A stretch of DNA of 63,935 nucleotides, filler included, from Craspedostauros australis (lineage: Eukaryota), in NCBI GenBank assembly GCA_030167865.1. It is 6 parts of 6 records of this genome, joined end to end, with 100 filler letters (N's around TTAATTAATTAA, not from the genome) between each part and the next. Parts side by side here need not be neighbours in the genome. Positions count along the whole stretch, not along the records: positions 24,979 to 51,809 come from JALAGF010002070.1; 5 more parts are not named here. One strand, written 5' to 3'. A program made the translations under genes and the position numbers. Below, piece by piece: positions 1-63,935 of this stretch (positions are counted from its first letter, which is position 1; every line of letters begins with the position of its first letter). Below the pieces are notes generated by a model. It worked only from the letters and a program-made list of their open reading frames with translations, searched no databases and was not told where the DNA came from.

Positions 1-41
1 GCATCCTTGGAGAGGGCCTTGGTGGTGGTGGAGAGAGGCAT
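1..41 (-). CDS. Possible 5' end of a gene running off the left edge (MPLSTTTKALSKDA...)
   Basis: Minus-strand ATG at 41 in an 'aactccaccATG' context after a C/A-rich leader, like the other genes here; the frame is open to base 1. Only 13 codons are visible. Confidence 0.35.
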   Translation of the reverse strand, partial: MPLSTTTKALSKD

Positions 42-153
42 GGTGGAGTTGTTGGTGGAGAGTAGTGCTGTTTGCTCGTTGGATGTGATGAACTGCAGAG
101 GTTGAGACGAAGTGAGGAAGGAGAGCATACGATGAAAGGCCAACCACCTGGTG

Positions 154-174
154 ACAACAACAACAACAACAGCA

Positions 175-209
<35 letters not shown>
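154..209. repeat. Compound trinucleotide microsatellite (CAA)n/(CTA)n
   Basis: Directly visible; it explains the poly-N/poly-Y shadow ORF 72..311. Confidence 0.9.
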
Positions 210-3200
210 AAGTGTGACGAGAATGGGCATGGAGCGAAAGGGCGCGTGTGCAGGGCATTGGCGAGGAAAGTTGTGAATGGAGCCATAGTGTGGCGCGATT
301 TTGCGAAATGATGGAGATGATGTGTTTTGTGTGAGGTGTTTTGTGTAATGTGTTTTGTGACGAGCAGAATGTGGAATCATGCGCCACATGCTAACGTGTA
401 ATTAACGCGTACCAAACGACCGGCACCTTCGGAAGCAAGTCCGTGACTGACCACCTGACGATAAATACATGAGAACATCATCGAACCTTCGGCAGAAGCT
501 AACGAATTTTGTGATGTTGGATCCACGCGACTAGAATCAACACATGCATCGGTCCATAAAACTTAAAATGAACCTAACTACAATCTGCAAGGATTCCATA
601 CACATAAAGAGACTAAGAGGATTATGAATATGTACTTAGTTTGTAAATCCCAGGAAAAAGGTTAGACTGATGATTGCAAAGTGCAGGTCGACTCACTGAT
701 CGGGCTCATATGTTCCTCGCAGACCCGGAGCGTCGGAATGAATGGACCTTCTCCGTTGAGTACGTGGCCTCGCCGGAGTCGATAAGAAGAGGCCCAAGTT
801 CGTTCGTCTCCGCAGTCTGTTACTATACTTCCAAGTATCGCAGAGAACAATGATAGCGGAACTGCGAGTTGTTCGTGGGAGGTATTGCCTGCTTGGAGGC
901 ATTCGTACCCACACTCTCCCCACGAAGGGGGGTCGCTCGACTTGATCGTCCACAATGTCCTCCCTCCAACATTCTTCTCCTGAGCCGCAATCCGCGTGGA
1001 GACGTTGGACATTTGGTTGCCTGGGTTGGTGGTTTAGCAACTCTTGTGGTCATCCTCCAGTTTCTTGCTACACATTGTGCGCCTCGTGTGTCCTAAAGAC
1101 ATGGCGAAGGAACCAAAGGAAACGACGCAACGGCGATGACGTTCTCCTCCTGGCTGAAAGATGTGAAGGCGCAGCTTACGTGTCATATTGCCGTAGAGTA
1201 GCACGTATTTATCATGGAATGGAGCATGGTGATGTTGTCACAAATCCCTGGAACTGCTTCGAGTGCTCTGGTCATGGAGCCACGCTGGCACCAAGGTCAA
1301 GGATTCATACGACACAGTTTGCTTTGGCGTTCGTTCTCCCTTCCTTATTGTACTCCTTTTTGTTGTGACTGTGCTGCATCGTCAGTTCCTTGTGGACTGC
1401 ACCCGTTCGCACGCAGAGCAATTCGTGTATTGGTTGGTGGTGCCTTCATTGTGTGCTTCTTTGGGCGAGAATTGGCAAAGACTCAGGGGTTGACTGCAGC
1501 ATAAGTGTCGGTGCTGGTTGTGGGTAGGACCTTCGACGCTTGGTTGACAGTGATGGCAGCGAGGCACAAACGCAAGCACGAGTATTGGTGTGGAGACATC
1601 GCAGCGGAGAATCGCTCCATGGTGGAGGTGGAGGTGCTGCTGTGCTGTGCTGTGCTGTGCTGGCTGTGCTCCAGGACGACCCTCGGCGCCAAGTGATGCA
1701 GATACTGTCGCCGCATGCACTGAGCGCTCGCTTCTGTGGCGAGCCAATCTACAGGTATAGTAGGTATTCTGTGTACCATACACTCTCTGTGTGGGAGCAT
1801 CTGTGCTCTGTGCACCTCTCGGGACGACAGTGCGGCACAGCAGAGCGGTCTATTCCAGACTCGCGCTGCCGAAGAGGGCCACCACCAATCTGCGCAAGAA
1901 GAAGAAGAAGAATCAGAGACAAACACAAAAGATGAGCGCAGCCAGGACAAGTCGCCACGGTCATCACGATCTGCTTGCGCGAACTTAGTGGGAACGTGGT
2001 TATTATTGTTAAGTAACGTGAAGGGACAGTCGCACTTGCCGAATGTCTCTGCCATTATATATAGCTGTTGGTGGTTTTCGGAAGATGGTGTCCTTTCCGA
2101 GAGAAGAACCAAGAGACGCGAAACGCCGAATAGTCCACTGGGGGCGCAGAACAACTCCAATCCATTTTGCACGAGCGAATGTGAGTAACGAATTGTCACA
2201 GTGCGAACATGCGCGAACCCAGACGAGACCCACATGCACTCCCGGCGGGCGAGACATCCAACGCCAACAAAAAATCGGCGTGGCCACAAATCAAGGAGGG
2301 CAGTTCTCCCCCGTTGCGATTTCCAGCGATGGGCCGCAATGAGCTGTGATGGGATGGGGGGTACAGGAGAGCCGCTACAGGTGCGTTTCAACACAGCTCT
2401 CGCCAAGCATTATCTCACAGAGGCATACAAACTCGTAGAAAGTACGAGCGCAAGAATGATAATAGCATACCAAAGCTCTTGGAGAGACAAAGGAAGAGAA
2501 GACGTGGCTCGCACCCAAGAGTCCTCTCCTTCCATGTAGACCGTAGCACTTTTTTATTGTACTGTCAGAGCTCGTGTACTCGAAACGTACCATGCGAAGA
2601 CGTGAGCGGGAACCAAGAGCGTTCCGTGTGATCCCAGGTCGTGGTGCTGCCAATTTTCTGTGATGGAGAAACACGGAGAGCACTCAGGTACTCACTTCTC
2701 TCTCTCTCTGCCACAGAGTGCATCTTGGTGCTTTCGCACCATCCAGATAGAATGCTCGCTTCGAGAATCCTCTCTACCAATACTGCGGAGAGGAGATGTT
2801 TGGCAATCATGTGCGCCACTTCCTTTGCCACCTCCATCTCTGCCGCCGCCGCGACTTCTGTCGTGGAGATCACCGACACGATTCGCGCTGCCTATCCGCA
2901 ACTAACACAAACACACAGTTCGGACTCGTGTGGTACCAAAGGTCGTAGGTCGTGGTGCAAGCAGTGCTACACGTGCATGTTAGTAGGATGGTCCATGTGA
3001 CACACACACACTCACCCAGGACACATCGGACAAGTTGATCTGGTCAGTTGAAGTTGTGTTGCTGTGTTGTGTTGTTGCGTGTGTCTTGGGCAGCCATTCT
3101 GTCCCTCTGTACTTCCTTTGCTACCACGAAGCAAGACAGGTACATCGGACACTGTGTGCTGTGGTAGGTATTGCACGGCGGAATTGTCAGTATCGCGAGA

Positions 3201-3251
3201 CGAAACTGTTTTCGATTTACGCTCACTGGTACCCCCACGGTGTCCGGGCAC

Positions 3252-3318
3252 AAGTACGAGTACGAGTACGAGTACAAGTGCGAGCATGAGCACGAGCATA
3301 AGCACGAGCATAAGCACC
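3252..3318. repeat. Degenerate hexanucleotide microsatellite (AGTACG/AGCACG/AGCATA)
   Basis: Directly visible tandem hexamers. Confidence 0.8.
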
Positions 3319-4020
3319 AACAGCTTAGTAGCAGACCAAACGGCGAAACGCTGTGTCCATTGACACTGTGGGCATCTCGCCATCACGGCCAAACCAACCG
3401 CATTGGTCTTGTTGGTGGTTGCTTGTCTCGTTGTGCCGCATCGTGCTTCGCTTCTTTGCACCAACTTGGGCTGATGTCCTTCTCGCCACCAGCACAGAGT
3501 CTGTCTTTGGTCCAAAACGTCGGTCTCGGTAAGTAAAGCACGAAGAAAACAAGACAAAGGAAACGAACTCGGTAGATAACGGTACGGTGCGACAGTCCAG
3601 ATTAGGAGGTTCAAGCTTCCCAACTGAAGGCCAAATCAGACCAATCCGAATCCCCGCGGCGCTCCACATAAGGATCACGGCTCGTCGCCCCCTGTGTCTT
3701 TGTCTTGGGCAGAAACATCAATCGACGTGCCAACACCAAAACGCTGGATCACGGTTCCGTCTGGCTACTGCATCTGGTCGCTTGGGAATAACACTCGCGA
3801 GATGCCTGGCAGAGTGTCGGTAGTTCGCTCGGTCTTGTTGTTCACATCAACCACAGCCACCAAACGCCAAACACCACCGAACGCCACCAAGGCGTCTCCT
3901 CTCGCGTGTGGCGAGTGCGAATACCACGAGTACGTCTTTCATCAGGCCTGTATTCAGTGCCTGCCATACGTGCCAAACGGCCAACCATACGCACACCATA
4001 CCTCCGCACCGCGCCGTACC

Positions 4021-4084
4021 ATACTGATACTGATACCGATACTGATACTGATACTAATACTGGCACTGATACTGATACTGATAT
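4021..4084. repeat. (ATACTG)n hexanucleotide microsatellite
   Basis: Directly visible tandem hexamers upstream of the HSF gene. Confidence 0.85.
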
Positions 4085-4822
4085 CCACACATCACATCCG
4101 TCATTCCCGACTGTCTCCGTGTTCACCCACTCGTCCCTACCGTCCTATCTGCCCACCAGCCTACCAGCCTACCAACCCATCCGCCTGCCTAACTGTCTGA
4201 CTTCATCTCATACGCTCACACACATCGGTAGTTTGACACAGGCGTGGATCACACATCTCTGCCGTTGGTCAGCTCAGCGGATAACAGCGGATAACAGAAA
4301 CACAAAAAACAGCAACAATAAAAACGACAACAGCAAGAACGACAACGCCGACAAAAAGCAACAGCCGCAGCGAAAGCGGCGGAAGCAGCTGGAGGCAAAG
4401 AATCGACTGAAGGGTCTCCGTTTCTGCCGCCACTGAAGCCAATTCAACTTGCTGCGAAACGTGGATTTCACGGGAGAGACGGGACGCGCGTTGGCTGCCC
4501 GTGTGCCTCCCGCTGTGCTTGCATCGATTGCATTCATCTGACAGCAGCGGTCAGCGCTGACAACCAAACCGCGTCTTGCCGCGTGAGAATCGCGGAGTCT
4601 GTTGCGACGTCTTGCTGCACAGAGTCAGATCGCAGTTGGTCCTGCTTTCTGGCTTCCTCCATTGCCCGACGACTGAACGGATCCTCGTGAATGCCTGACC
4701 TCTTGCTACTCGGAACATCGTGGTAGCACCTGAACAGAAGACGAGAGGGACACTGCCCCTCAACCAGCGTGATACTCGTACGTGCACACGCGTACGACAC
4801 ACGCACCGTCGCAGGGCCGACG

Positions 4823-6532
4823 ATGAATCGAGATGATGATACCACAGGCAGCTCCTCGCATGACCGAAGGGGTCATCACTCCCATCACAACCAGCAGCTC
4901 CATGACCAAGCTCGGGATCACGCGTTCATTCGAGGGTCAACGTTACCAGCTTCGTCCTCAGCAATCGAGTCAAACATGGGGCGACCACGGAGTTCTCGGA
5001 TGCAACTCTCACGACCAGCTTTTTTTGAGGACCTCGAAACGATGTCCGACATATCCATCGAGGCGGACCGAAGCGCGACTTCCAACGCCAGCACAGCGCT
5101 GCCTCGGACCCTCAAACTGTCAGGTCTCGGCGAGGAGACAGGGGAAGACAAGTATGTGGGAACCAGGCAAATGCAAAGTCAAAGTCAACGTCAAAGTCAA
5201 AACCAAGAACAGGATCAGACTCGATCCATTCGACATCCCTCGAAAGAAATGTCAGCACCATCGATGGCAACTGCGGGGGATCTATTTGCCAATCCAGATG
5301 CCCCCGGCCAGGCCCCAAATACGCATCAACAGCCGCTGGTGGCTGACGTAAGTAGCAGCAATGCCAACATCAATAGAAATAGCAACAGCAACAGCAACAG
5401 CAGTGGCACAAGCATTGGCGGTAATGCTGACACGAATGTCAACGCCAGCGCAAGCACCAGCGTCAACGTAGATGCGAATGCAGAGGCTAGCGCAAATGCA
5501 AGCGGAGGCGCAACCAAGACACCGCCCTTTCCGTGGATCTTACATCAGCTCCTCATCGATGCTGAAACTCAGGGCTTCTCTGACGTGGTCTCATGGGAGC
5601 CAGACGGCAGGAGCTTCAAAGTCCATCAAATCGAAAAGTTCGTGTCCAAGATCATGCCCGCATACTTCAACCAGTCCAAGTACAAGAGCTTCCAGAGACA
5701 GCTCAACATCTACGGCTACGTGCGAGAAACGAAGGGTGCTGCCAGGGGGATGCTCCACCACACGCTCTTCGTGCGTGGTCAGCCTGAGCTTTGCAATCAC
5801 ATGAAAAGGAAGAAAGCGAAACTCGTCACTGGAGGCCCCTCTTCGGTTGCTGGCGGTAGTTGTAGTAATACGGGCGCCAGTACGTCACTGTCTACATCCA
5901 TGCACAGCAACACGGGCAGAGCTGGGATTGGTGGGAGTGGTTACGCTTCCGCGAGTGTCGCTGCTGCCGCGGCCGCTGCCACCGGTGCGGCGATGAGCGG
6001 AGCACGCGGCATGATTGATCATGACATGTCATCCGTCTTCTCCATGGGGGATTCATCATCAGCTGATGAACGATTCTCTAGCATGGGATCTGCGCTGTCA
6101 GAATCTGTCACTTCATTTCCGCACGCTCACCCTGGCGCTATGGCTGGTCAAGGTTTGCATATGCCATCATCTTCGTCGCTACGTGCCGCAGCACTGAGTT
6201 CGGCCCATGGGACAACACCACTGGTAGGATCAGGCGTCGTGCATATGCATGGCACCGTCGGTTCAGGTAGTGAGCTGCAGGCAGCACGGGGTCTCACGTC
6301 GATGCTCCCGGACGCGTCCAGTCTGGCCCTGACAAGTGCGTCTCGCATGCGACCCGATCAGGCATCGTTTGGTCGGCAGCAGTCGGATTCGATTCGGCAG
6401 CCAGCACGACGGTCATCACCAATCCCGACAGTAGGACTGCAGCAGTTTCAACGCGAAATCGCTGACGAGATCATACGGACATTCCGGTCTACGAGTATGG
6501 ACACTGCGGATGATCATGGAAGCCAGCAATAG
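4823..6532 (+). CDS. Heat shock factor (HSF) family transcription factor
   Basis: First ATG at 4823 in the ORF 4769..6532. HSF DNA-binding domain at about 5524-5815: FPWILHQLL...VVSWEPDGRSFKVH...IMPAYFNQSKYKSFQRQLNIYGY...HHTLFVRGQPELCNHMKRK. The flanks are low complexity. Confidence 0.95.
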   Translation: MNRDDDTTGSSSHDRRGHHSHHNQQLHDQARDHAFIRGSTLPASSSAIESNMGRPRSSRMQLSRPAFFEDLETMSDISIEADRSATSNASTALPRTLKLSGLGEETGEDKYVGTRQMQSQSQRQSQNQEQDQTRSIRHPSKEMSAPSMATAGDLFANPDAPGQAPNTHQQPLVADVSSSNANINRNSNSNSNSSGTSIGGNADTNVNASASTSVNVDANAEASANASGGATKTPPFPWILHQLLIDAETQGFSDVVSWEPDGRSFKVHQIEKFVSKIMPAYFNQSKYKSFQRQLNIYGYVRETKGAARGMLHHTLFVRGQPELCNHMKRKKAKLVTGGPSSVAGGSCSNTGASTSLSTSMHSNTGRAGIGGSGYASASVAAAAAAATGAAMSGARGMIDHDMSSVFSMGDSSSADERFSSMGSALSESVTSFPHAHPGAMAGQGLHMPSSSSLRAAALSSAHGTTPLVGSGVVHMHGTVGSGSELQAARGLTSMLPDASSLALTSASRMRPDQASFGRQQSDSIRQPARRSSPIPTVGLQQFQREIADEIIRTFRSTSMDTADDHGSQQ

Positions 6533-7619
6533 GCAGAGTGAGGAGAGCGGCCGCATCAGCAACAGCAACAGCAAACGATGGATATCGGGTGTCCACTTGA
6601 AGTTGCAAGTTCTATTGTTGGAGGCGTGCAAGCAACACAAACCATGGCAAATCGACACGAGCGTGATGGTGAGCGTGAGCAATTCTGCCGGGCCGGCTCT
6701 CTGGGGTGTTGAGGGGGTGGGATTTTAGTGCGTGTCCGTGGAGAGGTCGCAGCGCAACGCGCAGGACGGTGGTGGTGGAGGTGGCGGCTGATGTTCCCAC
6801 ACGAACAACGAGGACACGAACACGTGCAGAAAGGTCGCAACGGTAAAATGGAATGGAACAATGCGACGTTTCACCCACACTATCCATTGTTTGCAACGAA
6901 GTGAGTGTTCAAAACTCCCCCATGCCTCGTCGCTTCGGTGTTCGAAGAATGTGCTGGACGGAGCCTGCGTTAAGGAATGGTTCCATTATTCTTCTGCAAG
7001 GCAATGTCGTCGGTGTCCGCTGCGCTGGTGTTGACATGCACACTGTGTGCGTTCGTTCCGAAATAGAGGATGGCGCGAGTGTTGTGTGAAAACGATGCTC
7101 TCCCCGCCAGGCTTGCTGCTTGGCTGGCGCTTTCACTGTCGCTGGAAAGAGAAAAGGGTTGCTCCCAGGGGATCTTCTGTTTGTACTTGTATCTTGCATG
7201 ACACTCGCATGCGCAGGTGTGTTTGTGGGGGCGTGTTGTTCACAGTTCCACTTGATGCGGGATGGAGACGGTTGCAACAAAACCTGGAAATACAATACGA
7301 TTCAGATTTGGTGCGAATCAGCATTCGCAACGATGGTGAATAACTTCGATGAGGAGCGGTGGTGAACAGTGATGTTCCTGTCTGACACAGGCAGGCGCTT
7401 GGTCGGTGAGCAAAGATACTGACCGCAAAGTCGTATCTGATGCGTGGCAGAGCGAAGTTCAAGTCGCTCCCAGTACTAAAAAGCAAAGAGAGCCGCAGGG
7501 GTGGAGGGTTGGTGAACACATTGGATGCATTGGATGTATTGAATGTGTTGAATGCATCGAAGGACCAATGGAGCAGTGAGAGAACGAATGCATCGGTGAG
7601 CGAAAAGCATGAAACGATA

Positions 7620-7960
7620 CGTGGATAGATGAGTAGATGGACGGATGGATTGATGCCTGATGGATAATTTGAACGAGTTAATGAATGGATGGATGATTGG
7701 ATGATCGGCTGGATAAACTTTTTGGATGGACAGCGAATGGATGGGTGGGGGGGGGGGAGACAAAATAGAGAAGGAAAGAGATGAATGAATGAATGAATCT
7801 GCACGTGTATACGTGCGTGTATGCGCGCGTCCGTACATAGAGAGATGTACGAAAGCATGCATGGGCAATGGATCGACCGAATGGATGGATTGATGGATAT
7901 GTGAGTGGTGGATGAATGGTGAAGCGGACGCACGAGTAGATGGATGAGCGTGTGGGTGGA
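7620..7960. repeat. Degenerate (GGAT/GAAT)n low-complexity tract
   Basis: Directly visible; it produces the H/P/S/I-rich shadow ORFs on the minus strand. Confidence 0.75.
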
Positions 7961-10393
7961 CGGGTGTGTGCTTTACGTACATGATTGCGTGGGTAGGTGG
8001 GCGAAAAATTGGGTGAATGCAATTGAATCGCCTCAAGAAGGATGCTCCTTGGCTTGATTGATGATCAAATCTATAATCAATATAATGCTGTTCGTGCTGT
8101 TTGGCTTCAGCCTGAAGAAGCGCAAGCATGCTGCCTTCGACTGCTCGATGGTCTGGCTTTCATTTGAGGCCCAGCGTGCCACTGATCTGTATTGCAGCAC
8201 ATTGTCTCTTGTTCCATCGGAAACGTATGCCGGATTATTGGATGGTCCAGTATCTCCAACGTTATGGAATGCAAGGATGTGGAATGCAAGACATGCTGAC
8301 ACTTCCAATCAAGCTGGGGGAGGTCCAGATAGAAAAGGGAGCTGGTGCCTTGCGGTGGCCACACTTGTCCCCTTGACGATTGATCGGGCACGTGGTATCA
8401 TCCCATCGAGCAAAAAGGCTGCTGCTACGAATTCTGTTCGCGAAGAGAGCAACAGTGGAAGCTTCAGTTGGTGCAACGCTTCATGTTTGGTTGTGATATT
8501 ACAAAGATGGATAGGGAAGGCGACAGGAAAGGCGATCGTCAGTCGGTCATCAAAAGACGACGTACTGATTGTCGATGGACGTACTTGCAGAGTACACAAT
8601 CAGCCAGTTTGATGGCGAAGCAAGTACGTGCTGGTATTCAAGCAGGAATTGAGGCAAACGCGAAAAGTGGCCGTCTCTCTGTCATCTGAATGAAGTGCTC
8701 ACCCAACCAATGGACTCTTCAACTACTCACCCATGTGCTTTCGATCTCAGTGGCGAGCCAACGCATCGTCTGGACTCCTTGAATACACGTTGAGCTCCTG
8801 CGACTCCTCACAGAGCTGGCCCTCGTGTCCCGCCTTGAGGGCGAAGACGCCACGTTCTTCGCAACAGCTGACTCGAACCGATCAAGCGTATCGAAGAGAG
8901 GTACTCTACCGATGGATGAGTTACGGCGGTGGTCATCTATGCGTGAATCAGGGCGTCAGATGTATTTGGATCGTTGCTGGAGTGACGGAGCGAAAGGGCA
9001 GTCTCCATCAGTCCGCCAGAGTCGTCTCCATCGGTTTGAATATGTAGATCAGTGGGTGGTTGACGCGGCTCTGTGATCTCACAACTTGTTCTGAGCTGCT
9101 TTGCATTTCGTGTCGTCTTGTTGGTTTGTTGGCTTGCTGTCTGACTGTCTTGCTGCCATGCAGGTATTGTTGAATGTCCTGCCTCACCATGTTGTGAGAT
9201 GCTACATCATTGTGGAGTGGAGCGGGATTCGGCGTTGGTTATCTGAGGGCTGTCTTTCTGAGGGGGTATTGCCGTTCGGGAACCACGCGGAATAACAACG
9301 CGCTCTTGAAAACCGGTGTTCTGGGTCTTGATATGATCCGCCTGTAGATCATCGTGGCCGAAGCGCCATTCCTCATCGCTGGGTGGCAGTGTGTCAGTGT
9401 GGCAATGTCGACAGCATGACTCTGACCCATCCAAAGCTTCCCTGAGGTTGCCGCGCTCCCCTTTTTCTCATCTCCAAGAAAGGCGAAGACTGGGCACCTC
9501 GTGAGGAGGAATGAGGCGTCAAAACAGAACACCACAATTCGGATTCGTGGCGAGGCAAGGGTCCAGCACCAATACTCCATCATCTCTCCGTATCCTGCAT
9601 TCCGTCGCGTTGCTGCAATTCTGCTGTGTCACATGCCGTTCCTTGTGGAACAGTCGGACCTACACTCAAGCTACATTCGTGCCTCTGCGGGGTATAGTAG
9701 TAGCTGTGGAGAAAAGGGTGTGTCCTCCTGCAATTTAGACATCAGCGGCATGTGGCTGTGTTTGGGAGGAACCTTGCTCCAATGAATGCCACATATTTTT
9801 CGGATGCTCGAGCCTCTCGGAACCCACCGACGAGTAGATCGTCCCAGTACGACTACGTCTGCAGTGTTCGTGGTATGAGTCCGACAGTACAAAATTGTAC
9901 TACCAGCGTGCGGCTCCGTGCTATTTTTCTGCCGCTAGTCTTGTGGAAGAACTCTCGCCGGACATTCACCGCTTTGTCCTCCTTGGTCGTAATTTTGGCA
10001 ACAGACACAGCGAATGCCCAGTGTGGACCAAGTGACTTATCTGCGTGTGTCATCTGTTGTCGTTGTGGTCTGGGATCAAAGAACAACGAACAATCCGATG
10101 TTCAACTTGACGCCGTTGTCAGTTTGTCCGTAGATACATAGTGGGTGTGCTGTCGCCGATCTAATTGTTTTTCATGTTTGTTCGATCTTCGGCCACAAAA
10201 CTTCCACACACCGACAATAAATGCCAATGTTTGTGTCGCCGACCGACTTTTGCTCCAGACCGAGCGTTTCAAAAAGTCCAAACCTCGAGTACTACGATAA
10301 CGACAACGACCGCGTCAACGGCGACAACGGGCACAACAGGGCGCAACGGCAACATCGGCTACAAAACCAGGCACTCCCACGATCGTGGACACC

Positions 10394-12133
10394 ATGGCTT
10401 CACTGACATCATCGCCGACACCAAACCAATTACCACTCACGTCAGAACTCCAGCCGTCTGGCGCATCAGACGTGTCGTTGCCACCACCAGCATCACCAGC
10501 ATTACCATCACCACCGTCATCGTCATCGTCATCGAGCTCAGCAGTACCAGCAACATGGCTCCGATCGGCGTGGGCGACATTGGAGCGCACTGACAAGACG
10601 GTGTCCCGCCGGGTGTTCTTGGCGAAGTGCCCATCATGGGCAGAATACGCCCTGTCAGTTCCTGGCAACTGGTTTGGTCTGCCTGTGATGGCCTTGCTCG
10701 TCCTGCCGTGCTGGTCAGCTGTCCTCTCTGGTTGTGTGGTTGGAAGCAATCCGTTGGTTTGCATGCTTGACAATGATGCCCAACATCATCAGCGTCAACA
10801 CGGGTTGTTGTTTTTCGAACCTCCGCCAGTTCGCCCAACTGTGTCTGTGCGTGTTTGGGGTGCTATGCTTGTCGCGATCACCCTGGCGTTGGCCATCAGC
10901 TGGTTCTGGTTCATCACATCCCGCAATTCCCGCAACAAGACCCTGCTCAAGCTGTTCTACGGCTCCGTTGGTGGGGCGTTGGCCCCCATCATGGGCATCG
11001 CCATGCTTTGGGTCTCTCCATTATCGTCCCACTCCAAGCAAACGGGCTACTTCCAGATCGCATCTTGGTGCGTTGCTGTGATACCAGCCGCCATCCTCAA
11101 GCCTCTCGTCCGACGCACACGCCCTGCAGCATGGATAGCAAGACTGCATGAAGACGATAGCCCTTTGGCGTCGGCATCAAGTCAGGTGGGTATTCAGACT
11201 CATACACCTGAACATGCAGATACACATGCAGATACACACGCAGATGCAAGCACCAACACCAGTACACGTCGTCACGTACATGGCGAGGAAACGCAAGTTT
11301 CCGTCTGGCCCAATGAATTCCCTTCCAAGCACCTCTTCAACCTACCAAGACTCTTTGCCCGAGATGCCAATTCGTCATTCCCATCTGGGGATACATCCGG
11401 CGCTATGGGTTTGACGTACGTCCTTCTCTCTGCATGCTGGGCACAACAATGCGGTCACTCACCAGAGGCTGCCATGACCTCGTCGGACAACTTTGCTGCG
11501 AATGCAGAAACTGACATCAGTGCCGACAACACAGTCATCGACAACACGATCATCGACAACATTCAAGTCCATTGGTGGGCCCAGGCCTCGCTTGCGGTCG
11601 TCCTCATCGCCCTATCGTGCCTTGGCCGCATGTACTGGTTGGCACACCATGCCATCGACGCCATCATGGGAGCGGCACTTGCCTTTCCCATGTGCTACGC
11701 GTTGGATGAGCTTCTTGTCACGATGACCATGAGGATCCAAATGCCACATAACGCGGATTTCGCGGTGGCGAAGCCCCACAAGAGTGAATGGTTCCCAACC
11801 TGTCGCGACAGATGTCAGGCATCCGCCCAACAGGCGATGCTTTCGTACATCCTCTTGGTCACTATCGTCTTGATCACAAGACGTATTGCCAAGCGAAGCA
11901 TCTTCGGCGCAGGGACTATCCACACGAATGCAAACCCTGACAACAAGACGGCTCCTGACAAAGCTGATGCTGATTCAACCGTGAACACGCACTCGCCAGC
12001 AAACAACGCCACATCCACGTCCACAAGCATCCACGTTGCATCCAACAAGACCGCGAGCAGTCGAAAACACGAAGACACTACACAGATCGCGTCCGACAAC
12101 ATGAACCCTCCTCTCAAGAGCAAGAACGTGTGA
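10394..12133 (+). CDS. PAP2 (type 2 phosphatidic acid phosphatase) superfamily multi-pass membrane protein with an atypical C2 motif
   Basis: C1 K-x6-RP (KPLVRRTRP), C2 SFPSGD (canonically PSGH) and C3 R-x5-H-x3-D (GRMYWLAHHAID), plus several hydrophobic helices. First ATG at 10394 (10385 is GTG). Confidence 0.85.
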   Translation: MASLTSSPTPNQLPLTSELQPSGASDVSLPPPASPALPSPPSSSSSSSSAVPATWLRSAWATLERTDKTVSRRVFLAKCPSWAEYALSVPGNWFGLPVMALLVLPCWSAVLSGCVVGSNPLVCMLDNDAQHHQRQHGLLFFEPPPVRPTVSVRVWGAMLVAITLALAISWFWFITSRNSRNKTLLKLFYGSVGGALAPIMGIAMLWVSPLSSHSKQTGYFQIASWCVAVIPAAILKPLVRRTRPAAWIARLHEDDSPLASASSQVGIQTHTPEHADTHADTHADASTNTSTRRHVHGEETQVSVWPNEFPSKHLFNLPRLFARDANSSFPSGDTSGAMGLTYVLLSACWAQQCGHSPEAAMTSSDNFAANAETDISADNTVIDNTIIDNIQVHWWAQASLAVVLIALSCLGRMYWLAHHAIDAIMGAALAFPMCYALDELLVTMTMRIQMPHNADFAVAKPHKSEWFPTCRDRCQASAQQAMLSYILLVTIVLITRRIAKRSIFGAGTIHTNANPDNKTAPDKADADSTVNTHSPANNATSTSTSIHVASNKTASSRKHEDTTQIASDNMNPPLKSKNV

Positions 12134-13213
12134 TGTGATGCCAACAAGTACCCAACCACACGCAAAACCACTCAGATTCAACTGCGCTCTAGACCACAGT
12201 CACTGCCACTCCTGCATCCCAGGTGGGACCTACTCGTATTCTACATGCCATTTATACTCGGAGTGCACATTCGAGATGTAGCTCGCTGCCAGTACCTTCA
12301 GCCCTGACTCAAGCAAAGTGAAAGCAAGTCGTCCACCGTCGACGCATTGGTGGGAACCAAAGGCGCTTCTATACACGTACGAGTACGAACACCATGGATT
12401 GTTCTCTTCCGGTTCTGCAAGAACACGGCGAACCCAAGCAAGATGAATCAAGCCGGATCTTGTCAGAACGCGTGAAAATGGGTCCCAGTCTGACGCAACT
12501 CTCCAAGAATCTAATCAGACCATGATGCCATGGCAGGAACGTGTTCAGCTCTTCTAGCACGTTGCTCGTGGCATCTTGCTGGTGACGATCGCAGCAAGTT
12601 GTGTGAGAGTATCTAGAACTCTATGATGTCATGCATGATGCCATGCGTGCGAGCTGCATCCACATGACGAACCAAGCCCAGCAAGACTGAACTCACTCAA
12701 ATCTCAAGTCTCGATCCGAAATGCAACTACCACCACCGTTGTCACTGTCCCTTTCCATTCATCACCAGATGCACAACGTAGCAAGGATCGTCAAGGCCGT
12801 GCTGCTGCATCAGAGAACGATACCAACCTTATATCGCACAGAACTGAAGGGGACTGGAAGCGAGTGGCGAGGACCTTGAGCGGCACCTGGCAATGGTGTC
12901 GGAGCAGACACAAAACAACAGGAACATTCAATGCGCATCCTGAATTGTGATCCAGAGGAGCGTATGGGTCACAAGACACCAAAAGGCGCTGCAATACAAG
13001 ACATGCCAGTATGTGAAGCGACAAGAATGAATGCAAACACATCCAAATGCGATTCCATTTGCTTGAAGCATGAGACAAGAAGCACATGCGTCTGCACATC
13101 CGTGCACAATGCGACGATTCGCTCACTCAAATGAGGTACATGCGTCTCCATTCCGCCAAGCAACATCATCTCAACAAAGTCCGACGTGAATTTGCTTGGT
13201 GAGGCTTACTATA

Positions 13214-13241
13214 TGGTGGTGGTGGTGGTGGTGGTGGTGGT
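13214..13241. repeat. (GGT)n microsatellite
   Basis: Directly visible. Confidence 0.85.
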
Positions 13242-13707
13242 GAGGCTTGAAGGCAACAGCGATGCATGGTGGGGTGTACGAGTACGCCGCATTCATCAGA
13301 TGCTCTCAGCACTGTGTGTTCTCTCGGTCGGCGTCGCATCTCAAGCGAACAAGAGCGACTCCTTTCACCAGGGTTACGTAGCAGTCGCCAATTCCAGATT
13401 CTCCTGCGAACACCCATCGTCACAAAACCTTCCATCAAACTACCGCCTCCGAGTGCACTATCGATACCAAGAAGAATAAGAATAGAATCATGGTTCTTGC
13501 AAGCCCAAACCGGACGAATAAGACTGGTAGTGCTTGGAGCCTACTTGTACTAAGGTGTAGGAGTATGAAATCAGGCCAGAGTTTGGACGAATCGTTGCGA
13601 GGCCAGGTTGAAGTAGAGTGAAGTGGAATGAAACGGAATGGGTCGCAGTCTTCTTTTCTATCACGAATGGTGCCATGCTCCACTCCGTTCCTGCTCCTGC
13701 TCCTACT

Positions 13708-15666
13708 CTATGCAGATTTGATGGCATCAGCGATCGCCGCCTCGGCTGTGGCTTCGTCCGTCGGTGGGACCAATTCACCAAAGTTGAAGTCTTGCCATGT
13801 GATCATCTCGAACAATGTGATGTACCGTCTGGCCAATTCCAAGACCAAATCCCTTGGGGCATCCGGGATCTCCGCATCCTTGTAGGGATCGCAGTGTTTG
13901 CGGAACCAAAGTCTCAAGAATTCCTTGTCGATGTTCTCCGGTTCCATGCCTGCGGCGATGCGTTCTTGGTAGGAGTTTGCCAACCAGTACCGCGAGGAGT
14001 CAGGTGTGTGGACTTCATCGATGAGCAGGATTTCCCCGGTCTCGGCATCCTTGCCGAACTCGTATTTGGTGTCGACCAAGATGAGGCCGTGGTCGCTGGC
14101 GATCTTTTGGCCCAGCGCGAATATCTTCAAGGCTGCGTCGCGGCACACCTGCCAATCCTCGGCGGTCATCCATTTCTCCTTGATGATGTCTTCGGCGGAG
14201 ATTGGACGGTCGTGGTCTTCTTCTTTTGTGGTCGGCGTGATGATGTTGCTGGCCAGCTTCTGATTCTTCTTCATCCCCTCAGGCAGGGTGTGTCCGCAAT
14301 ACACACGCACACCATCCTGGTAGTTCTTCCAGATCGACGTCGAGGTGGACCCAGTCATATACGATCTGTGCAGCAAGAGCGTATAACCAACGGGTGTGCA
14401 CGTGCGTAGGTGGACATGTGACGTACAGTACAATACATGTAATTGCCCGTGTATGGTTGCAGTCGCATTCGAACGTTGCGCCACGTGACGGGTGTGTGTA
14501 GCAGTGGACCGGAGGTTCCCGATAGCGTAGTACAGCATGACATGACACAGTATGGCGAGAGTAGGGGGTTGAGCAAGTAGGTGGATCGGATTGGAAGTTG
14601 TTGGCGGTGGCGGTGTGAAGCGCAACGGTGTTTCCATCCACAAGAAAGAGAGAAGATGTAGATGGTGAGTAATCACATCACATCATTGTGCGTCAAGAAG
14701 GTCCAATACAAGCATAGGCTGATCTTGCAGATCGCAGTGACGCGTCTACACACGCTTTGGAAGGAGGGAGAATAGCAGGCACATCACGCGAACGCTGCTC
14801 AGGAGTGCGACCTCAAGTATCGTGCAAAAGGTCGAAGCAAAAGAACGCAGCAGACATGTCCCAGGTTGAAGCTGTGCGTACCTGACGACGAATTCGATCG
14901 GAAATGGCGTGCATTTCTTGACGATGCTGACGTAGGGGTGGGGCACCGACACGAGGTGATTCGGGATGATGGACTCGCTCTGTTGGAACCAAAAGGCGCT
15001 CGTCAAGTTGAGCACGGCGCCCTTGTAGGGCACCAAAGCAAGCTGCCGATCAAATCCCGATTGACGGTCTGTCGTGACGAGCGCCAAGAGGTTTGGCTTG
15101 GATGGGATCTCGTACCGGTCGCGGACCTTGCCGCGCGCACGATTCGGCAGGCCAACTTTGTCCCCGGTGATCACCAACCGCTGGGAGGTGTCGTCGTAGA
15201 CCTTGGCGATGTTGGTGCTGTACATGACGGATTGTGTTTGCAGCTGAGCGCTTGACACAAGCTCTGCTTGTTTGCGTTCCACGGAGACGCGCTGCAGCGT
15301 GGCAACCAAGTCAGGCGCACCGCTGAGGCTGCACATCTTGGCAATCTGCCATGGCCCTTCATCCGCGCAAGAGCCTTGGTCTGTATCCAAGACGATCAAG
15401 GGTGCGGTGGATTCTTTCCGGATGCTGAATGCAAGCGAATCGCAGACAGCGTCCTGCTTCGTGGTCCGCAGCATGACGAAGATGCATGTCGAACTTGGGG
15501 CTGCTGATGCGACCAAGCGCTCCAACGGAGCAGCGACGGATTGGTTGGTGACATTGGTGACACCGTACGTCTTCAAAAGCACGCTTGCCATGTCATCTGC
15601 TGCGCTCTTTGCCTCCGCATCGTTAGGTGGCAGCAGGACAATGATCTTTGGAATGGAAGCTGTCAT
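13708..15666 (-). CDS. purC: SAICAR synthetase (phosphoribosylaminoimidazole-succinocarboxamide synthase) with an extra N-terminal domain; 2 exons (15666-14882, 14365-13708)
   Basis: Motifs RGKVRDRY, LVTTDRQSGFD, KGAVLNLTSAFWF, IPNHL, PIEFVVR|SYMTGSTSTSIW, ITPTTK, GLILVDTKYEFG, LIDEVHTPDSSRYW, IDKEFLRLW. A GT..AG intron at 14881-14366 (ag|gtacgc...cacag|a) joins the two ORFs in frame. ATG at 15666 (15708 is GTG). Confidence 0.95.
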
Positions 15667-16722
15667 GTTTGAACTTCCGGATGTTGCCGTTTCAGTTGCC
15701 GACGTCACGATGCTACTGATGCTACGATGCTGCTGGTGTTGCTTCCGTTGCTGTGGCTGTTCAGTTGCGATATCTCAGGTATCTCTGCTCTCGTGCAATC
15801 TGCGATACGAGCGTGATCTTCGAGTTGAGTTGAGATGAGTTGAGTTGAGATGGGGCTGAGTGGGATGGGGTTGTCTGGCCGGTTGGTTGCGGAAGGCACT
15901 TATGGTCGTAGTCCTCTTGATGAATTACGGATTGAAAGCTGAAGCACGATCGAAGGTTGTTGCGAATACAATACAATACAAGACAATCAAATCAAATCAA
16001 ATCAACTCTGTCACAGTGGCTGCAACTCTGCGAGATATTGTTGGTCGCTTGTTGGTCGCCGTTGTTTCCTGTTGAGATGTGATGCAAGATGTGCGATGGT
16101 TGGCACCTCTGTTGGTTTGATGTCTTCTGGTTGCTGGTGATGTCTCGTGTCAGATTTGTTCTGTGGGATCTTGTGGTGGGTTGGTTTGTGTTTTTGTGCG
16201 TTCTTTTGTTTGGTGGGAGCAAGACCTCCCGTCGGTTCCACTACAGATGTAATGTATGTCGAATAATATGTTGCGAACCAACGCTCGGGAACCAACCGTT
16301 CCCTTCGCTGGAATCAATGTGGTCGACAATGACCTGAAACGTGTTTCAAACGTGGAAGGATAGACGTGATCATCGAATATAGACGTATTGAGGTCGTGTT
16401 TCCGAAATCGGGTGACTGCGGAAGGACGCAACCAAGTTCAAGAGTATTGGCAGTAGTACCAACATGAGACAGACACGAGCACTGCAGCTTCCTTTCGGTA
16501 TAGATTGGACGCTGGTAGCGATAGAAGACAGGCATCGGCACCACACAAGAAGATCGCTGACGTGTACTCATGGTATAAACAGTATTGCATGAGCCTATCG
16601 ATGTTGGAATGTGTAGTAGAATACAATATTTGATGTTGGTACGTAATAATGATATGTATAGTGTAGACAAACATTGAAGCAACGACGAAGCTTCCCGTGA
16701 TGTGGATGCCAACATGGGTTGA

Positions 16723-17250
16723 TCAAAACTTGGACGGCGGCAACCCGAGGACGATGACGCCGTTGATCAGGGCCAAGATGACACCAACCACAGCGACGCC
16801 GGCGCCGACATGGAAGGAGCAGTTCTCGCAGAGATCGGAGGAGAATAGGAAGAAGGTCATGCCGAGGCATCCCGAGCCGACGATGGACACCACCCCGATC
16901 ACCTTCATGACGATGGGGTAGTAGGACATGCAGCTCGTGCATATCAACGCGATCATGACGATCCCGAGGAGCAGGTTGGCGAAGGCGCCGAATATGCGCG
17001 AGGTTTTGTACGGTGCGTCGAGGAATGAATCCACATCATCTCTGCTGTAGAGGATGCAGGATAGATCCTCCGTGAGGTCCTCGCGTGAGAATGGCCCCAG
17101 ACCGAACTTGATCTCGTTCCCGCCTCTGCCGACGTCTGAGAAGATGGTATTGCCGCCATCGAATTCTGCCTGAACGAAGTAGCAGTTCCACGTCGCATTC
17201 TGGCTGAGGATGTATGTGATGATCGAAAGTATCATCGTCACGATGCTCAT
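16723..17250 (-). CDS. Small four-transmembrane protein with claudin-like topology; the 5' end may include an upstream exon
   Basis: Four hydrophobic segments; the first loop carries Cys residues and an FGLGPF motif, and a CxxC precedes TM4. A tactaat...caaacag element just upstream could be a 3' splice site. Confidence 0.7.
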   Translation of the reverse strand: MSIVTMILSIITYILSQNATWNCYFVQAEFDGGNTIFSDVGRGGNEIKFGLGPFSREDLTEDLSCILYSRDDVDSFLDAPYKTSRIFGAFANLLLGIVMIALICTSCMSYYPIVMKVIGVVSIVGSGCLGMTFFLFSSDLCENCSFHVGAGVAVVGVILALINGVIVLGLPPSKF

Positions 17251-19063
17251 TGGTGAGTGTGGATACACGCTGTTTGCCCATCATTGGTTGCATTAGTACA
17301 GGTCAAAGAACCACGAGGGTCAAGGATGGGCGGTGCCATGCAAGAATCCCGATCACGAGTATGAAAGGAGATGGTGAGCTGAGATGTCGGTGCTGTGCTG
17401 TGTGTTGGCATTGTTGTTGTTGTTGACATTGGTGTGTTGATGTTGATGTTGGGCTGCGGCAGCACATGCGGTTGCGCAACACTGAACAAGGTACGATGCG
17501 ATCAATCAGCTTGGACGAGAAGGAACATAGCATCGTCACTTGCACACTATCGCGCAAATCGCAGGAGAAAGTGAAGCAACAACAACGATGCTGACGACAT
17601 GTGCATAGGACGAAGAGCCAGCGAAGGAATGCGGAGTCTCCACCGAACTCACCAACATCCGTGCGAGGTGCAGTCGTTGCGTTTGTCGCTATCGTCGTGT
17701 TCATTGTGTTCATCGGGTGGTGATGTCTCCTGTCTCATGGTGATGTGTATGGTTCTCGTAGTGATGCGGTTGCGAGTGGGCACTTGCGGTATTGTATAGA
17801 GCGTAGTGTTCACGAGAGCGCGTGTTTGCTTCGAGGTGATAGCAGATTGTGTTGTGTGAAGTAGGTGGGTGAAACTGTGGAGCAGTAGAGTTGATCGCTT
17901 TTGATGCTATCTCTTTGTGGACGATTTTGTCGATGCCGATGAATCAGTATGCGCTGTGCTGTGTTGCGCTCTGGTAGCTCGTATAATACGTGTGCAAGTT
18001 TGGTCAAGCAAATTGCACCACGGACGGTTGGTGTTGATGCTGGAGAGCGTTGTGGTTGTTGCGTGATGCTCTGTGTTGTTGATGGCGGAGGAGTCACCTT
18101 TTGTGTGTCCGCACCATCACTCGTGGTCAGCACCAAGGCAGACATCTGCAGACGGAAGAGCAATTTTGGAGGTTCAGAAAATCATTCGCCGCACGCAAGA
18201 GGAGAGTTGATGACACGGAGAGGTGGAAGAGCGGTTGACAGGATTGCCCTGAATCAGTTAATCGCCGCCCTTGTGCCATGCGACCATGCGCTGTTGTCCT
18301 CTCTCTGCCTGGTTGTGTGTGTGGGTGGATGAGTGGATCTCTGTTTGGTGTGGGTGTTCGGTGGTTGGTCTTGGTTTGGGTTGATCCATGACACAAAGAG
18401 CAATGGCGGCTGTAACCATAACGGCAATGCGTGAAACGGAGAAGTGGTTGTTCGGTGATGCCTTCTCCGACAAGGGAACAAGATCTGGCGGTTTGGGACG
18501 GGTCATTCCAAATCGTGAAGAAAAGATACCTTTCCATTCGTTGCGACCAGATGTGTGTCACTAATCGAATCAACGGACCAAAACTTGCAGTCCCATCAAA
18601 CCGAGATTGAAAGGAACAATCCGGCCCAACGACAATTGGCATCACGGATTTTATATATGTAGAAGACACGTGAATGACATGCATTTGACACGAAGCAAGA
18701 CGACAAAATGACCCTTGCTGGCAAAAGCGACGATGGCGTCGGAGAAAAGGTCGTTCGCGGTTGCGCCGCTGTTGTTGGTTTGCGTTCCGCTGTTTCCTTC
18801 TCTTCTGCGCCCAAAGAAATGGAGGAGGCGAAAGCGCCAAAAGAACACGGTAACAGTTCAGCAACAGCGCACAGCAACAAAGCGCGCCAACAGAACAAGA
18901 AAAGCACAATCGAGAAAGCAAGGCAATCCTCTTCAGCCAGGAACTCAGGAGCTCACCATAGAGCACGACCTAGTCTATACTCCAGCGCACTTGGTACAAG
19001 CAACATATTACAGAACACAACAGATAGAGGATCACCGCATCGAATAACAGCCAGGAGAAGAAG

Positions 19064-20313
19064 ATGACGATGGAAGTGTCCGGATTGGTGCTCGTGAGGC
19101 GCGCAGCAGCATGTCTGTTGCTATCTTCGCTCGTGTTCACCTCCCGCTTGGCAGATGCGCAGGTGGCAAGTCCTGGATTCCAGGAACCAGACGGTCAGCG
19201 CCGTGATCAGACCTTCCGCGTGCTCAGCTTCGAGAACAGCAACATCCACCAGACGTACCCCGGCACACTGCGCTACTACTGCACGTTCCGTGGCAAGTGG
19301 TCGAAGTCACGCCAGCCTGTGGACTTCCCCAAATCAGCCAGCTGGTCCCAACCAGTCATGATCGCCCACTCGAACGGATACCGAATGTGGTCCGGCACGG
19401 AAACAGCGACTCTGGGAGTCGAGTCCATCGCAGAGGTAAGTGCAGGTTCATCGTCTATGTCCTATCTTTGCCTGTCGTTGTTTCCAAACCCAGCTCATCG
19501 TTCTCACATACTCCATTCCGTCCCGTATTTGGCTCTATACTTGTCTCTGTACTTGCCTACCCTACACACACACACGTACATACATATGCACACTGGTATG
19601 CATTCCATTCTGCTGCCGACCTGCAGGAGGGCTTTGCGACAGTCATCACCAACGAATTCACGAACGCCGGATCCGAGACCAAGCATCTCGTGATCGGCGA
19701 CCGCTTGTTCAACACGTCCGACAGCCAGCACTTGCCCCCCATCAACGTGACCTACACGCACCCATTCATGAGCGCGATGGTCAAGATGATCCCTTCCCCG
19801 GACTGGTTCGCCGGATTCAGCGACTGGCGCACCATCAACCCATCCACGGAGACCTTCTACAAGCGCATCGTCATCCAATCCTTCCCCTGGGACTGCGGCA
19901 CTGATGATGGCAAAACCTACACAGCCTTGGACCGCGATCTCGACCCGCAGCGCACCATCGCGCGCATCACCAAGACGAACGTACCACCCAACGGCCAGTT
20001 CCTGGATCCGCAGCGCAGCTACGTGCCCATCGTTGCGGAGTTCGAATGCAAGCTCCGCGTCGGCGAGGATGGAGAACCCGATCCCGGAACTGGCCTTCCA
20101 TGGAATGAGACCGAGTTCCGCCTGCCGCTCTACGAGGTTCGCGATGATGACATCATGCCGGATGGGCGCACCAGATTCGATCACGAGAGAGATCAGAAAA
20201 GGAAAGACGCGGGGGGATCCGGGGCAGCCGGAATCGCTCTGAAAGGGCGCGGCATGGCCGTCATGACGAGTGTTGTGTTTGTGACAACATGGTTGACAAC
20301 GGCCCTCTGGTAG
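19064..20313 (+). CDS. Secreted Spondin_N domain protein, probably GPI-anchored; 2 exons (19064-19435, 19627-20313)
   Basis: Signal peptide; Spondin_N motifs YYCTFRGKWS, HSNGYRMW, ATLGVESIAE|EG, MIPSPDWFAG, PWDCGTDDG.TY. A phase-0 GT..AG intron at 19436-19626 (gtaag...ctgcag). C-terminus has small residues (GGSGAAG) then a hydrophobic tail. Confidence 0.92.
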
Positions 20314-21512
20314 GACAGATCATCGTTCGACGCAAAGCATGATATAATGCTCCGCAAACGAGAATGTGAAGCCAGAGCAGAAGCAATCGTGCCCACGCAA
20401 AGAAACGAGCAGCAGTGCAAACCTGCAAACCAACCAAACGACTACACTTGAAAACGTGACTTGAAATATAACCATATCACTGCATTACTTTATGACACCA
20501 GGCTTCACTGCGAGAATCCTGTAGGCCGACGTTTGCATGTTGCTTGGTACCACGCCAAAGTATGCTCCATGTCTCCGAGCTATTCGTCAAGAGTCATGCC
20601 CGCAGGGTCAAAGAGAGGCTGCCCCGTCGGAACAATTGCGGTTATTGTTCGTTTCTTCTCAACGTTCGGAGTATGGTGCATTCTCCAAGTATGAGCAATG
20701 CATAGTGGTGTAGCAGGACAAGGGCTTGAGATTATCTTCATTTGGATGTTCAGACCATAAATCACGAACTTGATGGTGAGCATCGGCATCTGCTGCTGCC
20801 CTGGTAGCAAGCTTGCAGCTGCAGATTGTGCAGCCACGTCGTGTTCCTGCTCTTGTTTTGAAACGGTAGACAGTGCAGAACAAAAAACATGCACGAACAC
20901 AGACAGACATATGTTATGTCTGACTATTTGGCCCAATTGTTGCATCGCATGAAGGACACTCTATTGACGTCACAGGATGAATATCATATGGACGTTATTG
21001 ATGGTCGAGAAACGTCACAAAGCATTGAATTGATAGTTGTGTTGAACACTGACAGATATGAGTAGCTGCTGTGTTGATGACCGCGTCCACATGCATCGTT
21101 GCGACATGGGCGAAACACACATCTGATCTGCAGAACGCCCACACAATCCCGTGCGGCGCTCCAAAATCGCGAACCTGTGGATGTCACACGACTCCGCGCA
21201 CGGAAACAGGAATCAGTAGAGCCAACAGAACATCTTAGTTCATGTGGGGACATCGCAGCTCTTCGTCCGTCCACGCCTCCACGCCTTGCTGCCTCTCTGC
21301 GTTTCGTCCGTGCAGACACACTCATAATTCATCACGAGCCCCACATCAACGCACATCAATTCAATCCGACACAAAGCCTCCCCGAGAGCTACGAGCATTA
21401 TCCACGTACATCTATCATCCCAAACACTTCCACGCAAATTGAAGAACTCTGGGGCACCCCCAAGCACTCCCTAGCAAACTTGCAAACTCCAACAAGATCC
21501 ACACAACCACCT

Positions 21513-22160
21513 ATGGCCATCTCCCGGTTAAACATCGATAGTTCAAGTCTCCCTGTCTCTCCATCTCTCTTGACGGATGGATCGCAGGATCAATCGCAAC
21601 CCCGACAACTGCGAAAAGACAGATTAATGCGGCGAAAACAGCAGCAACGTCAGAGACAGCAGCAGCAAAAGCAACAGAAACAGAAACAAATCCAACAATC
21701 CCACGAGCGTACCCGCAAGAACAACCAACCTCCTCACGCGCATGTTTACTCTCCTTCGAGCCCAGACGCACGCAACACCAAGGCCAACAATTGGAAACAC
21801 ACCGAAGCGTCCCCATGCAGCGAATCATCGTGTGATGAGTGCCTTGCCTCCAGTGTCACGACAGTGAAAGGCGTCCTAGTTTCGCTCTCTGAACTCGTAT
21901 CCCTGCCTTCGCTGTCGCCTTCATCGCGATCATTGGCATCGCAATCGTTGGCGTCACACGACGCATTCGACTTGATGGCACCCTTGTCCGCAGATACACA
22001 TGTGCAGAGGACGCACACAAAGAAGCGCAGCATCGACATCCTCCAAGATCATTGCCGCGGCTTTGTGGATGATCAAGATCGCAACTTGAGGCACCACGAC
22101 AGGTCCACGGAACTGGGTTACTCCTATGATGAGGTCAACAATAAGTGGCGTTCAGCATGA
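21513..22160 (+). CDS. Hypothetical low-complexity (S/Q-rich) protein
   Basis: ATG at 21513 within the long ORF 21099..22160, after a C/A-rich leader; no recognisable domain. Confidence 0.5.
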   Translation: MAISRLNIDSSSLPVSPSLLTDGSQDQSQPRQLRKDRLMRRKQQQRQRQQQQKQQKQKQIQQSHERTRKNNQPPHAHVYSPSSPDARNTKANNWKHTEASPCSESSCDECLASSVTTVKGVLVSLSELVSLPSLSPSSRSLASQSLASHDAFDLMAPLSADTHVQRTHTKKRSIDILQDHCRGFVDDQDRNLRHHDRSTELGYSYDEVNNKWRSA

Positions 22161-23665
22161 GGATGATACAAGGACCTACGACGGAGCCAAGGCCCAAGCC
22201 TGCCCATCAGCACCGTGCATAGATCACAGCACCCCATGCATTGCTCGTCCACAGCAATCAGGAATCAGGTCATGCATACTCCAATGCAGAATAGAAAGAA
22301 GCATCATATTATATAATACTATGTATATTTCAGTATACATCTCAAGTTTGAGCTACTTGTGCCCCAGACATATGAGCCCATTCAGCAGCGGAAAACGTGC
22401 CTGGTCGGCCACTGTTGTGACAATTGTGCGATGATGTGTGGGTGTGCGTGGGCATGTGTCTGTACCAATACGAGTGGCATGCATGGTACAGCACCTCATG
22501 CCCCGGAGGATGTGACCAACACCCTCTCCAGTCTTTGCTGCAGGGGGGATGTTTGTGCAGAGATGACTGAGGACGAACCCTTCGTGACTTCAGTGATGAG
22601 TTTGGGAAGCCCCAAAGAAAAAAACTCACGATGGTGCCATCGCCGGTTGTCATGGATTGCAAATGCCGCGATGATTGCATGAGTGTGTTGTGATGTCTGA
22701 TCAGTTGTCGCGATGGTGCCGATACAAGAGTGGATGGTGTGGTTAGCGAACTCCTGAACGGGATCGATGGAGGCAAATGAACATCTCAGAAAACACGGCA
22801 CAAGCAGTCGTACCGTACTTCGCAATCAAGAGACAATGGCGAAGACTTCGCGAACATTCATGAAGACATCCATCCACACTTGAGGTTCCGATGCCGATAC
22901 GTACCACAAGATAAGCATGGATGTGAAGACATCATCAGAGTTGGCACGATGTTGCGTCGGAACATCCAATGCATTGGTGTGCGATTGTTCTGTGTTGTGT
23001 TGTGAGGCGTGTTTTCGCTTGGGCAACTCTCGACAGACACGAACACGATCTCCTTTTCGTGAGGTCTGGGACACTGCATGAGAACTTGATGATGTTGAAG
23101 GCGGTTTAGTCCATCGGATCGAGTTGGTTCCAGGTGAGGTGACATTGTGCGTTTGTGGAGAACGTTTGTGGGGACGTTGGTCGTGTCAAGACTGTTGATT
23201 CCTATCGTTAATTCGAATACAGGTCGTTGCTGTCTCTTAGTATTCGGTCATGAACGATGAGGATAATGTCGATTCATCGCACCCAATGCGATTCTGCTTG
23301 ATGGTTCGTGGAACATCCTCGCTGAGTTTTGTGGATTCCCGTTTGCGGGAATGAGTTGACAGGCACACGAAGAACAACACCGACCACAACGTCCAAGATC
23401 ACACCGCTGGAACCGAATACTGCACAGCCTCGACAGATGGAGGCTTGTTGATCGCGAGCGCGTTCGTGTACTTGTGCTCGAGCCAAATCCATGCAAATCG
23501 ACGCAAATCAAAGAGCGAAACACGGTCCATGTGATGCCACAATCAAGAAACACAACAACCCAAATTCTCATAAATCACATCTTGATTGACCACTCCGTCC
23601 AATTCTCAACAGCGCAACTCTCTCGACTCTCTGAACTTGCTCAACCTTGCCCAACCTTGCTCACC

Positions 23666-24598
23666 ATGAACTCTAACTTTGATGCATTCGCAACACCACC
23701 AGCCGGTTCCAACATGAACGCAGGCGCCAGCAACAGCCAGCAGATCGTTCCTGCCTTTGCGGCCCCACCAAACCCTTACCATCAGCAGGCGCATCAACAG
23801 GCGCAACAGGCGCAGCAGCAGTCCACTGGTTTCCATCAGATGGATCCGTTCGCCCCAGCTCCGCAGTCGCAGCCACAGATGCAGACGCAGCCAACAGCCG
23901 CAGTCAGCCCATTCATGACATCCACTCCAGCACCAGCCCCAACCCGCGACATGCTCGTCAGCACCGACTTCGCCGCTCCTTCTGTGATCGCACCATCCGC
24001 CTCTCAGGACGATCAGGATGTCTTTGCTCTCACCAGCACTGCTGCGAACAACAACAGTCCCAGCAGTTACAGTAACTACAGCAGCAGCTACGGTCAGGCA
24101 CAGCAAACAACAACACCAACGCCAGTATCCACCGATCTGGTTGCCACCGACAACAACACCAGCGGGTACTCTCAGGAATTCATCAAAGCCCAGGAGGATG
24201 CGCTCGCCAGATTCAAGCGCGGTCAGTCTAGGGCCAGAAGCGTCACTCCGCCAAGAGGAGCGCTCGTTCAGTACAACGGCAATGCCAATGGCAACGGAAG
24301 ATCCCTCTCCGCTCCAAGAACCCGCAATCCAAACGGATCCGACGCCGTCCACCCAGAGAAGAAAACCATGAAGCAACAGCGCAAGGCCAAGACCGTCGCA
24401 GGCGTGGCCGGCGGTGTCGTCTTTGGCACGTTAGTGGCAGGCCCAGTGGGCTTGGTGCTCGGCGGCCCCATCGGTGGATACGCGGCCAACAAGATCTCCA
24501 AGAACGGCGAGCGCCGTGCTCAGCGCAGGTTCGAGCAGAACAACTTCCAGCAGGCGGCCAAGAAGTCCGCAGCGGCCAAGGCAGGTGCCTTTGCTTAA
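23666..24598 (+). CDS. Hypothetical protein: disordered P/Q/A-rich N-terminus and C-terminal glycine-zipper-like hydrophobic segment
   Basis: accATG at 23666; coding-like codon usage; C-terminal KTVAGVAGGVVFGTLVAGPVGLVLGGPIGGYAANK followed by a basic helix. Confidence 0.8.
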   Translation: MNSNFDAFATPPAGSNMNAGASNSQQIVPAFAAPPNPYHQQAHQQAQQAQQQSTGFHQMDPFAPAPQSQPQMQTQPTAAVSPFMTSTPAPAPTRDMLVSTDFAAPSVIAPSASQDDQDVFALTSTAANNNSPSSYSNYSSSYGQAQQTTTPTPVSTDLVATDNNTSGYSQEFIKAQEDALARFKRGQSRARSVTPPRGALVQYNGNANGNGRSLSAPRTRNPNGSDAVHPEKKTMKQQRKAKTVAGVAGGVVFGTLVAGPVGLVLGGPIGGYAANKISKNGERRAQRRFEQNNFQQAAKKSAAAKAGAFA

Positions 24599-24878
24599 TT
24601 TCGAGCGCACGCTCCGCCGCATTCTCAGGTGCAACTGCAATCGCAGTTGCGCAGCAGTGGAGGACTCCGGACAATCTTCCACGTGAGGACACACGAGTAC
24701 ACACGAGTACAGCATGTGTACATAGAGTACTCCCATCGACTGGGCAGTACACACAGTATGCCATATCAAACCATACCGTACCATATCATACACACTTACA
24801 GCATCTGGTAGACCCCAATTTTCGTGTGGGGTCTTGACACTCTGCGTTCCATTCGCACACCAGAGCGAGGATCAGCAG

Positions 24879-24978
24879 NNNNNNNNNNNNNNNNNNNNNN
24901 NNNNNNNNNNNNNNNNNNNNNNTTAATTAATTAANNNNNNNNNNNNNNNNNNNNNNNNNNNNNNNNNNNNNNNNNNNN
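24879..24978. other. Artificial contig linker (44 N + TTAATTAATTAA + 44 N)
   Basis: An exact 100-bp structure with a six-frame stop spacer, repeated identically five times in the window. Confidence 0.97.
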
Positions 24979-25444
24979 CACAGCATTGCGTGCACGGACG
25001 CCAACATCAGCAGGGATGAGGAATGTCCTGCATTCACCCAAACATCGAAATCATCCGTCAACGGGCACAGCGGGTATAATGGGTACGATGGGAATGGATT
25101 CAGAAAGTACCAACAGCACCAACAGTATCAACAGTGTCAACAGTACCTCCGCCATGGAGCGTGGTTCATCTCGCACATCCACCAAAGACAACAACAATGC
25201 CAATGATGCCAACGAGGAATATCGTAAAAGGGGTGCACAGAAGCAGCTTCAGCAGCAGGGCAAGTTGTGGTCGATTGCGAAAAGTCGGTTCGGCATGTCC
25301 CAACATGATGGGAGCGAGATGCATCGGTACCTGCAGAGTCGCCTTTCCGCAATCGCTCATGACAACTGGGTTGGCCAATGCACGCATGGTCACTCGTGCA
25401 AGACTTCCAGCCGTCTTGTTTTGGAGTCGATGATGAAGGAATGA
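24979..25444 (+). CDS. Probable 3' fragment of a hypothetical protein truncated at the contig start
   Basis: Open frame from the contig edge to the stop at 25444, converging on the FAS1 gene; S/N/Q-rich with no recognisable domain. Confidence 0.4.
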
Positions 25445-25765
25445 CGAAGTGAAAGGATGAAGCCGAGAGAGTAAAGCTCTCTGACTCTCTCTGTTTCTCT
25501 CTCTCTCTCTCTCTCCACAATACGCACTCGTACGGAATAACACATAAGCGATATATTGCCATGTTCCTTTCCAATGCGCAAGCAAGCAGTTTCGCAAGTA
25601 CGGGTGGAGCATCAATGTTTACGTACGTACGACCTGTATGATTATTATTATACAATAGACTACCAATGTGTGTGATACTCTACTGTGCTGCACTATGGAA
25701 TACTATGCCTGTTGCACAACACTAGTCGTATAGTATGCGCACATGCATCATTCTCACGATGCATC

Positions 25766-28219
25766 TCACAAGAACAGGATCATCGAAGCTGGCAGCAGCA
25801 GCAGCTGTGCCAGACAACCCGCGATCAATGCCATCGCTGGTTTCGTTGCTGCGCCGGATGTTGGCATGGACGTTGGCATGGACGTCGGCATAGTCGAAGG
25901 AACAGACGTCGGAAGGCCGGAGGGCACATGTGTCGGAACATTACTGGGCGTGGCTGATGGCACTTGCGATGGCGCTTCCGACACAAGATCCGACAAGACG
26001 AAGGCGAATGGAAGCAGCACGCTGTCGATGGTGTGCAGGATGCCGTTGAAGGCGAGGCCGTTGGTTGCGATGACATCAACTCCGTTGACGGTAAGCACAT
26101 CTGGGGCTTTGAAGAGGGCCAGGAATTCGTCGTTCACTGTGAAAACATCCGAGTCGCCGGGAAAGATGCGGTTGGACGAGAGGACAATGCCACCGACAAT
26201 ATGCGTGCGCAGGATGTCGACGATGAGATCGGGTTGTTTGAGGAGCTCGGCGTAGGCCAACGGGTTCTCCTGTTCCAGCTTGTCGAATGCTGCGTCGGTG
26301 GGCACGAAGACGGTGGCGTCGAACCTGCCGAAAGCGTTCGCCAAGTCCGGGTCTGTGTCGACCAACTGCTTGAATGTCTTGAAGGAGTCGTTCGTGCTGA
26401 TCAGGTCGTAAAGGCTTGTGTAGACCCATGATGGGACGTGCGCAGCGTCGATGGAATGAACAACGCCCGGGTTGTAGGAGAGGACGTCCGCCTTGACGAC
26501 ATTTGCCATGCCGTTGATGATGATGGTTCGGTTGCCCGTGGACGTGGCATTGATGGCAGGTTCGATGACGGAAATGTTCAGCGGTTGTGTACCGAGCGTT
26601 TGAAGCTGATCCCCATCATTCATGGCGTCGGCCAGCAAGAGTTGACCGGTGACAATGTAACGCAGCGCGAAGTCTTGGATGTGCTGTTCGAATCCGTTCG
26701 GATTCGTGTCTGGCTTGATGATGATGCTGACGATGTCGGAGATGGCGCTGGCGATGGGGGCGAAGACCGTGACGTTCGGTTCGAACCTGAGAAGGTCAGA
26801 GATGAAGGGCGAGTGAAAGAGGAGAGTGAAGAAGTCGACGAGATCATCATCGAGCGCTATGCGTTCCAACGTTGTTGGCGGAAGGATCGGCCTGCGCACA
26901 TAATACAGGTAGCCATTCGTCGCCAAAAAGGGCCCATTAAACACCGTGCTGCTCGCTCCGATGATAAGTGTGTTTGATCCACCGGGGTCGACGTTGACGA
27001 ATGAGATGGGCTCTCCGAGCAGGGTGGTCGGGTTCCTTCCAGAACTCTCAAAGAGAGACGCGACGTCGAAGACATCCGTGACGACGTGCTGGAGCATCAT
27101 GTTCCTTCTGAGGACGGGATCTTGGAAGAAGGGATCGTATACACTGCTGCCACTGATCTCGTTATAGTGAAACTGGCTGACGATGAATGCCGTGAAGTCA
27201 CCGTCGGTGATCGAGCCGTTGAGGGGAGCGATGAGATCTTCCTGCTGGTACAAGTCGATGAAGGTGTCCGCGAAGCCCGATTGGTCTTCAATGACTTCGC
27301 CGAGAGTCAATCTCATCCATCGTCGGAGGATGACGCCGTCGATGATATGGATGATGCCATTCGTTGCTGTGATGGTTTGGAGGACTGTGGCGTTGCCATC
27401 GAGGGTCTCGACGGTGAACTGACCAGATGGCGAGCCGAACAGCCGCACGGGGCCGTTGGTGGTGATGTCGAAGACGTCATCGAACACTTCCTTCACAACG
27501 ATGAATTGGCTGAAGAAGAAGTGCGTCTGGAGGAAATTCACGGTCTGATCCACCCACTTGTCTTGGCCGAAATGATCGTAGAAATCCTGGTTGGAGCTGA
27601 TGAAGGCCTCCATGGCATCGTTGCTGGGAACAAACAAGGTGAGGAATTCGCTTTCGAAATTCGTGGAGATGTTGAAGGCGAAGTTGATCGTTTCGACGAA
27701 CTTGGACACATTTGGTTCGGCCAACATGGCCTCTCCCACCGTCAGGTTGCTGGTCACGTTGGTAAGGTCTGAGAACAAGAGTCCACGGTGCGTGCCTTCC
27801 GTTGCACTCATATCCGTTTCCACGGCATTCGCGGCATGCGCGGTACGACCGGGATAGTGCATCTTGTTGTTGCCATTGTTGCCGTTGTTGCTGTTCTCGT
27901 ATGGGATGCCCATGTTTGCATGAGCATTCATGTGCATGCCCACCCCCACATTCATGTCCATGCCCATTCCTTCATTCATGTTTGCCTCGCGGCTGGCCGC
28001 AAGATTGGCCTTTGCCTCCTCAATGGCGGCCAGATGCGCATTCGCGACACGCCCATCGTAAGCATCGGCATACATGTCAATGCGCCCATCAGCACGCTTG
28101 CTGATGCCCCCATTGGCCTTCATGTCCATGCCAGCACCCCGATAGCCGTTGATGGCACCGCACTTGCCCGGAGAGGCGGCGGCCATCATGGCGACGAACA
28201 GTTTGATTGCTTGCCTCAT
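25766..28219 (-). CDS. Fasciclin (FAS1) domain cell-surface protein with four FAS1 repeats, signal peptide, P/S/T linker and GPI-like tail
   Basis: H1/H2 pairs: LTLFVPSNDAM..ATNGIIHIIDGVI; FTAFIVS..ATNGYLYYVRRPILPP; VTVFAPIASAI..GVVHSIDAAHVP; ATVFVPTDAAF..NGILHTIDSVLLP. MPTS repeats and a hydrophobic C-terminus follow. Confidence 0.93.
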   Translation of the reverse strand: MRQAIKLFVAMMAAASPGKCGAINGYRGAGMDMKANGGISKRADGRIDMYADAYDGRVANAHLAAIEEAKANLAASREANMNEGMGMDMNVGVGMHMNAHANMGIPYENSNNGNNGNNKMHYPGRTAHAANAVETDMSATEGTHRGLLFSDLTNVTSNLTVGEAMLAEPNVSKFVETINFAFNISTNFESEFLTLFVPSNDAMEAFISSNQDFYDHFGQDKWVDQTVNFLQTHFFFSQFIVVKEVFDDVFDITTNGPVRLFGSPSGQFTVETLDGNATVLQTITATNGIIHIIDGVILRRWMRLTLGEVIEDQSGFADTFIDLYQQEDLIAPLNGSITDGDFTAFIVSQFHYNEISGSSVYDPFFQDPVLRRNMMLQHVVTDVFDVASLFESSGRNPTTLLGEPISFVNVDPGGSNTLIIGASSTVFNGPFLATNGYLYYVRRPILPPTTLERIALDDDLVDFFTLLFHSPFISDLLRFEPNVTVFAPIASAISDIVSIIIKPDTNPNGFEQHIQDFALRYIVTGQLLLADAMNDGDQLQTLGTQPLNISVIEPAINATSTGNRTIIINGMANVVKADVLSYNPGVVHSIDAAHVPSWVYTSLYDLISTNDSFKTFKQLVDTDPDLANAFGRFDATVFVPTDAAFDKLEQENPLAYAELLKQPDLIVDILRTHIVGGIVLSSNRIFPGDSDVFTVNDEFLALFKAPDVLTVNGVDVIATNGLAFNGILHTIDSVLLPFAFVLSDLVSEAPSQVPSATPSNVPTHVPSGLPTSVPSTMPTSMPTSMPTSGAATKPAMALIAGCLAQLLLLPASMILFL

Positions 28220-31200
28220 CGTCTGTCTCGTTGAATCAATCGTCCTGAGCTTGTATTACGAGTAGTGTCAGCAGAGCAGAGGTTGCTCTTGTTGGTATTG
28301 TATCTGTATGTTGATATCTCTTGCGTGATCGTCTGCCGAATGATCCACCACAGAAGTTATGATCACAACTACTGTCTCCCGTCTGTTCGAAGAATGATGC
28401 CATCAAACAGATCTTTGGCATCCACCTAAACAACCTGCCGATCAAGCAGCTGGACAACAATGAGGCTTGTCGCGTGTTTGTTGGGAGCGCCAACAAAAGA
28501 TCGACACATCTCCGCCATTCCTTTCGTTTGTATGCCACAGGACAGATGGACGGACGGCTGAATCTATCGGAAATCCTAATGCACATATACAGTCATGATA
28601 ATTCATGGTATGTTGTGACCTCGTGCGTCGAACAACGTAAATGGTTCTCCCGAATTTGACGCTGGCACCTCATTCGGGTTTGCATTGAGGATCTCTCGTG
28701 ACTCAACTTGCGTCACCAATGATCTCGTCGTTGTCGTGAGAACGAGAACCCTTCACTGACTTTGTAGACATCAACGCACAGACCACCGCCGTCTCGGAGG
28801 CTGTCGTGACCAAAGCAATGGCGATGGCGGCAACAAGAAAAGTTAGGTAGTACTCTCCTCAATGATGTTGCGCTCCAGAGAGAGGGAGAATGGCTGCTCG
28901 CGGCGATGTGATGTGGTACGTAGCTCGTAGCTCGTAGCTCGTAGGGTAAAAATCTTCGGAGCGGATCGTAGAGTGGATGGGCCCACGAGTGTCACGTCCA
29001 TTCCCGTCGTCGGCCTCGGTCCGGGTCTTTCCATCGTTTCGCCACTCACTCACTTACTCACTCACTCACTCACTCACCCAATCGTTCTGCGCTGGTTCAG
29101 ATTCTTTCCCCGCTGCGTTGCCTGTGTCCCACAGGGCAACAAATGATGACAAACCTGCAACCGCGACGGTGTCTTCGATGTCGTGGGGTGACCAGCGCGA
29201 CATGGTGTGATGAGTTGCGACAAGTTGCGTTGTGCTTTGCTGTCGACACACACTTGCATGCCAAGATCACACGCAATCGTCCGCGAACCTGCCCTTGTGT
29301 ATGCGTAGCTCGCATGATATGCAGTGGTGAATCCTTCACAACCAGATGGTAGCGGCTGTGCCATGATGGACATGGCGTGCGTGTCAATTGCTTTCACTTC
29401 GCTGGCATCATCGTCACTCTAGTCGTACGACCTGATCTTGAGAGACATGGTGGGTGTCGCAATGTAATGTAATAAGACATATTGTACAATTCTCTGTTGC
29501 GCAAGCTGCTTGTACTACGACACTCGTATCAATACACCGAGGAGAGTTTGGTGGATTCGAGAGTACTCTGCAGTGATCATGGGGAGATGGAGAGAGGGTC
29601 AGCACGCGGCGCTCTGGAGCAGCTCGTATACGACCTACTGGAGTTAAGAGGATCGCTACCATGTGGTTTTGAAGAGGATCGAGCATCACAGCCTGTGACA
29701 ATCGCAGACTCCATGTGCGAAGCAGCAGCTGGACTTGGCAACTTGCAACCTTTGACGCTTCCGTGGCGAACAATCCCGTTCATCATTTTTCACGTGCTCT
29801 TCATCCCGGCCGTTGTGCACTTCACAGGAAGGTCCTCCGCTCCTTGCGTTAGAAACTATATATGCAGCAGGGTGGCGGCAGCTGATGATGGGTGATTGAT
29901 GTCAAGTGACAGCCAACAGAGGCGTGTTGCTTCGCCTCCGGCTGCACGCGTACTCTGCAGATTACGAGCTACTGGAGGAGCGCGAAGACTTCCGCCAGCA
30001 TGCGCACATGGGCACAGCACGGTACGCATACGAGCTACACAGTTGATAGTTGTGCATGGTACGCGGATGGTACGATCACTAGTATTGATACGAGTGCTGA
30101 GGCCCCACACGCAACACCTCACTGCGATGGGAGCAGGATGTCAGGGGCACACGGAAACTAGACGAATCCAACCATGAGCATGAAAGTCGCAGAATCGCCA
30201 TGCTTGTGCGACGCGCGTCCTGCAGCAACCGAGAGCATCGTACGCCGTCCGTTGGAGTCGAATGCCTTCGCCTGAGCACTTTCCTCCTACGCTATGGCTC
30301 CGACGACCAATGCACGTCCATGCATCCTGCACTGTCCCTTGAGTCGTTGCGCAATGTTGGCACTTCGCGAATGATCACAAAGGCATAGATGCCGGCGCAG
30401 GGAATGATCGATTGCGGAACAAGGGACGTTGGATCGCAGGTCTCCTTTGCAGGACAAGTTGGCAGAAACTACTGCGCTCTGGTACTGGCTTACCATACGA
30501 TCTGTGGGCGCCGGTAAGAGGAGGTTGCACGAGTACGAGTACGAGTACGAGTATCGTGGTGCAATAGCTCGCACCATCCAATGCGGCGATTCAAGGACAA
30601 GGTACACAGTCTTGTTTGGACACAACTCCGTTCGCTGGCGCGACCAGAGAACGCCATGGGCTCCATAGACCCCTGCTCTTTGGAATTTCTGGCCTCCCCA
30701 AAAGTATGCGAATGGATGCTTCTTCCCATAGTCGGAGTTTTGGTGACGCGTCTTCACAAACGCAACGATCATATCTCACGCCTTCTACTTCGCCCACGCT
30801 GATGAGCATCGAAAGAGCCTTTGCCCCGCTGCTACGGTTTCTCATGCCTTTCGCACGCAGAAACTCCGCCACATTCTTCTAATCGTAAGCCAACAAAGCC
30901 GAGCACAGCGCAGCAACCGATACGAGCTGCTGTCTCTAGAGTCGTTCTCGTGTGCAGATTGGAGCCATTAGAGCAGCGCAGCGAGTGATGCGAATCGTTC
31001 ATGTCGCCACTGATGTCCGAAGTCCTGTCGCTGCTTCTGTCGACGCCGCTGCTACCGATCCTAGTGATGGATCTCTCTTCGGGTTACGCGCTTCTCTCGA
31101 GTGATGCTTATCAATGAATCATTACGACTTCCTCCACAGCCCTACTATTCATACCAGTATCTCTCTCTCTCTCGAATTGCGGGTACGAGTCGGCATAGCT

Positions 31201-31662
31201 CGGAGGAGTGCCGAGTGACGTGCTGGTTGGTAGATGGATCTGGCGCTGCCCAGAGGTAGAAAAATCCCAGACCCATCAACGAGTATAGGTACATACGCAC
31301 ACACTCACGCACATCAACGAGGACTGACACACAGAGCAGAAGAACAGATCACGACCTGACCGCACCACCGAGAAGTACGAGCCACGCACTCGATACAAAT
31401 ACCATAGATCGTACATACTCGCGGAGTACGAGGCACTCGCTCATTCCCGTCAATAGAAAATGCCTTGTTCTCGCACATCCTCCTCTGCATCAAGCACAGA
31501 CTGTTCTCACAATTTCGAGATTCGATCACTCTACACCCCTCCAAGCAACCACCGCATCACAACGCACCGTACCGTACCACAACATACCAAACCAAACCAC
31601 ATCCCACACATCAGCTCAGCAGCAACATAACAGAACAACAATTCCAAACCACAGACTATACA

Positions 31663-32607
31663 ATGTCGGAAGCTTTCACAGTCAAGTCGACCGCGAGCAC
31701 GGCGTCGATGTCAACCGACTCCTATGGTTCGACATCAACCATCACGCCGCAAGGAGAACTCTCTTCTTCGTCTCCTTCTCGCAAGAAGATTCATTTCAAC
31801 CCCAAAGTCTACGTGAGATACACTCTCCACATCAACAACTACAGCCGGGCCGAGACCGCTGCCACTTGGATCAACGCCAACGACCTCATCCGAACACGAA
31901 CCGAGATCCAACAAGCGCTCGAGGAGATCCAGCTTGGCGAGCGCGAGATGGAACGAGGTCTCGAGTACCGCACAAGAGCTGCCTCCACGAGGCGCAAGGC
32001 CGTGAAGAACGAAGCCAAGGCTGCCGTGCTTGACGAGCAAGCACTGCAGGACGATCCCTACACAGAGAATGATGCAGAGTACATCGCGTGTCTCTACACC
32101 GAGGCCGGGAGAGACTCCGTTGATCAGGCAGCCATGCGTGGTCTCTTGGACGAGCATGTTGCCAACCGACTGTATTCGAACGATGCGCGCTCAATTTGTT
32201 CGGATGACGACGATAGCAAAGATCACGAACACTTGAGCGCCGCATTCACAGCTTTGGCACATGCCGCCCAGGAACACGACCGACAGACTCGAGCGTCAAC
32301 AGAACAGAAACCAACATCGAAGTCAAAGTCGAGGCCGCCCAGGAGCAACTCTGCCATGGGATCGACTGGCAGAAGGCGGCGCCTGTCGTCGCTGAAGTTC
32401 CGTCCATCGTCATCAGGCCAAGTGCAGTCACCGCGCTGGGCCAGGAAGGCCGCGAGAAGCAAGCATGATAGCATTGGAGATGGAGAAGCCAGCGTGGCAA
32501 GCGCCAGCAGTGTCGGTACAAGCTACAGCGAGGACAGCCAGGGGGGCAACGGAAGTACGAAATGGACCATCGGTCCACTTCGGATGCTGCTGGGGAAAGC
32601 AGCTTAA
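31663..32607 (+). CDS. Uncharacterised RVxF/RGLE-family protein, paralogue 1 (candidate PP1 regulatory subunit)
   Basis: acaATG at 31663; RKKIHFNPKVYVRYTLHINNYSRAETAATW...ERGLEYRT...AVLDEQ...IACLY...RGLLDEHVA aligns with four other ORFs in this contig. Confidence 0.85.
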   Translation: MSEAFTVKSTASTASMSTDSYGSTSTITPQGELSSSSPSRKKIHFNPKVYVRYTLHINNYSRAETAATWINANDLIRTRTEIQQALEEIQLGEREMERGLEYRTRAASTRRKAVKNEAKAAVLDEQALQDDPYTENDAEYIACLYTEAGRDSVDQAAMRGLLDEHVANRLYSNDARSICSDDDDSKDHEHLSAAFTALAHAAQEHDRQTRASTEQKPTSKSKSRPPRSNSAMGSTGRRRRLSSLKFRPSSSGQVQSPRWARKAARSKHDSIGDGEASVASASSVGTSYSEDSQGGNGSTKWTIGPLRMLLGKAA

Positions 32608-34236
32608 TCAAGCCAAGGCTGGCACAATCGTATTGAGCAATACGCTTGTATGGTATCACAGCCTGTGTGTCGACGAATATAAGCAACGTCCGTGCGAGCT
32701 ACAAGAGCAAGAAGCCAATAGCATTATAAAATACAGCAAATAGAGCATACAACAAATAGGTCTACGAGGGTCGAGAGCCGCATTGAATACCAGCAATGGA
32801 AGAGATTCATTTTAGATTTCGAAGGAGTGTAGCTCAGTCGATAGTCGCGGTAGCTGCGCGGGTGTCCAGTGAAATGCTCAAGCACGGAGATGCCCCAAGA
32901 TGTGATTCCACAGTCCCCTGTACACAGTTGCCACCGGGCCGGTATGGAACGTACGTTGGTCAGATCATCTGATGCCGCTTTGATGATGCACGAAGCATCA
33001 GGTTCATGTTGGAGCCACGTTGGAATCACGTCGGGATCACGACGGAAATTCGATGGTTCCATGGCGCTCTGATGATGGAGAATACGTAGCATGCTTTGCG
33101 GAACAAGGAGTGGTGCACTTTCGCGCTTTTCCGGCGAGGAGAATCTTCTACTCTCAACAAACGAGGAGAGATACGACAGCATCGACGTGATTGTCCACGT
33201 ACACTGTGAGTGTTGTCCCGCGAAGCCACATGCCTCTCATCTCTCGACGAGTATTGACACTGGTAGCTCGAGCATGTACTGTAGGCATACTCTACACCAA
33301 GTCTGCCCACTCCGTACGGCGCAGATGAAACAAATACCTCCTCGACGAGTAGTCTCCTGAATTGGAAGAAGAGAGCGAGTTTTGCCTTGGATGATCATAC
33401 GCTACCAAGTGACGAGCATTGGCGTGGATCGATGGACCCGTCGGCACGCGGGTATGAGTGGAGGCTTGCTTGTAGCTCGTACTCGTAGACTTGGGACCCG
33501 CGGTGAGTACAACCATCCGGAGAGATGCTCGCACAGACGAACGTCGACGCGACTGCTGCTTCGTCCTGCTTGTCGCGACTAATCCCAAACCACACGAAAT
33601 GCCTCAAAGTCCGCTGGAATCACTCGAAACCTTCACAGCTGCTTCTAATGTCCGCTGCAGTCGACAGTGTGGACACCAAGGCACACAATTAGTCTCAAGT
33701 ATTGTACTCTGCGTAAAGCGTGGTACTCTCCCATACATTATGCTCTTCTCCCTTGAGTAAAATGGGATGCATCACAAAGCTCAAAACGATCCCAACATCC
33801 CAGCCAGTTACACGACCATAGATGTTACTTCTCGCATCACAGCGGTCACCAGCATAGGTCACCTCTCTTCCTGCGAGGCGATCTATCACAGCATACCATA
33901 CTCTCGAGATTGTGGTACCCGACTCTGCTCTGGTCTTTTTCTGCATTAATGTCGGCATCAATGTCGGCATCAGCACATGTCCCTCCGTGTTGACGAAAGG
34001 TGGTTGCCCCACCAATGTTTCCTGTTTTGGCTTATTCTCGCACAGCGACGGTATCACTCGCCAAAGGCTCTCCCGATGATTTTCCATGATGTGTGTTGGG
34101 CCTGATCCCACTCCAGAGCGTCTTAATTGTTCGGCACTTTAAACCATGTTCGGAGAATCGGGTCATTTCTGACTCATCCTCGCGCCACTAGCACACAAAC
34201 GCTCACAATTTGGACAAGGCGAAACAAGGACGGTCA

Positions 34237-34296
34237 TCAACGCCAACGCCAACACCAACACCAACGCCAACACCAACGCCAACGCCAACGCCAACA
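34237..34296. repeat. (CAACGC/CAACAC)n hexanucleotide microsatellite
   Basis: Directly visible. Confidence 0.85.
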
Positions 34297-36722
34297 AACA
34301 CTCACAAGTTGTCCGAAGAAATGCAAAGGCCCGAACCCAGGACTCCCGTCTTCAATGACGACAATCACATCACATCGCAACTCCACGCGATCGTGAAGAT
34401 GGTTCGCCCCACTCGAGCTTGTGAAGCAGACGGTGTCATGCCCATACATTGGATGTTTTGTCCTCTTTTGTCGATGGCAACGTTGTCTCTTCTGCTCTGC
34501 TTCGAGTTCGTGCACGCGTGGTGCCATGCTGCGCTGGCTTTGCGCATAGATGAAGCAACCGAAACACGAGGGGTGGGTGGCGGGTCCAGGGGCAGCGGCA
34601 GCGGCAGCGGCAGCACTGCAAAATGTTACCGATCGTACATTTGCAGCGTACCGCAGGGTGCCTTGTTGAGACACTCGACGCGTAGGGCACTCGGACACAG
34701 ATGTCAATGAGATAGCTCGTGCTACTCGTGGTTCGTCCATATTTGTTTTCTTTTCTGTGTTTTCTGGATCAAAAGGTGGAATAAGGCACCACTCCCGTTT
34801 TTCATATCGTAAGACTACGCCCACAAGACGATGTAGATTGGTCCTGGCGCAGGGGGCCAAGGATGCAGCCGACCGACAGATCTACTCCGACGGGAGAACA
34901 TGGGACACCGCGCAAGGGGATGCTCTGGTGTGCTGCTGTGTCGCTATCGGATCCACCGTGAAACCTGCTTCATTTATTATACACTATTATCCAATTACAC
35001 CTACTAGTGCCGCTACGTCTAGAGTACCTGTTCTGTGGTCATTTGATCCACCACGACACCTGCTCCGCCCGCCTCTGTTTGACTCATGCCAACAGAGGAA
35101 AACAGGATAGGCACAAGGCAGAGCGAGCGGCGTTCCGTTTTCTGTCCTGTGGATCAAATGATCTGCCGGGCGCGATGGGAACGATTGCTTCGGTCTTGCT
35201 CCATTCTTACTATTATGGGAAGCACGATTACGATTTCGTTTCAATCTAATAAGAGTAAAAGTGAGTGTGCGTAGGCACGGCGAGTGTCCATGCTCGAAGT
35301 GTTTTTATTCTTGTGGCAGTGCTCCAATGCCGAACAAACTGGGTTAATAACGTGGAATGGAGCAGAATAACGGTACTCACAGCTGCATGTATGGAATCAT
35401 AACTTTGTTGTCCCTTTTTTCTGTTTGGCCATGATTGACAAAGGAAGCACATCCTCTCTCGAAGTCAGGCCGCGATGTTTGGCAATGCCCCTGGCACGCA
35501 GGTATTTGTGTCCGTATTCCACGGTCCAGGTTCCCTTCCTTCCTCCTTCCCTTCTTCGACTTCGTGGCTGAACTCATTTCCATGCATATCGTGTCCTGTG
35601 GAATAGCATTTGGTAGCAGACCGAGAGATGTGGCATGCGGTAGATGTCCATTCGCACGCGGCTAACACTCCGCGAGCTATCGGTGCAGATCAATGGACGA
35701 CTGCGTGATGTGGGATGTGATGAAGCTGCCTGGAGTGTGTAGCAAGTGCAGTGATCATGGTCGGAACAGCCTAACGTCATCGCGCCAAACACTCCACAGT
35801 TCACATGGTGATGACAGCGGCACAGAGACATTGTTCCTCGCGACGTCGGGAGTTGCACGCTTCGGTTCCGCGATGACTGTCGACAGAGTTCGGTGGGCCC
35901 GAGCAGAGAAGTCGCGGGCTGGTGTAGCACATTCGCCGATGCGGCCATCCATTGGTTGGGCGTTGAAGAATGGATTCTGCGATGGCGGTGCGATAGATCT
36001 GCGCTCTATGTAGCTCGTATTGGAAGAGCAACCGTATTGGCATGCAAGCGTCCAGTGCTTCCCCACGACAAATACTGTGAAGGCGTGATACCTATTCTAC
36101 AAGCTATGCACGCCAGTCGTTCAGATGGGTCGCAGTTGGCGTCAAGACTACACGCACGATGCGAGAGTTGAAGTCGGGGGGTTGTATGGTTGTGTAATAG
36201 TGCCTATGCGTGGTAGCTTGTATGGTACTCTATTCGTGGAGTCCAGGTATTGGAATGGGGAACTCTTTCTCTCCCCTTCAGAAAGAGAGAGAGAGAGAGA
36301 GAGAGAGTATGTGTATGTGTATGGAACGCCGTGGGCATGGTGGTGCGATGCTACCTTTATGGGACTTGCCGCCGAAAAGAACGGACGAGTAGTTTTTGGA
36401 ACCGGCGTGAGAGCTTCTTTGGGGTGTGAACGAAGCGCAGTTGTTGGCGGGAGTGCTGACATTTGTTAATGCGGTGTCCATGATTCAAGCACATTGACAT
36501 GGATGGGGGGCATGTGTGTGCCTGTTCGGCGTCGACGCGTCGCAGCCACCCACGGCGTCATTCTCTCCTGTCCCGGGCTGTCCGGCTCTTGTCTTGGTAG
36601 CCTGTCTTGTCTTTGGCTCGATTCATCCCACCCTAGAGATGCTGCAGACAAAAAGGTAATGATGTAAGATTGTGGCTATGACTGTGACTGATTGTCTACA
36701 CTATTCTCTCTAGAGAGGATAT

Positions 36723-38396
36723 CTATGCGGCTGTGGCTCTGTTCTTCCTCTTGGACTTTTCCCGGTTTGTCTTCTTGGTGATAGCCAGGAGGGAGAGCAG
36801 CGAGGATGCCGACGACGATGATGTGGAAGCGGTGCTGATGCTATTCTTCCTGGACGCCTTGCCATCGATACGGTTGGTTGAGGAGTGGAGGGAATCGGCG
36901 GTGAGATCCCGAAGAGCCGACATGGAGAATCGTTTCTTGGACTTGCCGCCGCAAGGGCTGAGGCCTTTGGAAGTCGCGCCGTTGTTGAACGTGTGGTTTT
37001 GGTTGCCATGGTGCTGGTGGTGCTTCTGTTCCGAAAGTGCCTTGCGCATGCTGCTGAAAGGACTCATGCCCCTGGCACCTCGTTGGAATCGCCGCTTGAT
37101 GCCCGGGGAGCTGATGGTGGAGGAGAAGCTCTCGACGCTTGGCAGGCCGGATTGTTGCTGATGGTGTTGGTGATGGGAGCCTTCTGAAGCCGATGCATTC
37201 GTGTGCGTGATGGTCTGCATGACCTCGTCAAGGACGCGCGATGTGGTGACGACGTTGGACGCATCGACACCCTCAATATGAAAGGCCGCAGTTTGGTCGG
37301 CGCTGGCCGTGACGAGGATACCGCGGACCTTGGGCGTTGGCTTGTGGGTGGACGATGAGAGTGGCGGCGCGGAGGTGAAGAGGGCGAATATGGCGTCGTC
37401 GTCCCTGTCCTCCTTTCGGACGGCCAAGGCGGCCTTGTGATCGGCCCTGCCCAGCTCCCAGGCTTCCGTCATGCATGGCTGCGTCTGTGTTTTGTAGACC
37501 CTTGCGATGGTGTCGGGGAAGAAGACGCCTTCCGATTTCTGCGCCCTCTGCTCATCCAGCACGGCCGTTCTTGCGATGGCCTTGTTTCTGTTTCTGCGCT
37601 GGAGGCCCTGCTTCGTGCGGCATTCCAAGCCGCGGTCCCGTTCGGCGTGGGGATCGGCCTGCATGCGATGGACGGACGATCTGGCTTGGCCGCGGATCTC
37701 GGCGATGTCCTCCATGGAGTACCATGACTGCTTCTTCTCTTCTTCTGTGTAGTTGTTGACATGCAGCGTGAACTTGGCGCGGACGGCTGCGTCGAACCTG
37801 ACCCGCTTGCGGGTGGTCCTCACTTGCCTGGAGCGGCTGTGGCTGGTGCTTCTGCTGCCGCTTCTGCTCTGACTGCTGCTGTGACTCCTGTTGAGGGACC
37901 TTCTGCCGCCCCTGCTCGAGGTCCTGACGATGTTGCTGCAGCTGCCCCTCCTCTGCATGCGACCGAACTTGCCGGTCTGCACCAGAGGCTGCGTGACGGC
38001 TGTGTCCGTGTGATGCCAGGAGGAGGAGTCCAGGGTGGAGTCCAGGGAGGAGGCAGGCCCCGTTGCGGCGAGCGGCTTCTTGCGTTTCATGAACTTGGAC
38101 AGCGGTGAGTATCGAGGCGCGATCATGGGAGCTTCCATGAAGACGTCGATCCCATCGCCTTTCTGTTCAATGGTTCCATTGTGTCCATTGCTTCCATTGG
38201 TTCCATTGTGTCCATCATGACCATCGAGCTCATGGCAGCTGTCGGAGCCGAGGCTCACGTCGGTGGCCACGGAGGAAGGAGAGGAGAGGTGAGCGGGAGG
38301 GCAAGGCACCGCACCCTGCTGCTTGTCAGCGCCTGGAGGCAGAGGCGCAACGCTCCGGTTGCTCTGGTTCCTCTGCATGGTGGATGCGTCCATCAT
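36723..38396 (-). CDS. Uncharacterised RVxF/RGLE-family protein, paralogue 2
   Basis: 557-aa ORF; RKRVRFDAAVRAKFTLHVNNYTEEEKKQSWY...DRGLECRT...AVLDEQ...IARVY...LGRADHKAA, with long S/R-rich disordered flanks. Confidence 0.88.
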   Translation of the reverse strand: MMDASTMQRNQSNRSVAPLPPGADKQQGAVPCPPAHLSSPSSVATDVSLGSDSCHELDGHDGHNGTNGSNGHNGTIEQKGDGIDVFMEAPMIAPRYSPLSKFMKRKKPLAATGPASSLDSTLDSSSWHHTDTAVTQPLVQTGKFGRMQRRGSCSNIVRTSSRGGRRSLNRSHSSSQSRSGSRSTSHSRSRQVRTTRKRVRFDAAVRAKFTLHVNNYTEEEKKQSWYSMEDIAEIRGQARSSVHRMQADPHAERDRGLECRTKQGLQRRNRNKAIARTAVLDEQRAQKSEGVFFPDTIARVYKTQTQPCMTEAWELGRADHKAALAVRKEDRDDDAIFALFTSAPPLSSSTHKPTPKVRGILVTASADQTAAFHIEGVDASNVVTTSRVLDEVMQTITHTNASASEGSHHQHHQQQSGLPSVESFSSTISSPGIKRRFQRGARGMSPFSSMRKALSEQKHHQHHGNQNHTFNNGATSKGLSPCGGKSKKRFSMSALRDLTADSLHSSTNRIDGKASRKNSISTASTSSSSASSLLSLLAITKKTNREKSKRKNRATAA

Positions 38397-38470
38397 TGTC
38401 CTGCTTGTTCTTTTGTGTGTTGACGGAGAGTGCGATTGCTGTGATCGTGCTTTGCTCTTGCTTTGTGATC

Positions 38471-38498
38471 TGCTGCTGCTGCTGCTGCTGCTGCTGCT
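38471..38498. repeat. (CTG)n microsatellite upstream of paralogue 2
   Basis: Directly visible. Confidence 0.85.
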
Positions 38499-41400
38499 TC
38501 TGCTACTGATGATGCTGGTCTTGTGCTTGTGTTTATGATTGTGTTTATGATTGATCCTGGTGATGACTTTGCGATCTGGTGTCTGCCACGTTGCCTTCCG
38601 CTCTTGTGTGCTTTGTTTTGTGTGCTTCGTTCTGCTTGCCTCGTTCCGTTCGTGCGATTCCTTGTTTATGTTCGCAACAAAGGAGGAATTCTGTTTCGGT
38701 CGGGAGATTCACGGTTTGGGAGTTATTTGGGTGTTCTGCCGAGATGCCAGTACCTGTAACTCTGACTGCTGTTACGCGCTTTGTCGGGTTGGCCTCTGTA
38801 CCAATATGTGTGGCGTGTTGTGCGCTTCTTTTGCCGTGATGTGCAAGTACTAGTACTGGTGCTGTGCAGGCATGGACACTGCTCGTTTGGACGCAAGAAA
38901 CAAGGTTGGGAGATGGGAAAAGACTTGCTTCTCACCGATGCCTTTTTCTGATTTGCTTTCTGCGGTGCCTTGTTGCGTTTCTACTCGACTTTCTGTGTTG
39001 CTCTCCGTTTAAGATTGTGAGAATGCTCCTCCATCCGCTCCGCCTCTTTCTCTTTCTCTCTCACTACAGCCCCGAAGAAGTGCGTGTATGCTGCTATACC
39101 TCTGCACTCTTGCGTGTTTCTGCGCTGGTGTGCGAGGACTTTCGTGCCTCACTCTTCCTTGCGACCTGCCTTTCTGGCCTCTCTGCCACCGTTCCGACAG
39201 GAGTACAAGCTATCACCGCGATTTGTCGTCCGCTCCGTGATGCCGCTGCGACTCGCGCTGTTGCTGTCGTGCCCCTGTCCAATGTCGTGGGCGGAGAGCG
39301 TCTTCAGTCATTTCCTTCGCGGTTACCGGCGATGGTACGAGCCATGGTACGTTCCCTGCGCGGGTGTTGCTGCCGCCACTGTTTCTACCGTCGTGGCGAA
39401 ACGGCAACGATAGAAAGATGCCGAAAAGAGCCATCACAGAAGATGCATGTTTTGCGCTTTCCACGAAGTTGCGCAAAGACTTGCTCTTCGTGTTATCGGA
39501 GAGCACTGACGAACAATGGCGAGGTCGTGATGTGGGTGGAATGCTCGTGTCCCAATATGTCCAACGGGCGCTCTAAGCGCAAATCTGCCTCTGCGCAACC
39601 AAAATCAGGTACTGCCAAAATGTCACATGTAGACTATTACTCCCCGGTTCGAAAATACTCATTGTTCGCTGGAATTCGGCACATGGGAGAGTACGCTATT
39701 TGCACCAGCCATCGCAACAACTATGCCAATAGTCCGTCATTGACACAAAATAAAATGTCAAACTTTGCATAAATCTAACTCCCCACAAAACTACGAACAA
39801 AAGGTGAGGCCGTTTCGGCGCCAAAAACAGCACACATTTCCTGATACTGCTTCCCTGTGGCACAGTTTCACGAGCAACAACGGTATCGGTTCAATGATTC
39901 CATCAAGCGAGTGGATTGGGGGAGGGCTTGAAGCCGACTGGATGAGCAACAACAAGGACGGCCGCAATGTGTTCGTACCATGTTCGTGCTCCGCGCATTG
40001 ACAAAGTCGCCCTCAGGCTTTGCGGTAGGCTTTTCTTTATCTCGGATATGATTCAACCCAACACATAGAGGAACAATGCCGACATCACGACTCGGGATGC
40101 AGCCAGCGAGCGACAAGGTATCATTCCACACAAGATATCATAGTCGCCCGGGGGCGGGTCGGCATCATTGGGATCATGGCTCGTGTGGAGTAGAGTAACA
40201 TGTATTACGAGCTATGCCTGTCATGTTCTCCAGCAACCCCATCCGCGGCTCTTGTTCTTCACATTTTCAAACCAGGCCGCCGAACTCTGTTGTGACCGTC
40301 TCACAGTATGCGCAACAGGATGGGCATGGGGACCGTGCCGTCCGAGCGACGAGTACGATTGTATCTCATCCCAAGACGTAGTTTTACGTGTACCACAATG
40401 CAAAGCGACGCAATTCAGCGCAATGCGGTGGAGCGGATCCCGGCCACACAACCCCGGCGTCCAAGGTTGAAGCGCACGGTCCAGAGTGTCGCGCCAACCT
40501 TCCTCTCCATCATGTCTCTCCGGAGATGTCTCCATCTGGACACACTTCGCAGTCGATGCCCTTCCGCAATGTTATTTTCCAATGCACCAAACATTCACCC
40601 CAAAGAACAACACGAAGCTGCAAAAGATCCAACAGCTCCTCCTCCGCTGCCGTCTCCAGGTGACATTGGGTTGAATCGCGTCCAAGTCTGGTATTTGTGG
40701 ACTGCGCTGCGTCAGTGCCTGGTCGTACATCTTGATCTACGAGCTTTGGTACACTGCTGCCCAATTGTCCATACGCTCGAGACGAACTATCGCGGAGCTC
40801 CTGTTGCTACAGTATCACGATACGTCCGTATGGCAGTCAACGCTTGTCGATGCCAAATCACGCCGGAGGAGTTACAAAATCGTCGGCCTGTCGCTGGACC
40901 TCCTCGTGTGCTTTGTCTTACTCCCCATGGGCGTCGTTGTTGCGAGTTCGGTGGAGACTTTTCACGGCAGCTGCCTTTCCGACGATGTCGTCTGCACTTG
41001 GGGATGTTCTCGTTGCGATGTTACTCGCTGTTTGGACCGCCAAGACCAGTTGCTCGCATACATCAGTGCATTCATCGCCGCCGCTTGTTCTGTCTTGCGA
41101 TTGCCTCTCGTGGGTGATTCGCATCGACGGCCTGTCAAGTTCCTCTTTGTGCCGTGGGTGCTTCGCAATGGCTCCTCGCTCTCGTAGGTCGTACGTCGCA
41201 CTCTGCACCCCATTCATCAAAAGGGGGAGTCTATGTGCCCGCACGTCCGAAACACCAAGCATCACTCCGCAGACTCCACGAAGAGAGTCACCAGAATCCC
41301 ATATAGTAGTTGGTATAATGGGCATGAGAGACGAGTCGCTCTCTTGCTGAAAAGCTCCCACCTTCCGTGTAGATTGGTGCCGCGATGGGTGCTGGCAAGA

Positions 41401-43858
41401 CTTCACCTCCACGAGCAAGAGAGAGCGATACCGTCAGGACAACAGCACGAGTTTGGTCGATCAAAGAATGTGGATGGACATCAAAAGCTTGAACTCTATC
41501 GCTCGAGCATCGGCCGGCCAACCAACCAACCAACGAGCACATCGATACTGGCCACTGGCAGAGCCGTCTGAAGTCCGAGGAAGAGACAGGAGGCCAACTT
41601 GTCATCACGCAAATACATACGGATGAGCGATCAGCGCGTTCGTGCTTCAATCCAATCTCATCCAGGTCTGGGGTCACCTCCAACCAAGTACAATGCGGAG
41701 GCATCCCCATCATACGAGTATAGTAGCTCGTATGACACCAGAGGTCGTAGTTGTAGCTCGCACATACTCGCGTGAGGACAAGTTGTATGGAGGACGGCTT
41801 TCAGTCTTTCTCCAATCTCCGATCTCTGCTTGCGAAACGGTGAGCTTAACTCTGCCGTCTATCGACTTTGTCGTACTCGTGTCGATGGATGTCGTCCACC
41901 ATCCAGTTCAGCATGTCACGACGATGAGGCATGCAAAGCCCATGGTTTCAGAATACGAGTGCATCCACAGATGCAAGCGATCAAGCGAAAAAGAATGGCG
42001 ACACAGAATGCCCGATTCGGAACATCAGATTCTTGAAGAAACGGAGCACGGCATGCAGGGTGTTGGTCCGCTGTTGACGCGCGACGTTGCACAGAAATGC
42101 GCCCCCATTCTCGACGTCCAGCTCCGTTACGCCGTGGACGGTTTCTTCCACATGTTGTGGCTTTGATCCACCGCAACGAGCACACTCATCCGCATCCATT
42201 GCTTCTGGTACAAGATTTCGGAACTTGGCGATGCCTGGCACCCCAAAGTGTTGCGGTGGGAATTTGGGTGGAGTAAACGGACGTATGATAGAATAGTATA
42301 CTCTCCAGAGAGCAAGCCTTCACAGCCAGTTGCCGCGCCCATGTTCTCCGTTTCCCTCTGCTTGGAGTTCGAATCTATTCGTACTCGTGCGTGTATTGGC
42401 AAGGCGTCGACGACGGAGCAAAACATTGTTTCCGGTGTTCTGTCCAAGCGTTCTGTTGACGATAATTGTGTGCGCCATCTCGTTGTTGTGCTCCTCTTCG
42501 CTTTGGTGTCCTTCTGTTAGTCATTGGTGCGGGTATTGGAAATGACCGCTCGTGAGATCTTGGGACGTTGTTGCGCTCACTTTTTCGATGATTGTGCCAT
42601 TTGAGTCATGGATATTTGTTCGCTTTCGGGATCGAGATCGTGTGAGTCACAGTTTGGGGAATGATGTCAGACATGACCAGCGTCACATGTGCCGGAGAAT
42701 GATGTCGTTTCGGTCATGTGGAACGAAATGACACAACCAGTCGCGGCGGTGTGATGGGAAATCTCGCGCAGTCCTTCGCAATTTTTGGACAACCTCCGAA
42801 GCGGCGCAAGGACACCTCGGAATCTGAATACAACATTCAGCAGAAAGGCGGAGAAATGGGGACATGCCGTGGCGGCGTTGCGAAATGGAAGGATGTGCGA
42901 GTGCTGAGCGTGTTTGTCCAAAGCAATCCTCCGCTCCCATTCTTCTCTGCTCGACAAATCTGCTCGAGGTTGTACCTTGCATGGACGCGACTTGGATGCT
43001 ATGACGAGCGCATGGTGTCATGGGAACAGAGATGGGGGAGCTCCTGTTCTGCCTCTCTCCTTCCTCCGGTCGATGACGTGACCGTTTCGCGGCAGAAGGA
43101 AAAAAGAAGAGTCTTTCATGCACAGCGCAATCTAGCAGAGAAGAGGTATTTTCGTGATGACAATGTCAATGACAAACGTGGTCTGGGCCATAGATGGGTT
43201 GGCCTGCCCACAATTTGGTTGCGTCATCGAAACTTTCGAGCAGATTGTTGGGCTCCTGGCCATCACCACGATCAAACAAGCCAAGGGGCAGCTGTTGTGA
43301 CAAAACCTAACCTCCAGGAACGAGGACTTTGGCGCCATACATCCGGCCGAGGCACAGTACCACACGATCAGTCGTACCAATACACCTCGCGGTCGTCTCC
43401 ACACCCTATCGCGAAGCTTTTGAAGTAGCGCAGAGCGGAGGAGAAGCAGCGTTTTTGCCATCTGCATCGACTTCTGCTGAATCGACTCCTCGCGTGAGCA
43501 GAATCATCCGCTCCATCGTACACGTATTACACAATACACATAACACAGTATACCTGCTTACCGCACCAAACCCACGTCTCTCAAACAAAGATCAAGCAAC
43601 GAAGAGAGAGTTGGCGCCGAGACCACGTGAACTCCATTCGGAATCACGTCGCAGTCGCAACAGAATCACGTGCGAGCCACAATACCTGTGATAGATCGAA
43701 TAATTGTACTATTCCAAACTCCCGCGGTGAGGAATCATCGTGCCACTTGCAATCATAAATCATCAAACACAAGCACAATCAAAGCATTGATGCGAGTACG
43801 AGCTACGACAGCAAGCAGCAAGCAACAGACAACAACACACGCTCAACCACCACCAACC

Positions 43859-45670
43859 ATGCAAAGCACAGTTGCACCGAATCATACGTGGGATCATCTC
43901 ACCCACCATGGCAACGAAGAGAAAGCAGAGCATGAAGTCTTTAACGCAATCCACATCGATGTCGACACGATCGTCGATGGCCTTGGGATTGCTTCAGCAG
44001 AAGATTTCTTTGAGAAGTTGAGCCAGGTCGGAAGCATCGAGATTCTTCATGGGGAATGGATAGGTAAGGATGTGCGTACAACAGCGGCAGAGGCTGAGGC
44101 AGTTCAGGAGGATAGCCCAAAGGGATGGGACGGCGCAGGGTGTGCAGATTGCGACGCTCGTGCTCAGCCAGAGCAACACGACCGTTCCGTTGCTTTTACC
44201 TTCACCCCCTCGCATGATGGTATTCCGCGCACATTCATCATCCCTCGGAAGATGACCAACAGCCTCCGCAGCACCATGGCCGGCGACAAGCCGCATCCTG
44301 CCTCACAAAACGACAGTTTCCAGATTTGCGACTTGAGCGAGTCCAACTTGCGAATGCGCGATGGTGCAATCCACAAACACAACAACATCGTCAGCGACAG
44401 CATCAGTGACAACAAATGTGGCATCAATGGAGTTCATGGAGTCAAGCGCTTGGGCGGCCATGACGTCGATGATGATTCCAACTCCTCGTCGTCTGCAACA
44501 ACGGCGCCGAGCAGCACGACGATGGATGATTCGATTGGCGGCGCCTCGATCATCCATGATTCGATCTACGATATCGCCGACAACCACGAGAACGGCGACA
44601 GAGACACCCCATCACCCGCCAGTCAAGATCATCCTCAAGTCGCTCGCAAAAGGGTGAGATTCTGTTCGTGCTCTCATGCCGCAACGGCTGCGTCGGCATC
44701 ACTGGCGTCGTCGGCGGGTGGACCACCCGACGGCATTCCAAGCAACGCGCATGGTGCGCAAACCGCCGACTGCACCTGCGCACCATCGGTCACCAAAATC
44801 ACCATCATATCACGCAAGAGCTACAGCTGGGAAGAAAAGCAGCAGGTTTGGTACAACCTCAAGGACTTGCTCATGTTCAAGTCCGATGCGGACCGTGTCT
44901 GGAATGACATCCGGATGGGTCGCATCCCCATGGAACGTGGCCTCGAGCACCGCGTCAAGCTAAGTCCCATCGAACCGAGTCCCATCGGCGCGGCCATTCC
45001 ATTTCCAGCTGCAGCTGCAGCCGCAGAACACCAGCTTGGCATCGTCGAGAACGACACCGAGGCCACGCAGCCGTATCCAGGAATGGATGAAGCGACACAC
45101 GGCCTTGGCCTTCAAGACCAGCAGCCGGCTGTCCGCAAGCAAAGATACATCCTACGCAATCGCAAGAAGCAACGTGCCACCGCCCGGCGTGCCGTGATGG
45201 ATGCACAACGAGAATATCTCACCAGCCTTTGCGAATCACGCGAAGCCTGCGGGACCGAGACAATCCGAGTGGAAGAAGAGCTGGTGGCCAACATGTACCG
45301 TCCTCACACCTACTCGAGCCAGACATTGGCAGCCATCGTCGGATTGCTCGACCAGAAGGTTGCCAAGGCCGTCTACCTTGAAGAGCATCACGATTGTCAA
45401 GACGATCAACACAATCGCATGACAGACAGTGGTTCAACCACAGCCGGTATCGATGTTCATCCGCCTGTCTACCATCACCGTGACACAATCGAAGATGGGA
45501 AGGAAACATTGGACGCAGATGCAAATGTTGGCGGCTGCGGTATTCTGGATGGTCATCCTTCCTGCGCGTACACGCACAGCCCGAAGCGGCGCGTTGCGAT
45601 GTTCCAGATGATGCTGGATTGTCGCGAGCACGGTTATGTGCTTCCCGGCATGTTCATGAATGAGTTGTAA
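43859..45670 (+). CDS. Uncharacterised RVxF/RGLE-family protein, paralogue 3 (two insertions in the domain)
   Basis: accATG at 43859; RKRVRF-[insert]-VTKITIISRKSYSWEEKQQVWY...ERGLEHR-[insert]-...AVMDAQ...VANMY...VGLLDQKVA. Confidence 0.82.
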   Translation: MQSTVAPNHTWDHLTHHGNEEKAEHEVFNAIHIDVDTIVDGLGIASAEDFFEKLSQVGSIEILHGEWIGKDVRTTAAEAEAVQEDSPKGWDGAGCADCDARAQPEQHDRSVAFTFTPSHDGIPRTFIIPRKMTNSLRSTMAGDKPHPASQNDSFQICDLSESNLRMRDGAIHKHNNIVSDSISDNKCGINGVHGVKRLGGHDVDDDSNSSSSATTAPSSTTMDDSIGGASIIHDSIYDIADNHENGDRDTPSPASQDHPQVARKRVRFCSCSHAATAASASLASSAGGPPDGIPSNAHGAQTADCTCAPSVTKITIISRKSYSWEEKQQVWYNLKDLLMFKSDADRVWNDIRMGRIPMERGLEHRVKLSPIEPSPIGAAIPFPAAAAAAEHQLGIVENDTEATQPYPGMDEATHGLGLQDQQPAVRKQRYILRNRKKQRATARRAVMDAQREYLTSLCESREACGTETIRVEEELVANMYRPHTYSSQTLAAIVGLLDQKVAKAVYLEEHHDCQDDQHNRMTDSGSTTAGIDVHPPVYHHRDTIEDGKETLDADANVGGCGILDGHPSCAYTHSPKRRVAMFQMMLDCREHGYVLPGMFMNEL

Positions 45671-46027
45671 CGACGCATTTAGCCATCGCCATGGCCGCAC
45701 TTGTACGCGAAGTACAATCGATTGTACGAAGATCGAGGATCAACGCAAACATACATAGAGTAGAGTATCATGCATGCCATACAAGTAGAAATACAATCAC
45801 ATCACAAGGTACAGCCACGCGAATGCAATGCATATCATCCACCACGTGTGCTGTGATAGTGCGTGGTATGTTGCTGTTGTGTGTCATTATGCTTCGCTCT
45901 GATTATATTTCTGTCTTGGGTGGCGCTGCGGGATGATTCGAGTCGCTTCATTCTGGAATTCCAGACACTTCTCATCCATGTTGCAGGTATGCAGCGCAGT
46001 TCATCGTCGACGCTGATGGCAGCACCA

Positions 46028-46585
46028 CTATCCGCTCTTGCTCAATGCCTTCTGCAGTTGGCCATTGCGGAATGCCGCCTGCGTGTCGTCGTTGCCACCC
46101 AAGAATTCACCATTCACCCACACGTTCGGAACCGTACGCTGACCTGTCAGGCGATACAGATCCTGCTGGATCTTGCCTCCGTTGGGCATGTCATCGAGTT
46201 CATGCACGACGACGTCGACATTGGCGAATGCTGGGTTTGTGCGGAAGAGCTGCTTGGTGCGAGCGCAGTACGGGCAGTACGACTTGGAGAATATGACCAC
46301 CTATGGAGGTATCATATCAAGTGCCCCATATTGTGGGGAGGGGTCGCAAGTTGGATGTGAAGGGGGTGAGGGTGGAAAGATGGAAGCAGAGGTGAGACAG
46401 AGAGGGTGACCATGGCGATGGGCGCGGTAGCACAGATGCGTAAGTCCTCAATGATCTTCTCCATCATTATAGTTCCATCACGGACGTACCTGATGAGCGC
46501 TTACTTCAGACTTGATGAAGTCCACAATTGTCGATGCCGATGTTTGCGAGTGCAGGTGCGAGCTCGATGGCTTCTGTGTGAACAT
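46028..46585 (-). CDS. Dithiol (CPYC) glutaredoxin; 2 exons (46585-46490, 46300-46028)
   Basis: VDFIKSEVSAHQ|VVIFSKSYCPYCARTK...VHELD...TGQRTVPNVWVNGEFLGGNDD; a phase-0 GT..AG intron at 46489-46301 (gtacgt...ccatag). Confidence 0.95.
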
Positions 46586-48693
46586 GATTGAATTGCTAGT
46601 GTTGGAGTGAATCGAGTATGAGTGCCGTGTGTGATTCCTGCTTGCGGTCTGATTTTGTGGCGTGAAGAAGTCGTGAATGCTAGGCTGATTGCGATTGTCG
46701 TGATTGTTGTATGAATACTTTTTATGAGGAGATGAATGGAGGGTGCCGCTTCCTGAGTTGGGTAGTGGAGAGGAGGGAGGTCCCGCCTTGTTGTTGCGTT
46801 TTGGATGAGTTTGTCGCGATGTGATGTGATGTGATGTGGTACTGCGTGATGCGTTTCCGTTCAATTTGTGGGAGCCTGGAGCGAAACGGCCCAAGCAGAA
46901 ATCAAAGAATGATCGATTGTGTTCGATGACAATCCTGATGAATGCACCTGACCCATTCGACTGCTTCGTAGAAGCTCACGAAGTCTTCGAATAGATGGAC
47001 TGAACTGAGATTCTGAACGAGAAGTGTTCCTGGATGATTCTGCGAACATCTTCAATGAGGCAACAACGCGCCCACAAAATAGACAGGCCACTGTGTTCCT
47101 GTCTGTTACTGTTACTCTCTGGAGGGAATACGAGCTATGATACTTTGCTGCAGGTCGCCAACAGCCAATCTGATCGGGTCGCAACATGGCGCACATGAGT
47201 CCAATGCCAACGGAGTTTGTACTCTACTCTGTAACATGGCTCAGTGTGCACGTTCCCTCTGGAGAGAGAGTAGCGAGTCTCGCGACGTGGTGTTCTCCGC
47301 GAGATCCAGGAAAGCCCAGGCAAGGAGCCAGATAGACACTGGCTTCGATCCCATCAAACGAGTGCACCAAGAGACCATCAGCAGTGCGAGACCTGCCCGT
47401 GCGAAGCTTGGATGGAGAGCTGCTTCCGAACCACGTATGTGTGTGTGCGTGTGTATCTGTGATGATGCCTTGCGTTGCATCACCTCCGAGTATTGCCAGC
47501 ATAAGCTAGATCGACCAGTCCCATCTTCTTTGCGGTTCGTAGTCGTACGATATTGCATTCCGGGTGCTTCCAGGTCGTGTACGACTATCTATTCCGTATG
47601 ATGTGATGCTTGCAATGCTGTGTCGATCAATTGAAGACTCTTTCCCGTGCGTCCATTACCGCCCACTCATGTACTCCAGATTCTGTCCTCGTATAGCACG
47701 AGTATCAAAGTCACGATCCAGATCGATCAACAGCAAGAGCACCTCTCGGATCCAATCATCCGGCAATCGTACCAAACCTCCCAGTGGAGAGCATCAAAAC
47801 AAGACGCTTCCAACCACCAGCTCCACTTCAGTCCGTTTCACGTGTGCTTGTGTTGCTCTTCGCCATTCGCCATTCGTCCTTCCGTACACGTATTCGTAGT
47901 CGTCGCACAAGTACTCGCGGGCTTGGACCTGCTCGTGTCGTTTGTTGGATCGTGGCCACGAACAGTAATAGAGTAGAGTGCTCTCTCTCTCTCTATCCGT
48001 CCGGAGACAGAGACAGAGAGGGGAGGTAGCACCCTCCGGTGAATCAGTCCATGCTCGTCCTCGGCGCGGTTGTCGGTGGCGTGTTTGTCTCTTGCGCCAT
48101 TTTCACGGGAATGTTTTTCTTGCGGGTGGATCACGCGGTGAAACTTTTCTCCGACATCGTTGTGGCATCAGATTCCTCCAAAACACGGGACAACACAGAC
48201 GTGTGAGCCCGACGAAAATGCCATGATCGATTGGTCGCAAAGCCTTTTGCCATCTCATGTTGGTGCGCAAAACGGCATCGGGAGACATAAGGTGTCCGTG
48301 ACACGAACAAAAGAACAAACATCGGAGATAAATTGTGCGCTTCTGTCCCTCGTTCTAGCTTAAGTGGACATGGTCACAATCGATCAACCTGGTATTCGTT
48401 CGTGCTATTGATGGATTGATTGTCCCCCTGTATGCACACGGACTGTTCTGCATGCTGTACTCGTGCGCCTAAGGGCAGACAGAGTTGGGCGTTTGCACAC
48501 CAAACAATGAAGGACAAACAAGTCAGTTCGGTACCAATGCTTCGCTGTTCATTGTTGCGGGTTGTTGCCATTCGCACTGCCCAGCTCCTCGCAAGTCTCA
48601 GACACACCTCCATCTTCTCTCATAAAACGGGCAAAACAACATCAACACAAAATACTCACAATTCACACAATTCACACAAACCACACAATCAAC

Positions 48694-49320
48694 ATGACCA
48701 ACATCAAGAAGACAGTCACATTCAGCGCACACGTGCGTTGCAAGTTCGTTCTGCATCACAAGAACTACACGCAGCAAGAGCGCAGCAACACCTTCATGAG
48801 CCAGAAAGAGATGCAAGCAATCAAGGAAGACATCCGATCCGCACTGAAAGCAATCGATGAGGGCTCCATGCCAATGCAGCGAGGTTTGGAGACGCGGACG
48901 ATCGACGCAACGCGACGACGTGCAACTCTGAAGGACGAGGCAAGAACAGTCGTTCTCGATGAGCAGGCAGACCAGATGGTCGCTGGTGATCATGATCCAG
49001 ACTTCATCGCCATTCTCTACCAACGGGCATGCCACACAAGCCAACAGAGCGCCTCCATGCGCGGAATGATGGATGAACATGTGGCCAAGAGGCTCAGAGC
49101 TGAGGATGCCACGAAGCAGCAGCAGGAACAACAACAGCAACAGGAGCAGCAACCACAGCCAGATTGCGAACAATCTTCACTGCAATCGCCAACACAAAAT
49201 AAGAGAGCATTCTCTTCAAAGGTCATCTCGTTCCCATCCAAAATGAGAACAAGCCCGTTGAAGCCAATGAAGATGTTGGCGGTTGGTTCCATCCGCAAAC
49301 TCGTTGGCAGGACCAAATAG
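48694..49320 (+). CDS. Uncharacterised RVxF/RGLE-family protein, paralogue 4 (minimal form, 208 aa)
   Basis: aacATG at 48694; MTNIKKTVTFSAHVRCKFVLHHKNYTQQERSNTF...QRGLETRT...VVLDEQ...DPDFIAILY...RGMMDEHVA. Confidence 0.88.
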   Translation: MTNIKKTVTFSAHVRCKFVLHHKNYTQQERSNTFMSQKEMQAIKEDIRSALKAIDEGSMPMQRGLETRTIDATRRRATLKDEARTVVLDEQADQMVAGDHDPDFIAILYQRACHTSQQSASMRGMMDEHVAKRLRAEDATKQQQEQQQQQEQQPQPDCEQSSLQSPTQNKRAFSSKVISFPSKMRTSPLKPMKMLAVGSIRKLVGRTK

Positions 49321-51200
49321 AGCACTTGATTCACCGTTCTCGGGCAGGATGCCATACAGCGCCTTGTGCTATGGACATCCGGAGACTTCGACGCACGTGG
49401 TCGAACGTATGGTCCAGCAAATACGGGATGAAACCGAACAACCTGGGCAGCAGATGCAACCGCACACATCGATGCCGTTCCAAGTGCGAATAGACATGGA
49501 AACACCAATGCACAAAGAGATAGACATACAGATAGAGAGATAGATAGATAGAAATAGAATAGAATACAATGATACAATACAACACAGTCTAATAGAGGAC
49601 ACGAGCTTCAACTCAACTCGACAGAAGTCAGCCGAGGACAATTCAACTTGGTACAGAGCAAAGTCCAAAGTCCAACTTGAGCCAAACTGCTCGTGGAGTG
49701 CCTCGGCTCTGCTGACACACACACCAGCACACTCTGTTTGCGGGGCTCTGCGAGTAGGGAGCATGCTCTGGCATTCCAAAGCACGAGATTGCTCAAAACC
49801 GAGTGAAGGAAACCGCCCAATCCGCAACATGTTCTCTTCGCGTTTCGTGGACTTGTCGATCATCGCAGTGAATACCTCTGCAACTCCTCCGCAAACAGAT
49901 CCTCCAAGACGGTTAGGGTGCGGTGCGTGGGACGATCTCAGGATGTCCAGCGGGCAAGAGTGGTCAAAGCTCTTCTCGTGTCTGTCTACCTTTGTTCCTC
50001 AGTGCTTCGATCCACTTAGCACTTCGTTCTTTGCTCCAAAGTTCTCTTCCCAACGTCTCGAATTACTCACGGCGGTGTGGATGATGTCCTTTGCAGGGAG
50101 TTCCCAGCCGCTCCACTGGCAGATCCCGAGAAAGGTCAACCTCCTTCTCTTTTGTTGTATCTTCCCATCTGCCTTCGAGTATCTTTGCGTTCTGCATCCC
50201 AACAAGCAGTTTCCTGAGCCCCCTTCTTGGTGTGCACGTCTCTGTCTGGCGTGCTGGTTTGGATGTGCGAATCCGGAGCACAAATCCCAAACAGCAATCC
50301 TGCAAGTTGCAACGACAACATCGCCTCCTGCACGCGTATGTCGCATGTGGAACATGTGCAGAAGCCCTGGAAAAAAGCGCAGAGCAGACGTTACCCCACT
50401 GAACGAACGAAAGACGATTCATGGATCGCCAAGGGCCTGCCACAAGAGATGAAAAGCCTCCCTCCTCGAGATACGGGAGCGCTTCCTGTCTCTTTCATTT
50501 TGTCTGTGAGTCAAGGCACAGGGATTCCTGTTCCTTCCAACACCCGCTGGGTAGAAGTTCACGGTTGGTCGCGAAACGTGATCATGGATCCAGTATGCAA
50601 GGGCGCGATGCCGTGAACAAAAGGGTGGCGAACACACCTTCACAAAAACGCAGATCTGAAACATGAATCGAGTCCTGTATTCCAGACGACAAAAGGACAG
50701 ACAGAAGTCAAGATGGAATCGTTCGATATGCACCGAAATGCACACAAGTTGTCAAATATACAGACAGACATACAGACAGACAGACAGACACAATGATAGA
50801 ATGACAGACAAGCCTTTTAGCGAAGACAAGACACGACAGACTCGAGCAATAAATAACAGAGATGCAACTTGAATGCACCGAAGGTCGGACATCTTACAAT
50901 CACATGCGAAATGCGCTTCGTCCTCATGCTGCCTGCTGCGTTGAGACTGACGCAGAAGATGTCCGCTCCGCAAGCTCGCTGCGGGGGGTCGGGCCTTGCA
51001 TGTATGACGGTACATGCTGCCAGTGTGGCATCTACGTGAGCGTGTTGCTCGCAAGAGCACACGCAGTATTGGTGATCGTATGAATGGCGTTGATAGGAGG
51101 ATGTTCTATTTATGAGATTTATTGTGCGTTTGTGAGTGATGATGGATTGTAGAGGCTCAGCGAGTGCTCCAGGACTGTTCAGCGCGAACATCCTTCCTCT

Positions 51201-51809
51201 TTAGGCGGCCTTACCCGCGAGGGTGCGCTGCTTCGGTCTTGTTGGGGATTTGGCGGAGGGCACTGGTGCTGGTGAAGCAGCATCGATTCCTGCTCCTCCC
51301 ATCTTGGCGATCTTGAGAATGGATCTCACGCCTTGGCTGGATCTTCCCAACGACTGGAAGATCTGCTTGGTTGGCGCGACGATGCTCTTGCTGTTGCTGC
51401 TCTTCATGGTGATGGTGAAGTCACTGCTACCACTCTTGTCGCTGTTTTCTGTGTTGTCTGTATTGTTTGGAGCACCGTAGACGATCTGCTCGTCCATGCG
51501 TCCACGGATGTGCGCCTGGGCCAGCGAATGCCTGCAAGCCTGGGAGTACAGAGCTGCAATGAATTCTGGATCGCTCTCTCCATCCTCCTGCTGCACTTCC
51601 TGCTCGCCCATGACGGCATCCCACGCCATGCGCTTGCGCTTCGTCTTGCGTGCGGATCCCTCCCTTGTGCGGGCCTCCAGACCGCGTGGGACGGTGGCAA
51701 GGGTGCCATGGTGCAGAGCGTGCAGCTGGTTCTTGACGTCCTGGCGCATCGTCTTGCTCTCATCGTCGCTGTACCAGCATGAGAAGTACTCATCGTCTGT
51801 GAATTCCTG
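51201..51809 (-). CDS. Uncharacterised RVxF/RGLE-family protein, paralogue 5 (5' end lost at the contig edge)
   Basis: The frame is open to the gap: QEFTDDEYFSCWYSDDESKTMRQDV...PRGLEART...AVMGEQ...DPEFIAALY...RGRMDEQIV. Confidence 0.85.
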   Translation of the reverse strand, partial: QEFTDDEYFSCWYSDDESKTMRQDVKNQLHALHHGTLATVPRGLEARTREGSARKTKRKRMAWDAVMGEQEVQQEDGESDPEFIAALYSQACRHSLAQAHIRGRMDEQIVYGAPNNTDNTENSDKSGSSDFTITMKSSNSKSIVAPTKQIFQSLGRSSQGVRSILKIAKMGGAGIDAASPAPVPSAKSPTRPKQRTLAGKAA

Positions 51810-51909
51810 NNNNNNNNNNNNNNNNNNNNNNNNNNNNNNNNNNNNNNNNNNNNTTAATTAATTAANNNNNNNNNNNNNNNNNNNNNNNNNNNNNNNNNNN
51901 NNNNNNNNN
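51810..51909. other. Artificial contig linker (44 N + TTAATTAATTAA + 44 N)
   Basis: Same 100-bp structure as at 24879. Confidence 0.97.
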
Positions 51910-52402
51910 TTCCAACCCAATCGTCTACATCTTCCTCCAGTTCTGTCTGTTGTTGGAAGCCACCGGTATCTGCTCTGGAGCCTGGGTCCTTGCCTCCATT
52001 CACAAGGCCGTCTCTGGCTTCCAGCTCGATGAGGTGTACATCGGTACCCCAGAGGAGCGCGCCGCCGGCATGAAGCCAGATCACCAGAGCAACCGCAACA
52101 TGCACTTGGGAACCAACGTGCTTGTCGGTGAGGCTGGTTCCACCGCCGTCCCACGCGAGTACCTCGAGCTCCAGAAGGCTTTGGCCGCACAGAACGAGTC
52201 GTACTCCGTCCGTCGCGAGCGCGTCCTGTCCAACATCAAGAGTCTGCGTGAGGAGATCAACGCCTGCAGCAACGAGGAGGATGCCGCCGTCTTCGAGTCT
52301 GCCCTTCGCATGGAGACTGCCGCCATGAACAAGCTGAACCAGGACGAGGAGAACCAGAGCTCCGAGGCTGATGCCGATGAGGAGATGGGCGTGCAGAAGT
52401 AA
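51910..52402 (+). CDS. SIT: Diatom silicon transporter (silicic acid transporter), 3' fragment with C-terminal coiled coil
   Basis: From 51911 the frame reads SNPIVYIFLQFCLLLEATGICSGAWVLASIHKAVSGFQLDEVYIGTPEER, matching the last TM region of SITs (SNP..Y.FL..CL.LEATGICSGAWVLA.IHK...GFQ.DEVYIGT.EER). A heptad-like helix follows, and codon bias is strong. Confidence 0.92.
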
Positions 52403-52976
52403 GCACCATGTGTCATACATCATGGCACCGCCTCCCACTCCGAAATACACACTACTATATTTACGTAACATTGTACCTAAGAACACGAATGATAATATCA
52501 TATAATACAATACTCCACAACGCGTTGGCTCCCTCGATCAATGCCCACATACTGTTGTGATGGAGGATCGAGCAAGAGAAGACTGGGTATGGTTGAATGC
52601 ATGCAACAACGATACGAGAAATGGTGGAAGCTCTTCAGAATTCTCCGCGCAAGACAACACGACACATACCAGTTGATGGAGGCAACAAATGTATTGACTC
52701 CCTCACAATGCAGAAGATGAAGATGGCAGCCATGGCATGATGATGATGACAACGATGTATCTCTAGACTTTGTTCTTACAGAGCGAAACAAACACATTCG
52801 CATGAGTACCTGATTTTCTGTACCTGTGTACCTTCAACGTTCTTGTGCGCACCTCTTCTGCTCGACTTGGCGCCAACATCGGTGGAGGCATAACAGCTCA
52901 CAGGTTGCATTGGGTTCCGTTTTTTATCTCTTCATGTACGTAGATCTCTGAGTCCCTGCATCCATCATCAAAGATG

Positions 52977-53816
52977 TCAGTGCTTTCCCTTCTTGCTTCT
53001 CGTGCAAGACAGTGGCGAATTCTTGATCGCAACATAGTCGATGAAAGATTCGTGTCCATCTTGGAATGTGGCATTGCGTTCGTCAATCCAAACCTCTTTG
53101 GCCTTCGGTAGAAGGTTGTTATAAAGTGCGAAGAGTTTGGGACAATCTTCCTTCATCAGCTCTTCAGGGTCAAAGCATTCCAATTGAAAGATTGCTTCCA
53201 ACACGGAAAAGATGGCAACATCGGCATAGGTCAATTGATTGTCGCAAAAGTGGAGGTCGCCGTCACAAATCTCGCCTTCAAGCTTGTCCAGCAGTGCTGT
53301 GAATGCTGTACGCGCCTCGTCCATCTTCTTATGCACTCCCGTGAAGTAATTGACAAAAAACAGAATTCCAAACAAATCCTTGTCGAGGATGTTCTTGTAG
53401 ATCATGGGAAACATCACCTTGTAGAACACCTTGTCGAGCACTTCCTGAGACAGGAGCGCAAGCTGCTTTGCCTTTCCCTTGCTGCTTTCGTTCGTAGGAG
53501 ACAAGTCGAATTTCTCCGCGAGGAATTCCATGATGTCCGCTGTCTCAACCTTGTGTTGGCCGTCCGGTGCGGTGACAGCGGGGCATTTGTCCGTGCCCAG
53601 CAACGGGGAATCATCTCCCATGGCAGCCTTCTTGTAGGGTTCCAAACCATCCGGGAACTTGAGGCGCACATCATCGAAGGGTTGCTTTGCCAAGTGGAAC
53701 AGCAACCGGATCTGTTCACCCCGGTTGGGCGCATCGAAGTAGATCAATCGCCAATGGCCGGGAATGTGCGCCGTTGCCACGGTGGCGGCGGATGCCGTGC
53801 TCGCTTCGGTTGCCAT
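52977..53816 (-). CDS. Glutathione S-transferase, sigma-like (Tyr-type)
   Basis: WRLIYFDAPNRGEQIRLLF...FDDVR; cis-Pro region KCPAV; ETADIMEFLAEKFDL; C-terminal LTYADVAIF...CPKLFALY. Confidence 0.88.
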   Translation of the reverse strand: MATEASTASAATVATAHIPGHWRLIYFDAPNRGEQIRLLFHLAKQPFDDVRLKFPDGLEPYKKAAMGDDSPLLGTDKCPAVTAPDGQHKVETADIMEFLAEKFDLSPTNESSKGKAKQLALLSQEVLDKVFYKVMFPMIYKNILDKDLFGILFFVNYFTGVHKKMDEARTAFTALLDKLEGEICDGDLHFCDNQLTYADVAIFSVLEAIFQLECFDPEELMKEDCPKLFALYNNLLPKAKEVWIDERNATFQDGHESFIDYVAIKNSPLSCTRSKKGKH

Positions 53817-54975
53817 GTCTGCCGTGTTGCTGTCCTTGATTCTGCGCTTCAGAACGAGTATTCCGATGAATTACAATGGTGCGTTTGCTGAGTGCTGTGT
53901 TTCCTCTGTCACGTTCAATTTTGTGTGTCGATCAATAATCCACGAGCATTAGAGTATGTAAGTTTGATGATTGCAAAGCAGCACATCGGATTGCGGGCAT
54001 TCATTTTCGCAGCACCACCAATGTGGCGATGGCAGATGTGTTTGGGCGAGGAGGATTTGGTCATTGTTCGTTGTGTTCGCTTGTGACCCCCTGACCGGCC
54101 AGAGTTGGGTGTGAATCGGCCCCCTTGATGTGTCATCGGCAGTCTGGAATCTTGGTGAGAGATTCCGGCTTGGTTGCCGGTCACAAAAGAAGATGTGGCC
54201 TCACGATGGATTCGTCACATGCAATTTTCATTTCCCAAGGAGGAGGTAATCTTCCGCGCATCATCTCATCGCAACAACACCATGACCGTTCATGATGAAT
54301 TCGATCGGATCTCGTCGCCATTGTCGCCATCTTCGTTGCCAACATTATGCCCTTTCTGTGATGTGTTACTTTGACGCTGGTGCTGATGGTTTCGTTTGTT
54401 CGTTGTTGGGGTCACAACACAAATCTGCCGTTTTCACGTTCAACGCACAAAAACACAGGTTAACGTCAGTTAACGTTCGGGAACACCACGTTCAGCGATA
54501 CTTTAGGTGGGATTTACGAATCATATAACGGTGCCACGCCAGTCGGCTACAACGGTAATATCACGCCAACACAATTTGAGGCGCAACAACGAACAGAACA
54601 AATGCACGTCAACATCACCTCTGCAATTGGTGCGTACGTTTGTTGGGAACAACTGGCGATCTCAGTCCTTCATCAACGGCAGAAGCGTGAAGTGTGTGAA
54701 AGCATGGATGGCATGAATGCACGGACGGTTGTCAGCTCGCGGTGACTGCAATCATCGTGTGTGCGGTGACGTCGTTCGGCCACCATCGCGATCATCTTTC
54801 ATTTGAGCAAACCCGCTGCATCCCACAACACACATCGCAGGACCGAATCACGACATTCATCGAATCCCTCGCTGTTCTCTGACATACACAAGAGACGAAG
54901 AACCAACTGTCCATCAACGCTGTTTCGACGAGCACATCACACGCATCACGACGTAATCAAGCCAACTCAACCACC

Positions 54976-57609
54976 ATGAAGATCCGCGTCAATTCGAGTG
55001 TCCTCAGCTCCATCGTGTTGGCGCAGGTCGCCACCGATGTGTCATCGAGGAGAGACGGCATGGCTCCTTTGCGCGTGCGCACGCGTAATGGAATCATCAT
55101 CACCAAGGACCACGAAAGCAACTTCGGGACAGTCGATGAAGATGATCGCCCACGCCGTCATCTGCTGCGGCAAACAGAGAATACACGCATCGCGGATGTG
55201 ACACAGCAGACGCGCAAGGCTCAGGAAGACCCGTCGAAGTCAATGAAGATTGGCAAAACCAAAGCGCCGAAGTCCACCAAGACGAAGACTCCAAAGTCAG
55301 CCAAAACCAAGTCACCAAAATCCGACAAAAGCTCCGCAACCGAGAGCCCGACGACCGCTCCGACCGTAGCTTCTACTGATTCCCCAGATACTGGGAATAC
55401 AACGATCCCAAGCATGAATCGCACTTTCTTCATCGACCACAATCTGACAGTGACAATCCCAGACTCGACTCCCGTTCCCACCATGCCAGTGACGAATTCT
55501 CCATCACAAAACCCGACTGGCGAACCGACCAATCTACCAACAGGATCTCCAACTGCGCCACCAACAGTGGCACCGACGGTAGAACCAACGTTGTCTCAAG
55601 AACAGAGTCGAATTACCCCTCAACAAACTGCGGAGCCTACGACGGTGCCGACATCGAAGCCAACTGGCCAACCAACTGTTGGACCAACCGTGCTGCCGAC
55701 ATCTGGACCAACATCGAAGCCGACACGCACGCACACCATAAACCCAACCACAGCGCCGACTGCGGTCCCCACAGCTCCGCCAACACCAACGCCTACATCC
55801 GAGCCCACGCAGCCACTGACATCGGCGCCGACTGATTCGACCTTTGCACCAACACCAGGACCGACATCCGCACCAACGGATCTGCCGACATCGTCACCGA
55901 CATCCATGACTAGTTTCATGCCATCTGCGTCGACATCTATGCCAACATCAGGACCGACACCCGCACAAACAGCTTCACCGACATCTGGACCGACACTCGC
56001 ACCAACATCTGGACCAACATCCGGACCAACATCCGGGCCAACTTCGGAACCAACAAACGGACCAACTTCTGGACCAACTTCTGGACCAACAAACGGACCA
56101 ACTTCTGGACCAACATCCGGGCCAACTTCGGAACCAACAAACGGACCAACTTCTGGACCAACCTTCGGACCAACCAGCGGACCAACCAGCGGACCAACCA
56201 GCGGACCAACCAGCGGACCAACCAGCGAACCAACTAGCAGACCAACATCCGGACCAACCTCCGAACCAACTTTCGGACCAACCAGCGGGCCAACTGCTGG
56301 GCCAACATCAGGACCGACCTCTGGACCGTCATCAGTACCAACCAGCGGCCCAACGTCTGGACCGACCTCTGAACCGTCATCATTACCAACCAGCGGCCCA
56401 ACGTCTCGACCAACATCAGGACCAACCTCTGGACCAACGTTGTCACCAACATCTTTGCCAACATCAGTCCCAACGTCAGCACCAACAACAGAACCGACAG
56501 CAGAACCGACATTGGCGCCGTCTCAGTTCGTGCCTTTGCCAAGCGTATCACCAGAGCTACAGCCAACAAGCGTACCAACCACCATCCCCACCACCGATCC
56601 GTCTGACGCTCCGACTGTATCCCCGACAACAGATGCGGAACGAGAAGCATTCTTGACCGCTTTGGATGCAAAACCTTGTGATTCGAACTGCGCCCAGCTC
56701 AAGGCTGCGATCTCTTCCAGAGAAGATCTTGCGAATGTCTTTGCGAAACAGGGCAGTGTCCAAGCTGGTTTGAGTATGTTCTATGCCGTCAAACAGAGGG
56801 CCAACCGCTTGCAGCAGTTCGTGGACGCTGCAGCCGACACAGGCAAGCTGCTGTTCACTGGGACGAAGGAAGAGGTGTTTGAAGCATGCAAGGACAAGCC
56901 TTGCTGTCCAGAACCTGGCACATGCACGTGGGTGGGCGTCGCAACCGTCGCCGAGGACAGTTGCACCGGGCTTCGAGCCTGCGACAACCTGGCGGCTGGA
57001 GATGTTGTCTTCGCCGGCAGCTGCACGGGCACACTGGGCTGCAAGGGTGTAAACTACAATTCTGCGGCCGGATCCGGCGAGTCCTTTGCTTCCATCGGAC
57101 CAAACGCCTGCACAGGTTCACGGTCCTGTTTCTACACAGGAACAACGGCGGATGGCTTCGTCCTAATCAGCGAAGGTGCATGCGACAGCCTTGGCTCCTG
57201 CTACTCGATAGGGGCTGGGTACGCGTACTACTATGTGACAAACGACCCGAAACGGATTTCGAATGTCGAGATTGGCAAGGATTCTTGCATCGGCGACCTC
57301 GCATGTTCCAGATTCCATTCGTACTACGGAAAGTACGTGGGTCCTGACGCATACGTCTACTACAACATCTTTGCTGGAGATGTCACCATTGGTGAAGAGA
57401 GCTGCGTGGGAGAGAACAGTTGCCGTCTGTTCGCATACTCAAAGAACTTCGAATCGGATGTAATCCTTGGAAACAGAGTTTGCAACACGGAGGGGGAATG
57501 CAACAGATGCCATGCTGGCATTGGTCCAGGTCTGTGCCCCAAGGGAGAAACCCTCACCGTGGGAAACAACGGAACGTGCCCGACGGTGGTGGACCCGTGC
57601 ATCCCGTAG
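54976..57609 (+). CDS. Secreted mucin-like PT/PTSG-repeat protein with N-terminal Lys-rich KxxK cluster and C-terminal Cys-rich repeats
   Basis: 877-aa ORF with signal-like N-terminus, RHL (RXL) site, TKxPKSxK repeats, a long P/T/S/G stalk and repeated (S/A)C-x-G-x-x-(A/S/G)C units. Confidence 0.9.
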   Translation: MKIRVNSSVLSSIVLAQVATDVSSRRDGMAPLRVRTRNGIIITKDHESNFGTVDEDDRPRRHLLRQTENTRIADVTQQTRKAQEDPSKSMKIGKTKAPKSTKTKTPKSAKTKSPKSDKSSATESPTTAPTVASTDSPDTGNTTIPSMNRTFFIDHNLTVTIPDSTPVPTMPVTNSPSQNPTGEPTNLPTGSPTAPPTVAPTVEPTLSQEQSRITPQQTAEPTTVPTSKPTGQPTVGPTVLPTSGPTSKPTRTHTINPTTAPTAVPTAPPTPTPTSEPTQPLTSAPTDSTFAPTPGPTSAPTDLPTSSPTSMTSFMPSASTSMPTSGPTPAQTASPTSGPTLAPTSGPTSGPTSGPTSEPTNGPTSGPTSGPTNGPTSGPTSGPTSEPTNGPTSGPTFGPTSGPTSGPTSGPTSGPTSEPTSRPTSGPTSEPTFGPTSGPTAGPTSGPTSGPSSVPTSGPTSGPTSEPSSLPTSGPTSRPTSGPTSGPTLSPTSLPTSVPTSAPTTEPTAEPTLAPSQFVPLPSVSPELQPTSVPTTIPTTDPSDAPTVSPTTDAEREAFLTALDAKPCDSNCAQLKAAISSREDLANVFAKQGSVQAGLSMFYAVKQRANRLQQFVDAAADTGKLLFTGTKEEVFEACKDKPCCPEPGTCTWVGVATVAEDSCTGLRACDNLAAGDVVFAGSCTGTLGCKGVNYNSAAGSGESFASIGPNACTGSRSCFYTGTTADGFVLISEGACDSLGSCYSIGAGYAYYYVTNDPKRISNVEIGKDSCIGDLACSRFHSYYGKYVGPDAYVYYNIFAGDVTIGEESCVGENSCRLFAYSKNFESDVILGNRVCNTEGECNRCHAGIGPGLCPKGETLTVGNNGTCPTVVDPCIP
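55950..56440 (+). repeat. Coding 12-bp minisatellite encoding PTSG tetrapeptide repeats
   Basis: Tandem ccaacatctgga/ccaaccagcgga units directly visible. Confidence 0.9.
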
Positions 57610-58260
57610 AGTCGACACATCCGGCAGCCATTTTCATTTTCATGAGAACTTGCGTTCGTGCTGCGGTGCGCCAAAGTCAGGGCGGAACAGTGTCGAAGGA
57701 GACAGCAGATCATCGTCGTCGAGACAGCACAAGGGATGGCAGATCAGCAAACCAACGCATGTTCCCAGTTTCTCCAGTCCGTGCGGCCCTTCGGGGTGCT
57801 ACAGTGTAATCTTATATGTACGTGGAGGTAGAATCATAAGCGTAAGCAAAGTTAGAGGTGCAAGTCTTGAAAGACGAACGTTGACCACAAGTCAAGTTCG
57901 AGATGAGGTTGGAACGAGGGCATTTCCCCAGCCCGATAGACCGATCAATGTGCGCGAACAATTTGGAAGCTGTCGTCTCCACTCGTTGGTGACTCCGGCT
58001 TGCCGGTTTTTATCCCAAGATCAGGGACACCCGGCAAAAAGGGTCGAATTAGTCGATATTGGAGATGACTGGCCCAGCCAATTAAAACTTGTTGTTGTGG
58101 CGATGACAAATGTTCCCGCGAAAAGAATGCTCTCGACTCATATTGTTGTTCTCAGGAACTCTTCGTGAGTCATAGCTTCGAGTTTCACTGTTGGGAGAAT
58201 CATGGAGAAACTCCGACAATGACCCTGAAGCACAGCCTCGTGATTTAATCCCGAGAAGTC

Positions 58261-58484
58261 NNNNNNNNNNNNNNNNNNNNNNNNNNNNNNNNNNNNNNNN
58301 NNNNNNNNNNNNNNNNNNNNNNNNNNNNNNNNNNNNNNNNNNNNNNNNNNNNNNNNNNNNNNNNNNNNNNNNNNNNNNNNNNNNNNNNNNNNNNNNNNNN
58401 NNNNNNNNNNNNNNNNNNNNNNNNNNNNNNNNNNNNNNNNNNNNNNNNNNNNNNNNNNNNNNNNNNNNNNNNNNNNNNNNNNNN
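58261..58484. other. Assembly gap (224 N, no linker)
   Basis: Run of N. Confidence 0.97.
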
Positions 58485-58625
58485 AAATAGCCGTCATTAG
58501 ATTTTAATAGCCGTCATTCGACTTATTTAGTTAGTCATCTGTTGCCTTCACGGGATACGTCTCCACCACTATTTTAGTAATTAGATCACTCCCTCACACC
58601 CCACAAAACGCAACAGCCGGCCATC

Positions 58626-58725
58626 NNNNNNNNNNNNNNNNNNNNNNNNNNNNNNNNNNNNNNNNNNNNTTAATTAATTAANNNNNNNNNNNNNNNNNNN
58701 NNNNNNNNNNNNNNNNNNNNNNNNN
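58626..58725. other. Artificial contig linker (44 N + TTAATTAATTAA + 44 N)
   Basis: Same 100-bp structure. Confidence 0.97.
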
Positions 58726-59045
58726 GATATATTGGTTGTCGCGCTCATTCGATTCACTCAGGGCTGGTGTGTTGCCATCGTCATAGATCTCTCGGTTCCC
58801 GACCGTTATTGGGACATGGCCGAGTAGGCCACTGGATGAGGGTGCTTGGATGTCGCATAAGACAGGTAAGGCCATTGGGCTGTCCGAGTGCAACTGGTCG
58901 ATTACTGGGTTGCGGTTTGTCTGGGAGATGCTATTGGGGGTTGCGGCAATCATAGGTATCTTTGCACTTAATACCATTCCGGTTCCAGTCAGTCCTCATG
59001 GGAGCTGCGGTAGAATAGGGTATCTTTGCAAAGTCGTACCCCCGA

Positions 59046-60980
59046 TTCCTGACAACCAAGCAGTATGTGATCTATTTCAAATCACAGAAGAGAGCTGAGA
59101 CAGACATGACCCCCAGGGGCAGTGCTGAGTTTTGAAGCCTCAGTGGCCATGAGGAGGTATCTCAGGGCATACAGCATGCAGAAGTGGAAGCATCCAGGCT
59201 ACCTGTTTGGAATTGCAAACACTGAAACAATCTGCAACAGCCTTGCTAAGCTGTGCTACCATGCAGGCTACCCTCTCAGATACTTCTCTGCACACTCAGC
59301 CCAAACTGGAAAGAAAAATGATGTGATCTGCACCTCCAAGCTCAAGGGGGAGCCAATCTCAGTGGGCCCTGCAAATGCCAGGATCATTGGCGACTACACT
59401 ACCACTTCCAATGCCCTGAGGCTATACTTCAGAAGCCTGTCGGACAGGGCTGATATGTATGTGGGACAGATAGACTCCATGCAGGAGCTTACAGTGGAAC
59501 AACTACACCCAGAGTTGAAGGGAAAGATGGAGCCAATTGTGAGACCATACATGACCAAGAGCTCCTGTGCACTCTTTGATGAGTTGAATAAGGAGGTCAT
59601 CAACATGGTGAACTGGTTGGACCCAGAGAAGCCAACCAGCATCACATTTGAGGGGCTGAAGGGAGAAGGGTTGCCCTGCCATCTGGTTGTGACCATATCC
59701 AGGAGAATGAGGAAGATGGATATTCTTGGGGACGGCATCCTTGCCATTGGAAGAGCAGTGGCTTCACCCAAGGAACGACATTCCAACCAGGGTATTGGCA
59801 GAGGACTCAGGCTCCTGCTTGCAACTGGAGAGCTCACCATCGAGAAGCTCTCCAAGCTTGCAGAAGGTGCCAAATTTGAAGCCAGTCACCACATGCAGAA
59901 CTACTTCCAGTTGCCAAGGCTTCACTACAAGGAGGTCAGGCAACTCTCATCCAGGCCCAAGACAAAGTTTGATGTCTTGGAGTCAACAAATGTGAAGCTC
60001 TTCATCCAGGCAGCCAAGGGCAGGCTCTCAATTCGTGCTGAGGGAATTGCCATGATTGGGGCCACCCAATATGATGCAATCAAACTGTCAGATGCCCAAG
60101 TGATGACGATTGACCAGGCCAAGTGTGATGCTATGGATATTGATGAGGCAGTCTTTTTTGAAGCAGGCCCACATGCCAGGCTGGAGGACCAGACACAGCA
60201 ACCTGTGTATGAGTCTTCTGATGAAGAGGATGTGGAAGAAGAGGATCTTGAGCAAGCCAGAGCCCCTATCTATGAGTCTTCAGATGAGGATGATCATGAG
60301 GAGCCGCTAAGAGTGTGTGAAGGAGGGCCTGGATGGAAGTCTTCAGATGATGAGAAGGAAGAGGAGGAAGAGAATGTTGCCAAAGCAACACTGACAACTT
60401 CTTCAATCTCCAGGTCCAGCAAAGAAGTTCCTCCCTTCACCCTTTCCCCCAACACAGCTCCTACACTTGCCATCACTCCCAAGCCAACCCCTGCAGTCCT
60501 CAGAGAGCTACCTACCTTCACCTTGTCACCCAAGAAAGCTCCTACACTTGCCAGAGCTCCCAAACCTACCCCTTCAGCTCTGGGGACACCACTGGCAGAT
60601 GCTGCTTTTGCCAGAGCATCAAGGGCAGCTCTTGAATCCATTGCAGGACCTCAATGGGATTCATCTGATGATGACATGAAGCAGCCAAGTCAGGGTGTTG
60701 CCAAAGCACCAGAATCCAAGCATGCTCCCCAACAGAAGCAGATCATGAAGTCCAGGTGTGAGAAGGACACCAGCAGTGATGAGATGGAGTCTTCCTCAAG
60801 TGAAGGGGACAACTGCACAGACAAGGAGGAGTGGATTGTGCATATGGAGTCAGCATCCAACTCTGCTGCAACTTGGAATCCTGATTCTGACAATGAGTCC
60901 ACAGGCTGCTCCCCTGATGCAAATCATCAAAGCAAGTCTGTGGTGATTGATATGAGCAATGTGTCTGCACCTTCACATGA
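59046..60980 (+). mobile_element. CpG-depleted element fragment with a degenerate tyrosine-recombinase-like C-terminal catalytic region and a long acidic/Pro-rich tail
   Basis: LAKLCYHAGYPLRYFSAHSAQTG (cf. H-S-x-R-x-G) and ARIIGDYTTTSNALRLYFR (cf. G-x-W...S....Y). The ORF 59122..60980 is open to the contig end, the 5' side is disrupted, and CG dinucleotides are very rare. Confidence 0.5.
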
Positions 60981-61080
60981 NNNNNNNNNNNNNNNNNNNN
61001 NNNNNNNNNNNNNNNNNNNNNNNNTTAATTAATTAANNNNNNNNNNNNNNNNNNNNNNNNNNNNNNNNNNNNNNNNNNNN
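60981..61080. other. Artificial contig linker (44 N + TTAATTAATTAA + 44 N)
   Basis: Same 100-bp structure. Confidence 0.97.
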
Positions 61081-62715
61081 GGCTCTGGTGGTCGCGACGA
61101 TTTGCTTCTCCAGCAACGGAATGAGGCTGCTGGTTGTTGGCAGGTTCGTTTTAAGGCATTGCAGTCCACTGACAGCCATCACCTTGAGCGCATCATTGTA
61201 CATACCTTCGATGTCGGGCTTGGCGTATTTGAAGCCAGCTGATTTGCCTTTCTTGCCTGTTGCAGTTGGTTTCTTGGTGGTTGCGCAGGTTGCCTCATCC
61301 TCCTCCAACACGAAGTCCGTGTGAGACACAGTAACGCCAATCTTGTTGCCATCCTCGTCAGTTTCAGTGAACGTTTGTTTCCGCACATTCATGCTCAGTC
61401 CCTTGTTCTCCGTCACAAATTCGTCACCTCCTTCCGCAGCACAAATTGCGTAGGCGATCTGATGGTGGCGAACATACGCGCGAGCCACCTTGTCCAGCCC
61501 AAATTGTTCCCAACAGGTTCCACAAGCACCCCACAACGCATCAGTGGTGAACATGCGACTCCCGTGGCGCTTACCTTGATGTGCTGACACATGTTTTGAC
61601 ATCGCTGGGAATATTGCATCGTCTTTCACATTCGTGATGGGAGAATTTGATGGTTGGAATTGTAGGTGCCATCCGCGACTGTCGAACTCCTCGTTGATAA
61701 ACCTGAGCAGTTCCGTGTCTCTGTGTGGCCCCGCGCCATCCATCTGGTACCGAATCACCACGTTCTTTCCCGTTTCGGCCTTGATTTTGCTGGCGAGCAA
61801 ATCCAGTGCAGGGATTTCTTTTTCGCGGAAGAATTTCTTGAGGCTGTANTTNGGCTTGGGCTTATCAGGCGCACCAACTGATTCCTTGCTGCCCGTGATC
61901 TCCAGTGGTTGAAAGTACAGTTCACCCTTCTTGCAAGAGATTTTGTTGTCATCAGGAAGGTGCTTGTACTTGGTTGGCAAGACCCAAGTTCGCTTGTACG
62001 TGGTCTTCTGCGCTCGAACCATGCGCCCAACATGTTCGAAGCTGACCCGATATGCCTTTCCTCCTTGCCCAAAGCAGTTGTCTATTGGAGCGAACGCTGT
62101 TGATGCAATCGCCATGGTCTTTTCAATGTGGCACTTGTGGTGCACAGGATGCTTCACAGGCTTAACTCCCATTTGGGGCAAATGTTTGAGGTTGCGCCAA
62201 GCAACAATAGAGTAGAACCACTTCTCATCCATGTGGACAACAACAACTTGCGTATTTGGGAACTGCTCAGCTGATTCCCAGAACACACAGAAGTCCTTCG
62301 CCCAGATGTCGCGCTTCACCTTGATGTCGCCCTGGATCTTGGGGAGCATTGTTGTAGAACGGTATTCGCTGCCCTCCAATCCCATCACGTATGTTCGAAT
62401 GGTTTCTGCACAAACGCATTGGACGTTGCCCCTTCCTGCTAGTTCGCGTGCAACATCGTCTCACAAGATTGCGCCATTGCATCGTCGCAACACATCCTGG
62501 AGCTCAAATTGCAGGAGAGGACCACGCTCCAACCACGAATCAGACAGGGATTTTGCGGATGCCAGCTCTTCAGGCGAAGCATGGTCAAAGGCATAAGAGA
62601 TGTCCTCAGTCGTCAACCGTTGTCTTGGATGCTTAAGCTGCAGTTGTTTCGCAAAGATGGCACGCGGCGTGAAGTATTGCTGTTGCTTCTTGGGGCAGGT
62701 GAAGATGGTGCTGCC
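61081..62715 (-). mobile_element. Tc1/mariner (IS630-Tc1-mariner) DDD transposase, probable pseudogene, truncated by contig ends
   Basis: Catalytic motifs VHMDEKWFY, YQMDGAGPH and QPSNSPITNVKD (cf. plant-type MLE VHIDEKWF, QQDNA.PH, QPPNSPDLNVLD). An in-frame TGA at 62461-62463 interrupts the upstream HTH-like region. Confidence 0.88.
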
Positions 62716-62815
62716 NNNNNNNNNNNNNNNNNNNNNNNNNNNNNNNNNNNNNNNNNNNNTTAATTAATTAANNNNNNNNNNNNNNNNNNNNNNNNNNNNN
62801 NNNNNNNNNNNNNNN
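62716..62815. other. Artificial contig linker (44 N + TTAATTAATTAA + 44 N)
   Basis: Same 100-bp structure. Confidence 0.97.
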
Positions 62816-63935
62816 AAGGCATACGCTCGTGCACAGAAGACGAAAGACGTGATGTTGGGCAAGACCAAGGTACCAACAGTGAGTGAGATCGCGGCAGCCG
62901 CCGATGAAGCCAAGGAAGCGATGGAGGAGATCTACGAGCTGGGATGCGACTGCTTCAGTGATCTGATCCTTATGATGGATGCAGAGAAAGGAAAAGGCAA
63001 GCAGGCCATCCAGTACATCAACCAATGCATCTCTGACGACTACCCCAAAGGAGACGCACATGCAGCGTGGAACGTTCTCGCGGAGAAGTTCCGACCATCC
63101 GATGCGGTGATGAAGATGAAACTCAAGCGCCAATTCAACAACGAAAAGATGAAGAGAGACACGGACCCCGACACCTACATCATGCAACTCGAGAGTCTAC
63201 AATCGCGTCTCCACGATGTCAAATACGAGATCTCGGACGAGGAAATGATCATGCAAATCCTCAGCACGGTGAGCAACAAATACAGAACTCACATCGTGAA
63301 CTTCCAACACCAACTCACGTTCAATCCAGAGCTGGTTACCATCAACGCGATCAGAGGAGTACTCCGCACTGCATACGCTACGCACAGAGGAAGCAAAGCA
63401 TACGTTGACGACTTCCAAGACAGCAACACGAAGAGCAACGATACCGGCTTCGCAATCACCGGTAACTTCAAGGGTACTTGTCACAACTATGGCGTGTATG
63501 GCCATAGATCCGCCAATTGCCCAGAACGCAAGAAATCGAACAACAAGAAAAACAACAACAACAACAACAAGATGAACGGAAAGCGCAACAACAATCGCAA
63601 CAAAGGAAGCGGCTTCAAGGGCAAATGCAACTACTGCGGCATCTTCGGACACCGCGAGGCAGAGTGCCGAAAGAAGAAGTTCAACGAGAAGAAGAAGGCC
63701 GACGAGCAGGCCAACACAGCTACGGAAGGACACGACAAGAGCGGACACGAGATGGTACTCTCAGCAAAGGACATGCCGCTCTGCATGTTGGTGTCCGACG
63801 ACTACATCGAAGACTCCTTCTTCGATAACTTCGAGTACGTCGGGAGTGACAACGAAGTGCAGGATGATGAGATCATCCCGGAGTGGCTCAGTGAGGAGCC
63901 AATCATCCACGAGGTGGATCCAAGACGCGAAGTGA
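62816..63935 (+). mobile_element. Ty1/copia LTR retrotransposon gag (CoDi-like), partial; open at both ends
   Basis: An uninterrupted frame from 62816 to the window end (absent from the ORF track because it has no stop): YPKGDAHAAWNVLAEKFRP...KLKRQF...DPDTYIMQLESLQSRL...ISDEEMIMQIL, then FKGTCHNYGVYGHRSANC and FKGKCNYCGIFGHREAEC zinc knuckles. Confidence 0.9.

Follow-up and report, generated by a model that had tools for sequence, protein, structure and literature searches.

Five clustered paralogues of Craspedostauros australis belong to an unnamed, apparently diatom-restricted family of probable PP1 regulatory subunits

A cluster of five divergent paralogues in the genome of Craspedostauros australis (GCA_030167865.1) probably represents a new, lineage-expanded family of regulatory (interacting) subunits of protein phosphatase 1 (PP1), apparently restricted to diatoms. 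The preliminary description of this DNA had proposed PP1 targeting or substrate-specifying subunits built on a docking-plus-helical module, and every computational test that was run supports that reading in silico. The specificity of PP1 comes from its partners, of which animals have some 200, mostly unrelated and sharing short motifs (PMC4794898, PMC7599070). Searches for RVxF in diatoms and for PP1 regulatory subunits in Phaeodactylum found no literature on PP1 partners in diatoms.

All five ORFs lie on one contig (positions 24979-51809) of the window, the whole stretch of 63,935 nucleotides that was analysed. ORF calls and a profile search agree with the earlier placement of the ORFs and with their common core. 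Paralogue 1 (31663-32607, plus strand, 314 aa) has its core at 31774-32187 (profile E 4.4e-59), an RVxF-type motif, KKIHF, at 31783-31797, and the C-terminal end GKAA. Paralogue 2 (36723-38396, minus strand, 557 aa) has long arms rich in S, H and Q, its core at 37404-37817 (E 2.7e-57) with KRVRF at 37794-37808, and ends in TAA (Thr-Ala-Ala); positions 36692-37211 are matched by a contig of run X1 with zero differences. Paralogue 3, on the plus strand, was previously given a start at 43859. The ORF exists, but its first in-frame ATG lies upstream, at 43790, and 43859 is the second, at residue 24; counted from the first ATG it spans 43790-45670 (626 aa). Its core (44639-45388, E 4.9e-49; KRVRF at 44648-44662) is lengthened by a 39-aa insert between KRVRF and the remaining core and a 62-aa insert directly after RGLEHR, and its nearest relative, P0031, also has a long core, of 228 residues. 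Paralogue 4 (48694-49320, plus strand, 208 aa) is nearly all core (48700-49110, E 2.8e-64; KTVTF at 48709-48723). One X1 contig spans 48646-49511 without gap or difference, matching exactly the whole ORF and 48 and 191 flanking bases. Paralogue 5 (51201-51809, minus strand) is a partial ORF open to the N run, with a core remnant at 51456-51809 (E 1.4e-50) and, again, GKAA at its C-terminal end. An -Ala-Ala C-terminal end, a new observation, occurs in 56 of 168 members of the family.

The contig starts directly after a spacer at 24879-24978 and ends at 51810-51909 (N44-TTAATTAATTAA-N44, no strand), one of five contig-join spacers in the window. Paralogue 5 is therefore cut by the contig end. 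P0002, which shares 97% identity with it over 202 aa, supplies the missing N-terminus with KKAVRF. The N-terminus, including the RVxF segment, is thus cut off and not degenerate; its absence had been noticed correctly, but it was not lost in a gap as had been supposed.

When the profile of the cores was searched against every six-frame ORF of the window (hmmsearch), exactly the five paralogues were found, with E values from 2.8e-64 to 4.9e-49, and the next match, at E 0.062, had none of the motifs. Judged by sequence, the similarity of the five cores is far beyond chance. Fourteen columns are invariant, among them those of RGLE.R, A..V...Q, A..Y and G..D, and the other paralogues are 24-35% identical to paralogue 1. 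The core is about 130-135 residues long and covers 129-137 profile columns, somewhat more than the ~125 aa first estimated. No alignment was found among the flanks of the five, and the tail of paralogue 4 is modelled at pLDDT 53-60, in keeping with the description of the flanks as unrelated and disordered.

Beyond the window, the family comprises 6160 cluster representatives at E<=1e-3 and 2741 homologues at E<=1e-10, transcriptome-derived proteins included. Wherever a match carried an organism name, it was a diatom, so the family is apparently diatom-specific, and its lineage expansion, as originally suggested, is borne out. A search for an existing name by profile and Pfam returned none. The five paralogues matched no Pfam family at E<=1, and 121 members gave only single chance-level matches, to PP1_inhibitor (1/121, 0.0033) and Phostensin (1/121, 0.0087). 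Among Atlas clusters to which a Pfam family is assigned, the nearest has PF10488 (PP1c_bdg) in 16% of its members, at a score of 0.86, and is a lead only. Searched against PDB sequences, the profile gave no match below E 1.4.

In the docking motif, F is kept in 163 of 165 aligned members and V, I or L at the V position in 165 of 166, so that V-x-F, on which the first reading had staked its refutation, is conserved across homologues; K or R precedes the V in 144 of 156. The published RVxF consensus (PMC4794898) has a short form, [RK]x0-1[VI]{P}[FW], and a stringent form, [KR][KR][ACHKMNQRSTV]V[CHKNQRST][FW]. The short form is fitted by 141 of 156 members, which agrees with the earlier assignment to the RVxF type; the remaining 15 miss it, e.g. 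by an L in place of V or a D as the x residue. The stringent form is fitted by 54 of 125 members and occurs anywhere in the sequence in none of 120 PP1c control proteins. Paralogues 2, 3 and 4 fit it, and in paralogue 1 I replaces V. Ser or Thr lies within the motif in 104 of 156 members. Downstream, V is found at +4 after the F in 122 of 165 and V, I or C at +6. Position +24 is aromatic in 170 of 170 and W in 153 of these, and the F-to-W spacing equals 24 in 152 of 173. An Arg element had also been pointed out in paralogue 1. That residue is indeed R there, but across the family the column is mostly D or E (D 55, E 31 of 170), and the element is not a family feature. Near this column stand a conserved His (H19, 143 of 167) and a Tyr or Phe (Y/F23), which are candidates to touch D71 of PP1; PP1 75-76 (Y70, D71) are in the predicted contact list. 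Further along, a basic helix, R..NK..A..AVL.EQ, is conserved.

AF2 models the core (pLDDT 94.6, pTM 0.68) as an extended N-terminal segment followed by four to five helices, and paralogue 4 with a core at pLDDT 88-98, so the core is confidently predicted to be helical and the arms disordered. Modelled without PP1, the N-terminal segment has pLDDT 83-91 and could pack on the core's own helices. DSSP assigned no strand across residues 1-19 of the core model, and the RVxF segment is coil in both the core and the paralogue 4 models. Foldseek with the core model returned no solved fold at E<=1e-3. In a second look with VIA, 45 of 53 chains scored at Z>=2, and the best (Z 7.0) were helical hairpins of a generic kind, matched to residues 57-138 of the core alone. 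Homology to known PP1 partners, in sequence or fold, was not found in Pfam, PDB sequences or Foldseek/VIA; the lack of a match to a known fold is what one would expect of a chain shaped by its partner.

We predicted the complex of the paralogue-1 core with residues 1-310 of a diatom PP1c, P0181 (327 aa, named Epithemia, 91% identical to the query, with PF00149 and PF16891). The ipSAE was 0.91 in three of three runs, and the best of three controls, one of them with PP1c replaced, was 0.00. The runs gave 226-240 contacts and agreed in at least 92% of them, with a partner pLDDT of at least 87. For comparison, 51 of 78 solved complexes pass at this mark, as do 2 of 108 mismatched pairs; on eukaryotes the figures are 39 of 65 for solved pairs that have no older complex like them, 71 of 105 for solved pairs altogether, and 2 of 126 for unrelated pairs. 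Disordered or predicted chains lie outside the calibration of the test. As RVxF-PP1 complexes have already been solved, the pass may, where the RVxF region is concerned, reflect the model's memory. The lowest-error pairs join F8 with PP1 295-296, and core residues 12-16 pair with PP1 298-302 (beta14) at an expected error of 0.5-0.6 A. The V/I and F are thus placed at the RVxF groove and the next residues beside beta14 in the model, the outcome anticipated for a check against a diatom PP1 catalytic subunit. Further contacts fall at PP1 28-32, 75-76, 137-140, 155, 197-207 and 276, and the predicted interface contains core residues 30-33 (Trp region) as well as PP1 137-140. On PP1 this interface takes in the RVxF groove, beta14, the D71/Y70 pocket, I133/Y134 and the hydrophobic groove. 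Subtracting 5 to obtain human numbering, the contacts include P24, Y70, D71, R132-Y134, K150, P192-V195 and N271, all of which Phactr1 uses (PMC7599070); compared with the human groove residues, the diatom PP1c has G for S129 and C for T193. The predicted interface holds 25 of the 30 best-conserved columns, versus 49% of all columns (Mann-Whitney p 2.4e-9 for conservation against interface overall, 3e-7 for the helical part alone), a relation not fully independent of the complex score because a predictor would also tend to face conserved residues to the partner.

The modelled interface resembles that of Phactr. The C-terminal PP1-binding domain of Phactr1-4 (6zee, 6zeg) consists of an RVxF-phiphi-R-W string and an amphipathic helix (PMC7599070). 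Use of this string marks a functional class of PP1 partners that comprises Phactr, spinophilin/neurabin, PNUTS and PPP1R15. The core would take the same path, filling the RVxF groove, laying a strand on beta14, contacting P24, Y70, D71 and N271, placing its Trp region at I133/Y134, and packing helices against the hydrophobic groove and against the 190-196 loop beside the active site. This suggests the same logic, in which a composite surface sets substrate choice. The core differs in its length, roughly double that of the Phactr domain, in three additional helices and an invariant RGLE loop, in an F-to-W spacing of 24 versus 20 in Phactr, in having no conserved Arg motif, and in its canonical [KR][KR]xV[ST]F where Phactr has LIRF. 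No RPEL repeat, a feature of Phactr upstream of its PP1-binding region, was matched by Pfam in the five full-length ORFs at E<=1, and the Phactr chains 6zeg_C and 6zee_W gave weak Foldseek matches (E 5.6 and 6.8) and were absent among the 37 VIA matches listed. Spinophilin and neurabin carry an RVxF-phiphi-R-W string and then a helix that remodels the hydrophobic groove (PMC7599070). The local resemblance to spinophilin first noted (basic-I-H-F ... Y-S-N-x-D-Y) is of this RVxF-phiphi-R-W type, but the five paralogues have no coiled coil or actin-binding region by Pfam, and no PDZ domain, which in spinophilin and neurabin comes after the PP1-binding region, was matched in them at E<=1. The resemblance to spinophilin and Phactr thus holds for the modelled mode of binding but not as homology, with nothing at E<1 in PDB sequences. 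A third comparison is with PPP1R15A/B (GADD34, CReP), which have basic-V-x-F, three residues on V-x-V-x-x-L, and then a Trp. The family shares this order of basic-V-x-F, V-x-V-x-x-L and Trp with PPP1R15A/B and their viral relatives. PF10488, the PP1c_bdg family of the PPP1R15/ICP34.5 type, was unmatched by the five paralogues at E<=1 and by 121 members at E<=0.01, and the family differs in showing no sign of the downstream part that recruits eIF2alpha or actin.

Could the core instead be an autonomous helical domain unrelated to PP1, nuclear and nucleic-acid-binding through its basic helix or docking to another partner, with V-x-F...V-x-V as a strand packed on its own helices? We think this unlikely. 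The very confident AF2 monomer, N-terminal segment included, the rigid F-to-W spacing, which is typical of a fold, the conserved basic helix and the lack of homology to known PP1 partners in Pfam and PDB sequences would all fit such a domain. However, no solved fold was recovered at the Foldseek threshold and the best VIA match is confined to residues 57-138, DSSP sees no strand in residues 1-19, and the motif keeps PP1-specific rules at five positions. The complex test with PP1c was passed while its controls, including the one with PP1c replaced, stayed at 0.00, and neither the five paralogues nor the 121 members matched bZIP or another DNA-binding Pfam family. A bZIP was considered because of the basic helix R..NK..A..AVL and was rejected, as there is no Pfam match and a loop with more helices, not a zipper, comes after the helix.

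That the partner is a PPP-type phosphatase other than canonical PP1c, either a particular diatom PP1 paralogue or another PPP enzyme, is also quite improbable, even though the complex test is blind to which family member binds (close cousins of true partners passed in 10 of 12 cases) and marine contigs hold several distinct PP1-like sequences, e.g. L055 and L007 with 100-aa N-terminal extensions. The two departures of the diatom PP1c from the human groove residues named in PMC7599070 point the same way. Against it, the tested P0181 is an ordinary diatom PP1c in length and Pfam content. The RVxF groove, moreover, is a feature of PP1. There is next to no chance that the similarity of the five ORFs is a low-complexity or chance artefact, or that the ORFs are not genes. 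The arms are of low complexity and no run among those listed is recorded as RNA, but this reading is refuted by the profile E values in the window (1e-49 to 1e-64, with the next ORF only at 0.062) and by the 2741 homologues, some of them transcriptome-derived, and the X1 contig matches the whole paralogue 4 ORF and its flanks exactly.

On the preferred reading, that of PP1 regulatory subunits, the conserved ~135-residue core would wrap the PP1 catalytic subunit. The basic [KR][KR]-x-[VI]-[ST/R/H]-F motif would enter the RVxF groove, and the V-x-V residues just after it would add a strand to beta14. The His/Tyr segment and the Trp 24 residues past the Phe would reach the D71/Y70 pocket and I133/Y134, and the RGLE loop, the basic helix R..NK..A..AVL.EQ and two C-terminal helices (I-A..Y ... 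A...G..D) would cover the hydrophobic groove, the 192-202 loop and the active-site rim. Differences between the paralogues in location, substrates or control may stem from their unrelated disordered N- and C-terminal arms. We infer that the binding to PP1 is probably real, that it may either specify substrates, as Phactr1 does, or inhibit the enzyme, and that phosphorylation of Ser/Thr in the motif may exert control.

Because the core looks built to wrap PP1, the family may supply much of the diatom repertoire of PP1 regulatory subunits. A bolder reading, which we put forward tentatively as possible rather than probable, is that a large part of diatom PP1 holoenzymes comes from this one lineage-specific family of thousands of sequence clusters, through a new ~135-residue domain that embraces PP1 at the RVxF groove, the C-terminal-groove entry, the hydrophobic groove and the active-site rim. 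The Ser/Thr of the motif (104/156) would act in it as a phospho-switch and the C-terminal R-x-hydrophobic-x-[SG]-x-Ala-Ala-COOH (56/168) as a degron or second docking site, which together would make the PP1 subunits switchable and short-lived and might serve a diatom-specific cell-cycle or day-night phosphatase control. If the family binds PP1, its partners would here, unusually, have evolved as one large family of homologues whose interface is long and structured, as opposed to scattered short motifs, and the core would provide a compact PP1-binding module usable in diatom cell biology. On the same condition, a single unnamed domain would give an annotation to thousands of diatom proteins now called 'hypothetical' and offer a concrete, testable hub for diatom signalling.

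The five paralogues lie on a single contig (24979-51809) and share a core of about 135 aa. Paralogue 1 occupies 31663-32607 on the plus strand (314 aa), paralogue 2 36723-38396 on the minus strand (557 aa), paralogue 3 43790-45670 on the plus strand (626 aa) and paralogue 4 48694-49320 on the plus strand (208 aa); the ORF of paralogue 5 (51201-51809, minus strand) is truncated by the contig end. Alignment of the five cores showed 14 columns to be invariant, with 24-35% identity between paralogue 1 and the others; the flanks were unalignable. A profile of the core was compared with all six-frame ORFs of the window and only the five matched (E of 2.8e-64 to 4.9e-49). The next-best score, at 33295-33603 on the minus strand, had an E of 0.062 and its translation carries none of the family motifs, so a sixth copy was rejected there. 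Paralogue-to-paralogue identity inside the cluster was 30-40% over the core. Closer relatives outside the cluster were P0006 for paralogue 1 (41% over 302 aa), P0018 for paralogue 2 (53%), P0031 for paralogue 3 (35% over 348 aa), P0001 for paralogue 4 (55%) and P0004 for paralogue 5 (49%). Each paralogue is nearer to an outside relative than to its cluster mates, which indicates that the duplications are old and that the cluster was retained rather than recently formed.

Two members differ in ways that bear on gene structure. The preliminary description held that paralogue 5 had lost its RVxF end, which has to be revised: the homologous protein P0002, 97% identical over 202 aa, has 34 extra N-terminal residues that include KKAVRF. 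In paralogue 3, KRVRF is followed directly by an insert of 39 aa, and a second insert, of 62 aa, follows RGLEHR. An in-frame GT...AG pair that would remove the 39-aa insert as an intron was not found by eye. The R-V-R codons of its KRVRF (44651-44659) read AGG GTG AGA and resemble a splice donor. Exact matches to contigs of X1, a public sequencing run that we only guess to be RNA, were found at 36692-37211, 45357-45573, 47000-48019 and 48646-49511; the lack of X1 cover for paralogues 1 and 5 and most of 2 and 3 is uninformative. The contig at 48646-49511 spans the entire ORF of paralogue 4 with no gap. The 1020-base contig matching 47000-48019, between paralogues 3 and 4, contains short ORFs only (154 and 105 aa) with no Pfam match, and may be an unannotated transcript.

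The contigs of the window are separated by spacers of the form N44-TTAATTAATTAA-N44, with stops in all six frames, at 24879-24978, 51810-51909, 58626-58725, 60981-61080 and 62716-62815. The window thus joins at least six contigs end to end, and neighbourhood across the spacers is meaningless. The remaining genes are of ordinary eukaryotic kinds, with an HSF-type gene (4727-6532), a SAICAR synthetase, a three-fold fasciclin protein (25766-28255), GST, a PT-repeat protein (54883-57609) and a copia-type gag (62816-63934). The SAICAR synthetase is divided between two adjoining minus-strand ORFs, 13708-14682 and 14746-15774, which match Pfam positions 88-228 and 3-90, respectively; the split is most simply explained by a short intron.

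Searched against 1.84 billion cluster representatives, the profile matched 6160 proteins with E ≤ 1e-3, of which 2741 reached 1e-10 and 15 reached 1e-30. All matches with an organism name were from diatoms, namely Craspedostauros, Seminavis robusta (annotated as 'expressed unknown protein') and Pseudo-nitzschia (Psemu1). The nearest Atlas clusters were labeled 'hypothetical protein', with Bacillariophyta as the commonest taxon. A typical match is 165-250 aa long, scarcely longer than the core. The family consensus reads K-K-x-V-[ST]-F-x3-V-x-V-x3-L-H-x-[ND]-[DN]-Y-T-x2-E-x4-W-Y in the N-terminal part, C-x-R-G-L-E-x-R-T-x2-G ... R-x2-N-K-x2-A-x2-A-V-L-D-E-Q-x2-Q in the middle and G-x2-D-x-E-x-I-A-x2-Y ... 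A-x3-G-x2-D-E in the C-terminal part. Pfam scans of the five ORFs at E ≤ 1 gave sub-threshold noise and no family match, and scans of 121 members gave 13 families with one member each at E of 3.5e-4 to 0.01, the level expected by chance for 121 scans. Reading the basic helix as a bZIP found no Pfam support in either set and was rejected. The family profile matched a single entry among PDB sequences, Ctap1 at E 1.4, which we judged to be chance.

The preliminary description proposed that these proteins resemble partners of the protein phosphatase 1 catalytic subunit (PP1c) that dock through an RVxF motif. PMC4794898 gives a short RVxF consensus, [RK]x0-1[VI]{P}[FW], which according to that paper turns up in roughly one protein in four, and a stringent one, [KR][KR][ACHKMNQRSTV]V[CHKNQRST][FW]. 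The short form fits 141 of 156 family members, always at the same aligned site, and is missed by 15. The stringent form fits 54 of 125 members at that site, as compared with none of the 120 PP1c control proteins at any position. The V-x-F motif is kept across the family, with Phe at the aligned position in 163 of 165 members, Val, Ile or Leu in 165 of 166 and a preceding Lys or Arg in 144 of 156. The likeness did not extend to the Arg motif, which is not conserved in the family. In 104 of 156 members the middle position of the motif holds a Ser or Thr. By analogy with RV[S/T]F motifs, this Ser/Thr suggests that docking may be regulated by phosphorylation.

An AF2 model of the paralogue 1 core, built on a 121-sequence alignment, had a mean pLDDT of 94.6 and a pTM of 0.68. 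Residues 1-19 lack regular secondary structure (pLDDT 83-91) and are followed by helices at 25-31, 35-53, 68-92, 101-111 and 113-137. The full-length model of paralogue 4 reproduced this core (pLDDT 88-98) and gave its tail a pLDDT of 53-60, in line with the disordered arms of the preliminary description. Foldseek found no fold in the PDB at E ≤ 1e-3. An exhaustive structural scan (VIA wide) reached a top Z of 7.0 with generic helical hairpins that cover residues 57-138 only. A second VIA search reached a top Z of 6.2, with 45 of 53 chains at Z ≥ 2, and the PP1-bound Phactr1 chains of the weak Foldseek matches were absent among the 37 matches listed; kinship with Phactr1 is thus without fold-level support, and residues 1-56 were barely covered.

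For a partner, PP1c genes were fetched from metagenome contigs by a short motif pattern and uninterrupted ORFs were taken. One of these, L056, is a diatom PP1c that shares 92% identity with a Cylindrotheca protein and 91% with P0181, an Epithemia protein. The alignment consensus of diatom PP1c reads ECAGINR and RPCDVPD at P0181 positions 134 and 198. Residues 1-310 of P0181 were paired with the paralogue 1 core in three runs, and all three gave an ipSAE of 0.91, against 0.00 for the best control. The predicted complex has 226-240 contacts, with at least 92% of contacts agreeing between runs and a partner pLDDT of at least 87. Of 78 solved complexes, 51 passed the ipSAE mark, as did 2 of 108 mismatched pairs. 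In a eukaryote calibration it was passed by 39 of 65 solved pairs with no similar older complex, by 71 of 105 solved pairs overall and by 2 of 126 unrelated pairs. By the method's own terms such a pass supports binding and does not show it, and its calibration does not extend to disordered or predicted chains. P0181 numbering is that of human plus 5, because the invariant D76, R137, W154, K155 and N276 match human D71, R132, W149, K150 and N271 as numbered in PMC7599070. As the preliminary description expected of the RVxF segment, the lowest-error pairs place F8 on PP1 295-296 and residues 12-16 on 298-302 (beta14); the others are V85/L86 with 221, A119 with 198-201, and G123 and D126 with 159 and 162. 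Contacts on P0181 also fall at 28-32, 75-76, 79, 83, 100-104, 133-134, 137-140, 155-156, 197-207, 247-248, 266, 275-282 and 293-306.

How much of this prediction is independent of what the model has already seen? Many PP1-RVxF complexes have been solved, so that the RVxF part of the pass may be model memory. For the other ~100 core residues the PDB contains no related sequence. The N-terminal segment was modelled confidently without PP1, and this speaks against a PP1 role, as do the 15 of 156 members that miss the short consensus, the unconserved Arg motif and the absence of homology to known PP1 partners. Conservation points the other way, in a test that partly depends on the complex prediction itself: 25 of the 30 most conserved columns lie in the predicted interface, as compared with 49% of all scored columns, and relative entropy is greater at the interface (Mann-Whitney p 2.4e-9; 3e-7 for residues 35 onward). 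Interface residues include W32, F8, G62, Y108, H19, Q89, D126, V85, E64, A119 and R61; Q92, E88, T67, D100 and column 70 lie outside it. A near-invariant partner such as PP1c would account for the retention of these residues in a fast-diverging family. Overall, we regard binding of PP1c by the family, by way of the core, as likely. In the hydrophobic-groove region, diatom PP1c has a Cys at what we take to be human T193 and a Gly at human S129. S129 is among the residues named in PMC7599070. The invariant A119 and G123 of the family are predicted to pack by these Gly and Cys sites, which may reflect co-adaptation.

The termini of the family proteins show further regularities. Ala-Ala-COOH ends 56 of 168 family proteins and none of the 120 PP1c controls, against a composition expectation of about 1 in 150; in the window it is encoded at 32599-32604 (paralogue 1), 36726-36731 (paralogue 2) and 51204-51209 (paralogue 5). 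Weak preferences precede it, for R at -8, for hydrophobic residues at -6 and for S/G at -4. Read-through of a splice donor (GGTAAG) into GKAA was rejected as a general cause, since different residues precede most of the tails and the transcriptome-derived P0001 retains GKAA. The tail may serve as a C-terminal degron or provide a second docking motif, and we know of no established signal that matches it. At the other end, M-[PAST]-[PA]-[LFY] begins 27 of 150 homologues, and an M-P-P-L-S-like subfamily outside the window includes P0023, P0036, P0037, P0039, P0042, P0047 and others.

According to PMC7599070, the LIRF of Phactr1 occupies the RVxF groove and a strand is added to beta14. D71 and N271 are bridged, with contacts to P24 and Y70, W542 sits on I133 and Y134, and an amphipathic helix runs over R132, I133, W149, K150, S129 and D194, after which the chain touches M190 and P192. 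As predicted, the diatom core follows a path that takes in all the Phactr1 sites described there and goes beyond them, toward 100-104, which includes the R96 equivalent, and the 275-282 loop at the active-site rim. The likeness to Phactr, spinophilin and PPP1R15 would be one of binding mode, and the family belongs to none of the three. No homology to known PP1 partners was found by Pfam, over the five ORFs and 121 members, or by the PDB sequence search; in these Pfam scans neither the RPEL of Phactr nor the PDZ of spinophilin was matched, and PF10488 of PPP1R15 was unmatched in the five ORFs and 121 members. We propose that the core would embrace PP1c in the RVxF-phiphi-R-W manner, its helices then covering the hydrophobic groove and reaching toward the catalytic rim, with the variable arms providing targeting, substrates or control. 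The effect on PP1 might be substrate specification, as in Phactr1, or inhibition, which we keep as an option because the predicted interface is broad and has contacts near the active site. These proteins are probably a new, homologous, lineage-expanded family of PP1 regulatory subunits, whose conserved interface, as modelled, would be much longer than those of known partners.
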